Shown here: positions 1-64,000 of the stretch, piece by piece
How the letters are laid out: each line of letters opens with the position of its first letter
How positions within the stretch are numbered: position 1 is the stretch's first letter
NCBI GenBank assembly: GCA_965637545.1
Contig: OZ281498.1
Coordinates: 10,168,001-10,232,000, forward strand
Source of the DNA: Phallusia mammillata
Taxonomy: Eukaryota
Direction of reading: 5' to 3'
DNA length: 64,000 bases
Position numbers and translations under genes: made by a program
Notes under the pieces: model-generated
Told to the model about the DNA's origin: nothing
The model's database searches: none
What the model saw: only the letters and a program-made list of their open reading frames with translations

Positions 1-3000
1 AATGGACGTCAGGAAAATTCTCAAACACATTTCCTTTATATGTAGCTGACATTTTAAGAGCACATTTTCAGCTTATTTGACAACACAACGTTGTCAAAGC
101 AGTCTGTGCATTAGGGAAGACGGGCACATTAAAATTGATTAGGGTTAACTTCCAGGAAGTAAACAGGTTCAAAACGTCAGTTGCGTCTATTTTAAACCAA
201 CGGGGACAAATTTAAATGCAAAAATATTCAAAAAAACACTTCAATCATATTTCACTCAAAGCCAGATGATTTGTCCATTTCTGAAAATGTCATTTTAATT
301 TTCAATCAATTGACAGTAAGTAAACCTACAGGCATCGAATTTTAAAATGATAAGTCTGTTTTAAGTAAACTTAGACTACTTGTCAATCCTTTAAAAATAC
401 AAATTGAACCCAAACTTATCAATTTAAAATGGAGTATCTAGATTTAACAAACGAATTTTTAATGAGTCAAAAACATTGGTAATGGATCAAAAATGCAAAA
501 CATTACAGCTGCTAAAATAAAGTTTTTTGGCATATTACAGTATGCAGGTAGTCCGGTAAAAGAGGTTCGTTTTGGCAGAGAGAAAAGACACTAAACGTTT
601 GTCACAAGGAACAAGGAAAAGCGATGACGTGGCCAACGAATGGAATAGAAAGCACACGAACTGCTACAGTAAACAATAGGCGGTGATTGCATCTATGGTG
701 TGACTTCAGGCACTGGGGGATTTCGTATATTGTAAGGCGATCCATTATCGGTGGCACACGACGCGTTGGTTGCTGGGGAAATTCCGTTCGCTTAGTCTTT
801 GATCCGGGTTCCCAGTTTCTCAACAACCGATTTAAGACTAGGGGCCTTTACGACGCCTATAGTTCAGTACATATAGAGTAGGTTAGCTTACCCGGAAAAA
901 CTCACATCCAGCAAACCTTCCCAAAACGTGCTTAGACGCCGTTACACCTTGTGCTGAAGAAGCTTTATTGTTTCTTTTTAGGCGGGGATGGGACAAGTTG
1001 AAATAAGATAGATATTAAAAAAGGTTCGTTGTTTTATCGGTCTTATATGTGTTAGGTGATTCTGAACATAAATTCGAATCCAGTTCAAATGTATAACTAT
1101 TAAACAGGACTTGCATAGCACTGGTCTATCGTTTGGCAAATGCATTAAAAAATGCATGGCAAGGAGAGTGTGCAAATACTTGTTATATCTATTTTCTACT
1201 GACAAAACTGCAGCACTGCCATCTTTATCCAAGTCATACCGATATATTTGAGATAAAATCTATAAGGTTTTGTTGCGAGTATGACGTTTTGTGCGTTATA
1301 TTTACCGCATATTTACGAACTCAAAACCGCATATTTACGAACTCAACCCAAAAGGTTTTGCAAAACAAAAAGCGAAATAAGGATTAAAAACCAAAGGACA
1401 TTTTAGACATTTAGAATGCACTGAACACAGCATCGTTATTCCTGTCTCAATAACACAGTGTACTGTTTCATCACGTCCTGTTTCAGGCTGCAGAAATTGT
1501 CAAGAGTCGCGCTTAGCACTTGTTCATCCGCCAAGTACGTAAGAAAACCAAACACACTTTCCGGTTTTATCACCTTTTAACGACTCCAGAGCGCTTGTAT
1601 AAACAGAACGAAGCATCGCGAGGCCAACTAAGGTTAATTTACACAAAATTCAGTACCTAAAACACGTGCACCACAGCACAAAACTACAAAACGTAATCTA
1701 TTTTTTTGCTAGTTTTTCGACGTTGAAATTGTATTGTTGTGCGCTCGCTGGTATAACCATGTCATAATTGGTGAATTAATCGGTTTTGTTGGGGGCTATA
1801 GTGACATAAAGTTTGGTGAAAAAATACTTGCCGTTTTTACGCCGTCTCTGGTAACGTTTTTTCTGTTGCGTTTTCGGTTCGCCGTTGATTTCTTCAGCTG
1901 GAAAATAAACAGGTTTTCTAAATCTTTTTTTCACATTTTAAACCCATTTAACTCAAAAATCGAAACCGTACACACAGGCCGTTTTTTCCAATGAAACCTA
2001 AAACGCTTGTAACAGAAACCGATTTTTCCATCTCAAAACCCTAAACCAAAAATTATCAAAAAGAAACCTTTTATTAAATGTTAACCCTATTTCAAATACC
2101 AAAATGCGAACCTTTTTTAGAAGCCATATTTGGCGTTTCAAGCTCTAAAAAAAACATTAAATTTTTAATATGACATCTAAACTACAGTCAAGCAAAGTGC
2201 TGCTATTTCTGGTTATTGCAGTTTTGTTTTCGTAACCACAACAGCAGTAGCTCAAAATATTAATTAAGCGTTGTTTATGCTCCACCAAACATTAGCGTTG
2301 TCACCCATTCAATATTAGGTTTTAGATAAAAGATCAAATTATTGCTTGAAAAAGATGAAAGGTTACATATGTTACATTACAGACAATTCTGGTTAACCCT
2401 ATGTCAAATTTGTCAAGCTTTGTATGCGGTTACCCTTGAATATACTGTTAAGCATATTTTTTAACAGCAAAAAGGTGGTATTTTCGATTACCATATGCGA
2501 TTAACCAGATTGGCCTGCAATGTTATATCAGGATGTAGAAAAGCTCTGAAAGCACATGCAATTAGCAAAGAAAGTAAGATAGCATGCAAATCGAAAGCGA
2601 CATGCCTGTAGCCGCTTTGGAGTGATTACGCGAGTTTTTGAAGCCATGCGCGTTTCTTCCATAAGAATAGACGTACCATGTTGAATAGACTGTACGATGG
2701 ATTTGATTTTAGCCCCAACGCTATTGCCATCTACATAGAACAACAAAGAAACCACGATGAACCTGATTGCTTAAAACGAGAACTAAATTATTTGTAATTA
2801 ATAGCTGTGCAACATGATTTAAAACACAACACTCACATATGCACACCAGTGATGCTAAAAAACAAGTCAAAAAGGTGAAACCATGTTATTTAAAATGTAA
2901 CTATTTAAACTGTTATTTAAAATGTCCAAATGTCGGTTTCGTTCAAAGAAATATTAATGTGAGGATTAGAATATAATTCATTTAATAGCAATTTTGCAGT

Positions 3001-3474
3001 CACTTCTACATCCTGTTGAGCATCCAATTGTATTCAAACTGGTTACAGTATAATGATGCCTTTTGTTCAGGTTTTTAGGTCAGAAAATTACCGTGATAAT
3101 AAAGTTATTTTCGTAGGTAAAAACTTATCCGTAAAAAGGAAAAGCATACCTAGCACATTGTCGAAAAGCAAAACAAAAAACCTTGGAAATTGTGACAAAT
3201 GCACGACTAATATGGAACGTGTGAGGCTACTTATTCCAAATAAAGTCGCTTAGCAATTATAACCCAAATTATAATTTTATAGCAAGGATTGCTTAAAGTG
3301 TAACCAGATTCCAATTATTCAGCACATTTACAAGTTTAAAGTGTTTAAGACTTATTAGATTTGGTATTTTCCAGTGAAGCAGTTTGGGTGGTTATAAACG
3401 GAAAGAGGTCTGAAGGAAATGTCTATCATGCACTACCAGAATAAAAAATTTCAAACCAACACCTAAATTTATAC

Positions 3475-6400
3475 CTGCTTGTTCGTCAGCCGTGTCAGTT
3501 TCCTCATTATCTGATGTTCTGCGACGACAGGAGCTATTGAAAAATTCCGAGGTGGTTTTTAATTCATCGTTCACGTCTTTCTCTTGCTTGCACGGTTTCA
3601 AGGAATACACGTCAGCTATTTCGAAATCCGCCTTGCCCGCGCTGTCATGTTCCACGGAATTGGTTTCATGCAACTGGGATGAAACAGGCGTAACTTCTGG
3701 GGTGGCGTTTTCTGCGACAGAAGGCATAACTTCCAACATTGGCGTTGAGCTGGGCAAATAAGAAGCAACCAGCGTCGGGTCGTGTCTCCCTGTCAGGGGT
3801 GCAGTGGCCGAGTGACTTAACAAGACATAACGCTCCGTGGTGTGGTTATTGCAATTGTTGCTATTGATGTTGGTTGTTATAGGGGTTCCGCGGTTGGAAT
3901 GCATGCCGATTTCTGAGGTTTCGATTTCATGCAATAGATTTTCGTAGTTACGTTGAATTTCGGTTGACGAAACGGGGTAAGGAGACGCCCCACGAATAAA
4001 CTTTGCCCCCAATGATCCCTGGTCGGACATAGGGCTCTCCGGGGCTGCAAATATGGGGCTGGGATTAGTGGGGCTTGTAACTCGGGGAATTTCTGACCCC
4101 AATGGGGTGATCCAGCCGTTTTTCATACTCGTTGCTTTTTGCATGCGTCTGCTATGACATTGTGGCGATGGTGTGGATGGCGGGTTGTTTAGTTGATGAA
4201 GTAGTAGCGATGGTTGTTTGTTATTTTGGTAAGTCATATTGCTTATCGACATAAAACGCATCAGTGGACCAGTTGTCCCTCCGAGATAGTTTTGAGGGGT
4301 CGACGGTTTTGCTAGCACACTCTGCACGGGGTAAGGAGGTGGTTGCGTTAATTGTTGTGCCAATGGAAAATGGTGTACGAGCGATTGTGGTGACGGAAAA
4401 TTTAGTTGTCCGTTACTGCTGTAGTTCGTTGTTCCAGGAGAGGGTGTACCAGCGGTGACTGGTCTTGTCAACATCTGGGGCAGACTTGCTGATCGGGGTG
4501 AGCCTACACGAACCGATGAAGGTTGAAAGACGGTTTCTTGTTGAACTTTGTTGCTTGATGTAGCTGTTGTACATCGAACGTTTGGCGACGCGACCGACCT
4601 TGTTATGTAAACTCCTTCAGACGTTGGCTGCTGGAGATGATTTGCTTCATTTGTTGGAGCTTGTTTCAAATAACTTTGATTATTTTCGTGCTTAGGCTTC
4701 TTCGAGTTTTTCCCTTTGTCGGTAGAAGAACGCAGTTTTCTTTTCACCGGTTGTGATTTTGGCTTCCTTGTGTTTTTTTTAATCTTTAACTCCTGATCAG
4801 CTTCCATTAGCAACGTGTTATACGAAAACGAGTTGGAAAACATCTGTTCAAGTTATAAAAAAAGACAATCCAGTCAGAATGAATAGGATACCATGCAGTT
4901 TCGTATGGCATTAAACAGGAAGTCGGCATGTCATATGCATGGTGAGGTAAAACAATACAGTCGCGCGAGCATAGCATAAAAAACAGGAAGAGGCTTGAGA
5001 AGCAAACGCTCTGTTATGAATGTCTTCGACACCGACATTTAGTACGCCACACTGTGTTAAATTCAAAATAGTAATAGCACTTATCTACAGCGACAAGTAT
5101 ACCTTGAGGGTAAATGGATAATCGATTTTAATCTGTTTTTCATTAAACGATGTACAAGCAAAATACTTCCATGCACTTCAGTAACTTTGGCATGTGTGTA
5201 TCCAACACTTATGAATAAGATTTTTGTTTCTTAAGAATGTTTAGTCACTTTATTAAATTTTACCGAATAATATGTAAAACATCGTAGAACACAGAAACGC
5301 TGTTGTGCATTAAAACATAACTATGAAGACTATATTTGCAAGGTTTTATTTAACCCATTATCAAAATATAAACTAGAAAAGTGGCTTCCTGAAATACTTC
5401 CATTTTATATATTCTATACGATATTTACCAATTTACTACACTATACACAATTTTATCTACGTACATGATTGTTTTTGCAAGCAAAAACGAATGGGTTCCC
5501 ACACGCGTGTTTATGCGGATTTACGGTAAACCTATGTGGCGGTTATTTTTATATTCTTAAGGACAATTTTTTCACAAAGCATAAACTTAACTTTGAAAGT
5601 TCTTTTCCGTATTCTTTTAGCATCATTATTGTCATATAATTACAAAAAATCGGTGAAAAAAGGACGGGGAAAATACATTCAATTTAATCTCTTGCTTTAA
5701 CCTTGATATTGTGGTTCAACTTCAGTTTTTAAACACAAATTTTCCTAGAAAGCCTTAACTGTTGTATTAGACACTATATAAAAAAGTCGTTTGCTACAAA
5801 GGTATACATAACAACTTGTTTTTCACTTAACTTTGTTTCGCAAAAACGATAGTTTAATGACCTTTTGACACTGTTTTTAATAGCATGCAGTCCTTAGTGT
5901 TCAACAATACCGTTCGGCCTAATTTATACATGACTTAAGTACTGATTCTTGAATTGATTTGGCAAAAATAAAGAAGATACGTTATGACGAAAAATTCGTA
6001 ACGGTGTTGTAATGCCTACAAGTTGACCTTTAGTGACCCATGGTTATGAGACGGCCAAGCTGACAACGAGAATTTGAAGACCATTTATCGCGGCGCTCGA
6101 AAAACTTAAGTTTATTAAATTCCATATTTACCGAAGTACGTTTATCGAGTTCGAATTACGTCTTAGGTGTAAAACCTGCGCCAAAACTGAAAATGCGCGT
6201 GATAACTCAATAAAACGACACAGCATTGCTGCACAAAAAAAAACAGCTGATTAATAATCACCGAAACGACTGTCTCGTAAAACGTCTGTCCGGACGTCAA
6301 GCTGAGCACTCCCGCTCTGCCGCCTTAATCTTAAACCAGTGAATTCCTCCTTAGGGACTTATATCTGACTGATAGCGTACACATATTATGGGTTGTAAAG

Positions 6401-9400
6401 GTAACTGGCAAAATTTTAAATACTAAACGAATATCCTGCTTAAACAATTATTTTTCTGCACCATAGGGCATGTATTTCTGCCTTAAAACTAAAACCGTTT
6501 ATTTCGGGGTTTAAAGGGTAAAAAATGGGTGAATCCGAAAAAAAGATACAAAATTCTTTAAAAAACTTTACACTGCACCAAACAACAAAGCATGAAACTC
6601 CAAAGTGCTGTACTTTAGTCAGTATAGCCGTTTCAAAAATTTTACGTTTTGGGGGCCTGTGGGTGAACCGCTGGGTCAATCGGGGTCAAACTTCACGAGG
6701 ATCAAATTTGGATTATTATCTAACATCTCTGTAAATTTGAATAAATTTGAAGCTTTCTTTCTTGACCAAACGCGTCTCACAAGCCAGCGTTAGACAGAAA
6801 AAAGAAAAAAAAAATACGGACAAAAACAATATGTGTCCCCTTCAGGGAAGGGGAGCCATAATTGGTAACCAACAACACTGCTTTAATATATAGTAGTGGT
6901 TCCCAACCTTTTTGTAGTCACGGACCCCTTCTACAAATTTTATTGGTCCGCGGACCCCCAACGTAATTTAGTCTTGTTATGTTTTTCGTTTCCTGCATTA
7001 TACGTTACTATACTTTCGCATTTGGGGGCAGAATTTAATCAACCTTCACAGTCCTTTAATCTCAATACATTTCTGTACTGTAGCAGTCAATGCAACGAAG
7101 AGATAAATTTTCTGTGTTCAATACTTTAAACAAAGCACAATAAGTTCTATTGTTAATGTGTGTTGTGATGTCACAATGGAGGTAACAATCGAAGTTTTCC
7201 TGATCCAAGGGTTTGATTAACAGTTTGTACTTATATACAAGATTGTAAAAACGGTTTGGGAGCTTAAAAATATTGTACTGATGTTAATGCTACTACAAAT
7301 GTTTGCCTCCACGGACCCCCTGAAACCATCTCACGGACCCCTTGGGGGTCCGCGAACCCCAGGTTGGGAACCACTGATATATAGTGTTAGAGTTTCAATT
7401 ATATGCATATACGGTGGCTTACCACAAACATCCCCTACGAAGGGACTCGACACCTTGTCGTTGGTGTAGGGGCTTACAATCACTAAGATCGAGTCCAACC
7501 CGGTACCCAAACGGCAACGCGCCATCCTGGGTACACGTCTCTCTACTACCTTACTTACTATGATGCTTTACAAAGAAATGAAACAAAATGCTGGATCGAA
7601 CGTGGCCCAGAATAAAAACGTTCGCGTTCCTGCTGACAACCTACAGAGCCCAGCAGGTTCGAAAAATAAGTTAGGCTCCATTGAATTCCGTAACCAGACA
7701 AAGATCCTTTCACTTAACATCGAGGGAAGTTCAATGCCCAAATGCGAATATCTTGGGAAAATCCTCCAACAACACAGAGTCGACATCGCATTACTCCAAG
7801 AAACCCACGCTACAGCAACATCACCGGAATCAAAGACCCGAATACCAGGATACACTCTTATTTCAAAAGTCTGCCATGACAAATACGGGATATGCACTTA
7901 TGCCAGAAACCCTTCTGAAGTAACAGAATTGCAATCAGTTCTAACATCCAACAACACTCACAGATCAGCAGTAAAAATCAAAGAACTAACGGTTGTTAAC
8001 TCATACAAACCACCAAACAAAGAATGGCCGAATCCTCCTCTCCCATCCTTTCCTCACCCCACTGTTTACATTGGGGACTTTAACAGCCACAACACCGACT
8101 GGGGATATAATGAAAACGACAAAGCAGGCGAACAATTAGGACAATGGATAAATGACACGAATCTTCATCTACTATACGACCCCAAAACCCATGGTACCTT
8201 TCATTCCTCAAGATGGAACAAAGATTATTCAACAGATCTATGCCTCGTATCAAAAAACGATAACCTCGATCCATTGCCAGCATCTACGGAAATTCTGCCC
8301 TCCTTTCCACATAGCCAACATCGGCCCATAATAACTACAGTTGGATTAAAAATTCCTATCATCAACTCCCTTCCAAAAAACAGATGGAACTTCGAACAAG
8401 CTAATTGGGAAAACTTTGCCAAAGCCGTGGACCAGACATGCATCCATATTCCTCCATCAGCTCAAACAATACCCAGATTTCACAAACTAGTTTTAAAAAG
8501 TGCAAGACGCTACATTCCAAGAGGTAGACGAAAAAAGTATGTTCCCTGCTGGTCAAAAGAAAGTGAGGCCTTGTTCAAAGCCTACGAAGAAACAAATGAC
8601 AATAATACAGCAGACCAACTATTATCATCGCTTAATAAAGACAGGAGAAACAGATGGATCAGTACAGTTGAAAATCTCGACTTCAAACACTCAAGCCGTA
8701 AAGCATGGGCACTTCTACATAAACTGGACCTTAATTCAACATCAAAGCCCAAAACTGCAGCTCCGATAAGTGCAAACCAAATCGCAAAGGAAATTAAACA
8801 ACGAGGACACCATAAACCAAACCACACTTTTGAAAAATCTGTAAGAAAAGAATATCAACAACTATACCGCACATACACGGAAGATTCCAACCTGTCATCA
8901 CATATACTAATGTCAGAATTAAAAGAGTCGCTAAAGCAAACAAAAGCGAGCAAAGCTGCTGGAATAGATGGAATTTACCCTGAAATGCTGAAACATTTAG
9001 GAAATAACAGTCTTCAATGGCTGAGGACCGCATTGACAGACATTATTCAAACCGGAAAACTTCCCAAAGATTGGAAAATAGCAAAGGTGATAGCAATTTT
9101 GAAACCAGGAAAAGATCCAACCAATCCAAGCAGTTACAGGCCAATTTCTCTTCTATGCTGCACCTACAAAGTTCTGGAAAGAATCATACTTGCCAGAATA
9201 ACGCCACTGGTCGAACCATTCTTACCCTCTGAACAATCTGGGTTTAGAAAACATCGTTGCACCAGTGAACAAGTCCTTGCTTTAACATCACACATTGAAA
9301 CAGGATATGAACTAAAAAACACAACTGGAGCCATATTCGTAGATTTATCAGCTGCCTACGATACAGTATGGCATGATGGTCTTCTACTAAAACTAGCAAA

Positions 9401-12400
9401 AATAATAAAATGCAGAACCATGCTGCGAATCATATCAAAAATGACAGGTACTCGTCGCTTCTACACATGTGTAGGTTCCGACACCAGCAAAACTTTTAAA
9501 ATAAAAAACGGGGTACCTCAGGGCTCCGTACTGGCCCCTACACTATTCAACGTATACATCAGAGACATGCCTAAAACCAAATGTCTTAAATTCGGCTATG
9601 CGGATGACTGGGCACTAACTTATCAAGGAAATTGTCTAACAACGATTCAAAACCAACTCACAGCTGATCTCACCACTCTCCAGGAATACTTCACGACATG
9701 GTATCTACAAATGAACACCACTAAAACAGTGACAACTCTTTTCCATCTGGACAATCACCGCGCAAACCAACAACTGAATATTACAATTGATGGAAAGCAA
9801 CTGCCAACGGACCCCAATCCGAAGTATCTTGGAATAACATTAGACAGAACTTTAAATTATAGACAACATTTGGAGAAACTATCAAACAAGATAAAAACTA
9901 GAAACTCACTGATCAACAAACTAGCAGCCACCAGATGGGGAGCAAGTCAATCAGTCCTGAGAACATCTGCCTTAGCTTTGTGTTACAGCGCCGCAGAATA
10001 CTGTGCTTCGACATGGGAGCGTAGTACTCACACTAAAAAATTGGACATCCAACTGAACAGAACAATGCGAATAATATCAGGAACTCTAAAATCCACCCCT
10101 ATTACATGGCTACCAACAATGAGTGCAATACCTCCCCCACACTTACGACGCAGAGCATCAGCTATGAAGATGATACAGAATCTTCAAACACTTCCCGAGG
10201 AAATTCCCCTCACCAAAATTATAAGACAAGCACCAAAAACACGTAGACTAAAATCCAGGCATCCAATCTACAACTTAGAGACTGACAACACTTTCGATAT
10301 GACTGAAAAATGGAAACAATATTGGTTTAATAACATGCCCGCTGGAGGAGAGCTAGTAGACGACCCAACAACTCCACTGCCAGGTTTCGACTTAGCACAT
10401 AGACGTAACTGGGTAGCAGCGAACCGACTGCGATCAAAACACGCTCGCACTGCCCACATGCTTCAACGCTGGGGCGAAAGAACGAGTTCGGAATGCCCTC
10501 ACTGTGGGGCAGATAAGCAAGACACCGACCATCTTGTCCTAAAATGCCCCACAACCAAGTTACAAGGTGGATATCGGACCGTACATGAATGCGATACAGC
10601 ATTTAGCGACTGGTTTCAAAATATATCCGATCACATCTAAGTTTTTTTGAGACGTGGAAACCATACGACAATATATATATACCACAAACATTAAAAATGG
10701 GAAATTCAAATTACTGTATGTATATACATATATTTCAGACACATAATATTATAACACCACCAGCAATACCTGAATAATGTTTTCATCTAGGACGTTGATA
10801 GGTTGGTAGGTTTTGACGCTAACAAATTTCGACAAATCACAACTGGGCACTCCAAACGTTTCCATGTAGTATTTCTAAACAGACAAATGTACATTTTAAA
10901 TCTCTTCTTCTAAGCGTTAAATCGCGACTAATTACCAGTTAATTTTTAGTTTAGTATTATGAAAAAAGGTCTACTTTTCGGACTCTTGCATAAAGTGGAA
11001 ATACAGTAACAGCAAATGTTTTTTCCACAGTTAATCAAATGAAAAACAACTTAAACCAACATAGTGCAAATACAGTGAGAGATTTGTTGATTCTAATGTG
11101 CTAAGCAAAATATTTTATATGTACGTATAAACCAGTGTTTTCATTCTTTGCTTAAATGCTGCCCTTTTTCATTTTATATTTTGTAAATGCTTACCGGTAG
11201 AATCTTGTTCAGGAAATCATCCATGTATATCATTTCATTCAACCTCGGATCATTCATGTTGCCCAAACAAGAGGCAATAGGACTCCGGCTACTTATCATC
11301 GGGTCATATATCGACGTGTACACCCGCACAAAAAACTCGTTCGCCGGAAAGGTTGGAATGTCGTCTTGTTCCAACTGTTTGCGAAACAATGCAGGTTGTA
11401 TCCCAACAACAAACGCCACGTCTCGTACCCTTACTAATGAAACATCGAGACGTTTCGGCATCGGTTGTTGCCCGTTGACTGGAGGGTTTTCGGGTGCGCA
11501 ATACAGGCGAGTTTGAACGTAACAGATTCGACGCTTGCGAAACTTTATGGGGTGCGTTTGCAGGGGGTCGTTGTGTTTAAGAAAACGGCTGGGTGAATGC
11601 ATTTCAATTTCAACTATGCCATGAAAGTCATTTGCTTCGGAAATGCGTGGAGCAGGTTTGGAAAGTCGGACCACCTGATTGGTCATCTTTGCAAGGTTGG
11701 GTTCACCTTGGGTCAGCGTAAGAGCACCAGTGTGGATGGACGGTTGGACAGTGGACAGCTCTGCTCTTTTAGCGGTGACAGTACGGGTGATGTTTTCTAT
11801 TCAAACACAGCATTATTATTTCAAATGAAGGCTACTTTTAAGATTAGCCTACATGTTTGTAATATACAAAGTTATTTTGTACATAGTTGACAGTCAATCT
11901 AAGGTAACAGAATTAACCAAGTTTTGTTAGGCTTCAATGAACTATCCGCAAAGGGCAACAACAGTAATCATGCATTTACATAACGCACCTGTTTGGGATT
12001 TGACTATTTCATCGTTGGTTTCCATCAAACAGGGACTGATGCAGTGTTCCTTGAATACATCTGACTCGACACTTTGCTTTGAAACCTTGTGTAAAAGAAA
12101 AATAACGGTCGTTAAAGTATGTATTTGATGTCAAATGTAAGTAACTTGCACAACTTTTAGACTATACGCGTGGAACACAGCAAAGGTACCTTTCGTTTTT
12201 TGATGGCATTCTCTGGTGTCCTTTCGACATCTTGTTTTTCAGTTTCCGATTCTTTGTTGCAGTCTTCCAACGTTCGAGTTCGTTTTCGATCATTTTCCAA
12301 AGATTTTGATTTCTCTTCAGCAACATTCATTTCAACTTTCAAAGACTTCTTCTCTCCCAGTGGTACTTTTTCCTGATTAGGTAGTGTCGATGGGTCGACG

Positions 12401-15400
12401 ACCTTTGGTTTTTCAACTGTACCATCCAGTACAGTTTCCTTTAAGTTGTATTTGCTGGAGAAAACCGAGAGAAAAACTGAGTCCTCTTCTTCTGCATCTT
12501 GCTCGGAAACTTCTTCCACCCCATCCCGCCCAAATTCGCTCCCATTCTCAGCCTCAACTTCCTCCTGTTGTTCCTCATCTGACGATATCGACGGCAAGGG
12601 TTTGCGGCGAGTAACTGTTCGAGAATTCTCGCTTAGTTGAAAAGACTTCACGAAATCGTCAAGTATCACCGTGGGGTTCATGGTTTTTGAACTTGTTTCG
12701 CCGGCTGCCGACGCCACAACTGGAAAGTCTTTGGAACTTGTTTGAGGTTTCTGAATGACAGAAACTTTTTCTGATGCAGTGACTTGAGTTGTTCTAACTT
12801 GTTGTTGGTCATTTTCAATAGGTAACGGTTTAATTACTGTAACTTTCGTGCTTGTCATGGATGAAAACGTTTTGTCAGTAACTATTGACTCTGAGGAAAG
12901 TGTCTCTTCAGGTACTTTCACAGAAGGTTGCTGGGGAGTTGTCAGGTCTTCAGAAAGCACTGGTTGATCATTCAAAGTTTGTTTTTCAGGTACTTTTGCT
13001 TGCAGATCCACTTTAACTGCCGAGTCTTTGCAAGTTTCAGCTTGTTCAAAACTACCAGTGTTTACCACCATAGTCTCGGTATTTGGTTCTGGTAAAATTT
13101 CAGTTTCGTTTTCGGGTCTCTTTGTATTAGCATCATCATCTGAAACGTTCGTCACACTTGCAAGTTTAGGCGATAGTTTCACTGTAACAGCAGTTTGAAA
13201 CAAAACCTGATTAGGTTTGTCCTGACAAATCCCTTTGTCTGAGACTGAGCTGATTTTTGCCAAAGCATTGCATTCCAAGTCAATTCTCGGAGTTGTGCTA
13301 ACCTCTGCAGAATCTAGTGGCGGCTGTTCCATTCCGATGACAACTGAACTGACCGGTTTGCTGACAACTGAGGGAGTCTTTGGACAATCGTTGTCACCGT
13401 GTGTGACTTCTAAAGTATGTGATTTCTGAGTTTCTGAGGCCACAACAAGACGTTCTGTGTTCTGTGTTTCCACTTGACTCGACTCGGGATTTTGTCCAGT
13501 TGTTACTGAGTTTTGAATGCAAGGTGAGGCAATAGGAACTTCTGTAGCGACTGTAAACACAGGTTCTGGTGACTTAGCTTCACGTTGATGTTTGGAAATG
13601 AAAGATTCACGACTTTGGGTTTGTCTTGTTACAATCACAGCTGGAGCTGTGGTGGTTTCCACTATTGCTTTCTCTAACATCTTTTTCTTCCAAGATTGCT
13701 TCAAGCTTGGTTGCACGACTGATGGTTCTGTCGTTGAAACGTTATTTGTGTTGGTAGCTTGTTTGCTAGACACGGTCAAATATGTTGTGGACGTTGCAGA
13801 CGACGGGGTTGTTGATGAGATACATGGCGCTGGTTCAACTAATTTCGCCTTCTCGGTGTGTTGTGGCAAATCTGTGTTGGCCTTTTCGACCTGTTCTATG
13901 ACAGTATTTTGTAATGCAGGTTCTTCTTTTGTATGTTTAACACTGTCATTTAAACATGAACCAGGCATATCTTCTGACCTAGTTGATGGAACAGGAACAG
14001 GTTCACCTTCCCCCACAGTTGATGGGACATGAACAGGTTTACTTTCTGACACAGCTGATGGAACATGAACAGGTATATCTTGTGCCGAAGTTGGTTGAAC
14101 ATGGACACATATACCTTCTGGTGTGGTTGACTGCAGATTTGGAACACTGTTAGAAGAGCTTTTTTTCGATACTTCAGAACAAGTTGAGTTTAACCCTAGT
14201 ACAGTTAGTTGAATTTCGCTTTCCAAAGCATTTTGAAGATCTCGAAACAGATCATTGTCCCATTGGTCTTGTTGAACAGCAAAAGGCCAATTCTGAATGT
14301 CAACATCAGTAACTACACTGTTACGACTTGTGTGATATGTGGAAGGCTCAACATTCTCACCTTCGTCATCGCTAAACTCAAACGAACAGTCACTTATATC
14401 TTCCAACGAATAGTGGTTTATCCTCACCTTTGAATCTTTATCCTCATTTTCACTTGCAGTGTCCGCCTTTTTTCGGATTATAGATATCAACTTCGACAGA
14501 TCTTGAATTGTCTTGTCTGGAATCTCATCGTTTTCGTTGTTGCCGTTTGCCTTGTAGGAATCTGGCTTTGAGTATTTCTGATACGGATTGCTTCTAGTGT
14601 TTGATCTTTCTTCAAATGCTTCTTTTTTGTGCCTAGAGGTAAATGTTGGCTTGTTGACTCTATCAGGATGTCGGTTATATGTTTGTCGATACGTTTTCTG
14701 ATTTTTCCAAAGCGTCTGAGCCCGTTCCATGCGCAAGAAGTCAACCGAATTTGCTGTTCCCCGTAACTTCAAGTTAGATACATCAGATGGAAGCACTTGG
14801 TCAAAACGTACACATTCACGAGCAAACTGATCAACAATAGAATTAAACTTGTTATGGTAGTATTTGTTTGTTGAAGACAATTTAACGTTGTTTGATTCAT
14901 CAGAGAAATTAGAAGAGTGTTTTGTATGTTCTGGGAATGCGTTTTCGTTTTTGTATGTTTCTTTGGTGCTTGTGTCTGCTTGAACACCTACAGATTGATT
15001 CAAGTTTCTTTGTTGTTCCACAACAAGTTCAGAAACGGTAGGCAAAACATTATTATAACTCTCTGCACTTATGCCCTCAGTAGCTCCTTCAGCAACTATC
15101 GTGTTGTTATTATTGACATTCTCTGATACCGAAGACGGCATATTTTGAGGCCAGTTAGAGGGCACATTGGGTAACATTGCCATTGTTTGTGGAATGGGGT
15201 TCTGCGTAGCATTTAAACCGGGATATACCATCCAGGGTGCATACAAGATTGGCATGTTGACAAACTCGTACGGCTGAGGACCCATTGGATAAGCAGCTTG
15301 ATAACTAAGATTGTTGTTTTGGTCCACCCCTTGAGGACAAGCTATTGTTTTAGACGATGTAGTGGAATTGTGAGAATCCTTTTTAACTTTTTGTTCATCT

Positions 15401-17541
15401 TGGCTCTCTGAACTCTCAACAACTTTTCTGCGAAATCCACGAAACAGATTCAGAGTTGATTCATCCTCGCTCGACGTTAAGTCATGTGTTAAGCTCGATT
15501 CTGAGGAACAAGTATCTGAAACGGACGGTTTCGAATCGCTAGCGAAATGCTCCGGAGAAAGCTTAGTAAACCTCCTTACCACGTGTTGTTTCACCGGGGG
15601 TTCTGGGCCGAAAAATTCCGACAGTTCGTTTTCCTGCTTTGCATCTTTTATCACCGTGGACTGAGGGGCCTTATCGTTTTGTAAATTTGTTCGACTCAGT
15701 TCATTAGTGAGTTTGCTAACTTCTGCTGGGTTGCCTTTGCACTTCTTTTCATTTAACACTGGTCGATCAGAATTAGAACTATCATTTGAATCATGTTTTT
15801 CAACGGTTTTATTATTGCTTTTCTCTGATTCCGTTTCGCTCGTATGTTGTTTGTCACGACTTTTTTTTTTGTCTTTTTTCTTTCTTGTTCTTCTTTTGTC
15901 TTTACAAACACTTTGGTTAGAGTCGCTGGAGAGACTGTTATCCGAATCTTGCTTCTTGTTTTTGGTCTTGCTCTTTGATCTCCGAGTGTTTGATCTCAAA
16001 TTGTCTTCACTAGATGAGCTTCGATCACTTGAGTCCTTCCTCCGTTTCTTTTTTTGTTTCTTTACAGTGGTTTTGTGACGATTTGAGGTTCTTTGGGAAC
16101 TTTGGTCCTGCTCGGAACTAGAATCTGATATATTTTTCTTTTTCTGAGCTTTTTTACAATCTTTGCTTTTACGATTTTTAGATTGCAGCTTGTTTTGATA
16201 ATTAAGAACCCAGTACGCAGGACTTGATTCGTTTTCATTATCGTCACTGTTAGCAATGTAGAATCCGTTCCGTCCCATGTGGTCAGTAGATTCTTTTCCA
16301 GATGAACAGGAACTGGTTGATCTGTGCCGACGGCTAGAGTTAGACGAAGAACGATTTGCCGAACCGTTGTAAGTTCTGTAACTGTTACGGGAGCTTCTTC
16401 TTGATCTGGCAAGTCTGTGTGATTTTGATGAGCTCCGTGAGCGACTTCTTCGCCTTGACCGCGACCTTCTGCGACTTCTGGATCTTGAAGAATATTCACT
16501 GGATTGGGACGAATATCTCACAAGTCGTTTGGTTTTGCTTTGACTACGTGAACGACTGACACTGCTGGAAAGGTATGACCTTGACCTTGATCTGCTGTAC
16601 TTTCGCGTCCGTGTTCGAGAATCCCTCGAGTCAGACGATTGTTTTCGTTTATTCGTAGACAATTTGGTCCGCGGATTTGGATCCACATTCTTTTTAACAA
16701 TTGTACATGAATCTTTTCTGCATTGTGTTGTGTTACAATTCTTTGCTGCAATATTTGGCGTAGACTCGCGTGACTCTCCACTACACGAACTTGGATAGTT
16801 AACAACACCCACTATTTGCTTTTTACCGTTCGCGATTGGTTCCTCTTTCGTGCAATCGTTTTTGTGTTCATCAGGCAAAATTTTATTGGCATTGTGTTTG
16901 TTAGAATACTTTGATGCTTCTGGTGAGCTTGCATCCAGCACAATTTTTCGATGATAAGCCTGAACAAATAGCGGTTTTTATCCTGCGTTTGATTTTGTTG
17001 ATTTGAATTACATTATTGACTTAGTGAATAATTCAAATTCATTGTAATATTTGTGGTCAAGAACTTAAATATGTTGCTAAACAAACGAGACTATTTTTTA
17101 ACAACCAAAACATTTCACATTCGAAAAAAATTACTGTTTAAATATTCGGAAAACATGATAAAAACTTGTAATATTTTTTGAAATAACATGTGACCAAAGT
17201 AAACATAATTTAAAAATTTAAACATGACTTAAATTTTTTAGAGTAAGTTTTTACCAATTGCACGCAAATGTTTTGTTACACCTTTCTGAACAAACATTGA
17301 TAACCTAACATACAACTTACCCCAAGAGCTTTTCCATAACATCCTTTGTCATTTTCCTCAAGCGTTGGATATTTCTTGCGAAATTTACCAGAATCTAATC
17401 CCTTTTTAGATTTCATTTCAAGCCAGGCATTAAGTGATTCGACTTCCTTCGGATGCATGGTATGAATGCCAATATGATGTTGGACGATTTCTTCAACCAC
17501 TGGTATTGATAACTTCGGAAACATCGCCTGCATTGTAAGGC
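3475..17541 (-). CDS. Large RS/Lys/Ser-rich protein of unknown function (likely nuclear); both ends unresolved
   Basis: Phase-consistent GT-AG exons: 17541-17321, 16959-12190 (4,770 bp), 12085-11989, 11796-11195, 10874-10770, 5051-4959 (less certain), 4843-3475; at least 7,257 nt (~2,420 aa). SRSRSRS tracts and KKQKKKRRK basic clusters. Candidate further exons at 3248-3182/3150 and 2763-2607. Confidence 0.75.
5371..6862 (+). mobile_element. Helentron/HINE-like non-autonomous element, copy 1
   Basis: Starts AACTAG; long similarity to 18016-19306; ends CAAAAACAATATGTG + hairpin TCCCCTTC-AGG-GAAGGGGA (6836-6854) + CCATAATT. Confidence 0.6.
6894..7376. mobile_element. Non-autonomous hAT-type MITE
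   Basis: TIRs (T/C)AGTGGTTCCCAACC / GGTTGGGAACCACTG; 8-bp TSD ATATATAG at 6886-6893 and 7377-7384; subterminal CACGGACCCC repeats. Confidence 0.9.
7432..7496 (+). ncRNA. HDV-like self-cleaving ribozyme at the retrotransposon 5' end
   Basis: P1 CCCCTAC 7432-7438 / GTAGGGG 7466-7472; P2 GGACTCGA 7443-7450 / TCGAGTCC 7489-7496; P3 ACC 7452-7454 / GGT 7463-7465; L3 TTGTCGTT; J4/2 C7483-TAAG; starts immediately after the TSD. Confidence 0.8.
7560..10640 (+). CDS. APE endonuclease - reverse transcriptase - CCHC zinc knuckle ORF (1,026 aa)
   Basis: APE: SLNIEG, LLQETH, GDFNSH, DLCL, SQHRPI. RT: YRPISLL, FVDLSAAYDTVW, GVPQGSVLAPTLFN, YADD, KYLGITLD. C-terminal CPHCGADKQDTDHLVLKC. No stops or frameshifts. 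Confidence 0.97.
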   Translation: MMLYKEMKQNAGSNVAQNKNVRVPADNLQSPAGSKNKLGSIEFRNQTKILSLNIEGSSMPKCEYLGKILQQHRVDIALLQETHATATSPESKTRIPGYTLISKVCHDKYGICTYARNPSEVTELQSVLTSNNTHRSAVKIKELTVVNSYKPPNKEWPNPPLPSFPHPTVYIGDFNSHNTDWGYNENDKAGEQLGQWINDTNLHLLYDPKTHGTFHSSRWNKDYSTDLCLVSKNDNLDPLPASTEILPSFPHSQHRPIITTVGLKIPIINSLPKNRWNFEQANWENFAKAVDQTCIHIPPSAQTIPRFHKLVLKSARRYIPRGRRKKYVPCWSKESEALFKAYEETNDNNTADQLLSSLNKDRRNRWISTVENLDFKHSSRKAWALLHKLDLNSTSKPKTAAPISANQIAKEIKQRGHHKPNHTFEKSVRKEYQQLYRTYTEDSNLSSHILMSELKESLKQTKASKAAGIDGIYPEMLKHLGNNSLQWLRTALTDIIQTGKLPKDWKIAKVIAILKPGKDPTNPSSYRPISLLCCTYKVLERIILARITPLVEPFLPSEQSGFRKHRCTSEQVLALTSHIETGYELKNTTGAIFVDLSAAYDTVWHDGLLLKLAKIIKCRTMLRIISKMTGTRRFYTCVGSDTSKTFKIKNGVPQGSVLAPTLFNVYIRDMPKTKCLKFGYADDWALTYQGNCLTTIQNQLTADLTTLQEYFTTWYLQMNTTKTVTTLFHLDNHRANQQLNITIDGKQLPTDPNPKYLGITLDRTLNYRQHLEKLSNKIKTRNSLINKLAATRWGASQSVLRTSALALCYSAAEYCASTWERSTHTKKLDIQLNRTMRIISGTLKSTPITWLPTMSAIPPPHLRRRASAMKMIQNLQTLPEEIPLTKIIRQAPKTRRLKSRHPIYNLETDNTFDMTEKWKQYWFNNMPAGGELVDDPTTPLPGFDLAHRRNWVAANRLRSKHARTAHMLQRWGERTSSECPHCGADKQDTDHLVLKCPTTKLQGGYRTVHECDTAFSDWFQNISDHI

Positions 17542-18015
17542 CTGGTTACATTCATTCAACTGTAACCAATGCAAACTTGCCTAAACGCCAAAACAATTTC
17601 TGAGAGACAAAAATATGCATGGTTTTTAAAAAAAACAAAAACAAATTTATAAATAACTTTACTAAATTATCAGAGTCAACTACCTATTGAAATACTTAGT
17701 CCAAGCATTTTGATTCTTAACAACCAACCGATGAAAAAACAAACAGATTCTATAGCGACCATATGTATTAACAAGAATAGTGGTTTTCCTATATATTGCC
17801 AGTTTATATATACTACATCATATTTAACGATGTATCACATATACCATTTACTATGTTTACAATGGATATATATTTGGCACCTACATTTCATTGGGTCCCT
17901 ATCTTTTTCCTGGCACTTTAGAACATAATTGTTTCTGCAATCATAATCTAATGGGTCCCCACACATATGCATATGCGATTTGGTAACAGTAAAAATAGGG
18001 CACAATCATTGTTAG

Positions 18016-19306
18016 ATATTTACCAATTTATTATACACATCATTTGATTGATGTTTAATTGATTATACACATCATATGATTGTTTTTGCAAGCAAAAACG
18101 AATGGGTCCCCACACGCGCGTTTGTACGGATTTGTGGTAAACAAACATTCTGGTTATTTCTAGATTCTTAAGGAAAAACTTAACCAACTTTAGCCTTAAC
18201 CCAACTTTAAAAGTTTTGTCCGTATTCTTTTTGCATCATTACTGTCATATGATTACAAAAAACAGTAAATAAGAACAGGAAAAATACTTTCAATTTAATC
18301 TCATGCTTAGACCTTGATATTGTCGTTTAAGTTTTTAAACACAATTTTCCAAAACTAAAAATGTGGTTGATAACTTAATAAAACGACATAGCATAGCTGC
18401 ACAAAAACAGCTGATATCTAATCACCAACACGACTGTCTAGTAAAACGTCCTTCCGGGCGTCAAGCTGAGCACTCCCGCTGCATTCACCCGCCTTAATCG
18501 TAAACAAATTACTACCTTGAGAGTTGAGGCTTCTATCTGACTGACAGTGTACACATATTATGGGCGGTAAAAGTAACTATTTGGCCGATTAAGGCAAATT
18601 TTTAAATACTAAACGAATAACCTACTGCAAACAATTGTTTAACATTTCAGCACATTAGGGCTTGTAATTCTGGCCTAAAACTTATTATTTTGGGGTTTAA
18701 GGGGTAAACATGGGTGAATCCAATAAAAAGTTACAAAATTCTTTAGAATAGCTTACATTGCACCAACCAACAAAGCATGAAACCCTCAGATTATGTACTT
18801 GGGTCAGTACAGCCGTTTTAATTTTTTTTCGTTTTGGGTGAACCGCTGGGTCGTTTGGGGTCAAACTTCAGGAGGATCAAATTCGGAACAATAACTAACA
18901 TCTGTGCAAATTTGAATAAATTTAAAGCACTCTTTCTTGACCAAGAAACGAATATTTTGGGGGTTAAGGGGTGAAAATGGGTAAATCTTTTCTTTAAGGT
19001 ACAAAATTCTTTGAAATACCTTATATTGCACCAAACAACAAAGCATATAACTCCTAAATGAAGTACTTTAGCAAGTATAGCCGTTTTGAAAATTTCACGT
19101 TTTGGGGGGTTGTGGGTGAACTGAGGAATCAAACGGGGTCAAAATTCACATGGACCATCTTTAGACCAAAATCTATAATATGTGTAAATTTAAAAAAGTT
19201 TGAACCATTCTTTCTTGACCAAAACGTGGGAACAAATCCGCGTTAGACGAAACAAAAATATAGACAAAAACAATATGTGTCCCCTTCAGGGAAGGGGACC
19301 CTTAAT
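18016..19306 (+). mobile_element. Helentron/HINE-like non-autonomous element, copy 2
   Basis: Same blocks as copy 1 (GATTGTTTTTGCAAGCAAAAACGAATGGG; CGTCAAGCTGAGCACTCCCGCT); internal subrepeat duplicated (~18690-19230); identical 3' hairpin at 19280-19298. Confidence 0.6.
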
Positions 19307-20762
19307 TAAAATTGTAGATGCAAGGTAATCAAGTTTAAGTAAACTCCAATACAATGTATTTAGAACCTAAACCCTCAAAATTACACCAACAACTGCCTAG
19401 TTAACACATCTGGTACCAACAATGTCGAATAACTAACACAAAACAAACACAGTTAACTACCAACAAGCAAAAAGGCCAGCACACGAAGCCACCTAAACTA
19501 TAAGTGCGCAGCAGACAGGAAATGCGCGCCCACACAATTAACGCCCGAGTGAGCACCAATCATAGCTGCAGCGTGTTACTAATCTCACTCTGTGGGTTTA
19601 CGTCTACAACTAGCCAAACTGAAACCATACCATATTCACAACAATTGTTCACTTTTGGTTTCAGTTTTAAGCTACCTTAGCGGGTCAAGTTACAGTGGTT
19701 TTATACATACAATACAGCTAGGTTATGTTGCCTAAATTGTTAGCTAACCTTTGAGTTAAACCTATACTGTACTTCAGCATGCTAATGCTGGCTATCTAAA
19801 AATCCCTTTACTCAGCTGTACTTTACCATAAAAGGTTGCAAGGCGGTTTCGCTGTCTTGCCGAGCCAATGCACAATGCGCACTTGTGTTAAGAGCCTGCG
19901 ATGCAAACTATTCAAGCAATCCAGCCTATCAGAACGTTAATCAACAAGAGGCTATTCTTATCTAAAAGCACAAGCATGCGAAGCGCTTGGGTCGCGTTGC
20001 GCAATCTCCCAGACACATACACGCGCTCTGACAAAACAACAACCTATTTAATAGCACGGACTGGCATAAGCCAACATAACAACAGGAAATAAAGTCATGC
20101 ACTGAATAGCTAGCAGTAACGGCAGATCACCACTGCGTTTATATCTTTGGAAAAGCATTGTTTGATGAGGTGTGTGTGTGTGCGCTCGTGCACTGTGCGT
20201 TGCGGGTTTATTGTTTGTTTCCGCGTGGCCTTACCAGGCAATAAATCGCCTTGCCTGAGGCTTGCGCAACTTCAGGAAACTACGTTGCAATCGGGTTCAT
20301 ATGCTGGCAACTGCTAATCGTAACAACACAATCTGATTAAGATTGCTGCACGCAAAATCATAACTAATTGAAAGTACAAGAGCGCCTGTGCTGCTGGCAG
20401 TTTTCATTACGAGCGAAACTGTTTTGTACCGTTCGTCTGAAAAAGGTGACGCGTTAGCCAAGCCAGCGGTGAAAAACGGCAAGCCTATTTAGAAACGGAG
20501 AGGAAGCAGCTTGTCTCTACCAATCAGAAAGCACCCTGTGTGTTGCGAACCCGCAGATGAAAAACGCAAGGCTTGAGATGAGCACTACACTATTACTAAT
20601 AACAAATACTATGTTTATTTGCTTGCTTTGAAAGCTAAACCATTTGTAGTTAAGATAAACAGTTATATTTTGTACCTAGCACATTGTTTAAACAGCGTGT
20701 TCTTACCTTTCATGCAACAATGTTATCTTGTAAAAACTTTAACTTATTCAGTTGGTACTTAC

Positions 20763-20909
20763 ATCCTGAACTATGCGTAAAGGTATATTAGCCGACTCAT
20801 TGCGAATGTACGAAGGCAGCCGATATCCAGCACACGACGTGTAGCCAACATCATGATCTCTGTCGCATTTGTCTTTGTCAAAACGCTCAATTGAATCGTT
20901 CGACAGCAT
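20763..20909 (-). CDS. Candidate isolated coding exon, possibly the 5' part of the RS-rich gene
   Basis: TTTTACAG/ATG acceptor, GAT/GTAAGT donor, 49 open codons MLSNDSIERFDKDKCDRDHDVGYTSCAGYRLPSYIRNESANIPLRIVQD. Confidence 0.4.
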
Positions 20910-23900
20910 CTGTAAAATAGAATGACGTGGCCTTACTGCAAAATGCACAGCGTGCACACCGTCCATATTTCGAATACAGATTGGTAGGCAACGTTTAAGG
21001 CAAAATAGGTCAGGTGGAAACATAATTTTGCTTTCAGCATTTGTATTGAAATAAGTAAAAATATCAAAATAACCTCTCCGACATTAGCTGCATCTATCGA
21101 ATATCACGGTAAGTTGATTGCAATGCTGAATGAACCATGAAATTAAATTTTTACCCACAGCGTTTCAGAACGTCGAAACATCGAAATCGTATGATAAGCA
21201 ATACTTGAACCGGCCTTTTGATCGAAGCGAAATGAATATAGTCTACAATTTGGAAAAAAAATTCACGGATTCCTGGTTTGTCTGATGCAATCAATGTGTT
21301 TGTGCAGCTAAAGTGAAATAGTTTACTTTCGATGTTGCTTATGCAAAGAAAAGTGCTGAATCTTCACAAAATAAACAACTTTCACAAATTACCTTTCTTA
21401 TTAAACACTATGAACACAAGTTAAACCTAAATCAATCATGGATATAACGTATATTGTTTGTCTAACAATCCTACCTCCTTGCTTTTCATGGTTTAGCGTG
21501 CTTTGCTTTCAAAGGACACAGCAACGTGTATAGGTTGACGAGGGGCGCGATAACATTCCAAACTTTGTTCTTCTTTTCTGTGCAAGAAAACCCAACACGG
21601 TATTATTCAATCAGACAAACACTGGACAAGAAATATGATACTCAGAACCTGTTTGTCGAACAAAGCCTAAACCGTTCTTTGTGTTCGGTTTGGGAGACAG
21701 TTTGTACTTTACGAGGCAACGACTTGGTTACTGTTGTTAGGAGTTTGTTTTTCATGTCGGTGTTATAAGTTATGAGATATTTTGGTTTACTTACCATTAG
21801 TTTTGTTCTGTCCTCGAAATTTGCAGTACTTCAGTGGCCTACATTTGATAGCCCTAAAACTGACTGCAAAATATTGTTTTGAAAACAAGTCTAATGATCT
21901 GTTGACAAAAAAGTAAGGCACAATAAATTATCTACAAGCAAAACACAATATAATACGACATACTATGTTTTGTCTAAACCAGAGAACTATTGCAAATCAC
22001 AAAGACCGTATATTAGTTCACAAAAAACTTTAACCCGGTTTAATTCAGTTTGTTCGAGCTTACCTTTCTTTAGTATCTATGAATATGATACCTATAACCT
22101 ACTTGTTCACCACGGCTAATCTAATATTGACAGTATGTTACTAAAACCAACCCAATGTCTAGAGTCTAGACGGACTTGTTAACCAAACGCCAACAATATA
22201 AGCTAAACATGTTTAAAAGCACATTGACGCTGAGGAACGAATAACAAAAATGACAAAATTAACGTCTGCAAATGAACTAATGACGAATAGTTTAAATGCG
22301 ACACCGTAACAGACTTGATAAGCCTTGTGTGCCTCGCTTTCTTTCTCTACTCGCCTTGGCAATGCCTTGCGTTCCAGGCTGAAAGTTACGCCATCAAAAT
22401 CTAGACCAGGCGTAACAAAAGGACGAACCGCTTGAGCGACCGTGCGAAAAAACGCCTCAAACTAAACTGCTTTGTTCGTTTTTCGAGCGTAGAAAGGGCT
22501 CTGGATACTTCCAACAGTTAAACATTAACCTTAGCAAACACCAGGTTACATTGCGCTGCTCGCACCATCAACGCCTTAGGTCAACAAGCTATTGGCCAAA
22601 CAACATCCTGTGTGGCGTGCAGCCTGCAAAACTGTAGGCAAATAAAAGTTGACTCACCTTGAACAGAAGTGTTTTGCACAAATCGGTTTACATTTTAGGC
22701 CAAGCATACAAATAGCCCAATTAAGTTGGTATTCAATGTTCAAAACCAACACAGGCATTTGTTTGAATATTTGCAAAAGGAAAACAGAATGCTCAGTTCT
22801 GTGATTTGTATTCTATTACTGATGGGGTGACTAAAGAAGACAATGACATTATAAATTAAAACCTTAGATAGTACATGTCGTTATTCGTGACTATATGAAA
22901 CCAGGATGTTTAATATCAGAGAAAAAATGGTTTTCAGGACGCCAATAACAGTTTACCGAAACCGAAATTTTATAACGCCATGCCTACATTTACTTTCACA
23001 TCCTTTTTTTTCTATGCAATGCTGAACTTTTTGTTTGCGTTGAAGTACAGCCTTGCTTGAACCCTCAAACACGAGGTATGCTGAATAGCATTTTCGCAAC
23101 CACCAACAGGGAGTCCGCCGCAGGATATGACCTTTCTCTTCTCTCGCAAAAAGTAATCGATACGTCACGCAGTTGCTATTATATTATTGCCTGACAGCGC
23201 AAGCCCATATTGAGAATAACTTGCTTATATGGAACAGAATATTTTATACCAAAACCGTACACAAAAAACACTTTATTTGTTAAACCTTTTTGTCGTGTTA
23301 TATTTTTAAATTGCATGTGCGTGCGGGCCTGCGCATGTACATCACGATTGTAATACGTGAAATGCCTCAAAAAAGGCATATCCCTTGCACTGGATCATAA
23401 ACTTTAATGTTACAACCATTATAGTTGACAGTCAAAAGTTCGGTCAACGAATAAGTTGAATATTATGAAATTTTCATTACTTGGTGAAATTGATTCGGCA
23501 TCAAGCAAACGGGTCGACTTTGGTCACGGACTGAAAACAACCCTATGCAATTCGAGGAACATTTTCCGAAACACTTGTCTAACTAAAAAAATGTTGGATG
23601 CAGTCTACAAAATTGTCGTCTGAGAAAGAAGACCCACAAGTAATATAATTACAAATAAAAAGTACATTTGCAAAATAACCTTTACTGCGAATGTAGCCTC
23701 TGGTGTTCATTAACCACACCGACGCCATCACCCATAACATTAAAGACGCAAAGTAATTTGTTTGTCACCAATTCAAACAATGCAACATCGAAAAGACTGG
23801 AAAACATTGTTGTAGTCCTCTAAGCTTGATCGAACACAGGGCCGCAAATTATATAAAAACGCAAAAACAAAACAGTGCTACTATAGTATATTTTATGTGT

Positions 23901-26900
23901 GGTTTGTTGCAACTTTGTAACAAATTGTCTTGCCAGATATGTAGTACTTAGTACAGTTACAGTAGTAGTACAGTTTGCAGTTTATAGTACAGTTTTGATG
24001 CCCTGCTTGTTTATTGTCGCATTATCGCCAAAAACTACGCGTGCTATTATCCTAATCAAGGCCTCTTGTATGCAATGTATGGGACGTCGAAACGTTGATT
24101 GTTGTTTATAATAAAACTGCTGGAAGACTAATAATTTAATCGTTAATGGTATACAGGTACACACACATCTACACTTATTAACTCTTCAACTGGTAACACA
24201 ACATCAATCTAACCTACTTTTTGTTTCTCTTGAAACGCTATCAAATATATTTTTAATCGAGAAATCACTGGCGTTTAGAGTCGAAGGCTTGGTCTCGGCT
24301 TAATTTCGTAACACTGCTATCGCGCCTGTTTAATGAGAATACGAGATCCTACTACACAATACAATAGCAACGACCAACGCAGAGAAACAATACAATAGTA
24401 CCACCTGGAGAAACGGAAATATGATCGTTAATCATCCGGCGTTTAACAATCCTTCTTTAAGTGTACAATGCGTTAAGATGTGGTGTGAACTATGGTGGTA
24501 TAATAGCCTATATCTTAACTTGGGAATTAATTGCGCCAAGATTAAAACGTTTTTGGTGACTAGTATATTGTAGTCATTGAAATACATCCGTAATAAAGCA
24601 ATCACACACATTATTCTGATTGGTATTGGTCGGTTTCTAGATGGGGCGTTAAGCTTATCTATTTCCAATTAACTTAAAGTTGGTTAGCTATGTCGCATTC
24701 TTTTATTCTTAAGGCACACCTTGATTTATTGGACTTATAGTCTGCTTGTTCAAGAACAAATAAAAACTTAATTTTGAAACTATAGAAATCATATATTATT
24801 GTATTTGGCACAAAGAATTTAAGCCTTCCGGCATTTTTGCCATAAGGTTGGTGAAATGTTAGCATGCGCTTTAGTACACCGAGCATGCGTTCACAATAGT
24901 TCAAAAATACAAATAATTTTATTGGTTATTCGGCCTCAAATTTTACCAAATCATAAAATAACCGCTACAGCTCCAAACACAAGACCAGCCTTTCACATAA
25001 TGCATTAACTAAAGCACGACCTTTAACACATTGCAAAAATAGTTCAAAGTTTAACCAGGCACAAGCTACTAGCCCTTAGAAAAGCAATGTAACAGTAATT
25101 AATCGTCTCCTTATCTTTTCTAACAGGAAGCGAAAGCATAAAGCACCAGGACTGAAAAATGCACACGTCACAATGTATCTATGATCCCAAGAAGAAGGAA
25201 GAGTGTTTTTAAAAGAGGCCTGCAAAGAAAACAAAAGCGCTGGCGAAACAATTGCCTTCTGGAACACTAATCATGTATAGATCCATCCTCATTTGAATGC
25301 CTTTCTCAGTAAACAACATGAGTATTTTAGTTTCTAAAGAAAAAAAGCATACATAATTGCCCACTTCAAATTAAACATTGATATTCTTGAGCACCATATA
25401 TCGGATCTTTTTAGCCCTATTTAGTGGCTTCACTTTAGGCTCGGGAGAGATATGTTTAACAATGCATTGGATTGAGTTACTTTCCTAACATAATAGGATT
25501 TTATACAAAAAGGCAACTTAGATTTACCCGACCATACTTTTGTAATGTTAAAAAATTTCGTACATTTTCGCTTTGTAAGTTTTCTTGAATTGCTTCATTC
25601 TTTGCTAAAAAAAACTCGAAGAATTAAAATGTTTACCAGAAAAAAACTGATTGGGCTTTGGAAGGGGGCAATGTTCAACCCACCAACACAGGGTAAAGGT
25701 TTACGAGGTCGACACAACTATTCACCTCTTGTTTGCTGTAGCATGTTTGCATTTCCGATATCACCGACGATATTACTGCTTAAGTACTTACGGCAATAGG
25801 ACTTACTGGAAACTTGCGTAACCTGTTTTTCGTAACTTACAAGAATGTTTGTGTAATCATATTGATGTAAAAGCCGTTTTTAGGTATTTCAGCTCTATAT
25901 GAGCTAATAATTTAGCAAAAGCACTGAATGTCTAAACTATTTTAGATATTACCCTTTCCCTAAAACCGCGTGATACGATAGTTTAATTTCACGCATCGCT
26001 AGCCTGAATATTTGAGGCGTGCTGTGGGCTGGTGGGTATAACATTTCTCCATAGCCTAATGCGCACGGCGGCAGCTTTTGTTTTCAGGGCATCTCGTCAC
26101 CCACGCAATGCCATGTCAAGATACGTACAGAACGAGGCTGTCGGCTCATACCAAAAATAGGGTTGTTGAAATCGACACTATATTTATCCCCAAACTGTTT
26201 GCATAGTACCAGAGGTGCAGTTCGGAATTAAACTTAGATACAAACAGGAACAGCAGCTGGTGACAAAACAATTATTGCTCAATTATGTCGACTGTACAAT
26301 AAATGGTGCCAGCAGAACTACGCATGCCTAGCATCTATAACGGAAATAATAAACCATTCATGTATTGGGCGTAGAATTATCCATTGTTAGCAAATATAGC
26401 AATCCAATAATACAGACGTGTAGTACTGTATCGCATCCGCAAAGTCTTTATTCGAGTAAAACGCATAACATACATGTCCTGGGGTAGTTTTATTTCTCCT
26501 TTCTGGTTTTGTGCCTCTTTGGCTGGGATAAATTTTTGGTAAAAAACACATTAAACGAATTGTTGAGGCAAATTCTTCATGCCTTATTTATAGTTAGGAC
26601 AGTTGGGTCCTAGTGACCTCTTTCGGAAGACATAATTGTACTTTTTATAACTTTTTGTCACGGCAAATAGCTCACACTTGCTATAAGGTATTTGCAAGCA
26701 AAACCAACTGCCATTTTATATTATTTTAGCTGACCTACATCATCGAAACACCGTTTGCAGTCAATGCACAAAGGTTGCAATTGAAGCATGTATTGGCCAT
26801 GTATGATTAAATTACATTTTGCTGCACCAGAAAATGGTTTTGACTCCTTCCAGTCCCTGAGGATGCGTCATAAGAGTCATGAGGTATTTACATATGAGAA

Positions 26901-27320
26901 ATGAAAGCGAGACAGCGACAGGGGAATGAATTGCTTGGCTGGCGAAAGATTAGGTAGCGAAGCTCGGACACAGTGAAATGCGATTGGTCGGTTGGAGTAC
27001 AACGTCATGTCTTCACGCACGGTTGCACCTCATGTCATTCGGGTGACGTCATTAGTGCAAGTGTCGTCATAACTTCTGAAAAAATGACCACAATATTTAC
27101 ACGGACTGGTAAAACATTGTCTGCGTCTTTGGTCTTTTGATCAAAGTTGCAAATTAGAAAGTTGTGTTTAGACGTGCGTTTTTTGTTTTGGTAATACAAC
27201 AGACTTGCTTCAACACAAGTAGATTGGACTTTTATCTTGCAGCGTCATGCAATGCATTATTTAGCAAATAAATCCAATGAAAAACATGCGTTGCGAAATA
27301 CAGTTTCTGATTGACGTTAC

Positions 27321-30300
27321 CTATTTGCGATGGTCGTTCTGAGCCTTGTTTTCGTCCAGAACAGAAATAATAAACCGCCTTTCAGGCATGTTAGCCTGAA
27401 TCGACGAACGGTGGTACTGAATTCGGGAACCCCCCTGAACAACGTGGTTTCTCTCGTATTGGACAAGGACTCGCTCAGGCATTGGAGAGCGTTTTACAGC
27501 ATAAAGACGAGGAACATCAAATGACTTAGACCGTTCAGCACGGGCAGAGGCTCTTTTCGGCATCAAACCGTGAGGCATAGTTTCAGCCCTTGCTCTTCTT
27601 GGTGAGTGTGTGTGTTGATGGGTTGAACTTATTGTACCAGATTTCAGATGCTTCGGTTTAGGCTTGATTGGTGGCTTAGGCTTTTTCGGAGATGGAGAAC
27701 CGGAAGATGCAGACTCTTCAGATGTCCGGCTCCAAGTACGTAGGCGCCCAAAGAGGCCTTTTTTGGGTGAGATATTTTCTAGTGATTTTGGGCTTGACTT
27801 CGTCGGTGATGGCTTTGGATCAAACACTGAGTTTACATTTATTTGTTTCATCGCGTTTGAGTTGGTTGTAAGGTCGAGACTTTTCGAAGGAGAGTTGTTA
27901 TCTTTGGTTTGTATGATTGACTGACTGTTAGTAATTCCCGAAGTTATCAAGTCGGCAGAATTTCGACTTGGTGCACTGACTTGCCTTATGGAAGCCCTTG
28001 CATCGTCGGTTTTGGTAAATCCACGTGGACTGAATAATCTCACATCGGACTTTCTTCTATCTGTGGAAATCGAGCCACTGTGAGTGTGTGTAATTTTGTT
28101 CACGTAATTCCCATTGCCAGACGACGCTAAATTTGCTGACCCAGCAGAGGACAATTTTGCTAAACCAGTAGACGACAAGTTTGCTGAACCAGTAGACGAC
28201 AAATTAGCTGTTTCAGAAGATAAACCTGAGTTGTTTGTCTCCTTCCTTGCAGCATTACCAAACTCATTCCCAGAATTTCTGTTTTCACTTTTGTTCTGTA
28301 CATAAGAGGTAGAGCTTTGTTCGTTTTCGGATGATGTTTGTATTTTTCCACCTTCTCTTTTCGTCTCTATAAAAGATTCCTTTGAATTTTGCAGCAGATC
28401 TTTAGCAGAACGATAGTGATGTTGTTGATTGGAAAAATCGTTTGATCCTATCAAACTTTCTTGTTGGTCCTTCTTGGACTTTGTTCCAGAAGAGCTTAGT
28501 ACTTTTTGATCATATTCACTGGATTTCTGGTCTCCCAATGTATTCGTGTTACCAAGTTGATTTTCTACCGTGCGCCCACTTAGGTTGTGTTCATGGCTGT
28601 AGCCACCCTGGTTTTCAGATTTGTTGCTGGAGTGGCTATGTACCAAAGTACTTGAAAACCTTCTGCCACTTCCTGCCTGAATACCAAGGTTCTTTCCATT
28701 AGACCCATCATTTCCACTTGAACTACCACCGGCGTGACCCTGAATTGATGTGAAAGGTTCAGAACTTGAAGAGTTTACTGCTTTACCACCCAACAAATTG
28801 TCAGTTCCACTTTCCTGATTAATCAGCAACGGAACATTGTTCTTGCTATTGAACTGCGAACTTTGAGAGCCATGTTGGTGATTGGAATACATTACATTGT
28901 CTCCCAAAAAAGTTTCTTTAGTGCCGATATGATGTGAGCCAAGTGTTTGATTCAAGTTAAGGGTATTGTTTTCACCATGTTTGTTTGTTTTTAGATTTTC
29001 TAAAATGTTTCCATTCTCAAATTGCTGATTTTTCTGCACTCCGGGTGACTGGGATTGTAATTGTTGTTGTATCTGTCTATCTCGGTCTGTGTGCATTTTC
29101 TGTTCAGTGACTTTTCCCTTCAGTTGATCTTCTACTGAATTGAGTTTGGACTGAGAGCTTGTGTCATAAGTATTTGCAGAATTATTTTCTGCAATCTGGT
29201 TGTACGTTTTCGAATGTGTATGGGGCATTTGGTTTCCTGTAATACTTTGTGCCATGTTACTACTGACATACAAAGGTTGTGCACGAGGCCAATTTTGCTG
29301 ATTAGCCCCTGATAATTCTTGACACTGAGAAGGAAAGTTCGTAAGATCAAGATTGTTGTCGAACTGGTATGCTGTTGTGGTGCCTGACTGTCTGAATCCA
29401 ACAGCTTCTTGCACCTCAGAATTGTTTTGAAAACTTTCCTGACTCATCTGCAATGGAACATTGTTCTTGCTATTGGAGTGCAAACTTGGAGAGTCATGTT
29501 GTTGATTAGAATACATCCTATTTTCTGCAGAATAACTTTCTTCGTTGTCGATATAATGTAAGCCAAGTTTTTCCTCCGAGCCGAGGTTATTGTTGACACC
29601 ATGACCGGTAGTTATTACAACATTTTCAAACATATTTTCGTTTCCAAATTGCTGAATGTTCTGTGCTTTGGATGACTGGGATTGTACTTTTTGTTGCACC
29701 GTTTTATCCTTATGTGTGTCCATTTGCTGTTCACTGAGTTTTGCTGTTGGTCGATCTTTTACTGAATAGATTTTGGACTGAGGGTTTGTGCCATAAGCAT
29801 TTGCAGCATTGCTGTCTGCAATCTGGTTGTACGTCTTCGAATGTGTGTGGAGCATTTTAGTTCCTGCAAGCATTTTGTTTCCTGCAATACTTTGTGCCAT
29901 GTTACTGCCTTCGTACAATGGTTGTGCATTAGGCAAATTTTGCTGATTATCCCCTGTTAATTCTTGAGACTGAGAAGGAAAGTTGGTAAGATCAAGGTTG
30001 TTATCGGACGGGTATGCTGTTGTGCTGCCTGCCTGTTCGAATCCAACAGCTTGTTGTACCTCAGCATTGTTTTGAAAACTTTCCTGACTTATCTGCACTG
30101 GAACATTATTCTTGCCATTGAATTGCAAACTTGGAGAGCTATGTTGGTGATTGGAATACTTCACATTGTCTCCCGTTAAGTTTTCTTTGTTGTCGATGTG
30201 ATGTGAGCCAAGAGTTTGATTCAAGTTCAGGGTATTGTTTTCACCATGTCTACTTGTTTTCACATTTTCTATGTTTCTATTTCCAAATTGATGAATTTTC

Positions 30301-32296
30301 TGTACTTCAGATGGCTGGAATTTCACATTTTGTTGTATCTGACTATTTTGGTGAGTGTCCATTTTCTGTTCACTGAATTTTGCTGTTGGTTGATCTTTTA
30401 TTGAATGGATTTTGGACTGAGGGTTTGTGCCATAAGTATTTGTAGCCTTACTGTATTCTATCTGGTTGTACGTGTTCGAATGTGTGTGAAGCATTTTGGT
30501 TCCTGCAGCACCTTGTGCCATGTTAGTGCCTTCGTAAAATGCTTGTGCATCAGGCAAATATTGCTGATTGGCCTCTGCTAATTCTTGAGACTGAGTAGGA
30601 ACGGTTTTATGATGATAATGGTTGTCGGGCCCATATGTTGTTGTGTGTCCCGACTGTCTGAGTTCAACGGGTTCTTGCAACTCAGTATTGTCTTGAAAAT
30701 CCGAATGTGTAAAGTCGTTTACATCCATAACATTGTTTCTTAACTGTGGCCCAGTGTTTTGCTTCACTGCTAAACTGGATCCTTGATAAGGGGAATTTTC
30801 AACAGTTTGCACTGTATCATGGCTTTGCATAGAGTTTCTTAATGCAACTCTACTTGTCTGAAAATCAACGTGATCTCTCCCAGGTTCACCATTTGATCCA
30901 GAAAGTGATCTCATTTCGTTGTCATGAGAATGCTGAATAATTGATGTTCCACCATAGCTTTGGGTTGATTGTGCAAAATTATTTTCATTACTGATACCCT
31001 GAATATGCCCTTGGCCGGTTAACGAAATTTTTCTTGCTGTAGACTTCCGCCTTTGTTGAAAACTTGTGCCGCTGATATCTCCATCAGCACTAACACCATG
31101 ACTATGCCATTCAAAGGACTCGTGTGTAGAAATTGGTTGCTGAAGTTGGTGGGTATGTTGCAAGGTCGACGATGTCATCTTTATCTCTCCAACATCTTTG
31201 CTGTGAGCCGAAGAGTCTATGTCTGTTTGAAGACGATGTTGTTGTTCAAGACTTGCCCCTTCACTTGCCACAGCCATACTTCGAGATCCGTGTGTTTGAC
31301 TCTGATACCTATGTGTTTGACTCTGAGACCCATGTGTTTGACTCTGATATCCATGTGTTTGACTCTGATACCCATATACTTGACTTTGATACCCATGTTC
31401 TTGACTCTGAGACCCACGTGTTTCTCTTTCTGACATACTTTCGCCATTGGTAAAGCTGAACCCAGTCAAGCCATCTGTTTGGAATTTATCACCTTTTAGA
31501 TTTGAATGTGTGTGTATAGTTGATGGTAACCCGTACATGTTACCAACATTAGCTTCACGCAAAAGTGACATATCTCCTGAATCTGAACCAACAAGCATTT
31601 CATCAGACTCCTCTCCGGAAGCTGGCGAACTACTTTGCCAGGAAAGCATGGCTGATCTCTCCGAACTTGAGCTGGTTGACGGACCATCCTCCTGTATTGA
31701 CTTCTGACGGTTTTTGGCATTTAGCAGTTGGTGACTCTCAGTGAGAAGGGACTCGTCCTTTACAATGTAAACTCCGTCACTTGGTGACTGCATCTCCAGG
31801 TATTCTTTACTGCCTCTGTACATCCCAGAATCATGTTTGTTGACTGCTGCATATACGACTTTGCTGTGTTTTTCGCTCATCCCAAATCCCGCAGTATCGT
31901 CATGCGCTAAACCATGCGCGTACATTTCGTTTCTAGAATCAATCGAACCTCCTGCAAAGCTTGAATGTTGATAGTAGACTTTTCCTTCAATGGACTCTTT
32001 GCGCATTTTCGCAGCGGCACTTTGAAACGCGTTGAAGCTAGAAAACGCTGTAGATTGTTCATGATAGCCAGCGGCTCCTGCCATTGCTGTAGCCACGGCT
32101 AATCCTGATTCACTGTGGCCATTCTTGGCACCAATCATGTATTGTCCACTTTGTGACCCAGAAACTGCACCAACAACGGCCTGAACATTTCCTGCAGCTC
32201 CGCCACCGCCTGTCATATGACTCTGTCCAAGTTTCCCGGCACCAAGTGCAGAATTAACCCCGTGCTTTTCATGCCCGAGCAAAGGAGCACTGTTTA
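27321..32296 (-). CDS. Terminal 4,976-bp exon encoding the low-complexity cytoplasmic tail
   Basis: Continuous ORF (track 27321..32282), entered in phase 1 at TTTCGCAG/TA AAC; S/Q/N/H/G-rich with internal repeats. Confidence 0.9.
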
Positions 32297-35200
32297 CTGC
32301 GAAAGAAGTGCATACGCTGCAATGGCATCGATGTTATGTATAAGATCGACTTTACATCAACATGTTTGGCAAATGGCTGGTGTGGGCGCAAGCAGTTGAT
32401 CGCACAGGCACGGTAGGGAATAAAAACTAACCTTGTGGTCTGAGTAAGGCAGAAATCAGTCTAAAAACTCTTTTGCAGCTTCGCGTTTGTATCTATATTG
32501 TGATTGTTACACATTTTTAATACTTGTTTATCGCCTGGCCACCTACTGCTTGCGCCCGCAGCCCACAAAATGGTTTAGTCGGAAAGTAAGGTACCAACTA
32601 CACTACTTTAATTTGTTGTGTTTTAACTTGGGTTGTAATTTAGGTTTGTACCTTCTAAATCCTCGCGGGATCTTTCGATTTCCAGAGCAAACTTTTTGGA
32701 GCTGGCGCGCAAGCGAGCTTTGCGGCGTCTTAAAGTTCAAAACATTCATTGTGATTCAATTTAGTTGAAACATTACTGTGTGCTATAACACTTTATAACA
32801 TAGTAATTAAACTAGTGCTTAAGTCTAATGAGGAGAATAACGGCCTAAGTACATGTAAAAAGTGCAATACCTGAAACGTTTTAACAATACAGCATGTCCT
32901 TTTTACGTCTACTTGGGCCGTTATTTTATTGATTAAAACTATAAACAGATCAGTGTATAGTATCATGAATTGAAGTGCTTTTGTATAACCACACTCTTTA
33001 CGATGAACCTTCTTGAAGTTATTGGTTACTTACTTGTGGCATGTGTAGATGAGGATTGCAGTGACGATTATAAGCGCAATGAGGGCGAGGATAAAGGCAA
33101 TCATAAATGGAGAAAGAATTTCGCAAGCTGAAAAGAAAATTATTTAGGTTCACCCTACAAACCACAAAGTTTTGTTACGCTTACCACGAAACATAACAGA
33201 AAGTGTACATTTAGAGTAGGATAACTAAGAATGAACAATCGTTTTCAAGAAACAAAAAATAAACTGATGCCATTTTGGTAAAACATATATTCCAATTATT
33301 ATTATTGACTAAATTCTATGTTTGAAAAGTTTAACATGTTATTTTTTTCCAAAAATGAGAGATAATCAATGACTATGATGCCTGAAGAAGGGTGTGATGC
33401 TGTTCCGTTTAAACATTATCAGCACTATAGGATATAGTTTTAACATAGTATTTATGCTTACAATGCGGAGACACGTTTCCGGTGCTCTTGTCTGGAGATC
33501 CAGCGTCTGCTCCCCCTGGTGGTTTGCCGATTGAAGGTTTAATGACTACAATGGCATCAGGGTCATCTTTACTCATACCAATCACAACAGGAGGAATAAA
33601 AACAGGATAAACGCCATCTGAAATACCCGCCAAATTTACTAAAAGTTGTGAAAATATATAACACAGCACATGTTTAGGTAAAATGCTAAGTTTGCAAAGT
33701 GTTCGTAGCACAGTTAAGAGTTAGTCTTGTGTTTCAATAAAACAGGAATGTACAGCTGTTTCTGGATTGGTAATTATTTTGGTGCAATTGTGTCGCTATG
33801 TTTTTTTTCACCTAGCGAAATATACTCAACTCAACATTTATAAACTAGATTTGTACGAGTTTGACCGAAATTCGGTCCTCAATTTCGGATCCACATATAA
33901 CTCATTATAATTTACAGTCACTTTGCTCTTCCGTGTTTTTGTGCTTTGTGTTTTGTCAACTCTGTAACGAACCTTTGTGTCGTTTTAAGGTGTGTAGTTG
34001 GCCGACAGCTTTGTAATCATTGTTGATGACAGCTTGAAAGAATCCGAGATCCTCTCCAGATTCGTCTACCGGCACCACCTGATGAAGGGACACGGTTTTC
34101 ATCTTGGAATCGCCGTAGATTCCCTTGGTAAAGTTCCTAAAACCAAATTCTATCCCGAATTTAATGACATTTTTTAATAACCTGCGGCCCGCAAACGATG
34201 ACTGCAGCAATTACAACCGATGCATATAGTTTGCACACTCCTGCTTTTGGATGCGGGTTTTACAATAAAATTATGAACTATATAGTTTTTGATTAATCTT
34301 TACTAATGTACAAAAAGTATCACAAGTTTAAATACTTTTTGTAAAGAAACACAATAATTGTTTAATTTTTATCAGACTCCATTCAGAGAACAACATAGCA
34401 TAATTAGTTGCAGTCATTGCAAGGTACTTAACAAAGATTACTATTAAAGACAAATATTAGCAGCATATTAAATCTCATACAATACTCTTTTGTAATTCCT
34501 GAACTTGTCTGACACCACTCACCAAAGTGCAGGTCCGAGCTGGGCTTTGACCAGAAACGCGTCGTGAACACAAACATAGCGATGTATATTCGCATCTGCT
34601 TGTTTCGAATGGTCAAACACGTCCACAATTTGACCTAAACCTTTGTGCTGAGGTGGGCATCTGAAGTTCTTTATCGCATATTTTATTCTGCTTCCTGATG
34701 TGTTGACTGTTGTAAACATTACGATGTTTTCCATAGCAAGGGCTTCCAGCAGAGCTGGTCCCTCAATATTCCTGTAAAAATGTGACGTTTTGTGAATGCT
34801 TATGTATGGCTTATTTGGCTTTTATATATGTTTAATTCATACTAACGTTCGGAGATGCAATTAATATCATAAAAATGTTTGTATAATAACTATGCATTGA
34901 TACATTTATCAATACTAAATAACGACTTCGGAACAACAATGAAAGAACACTTTTACACACATCCCAAATTTGTGAAAGGCTGATTTTAAGTACGGTATTA
35001 ACAAATTAGGTGATGAAAACGTTTGAAAGACCTTAACAGGCAATCTTCTATAGGGTTTTCTAAGACTTAAATAATATTAGACATTGCAGATTAGTAAGCA
35101 TTATATCGTTATCTAAAGCTAGTTAAGACTTAGCCCAGAGGTACTGAAGAATAAATAGGCAACTGAGATGGGTGGAATACGCAATACAAAAAGGAAATTT

Positions 35201-38200
35201 GGCAATATAATTTTCTTAATCGTTTAAGATATTTTGTTTCACAATAGTAACTACTTTTAACTCGCAATCGGGGTTTTCTATGAGTCGGCGTTTTGAAACC
35301 AACAAGCTGTTGATGGAACGATATTGTAAAAAACAAACATTTGTGTTAGATTATTCAACGACGTACCTGCCCAAACGAACACCATGCGTTCTGTTTTGTA
35401 AGTTGGATTTTAGTTGCTGCCCGAAAACTTTCCAATCCCCGTGGATTTCGGGTTCTTGAATAGTCAGCCAATCAGTACGATTGCTGTTCCAAGCCCTGTA
35501 CGTTTGTTCTGGAAACAAATGCAAAGATTTTATTTCCTGTTTTGTTTCAATGTTTCACACAGTTGTGTTCGTTTTTAGCATTAAATTGTCCCCATATGCA
35601 TTTATTTGATTGTTTTTATCTTTATTTATGCCTGAAGTTTCATGAGTGACTAATTTTGAACTTGTTTCAAGTGGTGACTTCCATAACCTTGGTTTCAGGG
35701 TACAGTTGGTGTACATTTGAATTTGCATTGGTCTTTACTATAAATGTGCATCTATGTCAACTAGATGACTATGTTTATTATTAATTTTTTTATTCTATTC
35801 GTATGAGACAATATTTAATATAACTTACATAAGTTACGCAAGATAAGATATCTTTGGTAAGATAAGCCTTCGTTGCTTGTGTCGAGATAAATATATTGTG
35901 AAGACAATAGTTAGGATAATCACTTTATCTTATGTAATGTCAAACTCTTCACTATTCACCCATGAGGCATAAAACTGTACCCTTGGGCATAAATTTGTCC
36001 CTGTTCAAAAACACGGAATGTATGTACGTATACCTTGAGTAAGAATGACCGGTAAATCGTCAGTCCCATTTTGCTTGAAAGAAAGTTCCAAACTATTTTG
36101 AAAACTAAGTTTAGCTTCAAACCGCAGACCCTCGCTTGATACAGTCTTCTTCCATCTCCCAGTAACATCTAGAACAACAAATAGGTTCAAATATGTCCAT
36201 CAGGTGCCGTTAGAAGTCTACACAAGCCAATATGGCCTACGTCTTGTCAGCAGCTGCACTGGTGGGACATTATTGGTCGAAATAGCGTGCACTGTATCCA
36301 GCTTACTTAACATTTATTGACTTGATGTTTCTATATGTGCATCAGGTATTGTAACATAAAATACCGTTCGTGGGTATTTAAGTGGGTCTGAATATTCCTT
36401 AGTAACGCACATCGTACAAACACAATGAACTTAAAAATGCAACAACAGCAAGAAGTTTGGCCCTAAATTTTACATGTTTTTAAACCATGTAAAGTTTACC
36501 TGCAAAGTCAGGCTTAAGTTCATACACTTGTCTGTCGGGTTTACTGAAGTTTGTGTTCACCACGAAGTAGTTGCTCCTTCGGACATTCAAAGGGTCAATA
36601 GATTCTATCGACCACACACTGATGTTACCAAGTTCGGAATCCTCTTGCTTTGACCTGTTCAATATGGAAAACACTTGAAACATAATGGATAGTTGACAAA
36701 CAAAAGCAATTTAACAAAATTTTGCAATAGTCTAGTAGGTCTTCTGTTTGTCGTGTTCGAGATTGCAAATTTCCTGTAAACTACATATTTTAAATATGTG
36801 ATTTCTTGAAACACTGGACAAGAGGATTTAAACAGTGTAACAATTTCACTTATTTAGATTTTTAAACGGTGGGGGGGGGGGGAGTTGTACAATTGCAAAA
36901 CTTTAATTTATTAAGACTATTTACTTTAGTGAAAATGCATCAATGACAGGTTTATTTATATTGTCCGGATTAAAAATTAAGACTTAGGGATCGATGGTGC
37001 TAAACCATTTGCGTTTACGTCGGAACAAACGCTGCACTTATGTAATATATAGTGCTTAATAGTGATCAATTAGGTCTCTGTTTGTCAGTCTGTGTGTGTT
37101 CACAGCGAATGTAGGCTATGGGAAATGGTAACGAGTATTATTTCCGCTGGTTGATCTGCGTCAAAGATTAATGTATCCTGGTTGTCATCGTATTGGGTGG
37201 TGGTTCTCATTTGTCGTCCATGGACTACATCTAAATATAACTCCATGTACATGTTGCATGGATACAAGAAGTAACGCTCTATAGCGCATGGGCACTGCCT
37301 CCCATAATCTGCAGTTCACCAAACACGTATTCCTTTCCCATATTAACCACTGTGCTTAACCATACGTGAAAACACTCTGCCATCCAAAAACAGATTTTAG
37401 CGGCTTTATGCCATCCATGACGTCGCCTATATGCATAACGTCAATATATCAATCGATTATAAAAAAGTTTTTCCCAAAACATCTATTCATTTTGTGTGCA
37501 ATTTGTACATTTCGATGCGTGCCAAATATTTGACCTACTTTGAGGGTAAACATTTTGGTGAGGCGATTTTGTTTAAGTTTGATAATTTGCGTGTCACAAA
37601 ACATCAAGTTAAACTTGTCAAGAGTTAAACCAGAGGAAAACATTAAGAGCTAAAAGGTAACAGATTACCCTTCCTATGGAGAGTAGGTTGAAACAGATTG
37701 AAACTTTTCGAGCAAGTTAAATAGATGGTATTGACCTACCATAGCATTGGGCCAATCGTTGCCTTTTGCACCAGACCTTTATGAATGCATTTGTATTTTC
37801 CAGATGGTGGGCTTTGACCTGGACTTGATACGTCCCCCAGCGACCGATAATCCACGGGACAGCTAGTTTTAATAAAATTAATATTTTACAAACTACAAAA
37901 TTTATAACATATTCATAACATTGTCAATAAAAAGTTTAACCGGGGAAGTAAGCCTATACATTATGTTTGAATAAGATTTTTAATTCTATGTACAACTCAA
38001 AATGCAGACATTGCACACTGATCTACAGTGCCGTAAGGTGGCTATATTAGCTCATACGGCCAATATTTTGTTACCAGCTGCGCCGACGAGAATTCCGAGG
38101 TCGCAGCAGTGTGTATTGTCTGCATTTCGATTTTTACATAATTCTATTTAACTGTTAATTCTATTTAAATAAGATAGTGACGCAGTTGCTATAATATATA

Positions 38201-41200
38201 AATGTATGTTGAAAATCAAAGGACAGATGACTTTAAAAATCAATGTTTCTTAAAATAAGTCAGTTGGAATTTATTTTATTTTCAAACAAATTGAAGATTT
38301 TTGCTCAATAATTACTTCATTTTCCAAAACCTTCCGCCACTGTAAGGCTCCTCATCGTCATAATCAGGAGTAACAGGCCAAATCTGCTCATATTCGGCAT
38401 CAACCGTGTTTCTGTCACTGGTCTCACTGAAATAAAATCATTCAATACAGTCGCAATAATAAGTTTATGTATTTTGCAAAAGGGTCGTTTATAAACTGTT
38501 AAGTGTTTTGCTTCTGATTTTTTTAATGTTCAATTCTTTAAATAAAGTATAGTTTGAAGTGAAATCAATCCTGCAGCCGCCATTGGTGAAATACATATTC
38601 TGTGCAAAACTGTGTATACCGGTTGATTCTGTTTGGCACAGGGTTTTATACAGTGGGTTTTGGATTGTATCTCTTTGAATATTAACAAATATTTGCGCAT
38701 TAACACCTATCTTTATCATTTGCATAATTGCCATTATTAATGTAGCATGCAATAGCTGTTTTTATTGAAAACGGAATGGTGGTTTCCAAACGTTTCAGAA
38801 TGCAAGATAACTACGTTGTATCCTTCCACAGTTGAATGTTTGTTTGGATCAGTTTTGTGTGTTTTTATTATGTTACCTTGAAACTTCAAGAAGTGGTCCA
38901 GGTATTGCGAAGTTGTCGCTTTGACCAACTTGTCCCAATTGAACGTCACTTTCGCCAGATTCAGCTTCCAGAATGTTAAAGTTACCTTTTAAAATTAAAA
39001 TTAAAATAGTGATGAACTTCAAGTTGATTAATTAATTTGTTCCCCAATTTTATCTTTTATCTTGCTTTTATTTATGCATGACTGAGTTTAACGTCTGTGT
39101 CTGTACATATTGCGAAGCGGTTGACCTCTCACTCAGCCTGTTTGGTTTACTAGTCGTTGGGTTAGAATATTCAACTCATTTTAGCTACATATGTATGTTA
39201 CAAGTTGAAGTTTATTAACAACTTGTTTATATCATTCTACTTGAATAAGAATAAGCAAAAAAAGGTTACAATTACAATTTTCTTTGTATCTCGTTTGGTT
39301 GCAGACACTAATAATACTGTTTTCAGATGAATGCATTTTAAGCCAAATGACAAAAGACCCTTTAGTTCAAAATGATAACACAACTCGACAAACTTCACAA
39401 TAATGAAGTTAGTTATATGGAAATTTACCTTCACTGTCAGAAGACATAGACGTAACGGTTTTCAAAAGGACTTTTCCAGATTGTTTGTAAGTAGCAACAA
39501 ACTGGGTCTGGTAGTTCTTTTCTTCGTATATTAGACCTGCATGAGAAACACATAATTGTCAACAAAACTGCAGTAATAAAAACCAGAAAACTACAAAAAC
39601 AACAAAGTAAAACAATTCTTAAACTACAAAACTGAATGATGTGTCGGTGGTAATCCACTCCAACGTTAGTAGATGTAGTTTTTATCAAAAATGTTCGGGA
39701 TTACACATCAATAAATCAACTTCCCCAATCGAACCATTGAAACCAGGATAACGGACAGTCAACGTAGCGGACAAAAGGTTGATAAACACGACAAAAAGAA
39801 TCATTTTCCAGATTAATCTAACCTGATTCTTCTGAACATTTTGCGAATCCGACAAATCTTTGTGAGTAGGGTGAAGACCGCAGGAAGGTAACACGACCTG
39901 ATCCGTTTGCGTGACTAAGAGGAATATGAACGCATTCAGTCACGTTAAAAGCCCAGATCCAACATTGCTCAAGAGGCTTAGCGGAACAAGTTGAGTGACA
40001 TTCGGGAAGGGATAAAGATCCTGTGAAAAAAAGAGGCTTTTCAGTATCAAGTCGTACGATCAGACCGGACATGGCCTAAATGGGTATACTATTGGTCTAG
40101 TCACCTTGATTCTGAACACCCGTGAGATTGGTTATAACAGGTTCAAGTCTTCCAATGATACAAAGGTTGTCGTCTGAATCACGTGATCCTGTCATAAATA
40201 AACAAATAACGTTGACAGTATGTAAAACACATCTTACAATCTGCGCAGTGGTATTGCTTTGGACACATACAAATTATTGCCTTTACCCTGATAAAAACAT
40301 GTACAACTATATATACAAGTATATAAACTTACAAGTAATAAGTCTGGCAAGTAATATGTCTGGCAGAATATTTTTTCCACTATTTGTTTAAAGGAAAAGT
40401 CAAACATTTCCTCATGGGAAAATACAGTTGACTGTTCAACTGAGGTTAATAATTGTGATACCTGTAGCATGTACGGACAACGCCGAATCTCCTCCACATG
40501 TTTGTGAGCTATACACTAGACACCGATAGAAACATGAAGATTCCTTGCTTAGACCAGAACCGCCGAACGAAACTCCACATCTACACTCATCACGATCCTA
40601 CAGCATAACAATGTACACTTACATACAACAGAAACTCAGCCCCATTGGTAAGTTGTTAGCACCCTAATGAGAAAGTAACGCCTTTAGACATCCCCTTACG
40701 TGGTATTAAATAACCTGTTTGTCACGATCGTGTAGCATAAAAAGCAGACACCCATGTTGATCTGAAATTAAGAGCCCCTACACTGTTTATTTTGCCACAT
40801 TGTAACAGTTACACGTCAACTTATTTTTGGTCTAAAGCCCTTTTCAGGGATTTGCCTTTAGGTCAGTCTCAAACGTAAGTCACCAATTAACACTTCATGG
40901 CAAAACAACGGCTTGATCTTTGGCCTAAAATGTTTTGGTTTCAAACTTAACCTGAACTACCTATTTGATAAACGAAAGACTACCTATTTCCAAACTGCCT
41001 TTTCAGATGTAAAAAATACAAAAATATCTTACCGATTGTCCAGCAGTACTTTTTCTCTGAAAAAAGAAAACCGATTTGAATGCTTTGTGGTAATCGGCAA
41101 ACAACTAAAATTAAACAACTGACCTGCAGACCAGCAAAGGGATAACCCGCATCAGAACAACTCGACAAGCAAGTGTCTATCGTAGCACCGGTTTTCATAG

Positions 41201-44200
41201 CAACGAAGTCAAATTCGGCATAAGAATTGTCTTCGTAACACCCAAGGTATGCTAAAATTTGGTTTGTTTATAACCGAGAAAATATGAATATACAAGAGTA
41301 CTATTGAACAATATTTTGCCTATGCTTTTTTTGGCACTAAACGAAACATTTTAGTCATTGTGTTATTAGAACACAAATATATGCTCAAATAATTGCCAAT
41401 GAACCGTATTTACTTAATGTTACTTTACTATTTACTTAAAACTTCAATCTTTTCTTGCAGCATTATTTTGTCGTAACTTATAAGCAAAAAGAAGTCAGTG
41501 AACTTACTGGTTTTTAGTCGCTTGACGTCGCAACTCTTGGTTTCCATAAACGCTCCTGGTGATGACATCATCGCTACGTCATCCAGATTGTCTTGGCGAT
41601 AGACGTAATAACAGTTTGCATCGTCGTTGTTGTTAATAGAGAAACTCCAGGCAAAACAATCTATGTTCATTTGACAGTAAATCTGCAATTACAAATAGTG
41701 GCTTAAGAAACGTTTCTGTTAAAAAGTGTCAAATTACGACCACACAATAAAAATGTTTTTGGTGCAGGAGTTCGTCTTTTATTTCCAAATACATTTGTTC
41801 TTGTTTGGTGTTAATCGTATGATGGGTAGTGACTGCCCAACTATTTGGATTCTAATGTGCAGAAATCCGTTAACTTAATTCGGATACAAAAGTTGAGTAA
41901 TTTGTTCGGCGTGTATATAGGTGATGCTGCTGCAAATTTAATATTTTTTTATGTGCATGAAATCACCATGTGTAGCCTATCATTAGTAAAGAACCATGTT
42001 TTGTCTAATTGCATATTCTGATTATCTGCAAGAATGAATTTGGCAAGCTGGATTGATATTATTGCTTTGTCCTGTGTTACAAAATATTTATCATGTATAG
42101 CGCTCGTCGATATAAAATCTTTCAATTTTTGTGACCTGGCATTTTATAAGGTCAGGATCTCCGAAATCGTTCACTGCGTTAACGGGTTTCCCTCGGAGGA
42201 TGACGTCACGCTTCGAGAAGCAACTAAACCAGGGAATATCTGAAAACAACGAGATTCCATTTACGACGATTCCTTTTTCGTTTACAACAGTGTTCAGTGT
42301 TTTGCCACCTTTTTTCACACTCATAAAACGTTTTGGGTTGAGCAACCAAATTAAGTGAAAGAAGCAATTTAACAAACACGCTTTGTAATTTACTCTATTC
42401 TTTGCTGTAACATCAAATTTGTTACAGGTCATTGGGCACTGGTTGCAGCCAAACGATTTTGTTGACACAGCATCTAATAAAAAGATTTTTGACCAATTTA
42501 TTTGCTCCGGTAGCTCACCACTAACTGCTGCGCCATTCCCGTTGTATGTTCCATCATATGATATCACGTCTCCATGATTTGTGCAGCCGGTTATATCTGA
42601 AAACTTACTCGTGAACTTTTGTACCAATATTTTTGTCTGCACTTCTCTTTTTTAATGTTAAAATAGACTTTTGATGCAGTGCAGTTTTTTACTGCTTTTA
42701 ATTGTATAAATTTGGTATACTTCAGTCATTACACTAGTGCCAATATTTTGGTTTACAATTTATTTTTGAAATAAGTTTAGCTTTTGCTGCAGTTCATTGT
42801 TGTACTTTTTATTGTATAAATATGCTACCATTCAGCCATGTTGTACACCAGTGCCCCATTCAATAGACAATACCAGTTGATCATTGTTTTTATTTTGTTT
42901 GTTGTTAATTTAATTACATCAGTTACCACCAAAATCATAGAGAACAAACCTGAACCGTTTTTGATTGTATAGAGACGGTGCATCCCTGAAACAGCAAAGA
43001 AGTTAAAATCTACAACGTCACACTTTGGTCGATCACTCATCGTTTCAAGGTCGAATGAGTCAATCGCCGCGAAATATTCGCTGTGAAAATATGAAGCAAT
43101 AGTTAAGTCCAGGAAAATTTATGTACTAAACCAGTGGTTCCCAACCAGGGCCCATGGCCCCCCAGGGGGGCCACGAGCTGTGTCCAGGGGGGCCACGGGC
43201 GTAGATTCACAAGAAACACCTACTAAAAGTCATTTTCACTTTAACGTTATTCCTGAGTTTAATGGACTATTTCACATACTATTTGTTTATACTGAGGTTT
43301 ATCATGCTCATTTATTCTATTAGACCTGTTTAAGGCCAAAAATAATACCGCATTCCAATGTGAGATTGCTATCTACATTTTAAGGGGGGCCACAGGTCCT
43401 ACAGGGTTACTTTAAGGGGGCCACGAGGCCAAAAAGTTACTTTAAGGGGGCCATGGTCCACGAAAGGTTGGGAACCACTGTACTAAACCATTCTTTACCT
43501 CTTCACGGAAGTCAAGAAGTCTTCATGAACGCAAGCAATGTTGTCGAGATCCGGTTGTTCCCCTACTGGTAGAACGAAATCGGACAGTGCTTGATAATTC
43601 TTTGGACATTTTATCTTCCAAAAAGCGCACGCTGCCGAGTCACACAAGCCAATTTGTATTGGTTTCAATGGTGCCGCAATGGACGCTGTGTTGTTTATTG
43701 ACCTAACATGTGCAACAACAGTCCAAACATTAAGAATTGCAAAAACTTTTAACACGTTAGGTACATGTTTTAAGCGAATTGGTGTGTAATTTGTGGTGAG
43801 GGTTTGTAAACAAAAAAGTAGACAAAAACAAACAAAAAATTAAATAAACCTATGTAATAAATGTACAAAAAAATATTTTGTGCTAACAAGCTTGAAAACA
43901 CAATATATTACATTCAATATAAGTCGGTGTTTCAAACCAATTAGTATTAAGCCACATCACTTTTGGGGGCCATCACACAGAATTTAGTACCCACAACCGA
44001 CGGAAATCTTACAAACCAAGTTGACATTAAAACCTACACTTCAAACAACCAATTTCTGGCAAGGTTTTAATCTCACCTTGCCACATACGAAAAACTTTCG
44101 TAGTCCGCACCATCAACTGCCACTTGTCCAATAATTTTATATCCTTCCATCGGCTCAGCTTGCCAGAATGAGTAAGTAAAATCTTCAAACGAGGACACGA

Positions 44201-47200
44201 CAATTTCTTGCACCTTATTCGATGCTCGTGTTTTCTTTAGATAGAGACCCATGTCCACTGCACTGCTGTATCTCATGGTAGACTTCGTTTCTGATATATA
44301 ACAACAAAATTTTTGTATGATTATGATAGTCGAAACTTGCAGGATGTACTAATACTGAAATTGCCATGTCCATGTATGCTTACAAACGATTCCTGTTACA
44401 GTTATTTTCTTTCCAGCACTGATGATGCCATATTTGGGGGCGTCATCGATGTACGCAGTACTTTACAACAGATATACACATGCCGATTTGAATGTGCTAA
44501 AAATTTCAACTTTTACACTTAAAATATTGATTTTGGACACTTCAAAACAGCAAAACTTGCAGAAGTTGTATAAGCGTTGTATTTTTGTGTGAGCAACGTT
44601 TATTTCCCAACGCATGCTTACTAAAGAGTGTGAATTTTGTTGCAATTTTAAGAGTTCAAAATTTGTTTTTTTTGGATCAGCTTGATTAAAAACCGGTCAA
44701 TCTCAATCTCTAATCGTTTATATTTTCAAGATTTCATAAATGATTAACAGATAAACAACGAAAATGCGGATAAACGAAAATTTGGGTACAACTTACTTTG
44801 ATCGAATGGTCTCAATGCGTACAAAGTGATATCGGGTTTAGTTTCGTGATTTGCCGCTTTCACAAACCCAAAGTCCAGACTGGAGTTATTTTTAGCGACT
44901 GGTAGTGCTACTGGCCAAATTGATGCCTTCCCATAGTCGGAACTGTTAACGTACCTGTCAAATACCAAAACAACACTTAATCTTCATATATCTTAAGAAT
45001 CGTATGCTGCGTAACAGAACAGTAGTTCTTAACCTTTGTTGACCTCTAACTTCGATGAAAGTTTTCATCCCTTACCTACAATAGCTAGAAGCAAATTCTA
45101 AAGTTTTACAGCTTTTATGCAAATTAAGTGCTGTAGCTGTAAAAACGTCATTCGTTAGTTCTTAACAATTCCAAACTTTTTAATACAAATAGGCCCCAAA
45201 CAGCCTTGAATATTTGATATTATATGACGTACACCCTACTTTTGTGCTAGGTACCCACAGGGGGTACATATAACCCTGGTTGTGGACCGCTGTACCAAAA
45301 ATTAACAATGTATACATTATATAGTGTTCATGATAAGCTCCCATACTTACGTTTTTGCTAAAAATCATCGTTTACTTTACACAGTCTTATATTACAGCAA
45401 TAACTTACACGCAAAATACCAATGGGCTGAAACCTTAACGTAGATTCGTTTAAAACAAATATTAGCATTTTATGAATTTTCTTAACTATATGCCTATTAG
45501 GAGTTAACGTTGTGTGAAACAGTTTGCAATTATTTCTGCTAGCTTGTAAGCCTTGCTATAACTTACCACAAAGGCTGTTCGACAGCTTGACTCGCTACAG
45601 CGAACTCCTTCGAAATACATCGGTACTTGTCTTTGAGAAAACTTGAATTTCGCGAGTTCATCGTGAACGCAGGAAAAGGTGCCGCCATGTCACCAAGAGT
45701 AACAAAGCCTTCTGGACAATTCATGTGCCATAAGGATCCATTGGTGAACTTGGGACTGGCTGGGTATCCGATTGACCAATAGCTGGCCATCTCAATGGGC
45801 GCGGCAAGGGCGTTGCCCGAAATGGATCTTAAAGTAATGGATTATGGAAGTTATATATTTTGAAAGAACAGTCCTTTTCAAATAAGAAACAAGGCAAAAA
45901 GTAAGCTGCAGATAGTGCACACTGTTTCGACCTATAAGGTATCATCAGTGCAAGTGGTGTTTGCCCACTTGTGGCATCGCACAGATTAGGTGAGGCATGG
46001 GTTTTTACCTAATTACTCCCAACACACTGGATGGCCGTTGAATGGCTACACTAGCCAATACGGCCGACCAGCTGGGTCCAAACAGTGTGTACTGTCTGCA
46101 GCTTATCATTTATTGGCTCCATGCTTTTACAAGGCAAAAAGTGACATGTAAATGACACTGAAGTATTTTAAACGTGTTGAGATGTAATGAATTTACATCT
46201 ACCACAAAAAGGTATTTGTTTGTCAAACAAGGGGAGAGAGATAGTCACATTAAACGTCGGATGAGTGATACCAATTAAACAAGTACAAAGTTTTGAAAAT
46301 ATGCCGGGTAACAACACTACATTTAAATTACTCAAGTTTGTTTAAAATACAACTGACCTAACCTAACTCTTGTTACCACGCAGCAAACTACAAAACAGTG
46401 ATGACTTATCAAACCAGTTTCAAATACAGTACAACATGTTTTTTGCTTTAAAATACCTGGCCATCACTGCTTTGATTATTGGTGGCTCAGTTAGGCCTTC
46501 AACAGCCGTGTGTCCAATCACATAAAACTCGTTGTTAGGATCAACTGGTTCCCACATACTGATCGGTTTATTCGAGTGATCCCACTTAAACGTATTTTTC
46601 CAATTCCAGCCGGTTCGCAACTCTAGTTCGCTCCCGTTTTTCTTGCTGATGAAGATTTCACCTAAAATGTGTTTTCGATTGATTTAAAAATGTCCGTTGT
46701 TATCTTTAAATTAGTCCTCAGCTGAATTTCATAGCTGTTCGTTAATTTGTGACTAACCAAGTTTCATGCATGACTGGTTTTATCACGTGGCAACTTGCAT
46801 TAGATGTTTACTTTAAAAGTGTTTCTTCGTCAACTGTTGTATGTTCTACGATTGCGTTTATTAATCATCTGCTTATGATTCTATTTGAATAAGGCAATAA
46901 ATTAATTTCACTTCTATCCGAATAAAATTTAAGTTATGCAGTTAAACTTTTGTAAAACACAATCGCATTAAATGTGTTCTTCCTCGCCTATTTCGATAAA
47001 TGTCAAATTTTATGTTGGCTGAAAACAAAATACAAAAAACAGCAACCCAAACTCGAAGGCAAGAAACACCCTGCAGGGTTTAATGTACCTGGATCTTTGT
47101 TTCCCCACGCACAGTGAGGTTGAATTGTATCGTAATTTGCACTGATTGGACGTAGATGGTAAACATCAGGTCTCGAGTTGCGAACGCTTGAAGTCGCCAC

Positions 47201-50200
47201 CCACGCGTTTTCGTTCCCACCTTGACAGTTCTTTACACGCCACAGTTTCAAATCCCCATCTGCAGTGGATTCGTCCGACCTATGACACAACAAACTGTGT
47301 TGTTAAGGCACTATAGTTTTGTCAAAAACGTACATACGCTGTATGGGATGTTATCATTGAATTTGTTACCGACTGCATTGAATACTTCTTGTTTGTATTC
47401 TTGACTAAGTTTAATACATTACTGTGTTTTACTGTAATATGTTTGCATCGTTAAATCTTATGTACCCAGAACATAAGGCACAAATGCAGTGACTTTGTAC
47501 AAGTTGGTCTATAACACCGAGTAATAAAACCAAATAATGTGCATTTTCAAAATGGGAAGAGGTTTGGCCCCTTCGTGACCAAGCCAATAATTTTGTCTGT
47601 TTGTAAACGAATCTTGCTTAAACGATTGGCGATGTACAATTTTCAGGTTAAAGACAAAACTAGCAGTTGGATTCTACAAAAGTTAAGGCTTTTATATTGG
47701 CTTTGTAAAACCATCAAAACATGAAGGCTGTCCGTTAACCCCAAATATGCACATTGTTTGAATGTGGCACTGTAGTTAAACATACTTACCACATTGATTT
47801 ATCGATGTAACCTTTATAAAGAAACTCTTCATGTACACAAACATAACGATCCAGTTCTGGTTGTGTTGAATCCATTAGAACAACGTCTCCCAAAGCGTGG
47901 TAAGCTGCCGGACACTACAATTACAGAACTGTTATATTTGGATTGTCAGCCATAATGAGTTAAAACACTTTGCAGTCACAACACAGTCAACCTACCTGCA
48001 GATTCCAGAACGTATAATTGACAAGTTGAGATGGATCGTGGAGAGCATGGTGAACTTGAGCACCGCGCACGTAACCAACCATGTTTGCTCCTGAAGGTAC
48101 CACAACTGCCTTCCCTTGTAGGTTTCTATTTTCAAGAAACGAACATTGACGTTAGGAAACATAATGTAAACACTAAAGTCCGCTCGAAGGCAGCGTTTCA
48201 GTACCGGGGATCATGCCCATGCAGAGTATCGGTCTTATCTAGTGACATCCACCATTAAATTGCCATTTCCCCACTTACCCTTCGACTTTGTTTATAAAGT
48301 TACTATAAGAGGCCACAGACTAGAGTTTCTTGGAATCCCGGACAATTTCAGCAAAAAATTCCGGACAGAATCCCGGACAATTTCAGCAAAAAAATCTATC
48401 CCGGGATATCCCGGGACAAAAATTGATTGCTTTTTAAGTTGCACGCTCCAACCAGGGGTGCGAAACCCACAGGGTTTCCGTGAATTAAAGGATTCCCGAG
48501 GTTTCATGTAACAATTCAAACAGGAATGATAAATAATTCTGTTGTTGCGAACATTACAACAGTGTTAGAACCCACGTTATAGCTATTTAGTTTGTCAAAT
48601 TCGCGTTATAGCTCTCTCTTTAAAAATTCCCAGACGACCGAGTGGTTATAGCACCATCGACGTGTGTCACAAGCTTGTGGGTTCTAATCCTATCTCGGTA
48701 GCTTTGTTTCCCTGGGCAAAAAACTTGAGCGGCATTGCCCCAACCCAGTGGAACATGATGAGTTGAACTAAATTGGACTCATCAACCGCCTTAATCGAAA
48801 ACTGATTTCAATTAAAAAAAATAATTTTAATTTTAAAAATATTTTTAAACTTGGAATATAACAGGCAGCTCTACGACGGCCTCGTGAACATAATGCATTT
48901 ATGCTTAGCCGGCCCACTAACAATAAATAATGAAGAAAACAAACAAATGTTTTAAATTTGACAAAAATCGAATAAAATTCCGGGATTTCCCGGGATTAGG
49001 GTTGTTTTTGTCCCGGAACTCAGGGATAAGCCAAAGTGGCAAATTTGAGAAACCCTACCACAGACTATAAAATGTTGAGAAACCAAGTGGCTGAGAACCA
49101 CTGCTATATAGTCTACTGAGGATACTTTTAAGCACATGTGGCATCAACTGTAATCAACAACAAAAACAAAAACATTCAATCTCAAAAATAAGGCAAGATT
49201 GCTAAAAGTAGTGTAGTAAATTATTATGCTTATGTTTTTTGTGTATAACCCACCTGTACGCATCCAATTCGTCCTGATACTGTTCATATAACGAAGCATG
49301 TTGGGTTCCTGCTACCCAATCATTGCCAGGTATTTGGGCGTTGAAAAAATACAATGGATTATTTCCACGGCTCTTCATGGTAAAGATTTGTTTCGAGGGA
49401 AAGCGTTCCACCTGCATGGCTGCGTACTCCTCTTGTTCATAAAGTTCACGTCCCCTTGAATCTGCATTAAATCACATTTGTTTTGTTAGATTTATTCGTT
49501 AAGATTAATGCAAATGGTATTTCTTGCCTTGTGTTTTTGTTACAAGGTTGTAAGGTCTGCTGTTTGAACCCAGGGTAAAGAAACCAAAGTCTGTAGTTTG
49601 TAGCAGTTGATTTTTATTCAGGTATCTGCAAAGAAATTCATGAATTAGACTCAACACAAAAATTGTAAGTAACAAATGTTTATATTATTTGCAAATTTCA
49701 TTCTACACAACGGAAGAAAGTTGTAAACTAGCGTTTAACCAATAACCGCCGAAAACCGCCGGCTTTTGTTTTAACGCATGCGCAAGTGTGAAGATTCTTA
49801 CATTTGTTTGACTGTTCCGTTGTGTAAGTACGAGTTGTGTACACAGCGATGAGTATCCAAAATATCTTGCTTCGCAACGTTATCCGGAAATACAAAGCTC
49901 CCTAAAGCCTGTAAAATGTCCATAAAATTGCAATTTGTTGAACTTATATATACAAATATTTCAATTTGTGTTAACTTATAATTATTATGCTAACAATTGT
50001 TTCAATAAAAGGTTTGGGCACATAAATTTTTGACAATATTTTGACGGGAAATCTGGAGCCATATTTTTTTACATCACCTTGTAACCAGTTGGACAGATCA
50101 GTGACCATACGGTTCCGTTAAAAACTGATTTAATGCCGGTTGCGTCCCATGGTGCTGCAAGAGGCTCTCCAACCATATCTCTGCACACACAAGAATGTTG

Positions 50201-53200
50201 AAAAAGCTAGCAGATATGGGAAATATAAAAAAAAAATTTCATAACTTCACAAAACACAATAAGCAAAATAAAAACGATCGTTCAGGTATCACTTACAAAA
50301 TTATCACACAAAACTACATGTAAAACCTACTTTGCTATAACTAAATGGGAAACATTTTCGCCTTGCTTAGTAATCGGCTGCCCTATAATGTAATATCCTG
50401 GGTAAATGTTGGTCAAGTGGTAAGCAGAGATAGCTGTGTTTCCACTGGTGAAAATGCTGTGCTGCTGGGGTAGTGTGGATAGGGACGGTTGAAACGCTTG
50501 CATCAACATAGAAGTGACGTTTGAATCGTAGATTGCCACTGTATAATGTAAAAAGAATTATGGCTGGTTTGAGCAGATAGAAAACCAAATTTAAAAAACA
50601 AAGATTAATATCAATAAAGTGGGTTTATTTTTTCTGTGTGACAAAAATGTAAAAAAAGGAGAAAAGTGTTCCAGGAGGGAAATGTTAGTTAATAAGGTAT
50701 TCGTTATTCTTAGTAAACTGAACGAAACTTAAATACATTTAGAAACAATGATGCAGAGTCAACCTCACCTCCTTGACTATTACTATCCCGATTATCTACA
50801 TTAAATTTCAAGAATTGAATTGTTATGCTTTTATAACTACCCGATTTTCATACATGACTTATTGGTCCATGCTGCAAGTGGTAACTTGCATGACCTTGCA
50901 CTTAATTTGACTTTTAAGTTATAGCCTAAATAGTGTACAAGTGAAATTCAATTGGATTTTATTTTCAATGGGTTGTCATGTCAACTAATCTGTTTATGGC
51001 ATGTGATTATTTAATTAGTTATATGTTTATTCCATTTGAATAAGGCAACATTTTAAGTTTACTTACACGTTTCGTTGAAGCAGACTCCAAAACCAACCGC
51101 TGACCCTTTGTAAAATGATATTGTGACGTTGTGGTCACGCATAACTAGTGACGACACCTGACTACACTGCCCACTGCTGAATGACCACAAAAGACACGTT
51201 TTGCTTTTTCCACATAATCTTCTACATTCCACGTTAGATGTAGCAGCTTTAAAGTAAAGTTCAGTATTAGGGAGGCTTCCGAAAATGCTTCAGTATGTAA
51301 AAATGTCTACTGTATAGTACTTACAAGAAGATGGCAGTTTGGAGTTTCCTGTTACCTCTAATTTAATGTCTGGTATCACACATTCACCAGAAGCGGATGC
51401 TGAAAAAAATCAATGAACTTGCTGTGTATAGATTAGGGCTAGGCATATTTTGTATAGTTTTCTAGTAGAACACAAAAGTCAGTTAAACACACAAAGAAAA
51501 TAAATTACTATTGTAATTCCACTACATTGACTGGCTAAAAAATGAGTGTCAATACCAAGCTAGGTTTGAGAGGCAAGTGAATTAAATTGTGTGTTTTCAC
51601 TACTCGAAGCATTAACGCATTGAAATCAGTGTCCCTTGAAAGATCGAACCTCTATGTTATACTGTATAGTAAACCATAATTCGCGTTGTTTCAAGGACCC
51701 CGCGAAAACACTATACGTTTAAGCCAAGATGAGAACATGGCAACCCCAAGTGTATGTGTCAACCAGAATTTCATCGAAATGGGCTACAAAGAGAAATAGA
51801 ACGCCAGTCAACATCAGTCCGAATTTACTACCACATTGATTTTGCATTTCCCAGTTTAACATTTACTGGCTACAGTAAGACATAAACGTTTAGTTCAATA
51901 TGCTAAAACTTCGGTTACAAACCTGGATCAGTCTGGGCGAATCCCAGTGTAGCACCGGGTGAACTTTCAACTTTCACCTTCATCCCGGTTTGGGAATAAA
52001 CATGGTAACAGTTGCCGCTGGAACCAAACTCACGACTCCAAGACAAACAGGTAAAGTCAATCAAGCACGAATCCTGCACAATAAAACGAAAAACATAAAA
52101 GCATGTGGATCAAATTTCGACCCCGAGTACCTATTCAACACCTGACCTTTTAATCTTCATCGCTTTTATCAACAAGTGTACTTGCCATTCGCGTACCACC
52201 AAATGCACCATAATAAATTACAACATTTATAATCAAAATTACCTACATGTACACCTGTCATTGCACTGTTCTCTTGCCCTTTTTACTGTGTTAACATGCT
52301 TCTTTTTTACATTTCATTTCAGAATGACATAAGAACTGTCAAAAAGTTTTTTTCACAAATTTGGTGGTAAGTTTCTTATCAAAATAAAAGCAAGCTGCTA
52401 AGAAACCAGCTGATTTATGTTACCACTTACCCTACAATGTTCCAAGCTTCTGCTGTTGACAAGCTCTCCTTTGAACAGCACGCCACGTTTTGTAAAGTTC
52501 TGGATGTTTAATAGGAATGTGTCAAAGACACTTTCTGAAATAAAACTGAATGTAATTATGACCAGAAGCAACAGTACTCCCGTACCATAAACATTTTACA
52601 CAAAACGCTTTCCAAATAGATCCATAAGCATCTTTCATGCCGAATCAAATACGCCAGATCCATTGAAGGCGTAGTGCCAAATCAGTCGGTCAAAGAGCAT
52701 TCGCATATGGCAAGGCGTTGGCTAGAACAATCTAGCCTGTGGTGGGATTCGAACCCACGATAGGAGTGTTCTACATAGGCTCAGTGGTGAGCCCGCCGAA
52801 AGTTGAATCACAAGCAGCATTGTCTGCCTTGCATGCCGCACATGTCAGCATCGTAGGGGATCGCCAGATTGACCAGTATTCAGTTAAGGTGAACATAAAT
52901 TCATAACTGGGATCAGCCAAAATCATGGTTGTCGGACTGCATGAACGCTGCAGGGCTGATCCCAGTTAGAAATTTATGTTGATCATAAAATTTATGCTTC
53001 TACGTCTCTTCAGATTCTTATTCAACTAGAATCCAACTCTTGCCAGAACTTAATTTGTGCCGTTTGGATATCTGTTACATCTTACCTCCACGCTCTTGAA
53101 TTCCACCAAAATAGCTGTAGAAATCAAAATCTGTGTTAGTTGCTAAATTCTGCGCCGTACCGATGAATGGTGTAGTTGTTGCAACTGGTGTGGTTGTTTT

Positions 53201-56200
53201 TCTGGTTGTCACAACTGGTGTGTTGGTCGTCGGCGCTGTGGTTTGCTTCGTTGTTGCAACTGGTGTGCTGGTTGTCGGTGTTGTCGTTTTTCTGGTTGTT
53301 ACAACTGGTGTGCTGGTCGTAGGCGTAGTAGTTTGCTGCGTTGTTGCAATTGGTGTGCTGGTTGTCGGTGTCGTTGTTTTTATGGTTGTTACAACTGGTG
53401 TGCTGGTCGTCGGTGTCGTCGTTTTTCTGGTTGTTGAAATCGGTGTGCTGGTCGTAGGCGCTGTGGTTTGCTTCGTGGTTGAAACTGGTGTGCTGGTTGT
53501 CGGCGTCGTCGGTGTGGTCGTTTTTCTGGTTGTGGCAACTGACGAAATGGTGCTTGGCACGGTCGTACGTTTGGTCGTTGCCATTGTTGCATCTGCTACA
53601 ACAGCCGGAAGTATAATATCTGGTGCAGAAAACACTGCGGTTTGCCCACCACCTAAAACAAAAATCATATTCCATCACTATAAATATGTGGTCCAAAAAT
53701 AGTTTCCAATGAATAATTAATCTGTGTGAGATTAACCTTTGACTTGAAGCTAAATATAGGGTTTATACCTAACCGAACATTATAAATTTTTCATACATAC
53801 ATCATACCAGTAAATTGGTTAGTTGCAACAAAGTTTCCAGATTTTCTTAAGGCATAAACTTGTCTTGTATTTGCTGCTCCTTTATGATGAGCCGCAAAGA
53901 ATGCAGCTGATTCTCCTTCTGGAGAGTTTGCTACTATCTCTTTCACTTGAAGCTGATTATTTGGAGAAGAAGAGATATCCGGCAGTGATCTTTAAAGAGG
54001 GGTGGGTTAAACTTGTGTTAGGACTCAGAACAGGGCTGACCCAGAACATGGCTGTTCAACGTAGACACGTCTGGGCATTTTGTGCAATTAAATGCGCGGC
54101 ATACCTTTAGTTAAACAATTTATGTGGTGGGTGAAAACCGTTTTTTGCAGGTGTATATACGCTGTGCTGCAAAAAATGGAGAATTCAAACCTTTGCCTCT
54201 AGGATTTCGCTTCTATTTTAAATGTATGTTGCTGGGGTAAACATTAATTCGGTATAACGCCTTTAATGGGACTGGCGTACTGCGGTGTTGCTAGGTGTTA
54301 TGTTAATTCTCTGTTGCTTTAAACCATTGCAATGTTATTATTTAAACCAACATAACAAGTAACTATTTTTGTTGCAACTTAATCAGTTTTTCGTAGGTTA
54401 TGTAACGCAATAATAAATATTAACAGTCTATTTGCAAGGTTGAAAACTAGAGCTGTGTCGATTTTAGAATAATGATTTGTTACTGGTTACTAGCCAGCAA
54501 ATTGCTTACTAATTACAAAAAAACATTAAATGTCTTTTAGGGGTTTCATTGGTTACATATCATACTAGTCACAACGAAATATAAAAACTTCATTTGATCA
54601 ACTTAACTAAAATCGAAATTGACCCGGGAGTAAACAATATTGGTAAGCCTTATGTTAAACTCCAATAATGAACTTACAAGATGGTTGTGTTGAGAAAACG
54701 CCCGCCAGTTGTAAAAACTCGGTGGACGCACGAAAACTGAGAATGATCAAGCTCTGCACCCTCGTCGTCGTATTTGGCTACATCAGACAAAGCCACATAC
54801 GAATGTGGGCAATCCAATTTGTAGAATGTGAGATTTGACTTGTGGCCAGTGTGTTCATCGTGGTGATTTTTACTTACGCTCACTGAACCAATTCTCGTAG
54901 AACCAACAGCGGACATCGTCCCCTGGCCGTATACATTTCTGTACAACATTTTTTAATAGCACCAGAAAATGTAAAAGAACTATGTAAACGTGCCTTTACC
55001 CTTAGTAGGAGGGCTTAATACGGCGTTGGTGCAAACGAATACTTTTGGTACAAACGATTTTCCAAAGGAACGTTATTGAGCTTGAAGGTAAATAGACAAT
55101 ATATCGGGAAAAATAAAACGCACAAATTGACTTGACAAATGTAAATTGAGTGGTAATTTTAAGCATTTTTTGGTTAAGATTGAGCAAACATTTCATTTAC
55201 CAGGTTGCATATTGAGTTGATGAAACTCAACATGCAAGACAAAACATTTAGCAAACATTTAGTACAAAGCAAAAATTGGCCCTGTTGTTGAACCAGCTTC
55301 ATTTATATATTTTATTTCATGTGTCAAAAATAGCTCTAGCAAAGTCTAGCCCCGATTTTCCCTATAACACATAACCAGAAAAGTTGATGAAACTCAACAT
55401 GCAAGATAAAGCATTTAGCAAACAGTTATACAAAGCACAAATGGTCCTATTGTTGAACCAGCTTCATTTATACATGTCATTACTTGTGTCAAAATAGCTC
55501 TAGGAAGGTCTAGTCCCGATTTTAAGTTTAACACATAATCAGTATACCTAATCTCCAAGAATTTCCAGTCAAAGTTTTGGCTTCCTGTAAACATTTCCCC
55601 CAAACCCTTCCAACCATCTGGGAGCAGAACTGGTTTCCACAAGTCGGATTTGGTGTCATTGATCAAGGCGTGAATAATCTCAATGTTACTGCGCTGAGGT
55701 GTATGTTTTCGAGTTTCAACCATCATGGAAGGGCCTTGTGTGTATAGGTAGCTATTTCCGTTCACTGAAATTACGGTTTGAAAATGAAAAGTCGGTTCAC
55801 TGAAATTACGGTTTTGAAAGTAACTTAAATAAAAAACTTTTACACTTTTTAGTGTTTTTAATTGTATATTGCGTCATCGAAATCGTTTCTGAGATGTTGT
55901 TATTTTCAGTAATTCACCAGCAATGGCCTTGCATGAACTTGCACTTAGTTAGTTCAGTTATAGTTGCTGCACAGTTAAAATTAAGTTAGTCTAAGTGTTG
56001 CCATGTCAACTACTGTATGTACGTCTTCTGTTTATTATTATTTTATTTAGAAAGAGCAGAAATAACAGTTTACGGAAAGGACAAATATTGCTCATTTTAA
56101 TCACTGTCAAACACAAACCAAAGATGTATTTAAGCGAAAAGCTACGTCAAATAGTTTAAAAGTTGCATTTAGTGTAGCCTATGTAACTTTATCTAACCGT

Positions 56201-59200
56201 TTTTTGTTTCGGGTAGGACGTAAAGCTTGCTTCGACTGCCAGTGTCTTGTACAGCAACAAAGTTCAAGTCAAAGTTTGTTCCATTGTCTGCTGTAAGTGT
56301 TCGAAGATCTACATTTGCCGATATTTTCCTGCAAAAACATAGATTCTTATAGAACAGATAAAGCAGGACATTTTTTAACAAAAAAATATCAATTCGTATG
56401 TAACTCATAATAAGCATGCTGCAGACAGTACACACTGTTTTGGCATGTAAGTAGCTGTTCAGGCTAATATAACCACATTACGTCCCTTTAGTTTGTTGGG
56501 AGTAACAGGCCCCAAAAAGCCATGCCCCACCAATTCTGTTCTGCTACTGGGCATAGAGGAACAGTGTGCACTGTATGCAGCTTATTTGGCAATGCTTTCA
56601 TGTAATAAACAAATAACAAGTTTAAATATCAGCAGCATCAAAACAGTTTTGTAGTTCATTTCAAGATTGATCCAGAAACAAGACATTACCAAAGAAAGAG
56701 TTCACAAGAAATATAAAAAAACGTTTACCTTAAAGTTGGACCGTAATCGGCCATAACAAGAAACTCATTACTAATGCATCGAATTTTAGCAGTATCTGGT
56801 GGATTGAGCTCTGACGTTGTGAGCGGTCCAATTGTTGAAAAACCGTTTGGGCAAATGACTTTCCACATATGTCCAAAGTTAAATTTATGCGGGGGGCTTG
56901 GTACTATTTCGGTAACATCCAATGGTGGAACGAGAACGGTGGGGTCAGTGGTGCTTAAAATAAACACATTCTTACGTAAGGACCACACAAAGCATAAACA
57001 AAATAGGATGCAAAGCAAATGTCGGTAGAAAGAAACGTCCGTGCATGTGTTTTAAATAGCAATCGTGTCTACCAAAATAGCTGATGAAAACCTAATTAAA
57101 GTAAAGTATAGTTTGCAGTAAAATCAAGCCCCACAGTAGCAGTTTTTAGGTGATAGCTGTTCTCTACATCAACGCAATGTTAAAAAGTGGCGCATAAAAC
57201 CTAGGCCAGGCAGAATCAACAAGCAGCCTGTGCACAATATTTGCACAGGATATATATTTCAGTGTTTTTCGGCATCTTCAGCTCCTGTTTCCAATAGAAA
57301 CTGAAGCAATGAATACGTTTCAGCATATTGTGCATGTTAGATTGAAGCGGTGCAAACAAGTCACTTTTATATTGTTTTTGTGTGCCTTCTTATATTCGTT
57401 TTGGTGCCTTACAAATACCTTAAAATACCCTCACCGTATAGGTTTAAAGTAGTTAAGGAAATGTTCTTGTTAAGCTTTATGAAGGAGACAAATAAAACAC
57501 CATTTACCGTGCAAAAAGCGGCAACACATCGTCTTGATTTGATCTGTTTGAACCGGCCACTCCGACCATATAATAACCGTTAATATGATCTGCATCATAT
57601 GCACGGAATGACTGCGGAGAACTGCTGGAGTTTGCGAAAAGTGACAGACGACCATCAAATTTTCCAAGTCGAATTTCGAGTTTGTTTCGATTTTCGTACA
57701 CAAGAAGATCTATAGTCAACGGTACATTGATAATTTCATATTTCAAGAATGTCAATCAAATTTATTTTATCTGGTAAAATCGGGCACAAAATACACAGAT
57801 AACGCATATATAAGACTAGTTTTTATTTACCAGTATATTTTAAACTTCTATAATGCAACTGTTGCCAAACATATTTCACCTTTCAATGATTTGCAAGTAG
57901 AAAACCCAGTTATTCCACTGGATTTTAGATCCATTGGCATTCCAGATCTTGTCAGCCTTGCTGAAGAAACTGTCATGCAGTGCGTAGAGTTGACAGACCA
58001 AAGTGCGCACGTAGCAACGTTTTCTTTGCACGATTGAGAACAAGATCCCTCTGAAGTGAATTCTATTCACAAACAGATACGATTTTAATTTGTTTTAAGT
58101 TGCTCCAAAAAGGGGGATTGACATTTCTTACCTGTAGCCACAATTCCTGCATAATTGGAAGGTGAAATAAATAAAGGAAGAAACGAGCAGTTTGCCTGAT
58201 TGGCGGCAACTTCTGTAAAACATAAAACAATAACAATAATAGTTTATGACGGCTATAATTCGCATAATGAACACAGGGTCTAAATTACCCTGTAAAGATC
58301 AAGTGTTTATTTTAACTTTACCTTTCCGAAATAAATAGTACGTTGTCTGCGAGTAAGATAAAATATTTAAAGAGTACAATAAGTGGATTGCCTTCTACAA
58401 GGCTTGAATGCTTGTTTATCCACATTGTTGAGGTAAAAAAAAACAGTAATTTGAAAGTCAAACTATTAGGGAGTTTCTTGATCAATAAACAATTCCAGTA
58501 CGAGTAATTAGTTTATACTCAAGTAACAGTAGACCACCAAAAAAGTTAATTGCTATTTGTTATTTACCAGATGATGAAATGTCTCGCTGGTTGATGTAGG
58601 TGAAAGCCCCGTCCACCGATCGCAATTTCACGTCACTAAGTAGTGTGTCACGTGATGTATGATAGCAAATCGATTGTTTTTTGTCTGTATAGTTGGGGAT
58701 GAAACTAGCAGCAACACAAGACCCGAAGCAGGTGTCCTATGAAACAAAACATTAAAGCCACACTTTAATAAGATTTTTCTTGAACGTATTCATAGATTGC
58801 CAGACCGGTCTCACAAGCTTTTTTTACCAGGCAAGGCACAGGCTAGAAAAATCGAACCTGCGGTAAGATTTGAACCAACGACAGGAGTCTGTACGAGGCT
58901 CTGCGTTTTATTATCAATCTGACCTACTACAGTATAACTCTTTTAAGACAATGCATCAGGCTAGAAAGATCAGGGCCAGAGAGGGACTCAAACCAACGAC
59001 AGAAACACATCAGGGGCTCTACACAGTATCAACTGGGCTTTCGGGCTGGCGCTCTTACCTTGCCTAATAAGAATGCTCGGAATACAACATAACTTTTATC
59101 AGTGGTTTACACACCCGCTTTAAAGCTATAGGCCTACCCAATAGTGTTTAAACCTACCCTGCATTCAAGTAGATCCGTTGTTTTGGGAACTTGTTGACCA

Positions 59201-62200
59201 ACCAAAAGATTGTTTCTAATCATTTGTTTGAAGGAGCCTTGCAACACTACAAATCAATGACAATAATGTGGCTGTTATTGTATTTAAATAATAAGACACA
59301 TACCTTCTGCCAGCAACGGTATCTCACGTACAATTGTAGTGCCTAAAATACTGGCTGGGTATACTACAGCGGATTGACATGTGTAGGATAAATCTGAAAA
59401 ATTATCTTAAAGTTAGTTTACGTGGTTTAAATGGGCAAGTATTAAGCTAATTGAAAAGGGTACCAGGGCTCTTCTTTAGGACATAAAGGTTTCTTCCAGT
59501 CACATTGTGAGGTTTGGCAGCGATAAAGAAATTCATCTGCTGTCCTTCAGCACAGGAATCTGGTTCTACTCTTATCACATGCAAAGGAGCGCTTTCAGAT
59601 TGATGGTTCCTACATAAAAGCAGTAGGTGAAAAATGGTGTATATTGCAGTAGCTCAAATAGTTGCAAGTAACAGGCGGAAAGGCTATGCCTCGGCCCATT
59701 TGTTGCTATAACTTGACAAGCACTGATGCCACCGTACGTCGAAGCAATGTACGGTACATTGTTCCGGATTAATCGAGGTTCACTGTAGCTGTTTCGCACA
59801 TTTGAAATACCGAATGGTTAAGAGTAAATCCTTCAATCACGCTAATACAGATGCCCAAATTGTACTTACCACACAAGTCCTCCAGCGTGCGCTGGGCTTA
59901 AGTGTTTGCGATTAACACACGCATAGTCGCGCAAATTCGGGGGATTTCTCGTTGTCGTGACAACGTCACCGATGGCATGGTATCCGCTCTTGCACTCCAG
60001 CTTCCAAAAACTCATTTCAACTTTAGCTGATTCATCCGCATCAGCAAAAGCGCTCGCGTTGCCGATTAATTCGGATCGAGTTGGATACGAAAGACCATCG
60101 CCCTGTATGTTTCTGTAAATAAAAAAACAAAATTTTTTAGATTTCTATTTGAATAAGGAACTGATGATGCCATTAGAAAAATATATATTCCGTCACCTGA
60201 AACTAACTGATATTGTTTTCAATAAGAATTTAATTTATCGTCCATTGGTTGCACTGACTTATATTTTTTTCAACATTCTAGTGTAATGCTCAGAAACTAA
60301 TGCTTCAAAGCTAAACGTTGTTCATTAAGATAGATATTTAAAAATTGATACAATTTTTGCTAATTTAAACTAAAACAACCGCGGCACAGGGACTCCGCTT
60401 AAAGAGATATTTGGACACCTGTCTTTTGTTTTAAATAAATATTTGGATTACCAACCATAACAACATTTTTAGCACTTTTTAAGTTAGCGCCAGTAGTTAT
60501 GGCACATCATAAATTTTACATTTCTACTAGCTGCTTACCGAACTTTCGGTACTTCTGCTTCAAAAGCGTTGTCGGCTGATGCCACCTGGCCAATCCTAAA
60601 ATAGCCAGAGTCTTGGAGTTCTACATCGAACACTCTGAACATCTTGATCACTGCAGTTTCATTTGGTTGTCTGTAGAAAGCTTCAATGTTTGGATTCTGA
60701 CTCGTTTCACTGGCAACTTCGATCTCGCTCAAGTCTTGAAGTTTGTAGGAAAATGATCCGTCCCGGTCTGTGAGGTTACATATAAAGCCAGTGAGGTTAC
60801 ATCTTCTGTAGTAGTATTTGCCTGCACGCCATTTTTTTGATTCAAGATTACAAAATGTACACAAGACCAAGTTTTATCGAAAAATTTTTCACGTTAGATG
60901 AAAAATTTCAAACAATGTACAAAATATTTGCGACAAAAAAAACAGCTCAGCCACTAGTGTGGAATTGTACGGAATTACTTTACGATTAACTTACCTGGAA
61001 GAATCTTGGGAAGAGTAAACAAATGCAAGTGGTCGGGGTCTGGTTTTGTAAGATGGTCAACCGCTTTAAAGAAGTTAAAATTCATGTCCGCATGTGGATT
61101 CACTGGTTTTGTGCTCCACACAGATACATCGTGATACCGGCGGCTAGTCTCGGACCTAAAAAAACATGTACACGAACCTTCAAATAAATTCAGTCAGTTA
61201 AAGTTGTTTCCGGTTAAATATCTGGTCAGTTAAAGTTGTTTCCGGTTAAATTTCTGGTCAGTTAAAGTTGTTTCCGGTTAAATTTCTGGTCAGTTAAAGT
61301 TGTTTCCGGTTAAAATTCTGGTCAGTTAAAGTTGTTTCCGGTTAAATTTCTGGTCAGTTAAATATGTAAAAAAAATGCAGCATGGGTATATGTTCTAAAT
61401 TAGCCCGGGTTTAGGTCCATGCCCAAGTTAAATAAAATTAAAATTCACTTTCAGGACTAATTCAGGCCTAGTTAAATAAAATTAATCGGGTTCGGGCTCC
61501 GATTTATTTAGGTACAGAGGTCACTAACTGAGTAGCTTACACTAAATTACCTTTGAGGCAACATGAAACGTTATCATCAAGTATCTAGGATTCAGACAAA
61601 CCTATTGTCATTTTAGACAAGAAATTGCCTCAATGCTAACTAAATTGTGTTTTAGTCGTATAATTGAATGATTACATTCTACAGACTTCATAATATTTCT
61701 AAAAACAAAAGAATAAAATAGAAATCTTTCAAACGTTTTCTGTAATTCAAACTCTGTGTACCACCTTCAAGCTTACTGAGTAACACAAAAATAATAATGA
61801 AAGAGCTAAAATCGTTAGTATCAGAAAACTATAGTAATGGCAACATATCATTTTCTCGTAAAGCTTTCAAACTTGCGTACATTATTTGGGCATCGATTGT
61901 CACAGGCCGGAGGAAATCGTTGTGAACGCATCTGTATCCGTTCGGTTTCGTCTTTGATGTTGTTCCAACGTCTCCAAGAGAGGAGTATCCTATATTTCAA
62001 ATATAAAGCAACGTTTAACCTGTTTTAGCATGTTGTTTTTAATCAGCTTTCAATAGACATGTCGCAATGATTTAAATATATGTGTGTATTGATCGCTGGT
62101 CTACATGAACGCTTCAAGGCTGATTCCACTTATGAATATGCGTTCATCTTTGCTGATCAGACATCATGTGTAGCATACGAGGCAAGCAACGGTGCTTGTA

Positions 62201-63932
62201 ATTCGACTTTCGACAGGATCAGTATTGAGCCTATTTAGCGGTGTTTGTAGCGGGTGAGGTTCGAAATGGCTTCCGTCGTGGGTTTGAATCCAACCGCAGG
62301 TTAGATTTTTTTAGCCTGTGTATTACCATGTGGAAATGCTTGGGACACCGGTTTGACCGGTTAATGACGCCTTCAGGCGGGGTTTTGAGTGAGCTGTAAA
62401 GGTGATTAGACATTGTACCAACCTTTCGGACATTCCATGTGATAAAACTTCAAAGGATTGTTGCCACCTGGTACTTCGTTTCTTGACCATATCTCATGCA
62501 TGCTCGTTGGAAGAGCGAGAGGTTGACCTACCACTGGCCTGCGAATTAAATGTCAAAGTGATTACGTTGTGCCAGCTAGTAATTTACCATAGCAAAGGGG
62601 TTTCTAACCAGAAGTACTCTTTGGGATACAATGCACACGATCAGAAATGCGAGATATAAGGTGAAAATAATGGCTTTTTCCGGCCAATTCGTGAAAAGTT
62701 AGTTTGACTGGCAAAAAATCAATTTATGTCCGGCACACCACACATGCAATAAGAAATATATTGGCGATAATGGACAAAATAAAGTATTTATCGTTCTATG
62801 CGCAATATTACAGATTGTAGACAAAATATCGTGATATTTGCATGATAAAGCAATAAAACAAATGATCACCAAACGCGCTAAAAACATTGCCCTATTTAAT
62901 TGCAGTTCTATCATCACTTAAAGTAAAATACATTAACTTTTTTTTCAATTATTCGCGCTTACTTTGCTAGTACAACCGACAAAAAAGAGACGTTGCTGGA
63001 CGAATTGACAACTCCGATTTGACCAAGTGGAAAGTATCCACTGAGATTAGAAACTTCGGAAGGCACAGAAAGAAATTGATTCCGACCTTCTTGAAATACA
63101 ACAGCGGAAGTCACCGGGACGTCAATCACTTTGACATTCATCTCAAGCCTGGTGTCCGAGGTCTTCAGTAACTCTCCTTTAGGACAAAGCGTGGTTGAGC
63201 TTCTCGTGATTAAATTAAGATTTGTGAAGTTTATGAATATAAACTACATAGTAAACCATTGTACATGAATTTAATATTGGGATCACGCCCAATAAAGGGG
63301 TTGTACCGAATCAGCCGGTTACCGAGCATTTCCAAGCATTTACAAGTGTGCCGTTATCGTTGGTGTGCATAGGAGCTTCAGGGCCAATCCAAGTACATTT
63401 ATGTTCATTTAACTGATTTGTATAAATATAAAACAATTTTGACCAGCGTTTTCCAATCATGGTTCCCCTCAACTTTCACTTTGCGTTTAAGGCAGGGGTT
63501 CCCAACCTGTGGTACGCATACCACTAGTGGTACGCGAAGGTTTTTCAGGTGGTACTCGAGTAGCTTCCGTTTTTTTCACAAACACCTGGATTCACAACTT
63601 TATCATTTATTTATCTGGTTTTGTAGACCAATTGGTGGAGAGGTAAACAAAAATCTCATTAAATTTGGTTGTGGTGCTTTAGTGTTATTTTACGAGGCCA
63701 ATATACGCGTGGCAGCACAGAGCGTCCAAGTGGTACGAGATCGAAATAAGGTTGGCAAGAACAAGTAATATAAGCTGGCAAGAGTGCAAGAGTCTGTAGG
63801 GCGAGCAAAGCTAAACAAAGGCGTTTGTTTACTCAAGATTCTTGAATTTGATTCGTTGACGTTGTATCGGTGATAGAACTAACTCTCCATACGTGAGAAA
63901 GATATAGTATATGTTTTGTGGCGCAGAGGATC
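27321..63932 (-). CDS. Giant multi-exon single-pass membrane receptor-like protein (10x Vps62/DUF946-like, 6x PAN/Apple, WSC, mucin linker, TM, long disordered tail); 5'-incomplete
   Basis: Hand-threaded exons (minus strand, high to low): 63932-63833 (weak acceptor), 63202-62963, 62538-62423, 61989-61881, 61155-60995, 60767-60539, 60112-59870, 59609-59464, 59393-59304, 59237-59158, 58736-58568, 58212-58132, 58050-57880, 57709-57508, 56953-56729, 56328-56198, 55764-55548, 54938-54678, 53989-53808, 53652-53086, 52534-52431, 52073-51923, 51399-51325, 51246-51067, 50538-50331, 50180-50078, 49908-49802, 49625-49528, 49461-49254, 48125-47996, 47914-47790, 47279-47089, 46661-46457, 45827-45567, 44954-44797, 44290-44077, 43702-43499, 43080-42956, 42596-42426, 42239-42136, 41682-41508, 41251-41124, 40597-40462, 40188-40105, 40020-39823, 39536-39429, 38985-38877, 38426-38316, 37862-37740, 36654-36500, 36168-36034, 35508-35367, 34771-34523, 34136-33973, 33617-33462, 33127-33034, 32728-32652, 32296-27321 (stop). 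All phases match with no internal stop; sum 14,162 nt. Many NxS/T sequons before the single TM segment. Confidence 0.88.
28145..28235 (-). repeat. Coding 24-nt repeat, ANLSSTGS-like x4
   Basis: TANLSSTGSANLSSTGLAKLSSAGSANLASSG. Confidence 0.8.
28810..30710 (-). repeat. Coding tandem repeat, ~210-aa unit, about 3 copies
   Basis: Homologous positions at 30417, 29778 and 29151 (periods 639 and 627 nt, both multiples of 3); unit includes HTHSxTYNQI...GENNTLNLNQTLGSHHI...KNNVPxQxSQESFQNN...FPSQSQEL. Confidence 0.9.
31292..31415 (-). repeat. Coding 21-nt repeat, SQTHG(Y/S)Q x6
   Basis: Plus-strand unit CCATGTGTTTGACTCTGA(T/G)AC repeated. Confidence 0.9.
33034..33127 (-). CDS. Transmembrane exon of the giant receptor
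   Basis: SCEILSPFMIAFILALIALIIVTAILIYTCHK, then basic stop-transfer exon 32728-32652 RRKARLRASSKK; consensus TTTTCAG acceptor and GTAAGT donor. Confidence 0.9.
33973..39536 (-). CDS. Vps62/DUF946-like modules 9 and 10 (9 exons)
   Basis: LGQVGQS...YEQIWP...RFWKMN|CPVDYRSLGDVSSPGQSPPSGKYKCIHKG...LWSKQ...ISVWSI...YFVV...VYEL; WKVFGQ...FRCPPQHKGLGQI...YVCVHDAF. Confidence 0.82.
38002..38125. mobile_element. Third, shorter copy of the TA-MITE family
   Basis: ATGCAGACATTGCACACTG ... CAGTGTGTATTGTCTGCAT; a one-ended relative lies at ~36200-36303. Confidence 0.65.
39823..40188 (-). CDS. PAN/Apple domain 6 (2 exons)
   Basis: LCIIGR...Q|GSLSLPECHSTCSAKPLEQCWIWAFNVTECVHI...VGFAKC. Confidence 0.75.
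40462..41251 (-). CDS. WSC domain (2 exons)
   Basis: YLGCYED...MKTGATIDTCLSSCSDAGYPFAGLQ|DRDECRCG...SSCFYRC...QTCGGDSALSVH; canonical WSC cysteine pattern. Confidence 0.92.
41508..42239 (-). CDS. PAN/Apple domain 5 (2 exons)
   Basis: CFSKRDVILRG...DLIKCQ|IYCQMNIDCFAWSFSINNNDDANCYYV...TKSC. Confidence 0.8.
42956..50538 (-). CDS. Vps62/DUF946-like modules 5-8 (14 exons)
   Basis: VWSLICPTGYK|ALGSF...RCVHNSY; FWNLQ|CPAAYHALGDVVL...YVCVHEEF; SMWEPVDPNNEFYVIGH...LWHMNCPEGFVTLGD...RCISKEF; FWQAEPMEGYKIIGQV...FWKIKCPKNYQALSDF...ACVHEDF. Confidence 0.85.
43132..43480. mobile_element. Non-autonomous hAT-type MITE
   Basis: TIRs CAGTGGTTCCCAACC / GGTTGGGAACCACTG; 8-bp TSD TACTAAAC on both sides; subterminal GGGGGGCCAC repeats. 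Confidence 0.92.
45020..45292. mobile_element. Degenerate hAT-type MITE
   Basis: CAGTAGTTCTTAACC ... GGTTGTGGACCGCTG; eroded TSD TAACAGAA / TACCAAAA. Confidence 0.5.
45904..46103. mobile_element. MITE with TA TSD (Tc1/mariner-like), ~25-bp TIR
   Basis: TA|AGCTGCAGATAGTGCACACTGTTT ... AAACAGTGTGTACTGTCTGCAGCT|TA. Confidence 0.8.
48321..49057. mobile_element. Non-autonomous hAT-like element with TAG(A/G)GTTTCT termini
   Basis: TAGAGTTTCT ... AGAAACCCTA; 8-bp TSD CCACAGAC at 48313-48320 and 49058-49065; subterminal TCCCGG(G)A motifs at both ends. Confidence 0.85.
48632..48780 (+). mobile_element. tRNA-derived SINE-like sequence nested in the hAT element
   Basis: A-box-like GACCGAGTGGTTA (48636) and B-box-like GGGTTCTAATCC (48679), followed by TCCCTGGGCAAAAACTT. 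Confidence 0.55.
51067..52534 (-). CDS. Tandem PAN/Apple domains 3 and 4 (4 exons)
   Basis: SRSLEHCR|DSCLIDFTCLSWSREFGSSGNCYHV and CVIP...SNVECRRLCGKSKTCLLWSFSSGQCSQV...GFGVC. Confidence 0.8.
52620..52920 (-). repeat. Dispersed repeat family with an internal B-box (SINE-like), copy 1
   Basis: Minus strand GGCTGATCCCAGTTATGAA...TGCTTGTGATTCAACTTTCG...TGAGCCTAT...GTGGGTTCGAATCCCACCACAGGCTAGATT; aligns to 62095-62385(+). Confidence 0.65.
53086..53652 (-). CDS. Thr-rich mucin-like linker exon with 15-aa tandem repeat
   Basis: PTTSTPV(V/A)TT(RK/KQ)TT(T/A) x7 (45-nt unit); phase 1-1 exon with TTTTAG acceptor and GTAAGA donor. Confidence 0.85.
53808..57709 (-). CDS. Vps62/DUF946-like modules 3 and 4 (6 exons)
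   Basis: NGYYMVGVAG...HMWKVICPNGFSTIGPLTTSELNPPDTAKIRCISNEF; DLWKPVLLPDGWKGLGEM...TFYKLDCPHSYVALSDV...FSCVHRVF. Confidence 0.82.
55216..55540. repeat. Intronic ~167-bp tandem duplication
   Basis: GTTGATGAAACTCAACATGCAAGA...GTTGAACCAGCTTCATTTATA...AACACATAA occurs twice (55216 and 55383). Confidence 0.85.
56418..56582. mobile_element. Second copy of the TA-MITE family
   Basis: GCTGCAGACAGTACACACTGTT ... AACAGTGTGCACTGTATGCAGC. Confidence 0.75.
57880..59393 (-). CDS. Tandem PAN/Apple domains 1 and 2 (5 exons)
   Basis: LLVGQQVPKTTDLLECR|DTCFGSCVAASF...ICYHTS and CSFLP...EGSCSQSCKENVATCALWSVNSTHCMTV...GFSTC: CxxxC...C-x-x-(F/W)-(S/T)...C core of PAN. Confidence 0.75.
59464..60767 (-). CDS. Vps62/DUF946-like module 2 (3 exons)
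   Basis: SGYFRIGQVA...RNIQGDGLSYPT...SFWKLECKSGYHAIGDVVTTTRNPPNLRDYACVNRKHL...MNFFIA...LYVL. Confidence 0.82.
60995..63202 (-). CDS. Vps62/DUF946-like module 1 (4 exons)
   Basis: SGYFPLGQIG...LALPTSMHEIW...KFYHMECPK|GYSSLGDVGTTSKTKPNGYRCVHNDF...VSVWSTKP...FNFFKA; fits W-x-x-x-(C/P)P-x-GY-x-ALGD...P...CV pattern. Confidence 0.8.
61193..61362. repeat. Intronic 32-bp minisatellite, ~5.3 copies
   Basis: Unit GTCAGTTAAAGTTGTTTCCGGTTAAATTTCTG, near-identical copies. Confidence 0.95.
62095..62385 (+). repeat. Same B-box repeat family, copy 2 (fragments also at 58803-58900 and 58955-59015, minus)
   Basis: GGCTGATTCCACTTATGAA...TGCTTGTAATTCGACTTTCG...TGAGCCTAT...GTGGGTTTGAATCCAACCGCAGGTTAGATT. Confidence 0.65.
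63493..63765. mobile_element. Degenerate hAT-type MITE
   Basis: Left end CAGGGGTTCCCAACCTGTGGTACG, internal GTGGTAC repeats, eroded right end AAGGTTGGCAAG; no clear TSD. Confidence 0.5.
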
Positions 63933-64000
63933 CTCAAGAAGTGTATTTTTTAAAGTGTTACGTAAGGGTTAAAAAACGTTGAATTAAAAACGCCATGCCC

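Follow-up and report, generated by a model that had tools for sequence, protein, structure and literature searches.

The retrotransposon and its copies

The window, by which we mean the whole 64-kb stretch of Phallusia mammillata DNA that was analysed, holds on its plus strand a 3,248-bp non-LTR retrotransposon at 7432-10679. It is flanked by a 12-bp target-site duplication (TSD), the 5' copy of which (TACCACAAACAT, 7420-7431) is found again as the same 12-mer at 10680-10691 (TACCACAAACAT). Since the TSD occupies these positions, C7432 is the first base of the element. A preliminary description of this DNA had proposed that an HDV-like ribozyme begins here, the first base of its helix P1 being the first base past the TSD, and C7432 indeed abuts the 7420-7431 duplication. 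A single plus-strand ORF of 1026 aa (7560-10640) contains, according to Pfam, APE endonuclease, reverse transcriptase and zf-RVT domains (PF03372, PF14529, PF00078 and PF13966) and lacks RNase H; its product matches a UniRef entry of Phallusia mammillata at 100% identity. The closest protein relatives (P0002-P0007) show 50-54% identity. More distant protein matches, at 31-32% identity, do carry RNase H (PF00075). The element ends in a 3' tail, AATATATATA (10670-10679, plus strand), which recurs in non-autonomous derivatives. Vingi elements, which are related to Ingi, have a compact single ORF with APE and RT and have neither ORF1 nor RNase H (PMC13708176). The window element matches this compact single-ORF APE-RT architecture without RNase H and is probably Vingi-like, the Ingi/Vingi label being drawn from the domain architecture alone.

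The region 7400-7700 was used as query against the whole 240-Mb Phallusia mammillata assembly, in which the window occupies C5:10168001-10232000; it gave 37 matches. When these were lined up, at least 16 independent insertions with unrelated flanks were seen to have CCCCTACG, unchanged or with one base altered, as their exact start, that is, to begin at the same C, and the TSDs of two mini-derivatives abut this C directly, by which the exact 5' boundary claimed earlier holds. That several copies keep an unbroken ORF at 97-100% identity marks the family as young. The window copy, at 7432-10679, is a full-length LINE of this young family, with one ORF for APE and RT. Covariation across genomic copies, which had been put forward as a check on the fold, is not found: within the family most copies are identical, and the older ones show C-to-U wobbles or plain decay. 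The family has no covariation of its own because it is too young and its copies are nearly identical. A divergent cluster of copies, C7 (L027, L029 and L030), is a single decayed and locally duplicated insertion without 7473-7482.

Internally deleted derivatives of the element measure 150-250 bp. At several loci they consist of the first 111-150 nt of the element fused to its last 35-95 nt, and their TSDs abut the same first base, as in L018 (11-bp TSD), L020 (11-bp TSD, ~150 bp in total) and L023. That they retain the 5' region points to a requirement for it in cis, although a promoter would be kept likewise. NARTc and RIME of the L1Tc/ingi elements and the SIDEs of R2 are non-autonomous derivatives that retain the 5' region, and the short derivatives of the window element do the same.

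Predicted fold of the first 65 nucleotides

The first 65 nt of the element (7432-7496, plus strand) were annotated as a putative P4-less HDV-like ribozyme of the L1Tc type with predicted cleavage 5' of C7432, based on the descriptor, the chance rate and the homologous position in relatives that are given below. Its strand order, P1-P2-P3-L3-P3'-P1'-(P1.1/P4)-J4/2-P2', is that of the HDV nested double pseudoknot, with 7+8+3 Watson-Crick (WC) pairs. P1 joins CCCCTAC (7432-7438), C1 of which is base 1 of the element, to GTAGGGG (7466-7472) in seven WC pairs; P2 joins GGACTCGA (7443-7450) to TCGAGTCC (7489-7496) in eight. P3 consists of ACC (7452-7454) and GGT (7463-7465), three pairs that close L3 (TTGTCGTT, 7455-7462) in the hairpin 7452-7465. 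P1.1 is a single WC pair, between G7457 of L3 and C7473, adjoining a U7456/U7474 mismatch, versus two pairs in the HDV-like definition. The segment CTTACAATCA (7473-7482) then provides this C7473 and nine unpaired nucleotides (7474-7482) in the place of P4, and is followed by J4/2, CUAAGA (7483-7488). The first base of J4/2, C7483, is the putative catalytic cytosine and occupies the position expected of the general acid. J4/2 has 6 nt, versus 4-5 nt in the relatives described below.

Two traits agree with what is expected of HDV-like ribozymes. P1 has about 7 bp and begins at the element's first base, C7432; and ACC / UUGUCGUU / GGU forms a 3-bp P3 with an L3, usually of 7-8 nt, that bears the U and the G of the reverse wobble (U...CG). 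Antigenomic HDV has P3 ACC/GGU and J4/2 CUAAG, both of which the window motif resembles. The P1 polarity of antigenomic HDV and of mammalian CPEB3 is, however, opposite to that in the window, where P4 is absent as well, and Rfam gives no match to either of them. The G1.U wobble at the cleavage site, which in HDV contacts the catalytic metal, is absent from the window motif, in which the pair is C7432-G7472 (C1-G41). As claimed before, P4 is reduced to a short unpaired segment: the 9-nt linker 7474-7482 forms no helix, and since only CTTACAATCA separates P1' from the putative catalytic C, there is no real P4. A competing stem, CUUA/UAAG (7473-76/7484-87), is possible within the motif; it was considered as P4 and rejected, for it would use up the P1.1 base and J4/2. 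The motif thus deviates from the canonical form in three ways: P1 pairs 1-4 are C-G where G.U/G-C would be usual, the WC pair of P1.1 is flipped to G-C, and P4 is missing.

Chance and competing folds

A descriptor scan of both strands of the 64-kb window returned the 7432 site as its sole match. All pairings named in the preliminary description (P1 of 7 bp, P2 of 8 bp, P3 ACC/GGT and G7457-C7473), as well as the CUAAG of J4/2, are read from the sequence and were recovered by this independent scan. The chance rate was estimated on composition-matched random positions, where a site counted as at least as good when it had 7 WC pairs in P1, at least 8 in P2 and 3 in P3. Such pairings occurred at 3 of 3.84 million positions (~8e-7 per position), and at none of 3.84 million when combined with the L3 motif. 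Complementarity of this kind in a 5' UTR could be put down to chance, given that the descriptor, when relaxed by leaving out the L3 motif, is noisy and yields about 70 matches per 128 kb. The argument fails on the rates just given for the observed quality, with and without the L3 motif, on the position of the site at base 1, and on the finding that at least seven related families have this architecture at the corresponding place. As the position of the site was preset by the first base of the element, chance is no serious explanation, and we consider it extremely improbable.

Folding restricted to nested structures is unremarkable, with a z-score of -0.75 versus shuffles, which is no surprise for a pseudoknotted structure. 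The minimum free energy (MFE) structure obtained in this way has three hairpins and -18.4 kcal/mol, versus -12.3 kcal/mol for the nested P1+P3 part by itself. These three small hairpins, which include an extended CACC/GGTG P3 and a 3' hairpin, might be the functional structure, serving as a protein-binding or promoter element unrelated to ribozymes. We regard this as very unlikely. Although the MFE structure makes use of these hairpins, its energy is no better than that of shuffles; the P1 and P2 duplexes (-11.4 and -12.6 kcal/mol, respectively) together outweigh it; related elements conserve the pseudoknot, not these hairpins; and the start of P1 at base 1 as well as the eight perfect pairs of P2 would be left unexplained.

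Related elements and profile searches

The same genome contains a sister family, B (L052 and L053), with 39-40% aa identity to the window element. Its 5' start has a canonical HDV-like fold, with G1.U, a 7-bp P1, a 9-bp P2, P3 GCC/GGC, L3 TACACGT, a two-pair P1.1, a long P4 and CAGA before P2', and scores 27.6 bits with the Rfam model of CPEB3 (E 1.2e-5) and 25.1 bits with that of HDV. Genomic copies of family B begin at G1 of the ribozyme; its genomic variants are mostly decayed and show no clean compensatory changes. Across the genome, the P3/L3 core pattern was matched only by copies of the window family (family A) and by chance or unrelated repeats, and no other family came up.

Among 80 metagenomic relatives, L079, L112/113/114, L145, L119, L080 and L086 carry HDV-like ribozymes immediately 5' of the ORF, the 5'-truncated relatives contributing no 5' ends. 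Four of these (L112, L145, L119 and L080) are detected by Rfam. Several of the canonical ribozymes, family B included, are recognised by the models CPEB3, HDV or HDV-F-prausnitzii. The 5' ribozyme of one relative reaches 55.6 bits with the mammalian CPEB3 model.

MAFFT did not bring the structural elements of the window motif into line with those of the relatives, so pair tables were scripted from explicit segment boundaries. Compared segment by segment, P1 and P2 are wholly different in sequence between families and paired in all of them, and P3/L3 is conserved. L079 (ACC TTCTCGT GGT) and L119 (ACC TTCTGGT GGT) have the core ACC/TT.T.GT/GGT in common and come very near to the core of the window motif. 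L079 has a P1.1 of C-G plus U/U, as has L145, and CUAA in J4/2; the window motif has ACC TTGTCGTT GGT, a P1.1 of G-C plus U/U, and likewise CUAA. The L3 of the relatives reads U.(.).CG or U...GG, and their J4/2 has CUAA, CGAA or CAGA at the same place. The canonical LINE ribozymes and the sister families share with the window motif the double-pseudoknot order, the 7-bp P1 from nt 1, the 3-bp P3, the U...CG of L3, the C of J4/2 and the site just upstream of the ORF. They differ from it in a P4 of 4-7 bp or more, versus none, and in G1.U or G1-C, a G-rich 5' strand of P1 and a C-G first pair in P1.1, versus the reversed, C-type arrangement in the window. From this comparison it follows that the window motif lies at the position usual for ribozymes in this group and has their conserved core. 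The homologous ribozymes predicted in these relatives are the main support for a ribozyme in the window.

Recognition by Infernal-type searches with HDV-like models, the other computational check that had been suggested, failed, and profile methods miss the motif. Rfam scans of 6000-16000 and 7400-7540 gave nothing HDV-like at E<=10, and 7400-7540 drew no match to any Rfam family at that threshold. A leave-one-out covariance model, R1, made from P1+P3 of five canonical relatives (5' halves only) and applied at E<=10 to the entire window with its filters switched off, also missed the 7432 site. These are real negative results. They are due to the C-G pairs 1-4 of P1, the flipped P1.1 and the missing P4.

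Precedents for the three deviations

L1TcRz, the ribozyme at the start of the trypanosome element L1Tc, is active in vitro, where it cuts at C1; its P1 opens with three C-G pairs, and its P1.1 is a single pair (PMC3185411). Sanchez-Luque et al. noted that trypanosomatid ribozymes depart from those of R2 and HDV in P1.1 and in how the G-C pairs of P1 are oriented; the descriptors commonly used in searches were, according to them, too restrictive (PMC4035085). The primers given in PMC3185411, when reverse-complemented, yield the L1Tc start CCCTG, P3' GGT, P1' GCCAGGG and J4/2 CTAAG. The resulting 7-bp P1 of L1TcRz, CCCUGGC/GCCAGGG, compares with CCCCUAC/GUAGGGG in the window, the L1Tc side of this comparison being pieced together from primers and not from a tool-made alignment. 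L1TcRz and the window motif have in common P3' GGU, a single-WC P1.1 and J4/2 CUAAG; and like the Pr77-hallmark to which L1TcRz belongs, the window motif opens, from nt 1, an APE-type LINE that appears to belong to the Ingi/Vingi group. The parallel with the trypanosome L1Tc/ingi elements that was drawn in the preliminary description is borne out in the C1-G polarity of P1, the single-pair P1.1 and the CUAAG of J4/2; the L1Tc ribozyme, for its part, cleaves in vitro at C1 (PMC3185411, PMC4035085). The two also differ: L1TcRz has 77 nt and a P4, the window motif 65 nt and no P4; the host of L1Tc is a kinetoplastid, that of the window element a tunicate, and the latter element is without RNase H; cleavage 5' of C1 is shown for L1TcRz and predicted at the same place in the window; and Pr77 promoter activity is shown for L1Tc, whereas the window motif is known from its sequence.

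For P1.1, a fast-cleaving HDV ribozyme of Ackermannviridae, the crystal structure of which has been solved, has a WC pair plus U.U, and a weak P1.1 is also known from CPEB3-type ribozymes (PMC13635239). Minimal HDV-like ribozymes (drz) without P4 have been described in metagenomes and phages (PMC10879173). Likened by their description, drz-Mtgn-1 and the theta ribozymes have, as the window motif, a short linker for P4 and a length of ~50-65 nt; they come from metagenomes and gut phages and lie beside tRNA genes, whereas the window motif belongs to a LINE (PMC10879173). For each deviation of the window motif there is a published precedent that is active. The combination of C1-G with the lack of P4 is unusual.

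Origin of the 5' end

Transcripts were sought in Logan contigs of runs that are probably RNA, a source that cannot show RNA ends. One contig of 3,246 nt spans the element from 7433 on, and contigs of ~3.25 kb occur in two runs (probably RNA), contig ends not being RNA ends. In short contigs the first bases of the element run on into flanks that belong to other copies; the window copy's own flank (7385-7431) is covered by 0 contigs. The contigs are weakly compatible with expression and some read-through RNA, and they were given little weight because they cannot show RNA ends.

That the motif lacks G1.U, P4 and one P1.1 pair, has a longer J4/2 and matches no profile (Rfam, R1) would suit a relic, that is, a descendant of an HDV-like ribozyme that no longer cleaves and has been repurposed. 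The leader could then have another role, e.g. in RNA stability, cap-independent initiation of translation or recognition by the element's protein, and transcription by RNA polymerase II from a promoter inside the element would, by starting at C7432, account for the 5' end. Such a promoter would explain the defined 5' end equally well and would just as well be retained in non-autonomous derivatives. The 77 nt of L1Tc do both, being promoter and ribozyme with a transcription start site that coincides with the cleavage site (PMC3383444), and because of this coincidence a fixed 5' end does not discriminate between the two (PMC3383444). A dead ribozyme is, on the other hand, not expected to hold 18 perfect WC pairs in pseudoknot register from base 1 on, together with the U...CG of L3 and the CUAA motif, and every one of its deviations is known from ribozymes that have been proven active. 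The contigs that link the element's start to foreign flanks hint, weakly, at read-through RNA, which also speaks against this reading. A relic is in our judgement unlikely, though it is the main rival, ahead of the nested hairpins and chance.

We consider it probable that 7432-7496 is a self-cleaving, P4-less HDV-like ribozyme of the L1Tc type and that the Vingi-like LINE owes its 5' end to it. The element would be transcribed from an upstream host promoter, and the nascent RNA would fold during transcription into the nested double pseudoknot of P1, P1.1, P2 and P3. With C7483 of J4/2 acting as the general acid, the RNA would cut itself 5' of C7432, which would process the element out of read-through RNA, as was proposed before. 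Self-cleavage by HDV-like ribozymes leaves a 5'-OH and a 2',3'-cyclic phosphate, and the same products would be predicted here. The ribozyme would stay on the element's RNA, and full-length reverse transcription would copy it into new insertions. We propose that every full-length copy and mini-derivative starts at the same C because the retained ribozyme is copied into each insertion.

Implications

HDV-like ribozymes at the 5' ends of LINEs are established for R1, R2, R4, RTE, LOA and Ingi. The ribozyme-bearing LINE clades reviewed in 2018 include R2, RTE, R1, R4 and LOA, and Vingi is absent from the six that were listed (PMC5786205). In our literature search no paper was found that ties Vingi or tunicates to ribozymes. 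What is described here would be a known mechanism of such elements, in a new lineage and in an unusually small form. Vingi elements are under development as gene-writing tools that retain the native 5' UTR, so knowing the role of that 5' UTR is of practical use (PMC13708176).

We entertain, with considerable doubt, the further possibility that this P4-less motif of 65 nt, with C at +1, may be the smallest natural HDV-like ribozyme that operates in a mobile element of eukaryotes, where it would drive a currently active ascidian LINE and its ~150-bp non-autonomous parasites. If so, the C-type P1 would link the animal Vingi-like elements with the trypanosome Ingi elements, and would be either ancient there or have arisen repeatedly. 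Taken with the CPEB3-like relative at 55.6 bits, the LINE 5' ends of this group would then also be pointed to as the source of the CPEB3 ribozyme.

Should the window motif be active, it would explain why such ribozymes are missed by descriptor and covariance searches that are tuned to G1.U. It would give a eukaryotic context to the P4-less minimal ribozymes, the origin and function of which have been described as open (PMC10879173). The design with C1-G and a one-pair P1.1 would no longer be peculiar to the elements of kinetoplastids, and the 5' processing of LINEs by a ribozyme would extend to another clade and to relatives within the chordates.

Non-autonomous derivatives and possible UTR structures

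Internally deleted, non-autonomous derivatives of the LINE, about 150-250 bp in size, were found at three genomic loci (L018:1409-1653, L020:1501-1648 and L023:1448-1634), and consist of the 5' 111-150 nt, including the putative ribozyme, joined to the 3' 35-95 nt, TA tail included. Every derivative begins at the common first base and is flanked by a TSD of its own. All of them keep a 7-bp hairpin stem, GTACCCA/TGGGTAC, which in the window lies just 3' of the putative ribozyme (7503-7509 / 7528-7534) and which, by analogy with a proposal for L1Tc, could serve as an attenuator or as a structural element of the UTR. The 5' UTR is also complementary to the 3' UTR over 8 nt, 7534-7541 (CACGTCTC) with 10649-10656 (GAGACGTG), and the counterparts of these segments are juxtaposed as a hairpin in the 150-bp derivative L020. 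This complementarity may form a protein-recognition or circularising element. Elsewhere in the window, and unrelated to the ribozyme finding, the minus strand carries a long open frame (12157-16941, 1594 aa), with 36-nt tandem repeats at 13962-14141.

MITE insertions and divergent copies

Three family copies carry independent insertions of hAT-like MITEs, at L015:296-1500, at L021:592-1500 and, on the minus strand, between 1605 and 1784 of L026. Their TIRs begin with CAGGGGTGGGCAAAC or CAGTGGTTCTTAACC and all three insertions share the 8-bp TSD GTGTAGGG. The target site corresponds to window 7464-7471, within P3'/P1' of the putative ribozyme, and looks like an insertion hotspot. Another MITE, ending in GGTTGGGAACCACTG, is located just upstream of the LINE (window 7241-7377); its TIR is related to that of the MITE in L021, and its depth in probable RNA contigs is very high.

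Loci L027, L029 and L030 (G000:C7:16.82-16.83 Mb) are local duplicates, three in all, of a single old and divergent copy. In it, the equivalent of 7473-7482 is deleted, P1' has an extra G, and a TC-to-CT swap in P2 breaks one pair. This copy is probably decayed rather than representative of a distinct active subfamily.

CPEB3-like 5' end in metagenomic relatives

A decayed non-LTR element on metagenomic contig L112, with 32% amino acid identity to the window ORF, has a 5' end (3586-3659, equivalent to L113:3638-3711 and L114:2199-2272) that matches the Rfam model of the mammalian CPEB3 ribozyme with 55.6 bits (E 2e-12; gathering score 35). This score, together with near-identity to CPEB3 across the P1-P2-P3-L3 core, hints that the mammalian CPEB3 ribozyme was derived from a LINE 5' end.

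Follow-up and report, generated by a model that had tools for sequence, protein, structure and literature searches.

A single long gene model occupies the minus strand of the 64-kb stretch of Phallusia mammillata DNA analyzed here (the window) between positions 27321 and 63202, where 52 exons join into a frame of 4,591 aa without internal stops (Table 1). The model is computational and was obtained by dynamic programming from codon log-odds, GT-AG scores and phase consistency; at a few places, where a first run had chosen the wrong frame, frame hints were inserted by hand. Modelled introns have a median length of 426 nt and, since the largest measures 1,128 nt, leave no space for an intergenic gap. 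An earlier note, made by reading the sequence, had threaded 58 exons into ~4,720 aa; its single frame stands, with exon number and length now those of the model. Reading the three frames of 63200-64000 brought no start codon or signal peptide into view. One 24-nt exon of the model (41033-41056) is probably spurious, and some other small exons are uncertain. The order recovered was V1 V2 - P P - V3 V4 - mucin - P P - V5 V6 V7 V8 - (X) P - WSC - P - V9 V10 - stalk - TM - tail, where V is a Vps62-like and P a PAN module, and this is the order VV-PP-VV-mucin-PP-VVVV-X-P-WSC-P-VV-TM-tail that the earlier note had proposed. Rfam gave no match in the window.

Table 1. Features of the modelled gene, with the evidence for each (positions in the window; L001, L005 and L009 are homologous loci).
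Feature	Position	Strand	Evidence
Whole gene visible in the window (52 exons, ~4,591 aa)	27321..63202	-	Model; 5' end beyond the window
V1 (A, B1, B2, C)	60995..63202	-	Module alignment; outside-only HMM 62409-62552 and 61832-61996
V2 (A, B, C)	59464..60767	-	B exon: Pfam Vps62 E 3e-6, outside-only HMM E 7e-19, AF2 fold
PAN1 + PAN2	57880..58736	-	Cys-pattern alignment; no Pfam match for these two exons; PAN1 'a' exon unplaced
V3	56198..57709	-	B exon: Pfam Vps62 E 2.8e-5, outside-only HMM E 1.5e-14
V4	53808..55764	-	Outside-only HMM E 1.5e-9; A, B exons 33%, 47% identical in L005
Mucin-like Pro/Thr/Ser exon	53086..53652	-	Repeat array 53187-53511; Tandem Repeats Finder and translation
PAN3 + PAN4	51067..52534	-	PAN4 'b' exon: PAN_4 E 0.021, PAN_3 E 0.025, AF2 fold
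V5 (A, B1, B2, C)	49254..50538	-	Module alignment; outside-only HMM 50072-50206 and 49801-49989
V6 (no A exon found)	47089..48125	-	Module alignment; outside-only HMM E 1.2e-11 at 47789-47914
V7	44797..46661	-	Outside-only HMM on A and B exons; A, B, C 42%, 46%, 40% identical in L009
V8	42950..44290	-	Pfam Vps62 E 9.3e-5; outside-only HMM; conserved in L009
'X' exon + PAN5	41508..42596	-	'b' half 41508-41682, PAN_4 E 0.069; X: no Pfam family
WSC, two exons (41124-41251 and 40462-40597)	40462..41251	-	Pfam WSC (PF01822)
PAN6 ('a' and 'b' exons)	39823..40188	-	PAN alignment; 'b' exon 32% identical in L001
V9 (short A, B1, B2, C)	36500..38985	-	Outside-only HMM 37739-37885 and 36483-36710; exons 47-55% identical in L001
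V10	33973..35508	-	Outside-only HMM; A, B, C 39%, 40%, 51% identical in L001
Membrane-proximal Pro/Gly-rich stalk exon	33462..33638	-	Gene model
Transmembrane exon, sole hydrophobic helix in the model	33034..33127	-	Hydropathy scan; equivalent helix exon in L001 ~12714-12830
Terminal exon: 1,655 codons + stop, Ser/Gln/Asn/Gly-rich, Cys-poor cytoplasmic tail	27321..32289	-	ORF list, translation, composition
Three tandem copies in the tail, unit ~630 nt (~210 aa)	28809..30790	-	Repeat search; Tandem Repeats Finder
Tail micro-repeats, 21-nt and 24-nt	31291-31423 and 28129-28210	-	Repeat search; Tandem Repeats Finder
Only conserved tail segment, residues 1589-1645, just before the C-terminus	27354..27524	-	BLASTP against the L001 tail

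All ten V modules are domains of the beta-tripod type, the fold that underlies Pfam PF06101. Each is built from three exon types, of which A recurrently enters in phase 1 and both B and C in phase 2; the B exon is split in V1, V5, V6 and V9, and no A exon was found for V6. The 1.1-kb intron upstream of V6 looks repeat-rich. All ten can be aligned over ~190 columns, and each matches the first ~200 positions of the PF06101 family profile. Single B exons of V2, V3 and V8 matched Pfam Vps62, two of the three above the 22.1-bit cutoff. An HMM containing no window sequence, built from 113 beta-tripod units that come from unrelated proteins of the library, was run on the six-frame translation of the window. 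All 15 of its matches lay on the minus strand within 34522-62552, with E values down to 7e-19, while the plus strand gave none, and the B exon was covered in 10 out of 10 modules. An HMM of the modules themselves matched beta-tripod units in library proteins over positions 25-190 of 194 (domain E down to 2e-27); the proteins matched also carry Pfam Vps62.

Structure prediction covered one leg, the V2 B exon, of a three-leg module. The AF2 model of this exon (pLDDT 91.7) had GNIP1Aa (6fbm_A) as its sole match in the PDB (probability 1.0, E 2.9e-3, TM by query 0.56; next match at E >2), and Vps62/DUF946 entries were matched at TM 0.6-0.78 among the AlphaFold DB clusters. Against PDB sequences, the B-exon profile matched residues 385-449 of GNIP1Aa with an E value of 1.7e-6; the A-exon and C-exon profiles returned nothing meaningful, and a word-index search with the V2 B exon found no words in common with any candidate. 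The ten Vps62/DUF946-like (PF06101) modules of the earlier note are thus upheld, all of them by sequence profiles and, in their fold, through the V2 B exon. The structure of the beta-tripod domain was first determined for GNIP1Aa, an insecticidal protein from bacteria; Levine 2022 (PMC7613979, citing Zaitseva 2019) regards the name Vps62 as a spurious alignment error. In GNIP1Aa, beta-tripods serve target recognition (PMC7613979, PMC10683392, both citing Zaitseva 2019). In the library relatives found here, beta-tripods occur in fusions with pore-forming domains of aerolysin and MACPF type, and the best-scoring named relatives are 'Vps62-related' proteins of Chloroflexota. It had been stated that the family is mainly fungal, plant and bacterial. 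This is so for most known members, but chordates do not lack the fold altogether: in the ESM Atlas, one cluster of Vps62 plus aerolysin/ETX proteins has mostly chordates among its members of known phylum. Two candidate relatives were rejected: a hemichordate 3,886-aa protein (P0117) is a Sushi/cadherin protein with a chance match on a C-P-x-G-Y-like motif, and P0018 is an unrelated DUF7507 repeat protein.

Two exons, 'a' (short) and 'b' (rich in Cys), make up each of the units read as PAN/apple (PF00024, PF14295, PF08277). An alignment of 10 sequences shows a conserved C-x3-C ... C ... W-S-F ... C pattern in which three Cys are invariant and one Trp nearly so. The best Pfam matches, to PAN_4 and PAN_3 (Table 1), are all under cutoff, and three of the six 'b' exons have none; a PAN profile run against PDB sequences reached MIC4 at E 0.53 and an Eimeria PAN domain at E 1.7. 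The top match of that profile, a WD-repeat protein, was spurious. At the level of fold the assignment is clearer: the PAN4 'b' exon, which makes up ~85% of the domain and was folded by itself, gave an AF2 model of pLDDT 87.4, and 13 of its 15 best PDB fold matches are PAN/apple domains (TM by query 0.54-0.63, E 0.3-2). Six PAN modules had been claimed, and the claim holds in fold through PAN4, whereas the sequence profiles stay below Pfam thresholds. The separate module 'X' did not survive, for the 153-aa exon (42136-42596) is conserved only over its last 37 aa (tblastn against L009, 59% identity, only aa 117-153), which are the 'a' half of PAN5.

The WSC domain and the mucin segment were both borne out. 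The two WSC exons match positions 1-47 (E 1.7e-6; 28.6 bits, the cutoff being 27.8) and 48-82 (E 3e-4, 21.4 bits) of the 82-position profile, so that the two ranges abut exactly and make up a full-profile match that passes the Pfam cutoff. The mucin exon has a 45-nt period repeated 6.8 times, that is, about seven tandem 15-aa Thr/Pro-rich repeats, for which O-glycosylation is predicted. The stalk exon has no significant Pfam family, its one match lying far under threshold (E 0.31).

Only one hydrophobic window was detected in the 4,591 aa (Kyte-Doolittle 3.27, around residue 2912), in agreement with the single-pass helix proposed before. The part preceding it contains 73 Cys, and its sequon density of 1.44 per 100 aa exceeds the expected 0.97, matching the dense sequons that had been noted there; the part following it contains 2 Cys, and its sequon density of 0.96 per 100 aa is below the expected 1.78. 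The basic cluster reported after the helix is weak in the window (H-N-A-P-L-L-G-H-E-K-H); a clear K-R-C-R is found there at the homologous locus L001. Judged by these features, the topology is compatible with a single-pass type I membrane protein, whose N-terminal 2,900 aa would face outward given their Cys-rich, sequon-enriched and O-glycosylated-mucin character.

The terminal exon (4,969 nt) is open throughout. Its phase-compatible acceptor is 32289 instead of the 32296 read earlier. The tail that it encodes looks disordered and was described as a 1,690-aa signalling tail; giant it is, at 1,655 codons, but signalling is not supported. Pfam domains are absent from both this tail and that of the homologue, and the motifs comprise one ITIM-like string, three PxxP and no ITAM. 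In BLASTP against the L001 tail, identity is 30% over 57 aa (E 1e-6), and the rest diverges fast. A word-index search of the protein collection found no homologue of the tail, and look-alikes in the ESM Atlas (score <=0.81) are leads only. A neighbouring 1,594-aa ORF (12157-16941) was considered as a paralogue of the tail and rejected, being an Arg/Ser-rich protein exon without similarity to this tail. The tail would most likely be a flexible cytoplasmic scaffold, with the ~57-aa C-terminal block, possibly used for docking, as its sole constrained element, rather than an enzymatic signalling domain.

In metagenome contigs of host origin there are collinear homologous loci in which exon structure, membrane helix and a giant tail ORF are all preserved. 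L001 carries PAN6, V9, V10, the membrane-helix exon and an ORF of 1,884 aa (1,890 aa in L002-L004), L009 carries V7, V8, the end of X and PAN5, and L005 the counterpart of V4. There is no nucleotide similarity to the window anywhere in these loci, and the conservation is at the protein level only; no WSC turned up in those stretches of the homologous locus that were retrieved. The layout of the window gene is thus conserved in a second organism. At L010, a paralogous locus of that organism, PAN, WSC and a single beta-tripod exon follow one another in an order unlike that of the window. L012 and L013 were rejected as further homologous loci, as these are large contigs of other organisms with single B-like exons only. 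Farther upstream along the homologous contigs, a small ORF sits in a repeat (L009 1-3789 matches L016 at 99.9% before the two diverge), and one of the gene calls follows a different genetic code.

We judge that the locus encodes a real, conserved, lineage-specific mosaic surface protein. Its architecture, unrecognised by the earlier note, was found in no annotated protein among 1.84 billion cluster representatives, and in the literature searched we found no described protein combining beta-tripod, PAN/apple, WSC and mucin; in the public protein collections searched, a counterpart was likewise absent. What is novel here is the combination of ten beta-tripods with PAN/apple, WSC and mucin in one protein; the module families themselves are known.

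We consider it the best explanation, with a probability of roughly 70%, that this Phallusia mammillata locus is one lineage-specific ascidian gene encoding a giant type I membrane glycoprotein. The proposed single gene rests on the computed model and the collinear homologues. The exons might instead belong to at least two genes or transcription units, such as a gene (or several) for secreted beta-tripod/PAN proteins beside another gene that is membrane-anchored and has the long tail; the common phases of the module exons would then have produced the single thread as an artefact. No transcripts join the exons, and duplicated modules, all with phases 1, 2, 2, would form one thread across gene borders as well; the mixed order of modules at L010 also lends itself to this reading. 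However, the biggest distance between modelled exons is 1.1 kb, the model has no internal signal-peptide-like or second hydrophobic segment, and the orders PAN6-V9-V10-TM-tail and V7-V8-PAN5 are retained in homologous loci, so that we regard several genes as unlikely. A silent or decaying gene, either a recently inactivated pseudogene or an unexpressed relic, is more improbable still. Words sampled from the locus were absent from the RNA runs of Phallusia mammillata, the word search matching only DNA-like runs, and contigs from four RNA runs compared with 30500-36400 covered no exon and no splice joints. The protein is also missing from the public protein set of the species, and V6 lacks one leg downstream of an intron with repeat-like sequence. 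Against decay stand the 52 stop-free exons, the open 4,969-nt terminal exon, and conservation confined to exons (30-59% identity, with nucleotide similarity gone), which indicates long purifying selection.

If the locus is one gene, its ectodomain may be a multivalent binding surface, because relatives of beta-tripod, PAN/apple and WSC modules serve recognition or binding. WSC domains bind carbohydrates, and the PAN/apple domains among the closest fold matches bind galactose or proteins. By this analogy the function would be multivalent glycan or protein binding, most likely to glycans or glycoproteins on the matrix, the tunic, other cells or microbes. Pattern recognition, adhesion, gamete recognition and allorecognition, put forward by the earlier note, would be candidate roles. 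A single gene could also be mainly structural, a barrier membrane mucin or matrix anchor that tethers the epidermis to the tunic or forms a surface coat, with the tail as a spacer and no signal transmitted. This reading, which overlaps our preferred one and differs in emphasis, fits the mucin segment and lectin-type modules of the ectodomain, the lack of a signalling domain in the tails of the window and the homologue, and a tail that diverges almost wholly and grows by tandem duplication. The conserved C-terminal block and the retention of a 1,650-1,890-codon ORF in two organisms nevertheless suggest that the tail is used, and we give a purely structural role little credence. More speculative, and rather doubtful, is the idea that the protein would be for animals what the cell-wall integrity sensors are for fungi: placed in the epidermis, it would hold or monitor the cellulose tunic through its WSC, PAN/apple and ten beta-tripod domains while the long flexible tail, with its conserved C-terminal block, reports inward, the beta-tripod possibly having come from bacteria. 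Such a transfer is plausible because the best named relatives are from Chloroflexota and because tunicates got their cellulose synthase by transfer from bacteria; to our knowledge, a cellulose-based tunic is found in tunicates only.

Among invertebrates, ascidians are the nearest relatives that vertebrates have, and they display allorecognition, self-sterility and a unique cellulose tunic. The giant membrane glycoprotein that we favour adds a large unannotated gene family to their genomes and indicates that present ascidian gene sets overlook genes of this size. To date, beta-tripods have been considered in plants, in fungi and in pore-forming toxins of bacteria or eukaryotes, where their presumed task is to choose the target; an array of ten such units together with two lectin-type modules in an animal surface protein would be a natural system in which to learn their ligands.

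Among known systems, the V modules resemble the beta-tripod family (PF06101 Vps62 / DUF946, IPR009291; C-terminal domain of GNIP1Aa, 6FBM) over the whole unit length, with the conserved W-x-x-x-C-P-x-G-Y-x-A-L-G-D and C-V-H motifs in common and one leg, the V2 B exon, predicted to fold like residues 385-449 of GNIP1Aa. Members of that family are mostly plant (including VPS13M), fungal and bacterial and have one to three units, often adjoining MACPF/aerolysin domains (PMC10683392). The protein described here is an animal membrane protein with ten units in its ectodomain, each encoded by three or four exons, and it has no pore-forming domain. For the PAN modules, the fold matches of the PAN4 'b' exon include Sarcocystis SML-2, Toxoplasma MIC4, Eimeria MIC5, factor XI, prekallikrein and the HGF N domain (TM 0.55-0.63); apple-5 of TgMIC4 is 29% identical to this exon and the Cys pattern fits PAN/apple, whereas the Foldseek E values are 0.3-2 and the profiles fall under Pfam thresholds.

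The fungal Wsc1-3 sensors are proteins of a few hundred aa in which an extracellular WSC domain is followed by a Ser/Thr-rich O-glycosylated region, a single helix and a tail without enzymatic domain; they have no beta-tripod or PAN domains. The likeness is one of layout, as the window protein too has a WSC domain, a Ser/Thr-rich segment, one helix and a non-enzymatic tail, but it has WSC as one of ~18 modules, carries its mucin segment at a long distance from the membrane and ends in a tail of ~1,650 aa. Vertebrate membrane mucins and the WSC-bearing polycystin-1 likewise have a giant ectodomain of mosaic type that includes carbohydrate-binding modules and a PTS segment made of tandem repeats. 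The window protein shares with MUC-type proteins and polycystin-1 a large single-gene ectodomain of this kind; it differs from them in its domain set, with no SEA, GPS, REJ, PKD or EGF seen, and in its single membrane pass, and its cytoplasmic tail is far longer than those of membrane mucins.

The minus-strand gene was modelled from every stop-free segment of that strand by dynamic programming with codon log-odds, GT-AG scores and phase consistency, followed by retraining on the model's own output. In five segments the initial run had misread the frame or passed over an obvious exon rich in Cys, and frame hints were supplied there. The computed, frame-hinted result comprises 52 exons that encode 4,591 aa uninterrupted by stops, and its introns have a median length of 426 nt (longest, 1,128 nt). 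The earlier note gave 58 exons and roughly 4,720 aa; its module order is recovered unchanged. Some details of the thread are less precise: the PAN1 'a' exon has no placement, V6 lacks its A exon and it is not certain where the V2 C exon ends. One 24-nt exon is probably spurious, since it splits the WSC domain where its two halves abut exactly. Positions 63200-64000 show neither a start codon nor a signal peptide.

Features of the window and of contigs carrying related loci
Feature	Coordinates	Strand	Observation
Exon model	63202 to 27321	-	
Largest minus-strand ORF	27321-32282	-	1,653 aa
Membrane-helix exon	33034-33127	-	exits in phase 2
Terminal-exon acceptor	32289	-	joins the largest ORF in phase 2
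Rejected terminal-exon acceptor	32296	-	out of frame with phase 2 from the membrane-helix exon
WSC exon	41124-41251	-	Pfam profile 1-47; 28.6 bits against a cutoff of 27.8
WSC exon	40462-40597	-	Pfam profile 48-82
Probably spurious exon	41033-41056	-	
'X' exon	42136-42596	-	
Span of outside-only HMM matches	34522-62552	-	
Intronic matches to RNA-run contigs	33767-33833; 32873-32927		about 90-95% match, then unrelated sequence
Non-LTR retrotransposon ORF	7560-10640	+	intact; endonuclease and reverse transcriptase; 1,026 aa
Open exon	12157-16941	-	1,594 aa; Arg/Ser and Lys/Ser runs very abundant, resembling a nuclear RS-domain protein
ORF	3392-4843	-	483 aa; no Pfam family
Related locus	L010:869-19405		in order PAN-WSC, PAN, one beta-tripod B exon, PAN, WSC
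Shared stretch	L009:1-3789; L016:9369-13156		3.8 kb at 99.9% identity, then divergence
Example gene call (a second example is P0048)	L001:2329-3198		

Each V module is laid out as an A exon (entry phase 1; motif G-Y-x-x-I/L-G), a B exon (entry phase 2; F-W-K-x-x-C-P-x-G-Y-x-A-L-G-D ... Y-x-C-V-H-x-x-F) and a C exon (entry phase 2; N-F-F-x-A ... L-Y-x-L), and a full-length alignment holds across all ten. Single B exons match Pfam Vps62, restricted to profile positions 95-162 of 541. When a B-exon profile was run against 1.84 billion cluster representatives, 268 proteins were found at E 0.001 or better; none fell below 1e-30, which indicates that the gene's own product is absent from that collection. 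Among the best matches were multi-unit 'Vps62-related' proteins of Chloroflexota and metagenomic proteins, plant and algal VPS13 proteins, and Vps62 units fused to aerolysin, one of them also with a trefoil domain. A whole-module HMM of 194 positions aligned with units of these proteins from position 25 to 190, the best domain E-value being 2e-27. As a non-circular control, an HMM made from 113 units of outside proteins was run against the six-frame translation of the whole window: all 15 matches lay on the minus strand, and the B exon of every module was covered.

Pfam 'Vps62 domains' have been predicted to be beta-tripods (Levine 2022, PMC7613979), a fold first described in GNIP1Aa, for which, according to the account in PMC7613979, Zaitseva et al. 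(2019) also identified a binding role. InterPro IPR009291 holds about 6,000 sequences, mainly from plants and fungi (PMC10683392). The library protein P0001 matched the GNIP1Aa structure (PDB 6FBM) at E 1.2e-24, and the window's B-exon profile matched GNIP1Aa residues 385-449 at E 1.7e-6. The AF2 model of the V2 B exon alone (alignment of 40 rows) reached a pLDDT of 91.7; Foldseek returned 6fbm_A alone from the PDB (probability 1.0, E 2.9e-3, TM by query 0.56), with runners-up at E above 2, and Vps62/DUF946 entries at TM 0.6-0.78 from the AlphaFold DB clusters.

Sequence support for the PAN modules is weak (PAN_4 E 0.02 and 0.07, PAN_3 E 0.025, MIC4 apple E 0.5). The predicted fold of the PAN4 'b' exon (pLDDT 87.4) found PAN/apple domains in 13 of its 15 top PDB matches, including the SML-2 lectin, factor XI and prekallikrein apple domains, TgMIC4 apple-5, an Eimeria PAN module and the HGF N domain. 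The exon labelled 'X' in the earlier note matched no family; its conservation is limited to the last 37 aa, which together with the next exon form PAN5. The mucin segment consists of 6.8 copies of a 45-nt unit, giving a 15-mer rich in Thr and Pro.

The whole model contains a single hydrophobic window. Cys makes up 2.5% of the part before this helix, where sequons are commoner than composition predicts, and 0.12% of the tail, where they are rarer than expected; this contrast fits an extracellular N-terminal part. The tail (1,655 codons; Ser, Gln, Asn and Gly abundant) contains a unit of about 630 nt in three tandem copies, as well as two arrays of micro-repeats. Its description as a signalling tail finds no support: no Pfam family matched, a word search gave no homologue, a single ITIM-like string was present and ITAMs were absent. 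Conservation does not back ITIM-like or SH2/SH3 docking motifs in the tail.

Among the search matches, small ORF 'proteins' proved to be B exons that belong to homologues and lie on metagenome contigs bearing host DNA. On L001, a 93-kb ENA contig, PAN6, V9 and V10 come first, in that order, then a membrane-helix exon with K-R-C-R behind it, and last an ORF of 1,884 aa; three JGI contigs (L002-L004) have the same exon matches and an ORF of 1,890 aa. V7 and V8 lie on L009 along with the conserved 'X' end and PAN5, and V4 lies on L005. Exon identity to the window is 30-59%, and the whole window shares no nucleotide similarity with any of the loci fetched; these loci therefore come from another organism, and coding sequence is what is preserved. 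Of the window and L001 tails, only a 57-aa stretch close to the C-terminus can be aligned (30% identity, E 1e-6). The tail looks like a disordered scaffold that evolves rapidly and has a single constrained element, at its C-terminal end. L010 represents one or more paralogous genes of the same mosaic family in the other organism, and the stretch common to L009 and L016 is a repeat or assembly junction within the homologous locus. Several L001 and L009 gene calls run across introns or meet stops under both the standard and the bacterial code; a different genetic code was evidently used to call them, and they do not represent real proteins.

None of the sampled words was present in RNA runs of Phallusia mammillata. 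Contigs of four RNA runs covered no exon or splice joint in 30500-36400, and their matches there were confined to two short dispersed intronic repeats, probably copies of a dispersed, transcribed repeat. Elsewhere in the window, all 1,026 aa of the non-LTR ORF (7560-10637) agree (100% identity) with a reverse transcriptase listed in UniRef for Phallusia mammillata, which identifies this ascidian as the source of the window. The RS-rich open exon, which has neither a Pfam family nor similarity to the studied gene's tail, probably belongs to the adjacent downstream gene as its large exon.

Except for transcripts and the 5' end, the predicted structure is well supported: one giant, conserved mosaic glycoprotein of type I. 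Its ectodomain may serve as a multivalent surface binding glycans or proteins, judging from the roles of the same domain families elsewhere. No protein combining beta-tripod arrays with PAN and WSC was present in the collections searched, and literature searches turned up no report of an ascidian Vps62. The library proteins P0003, P0004 and P0006 join beta-tripod units to aerolysin-type pore-forming domains, P0003 with a trefoil domain in addition. In an ESM Atlas cluster of Vps62 and aerolysin/ETX_MTX2 proteins, chordates account for most members of known phylum; beta-tripods joined to aerolysin-type domains are thus already present in chordates. All component parts of the predicted Phallusia protein are known domains, and their architecture is new.
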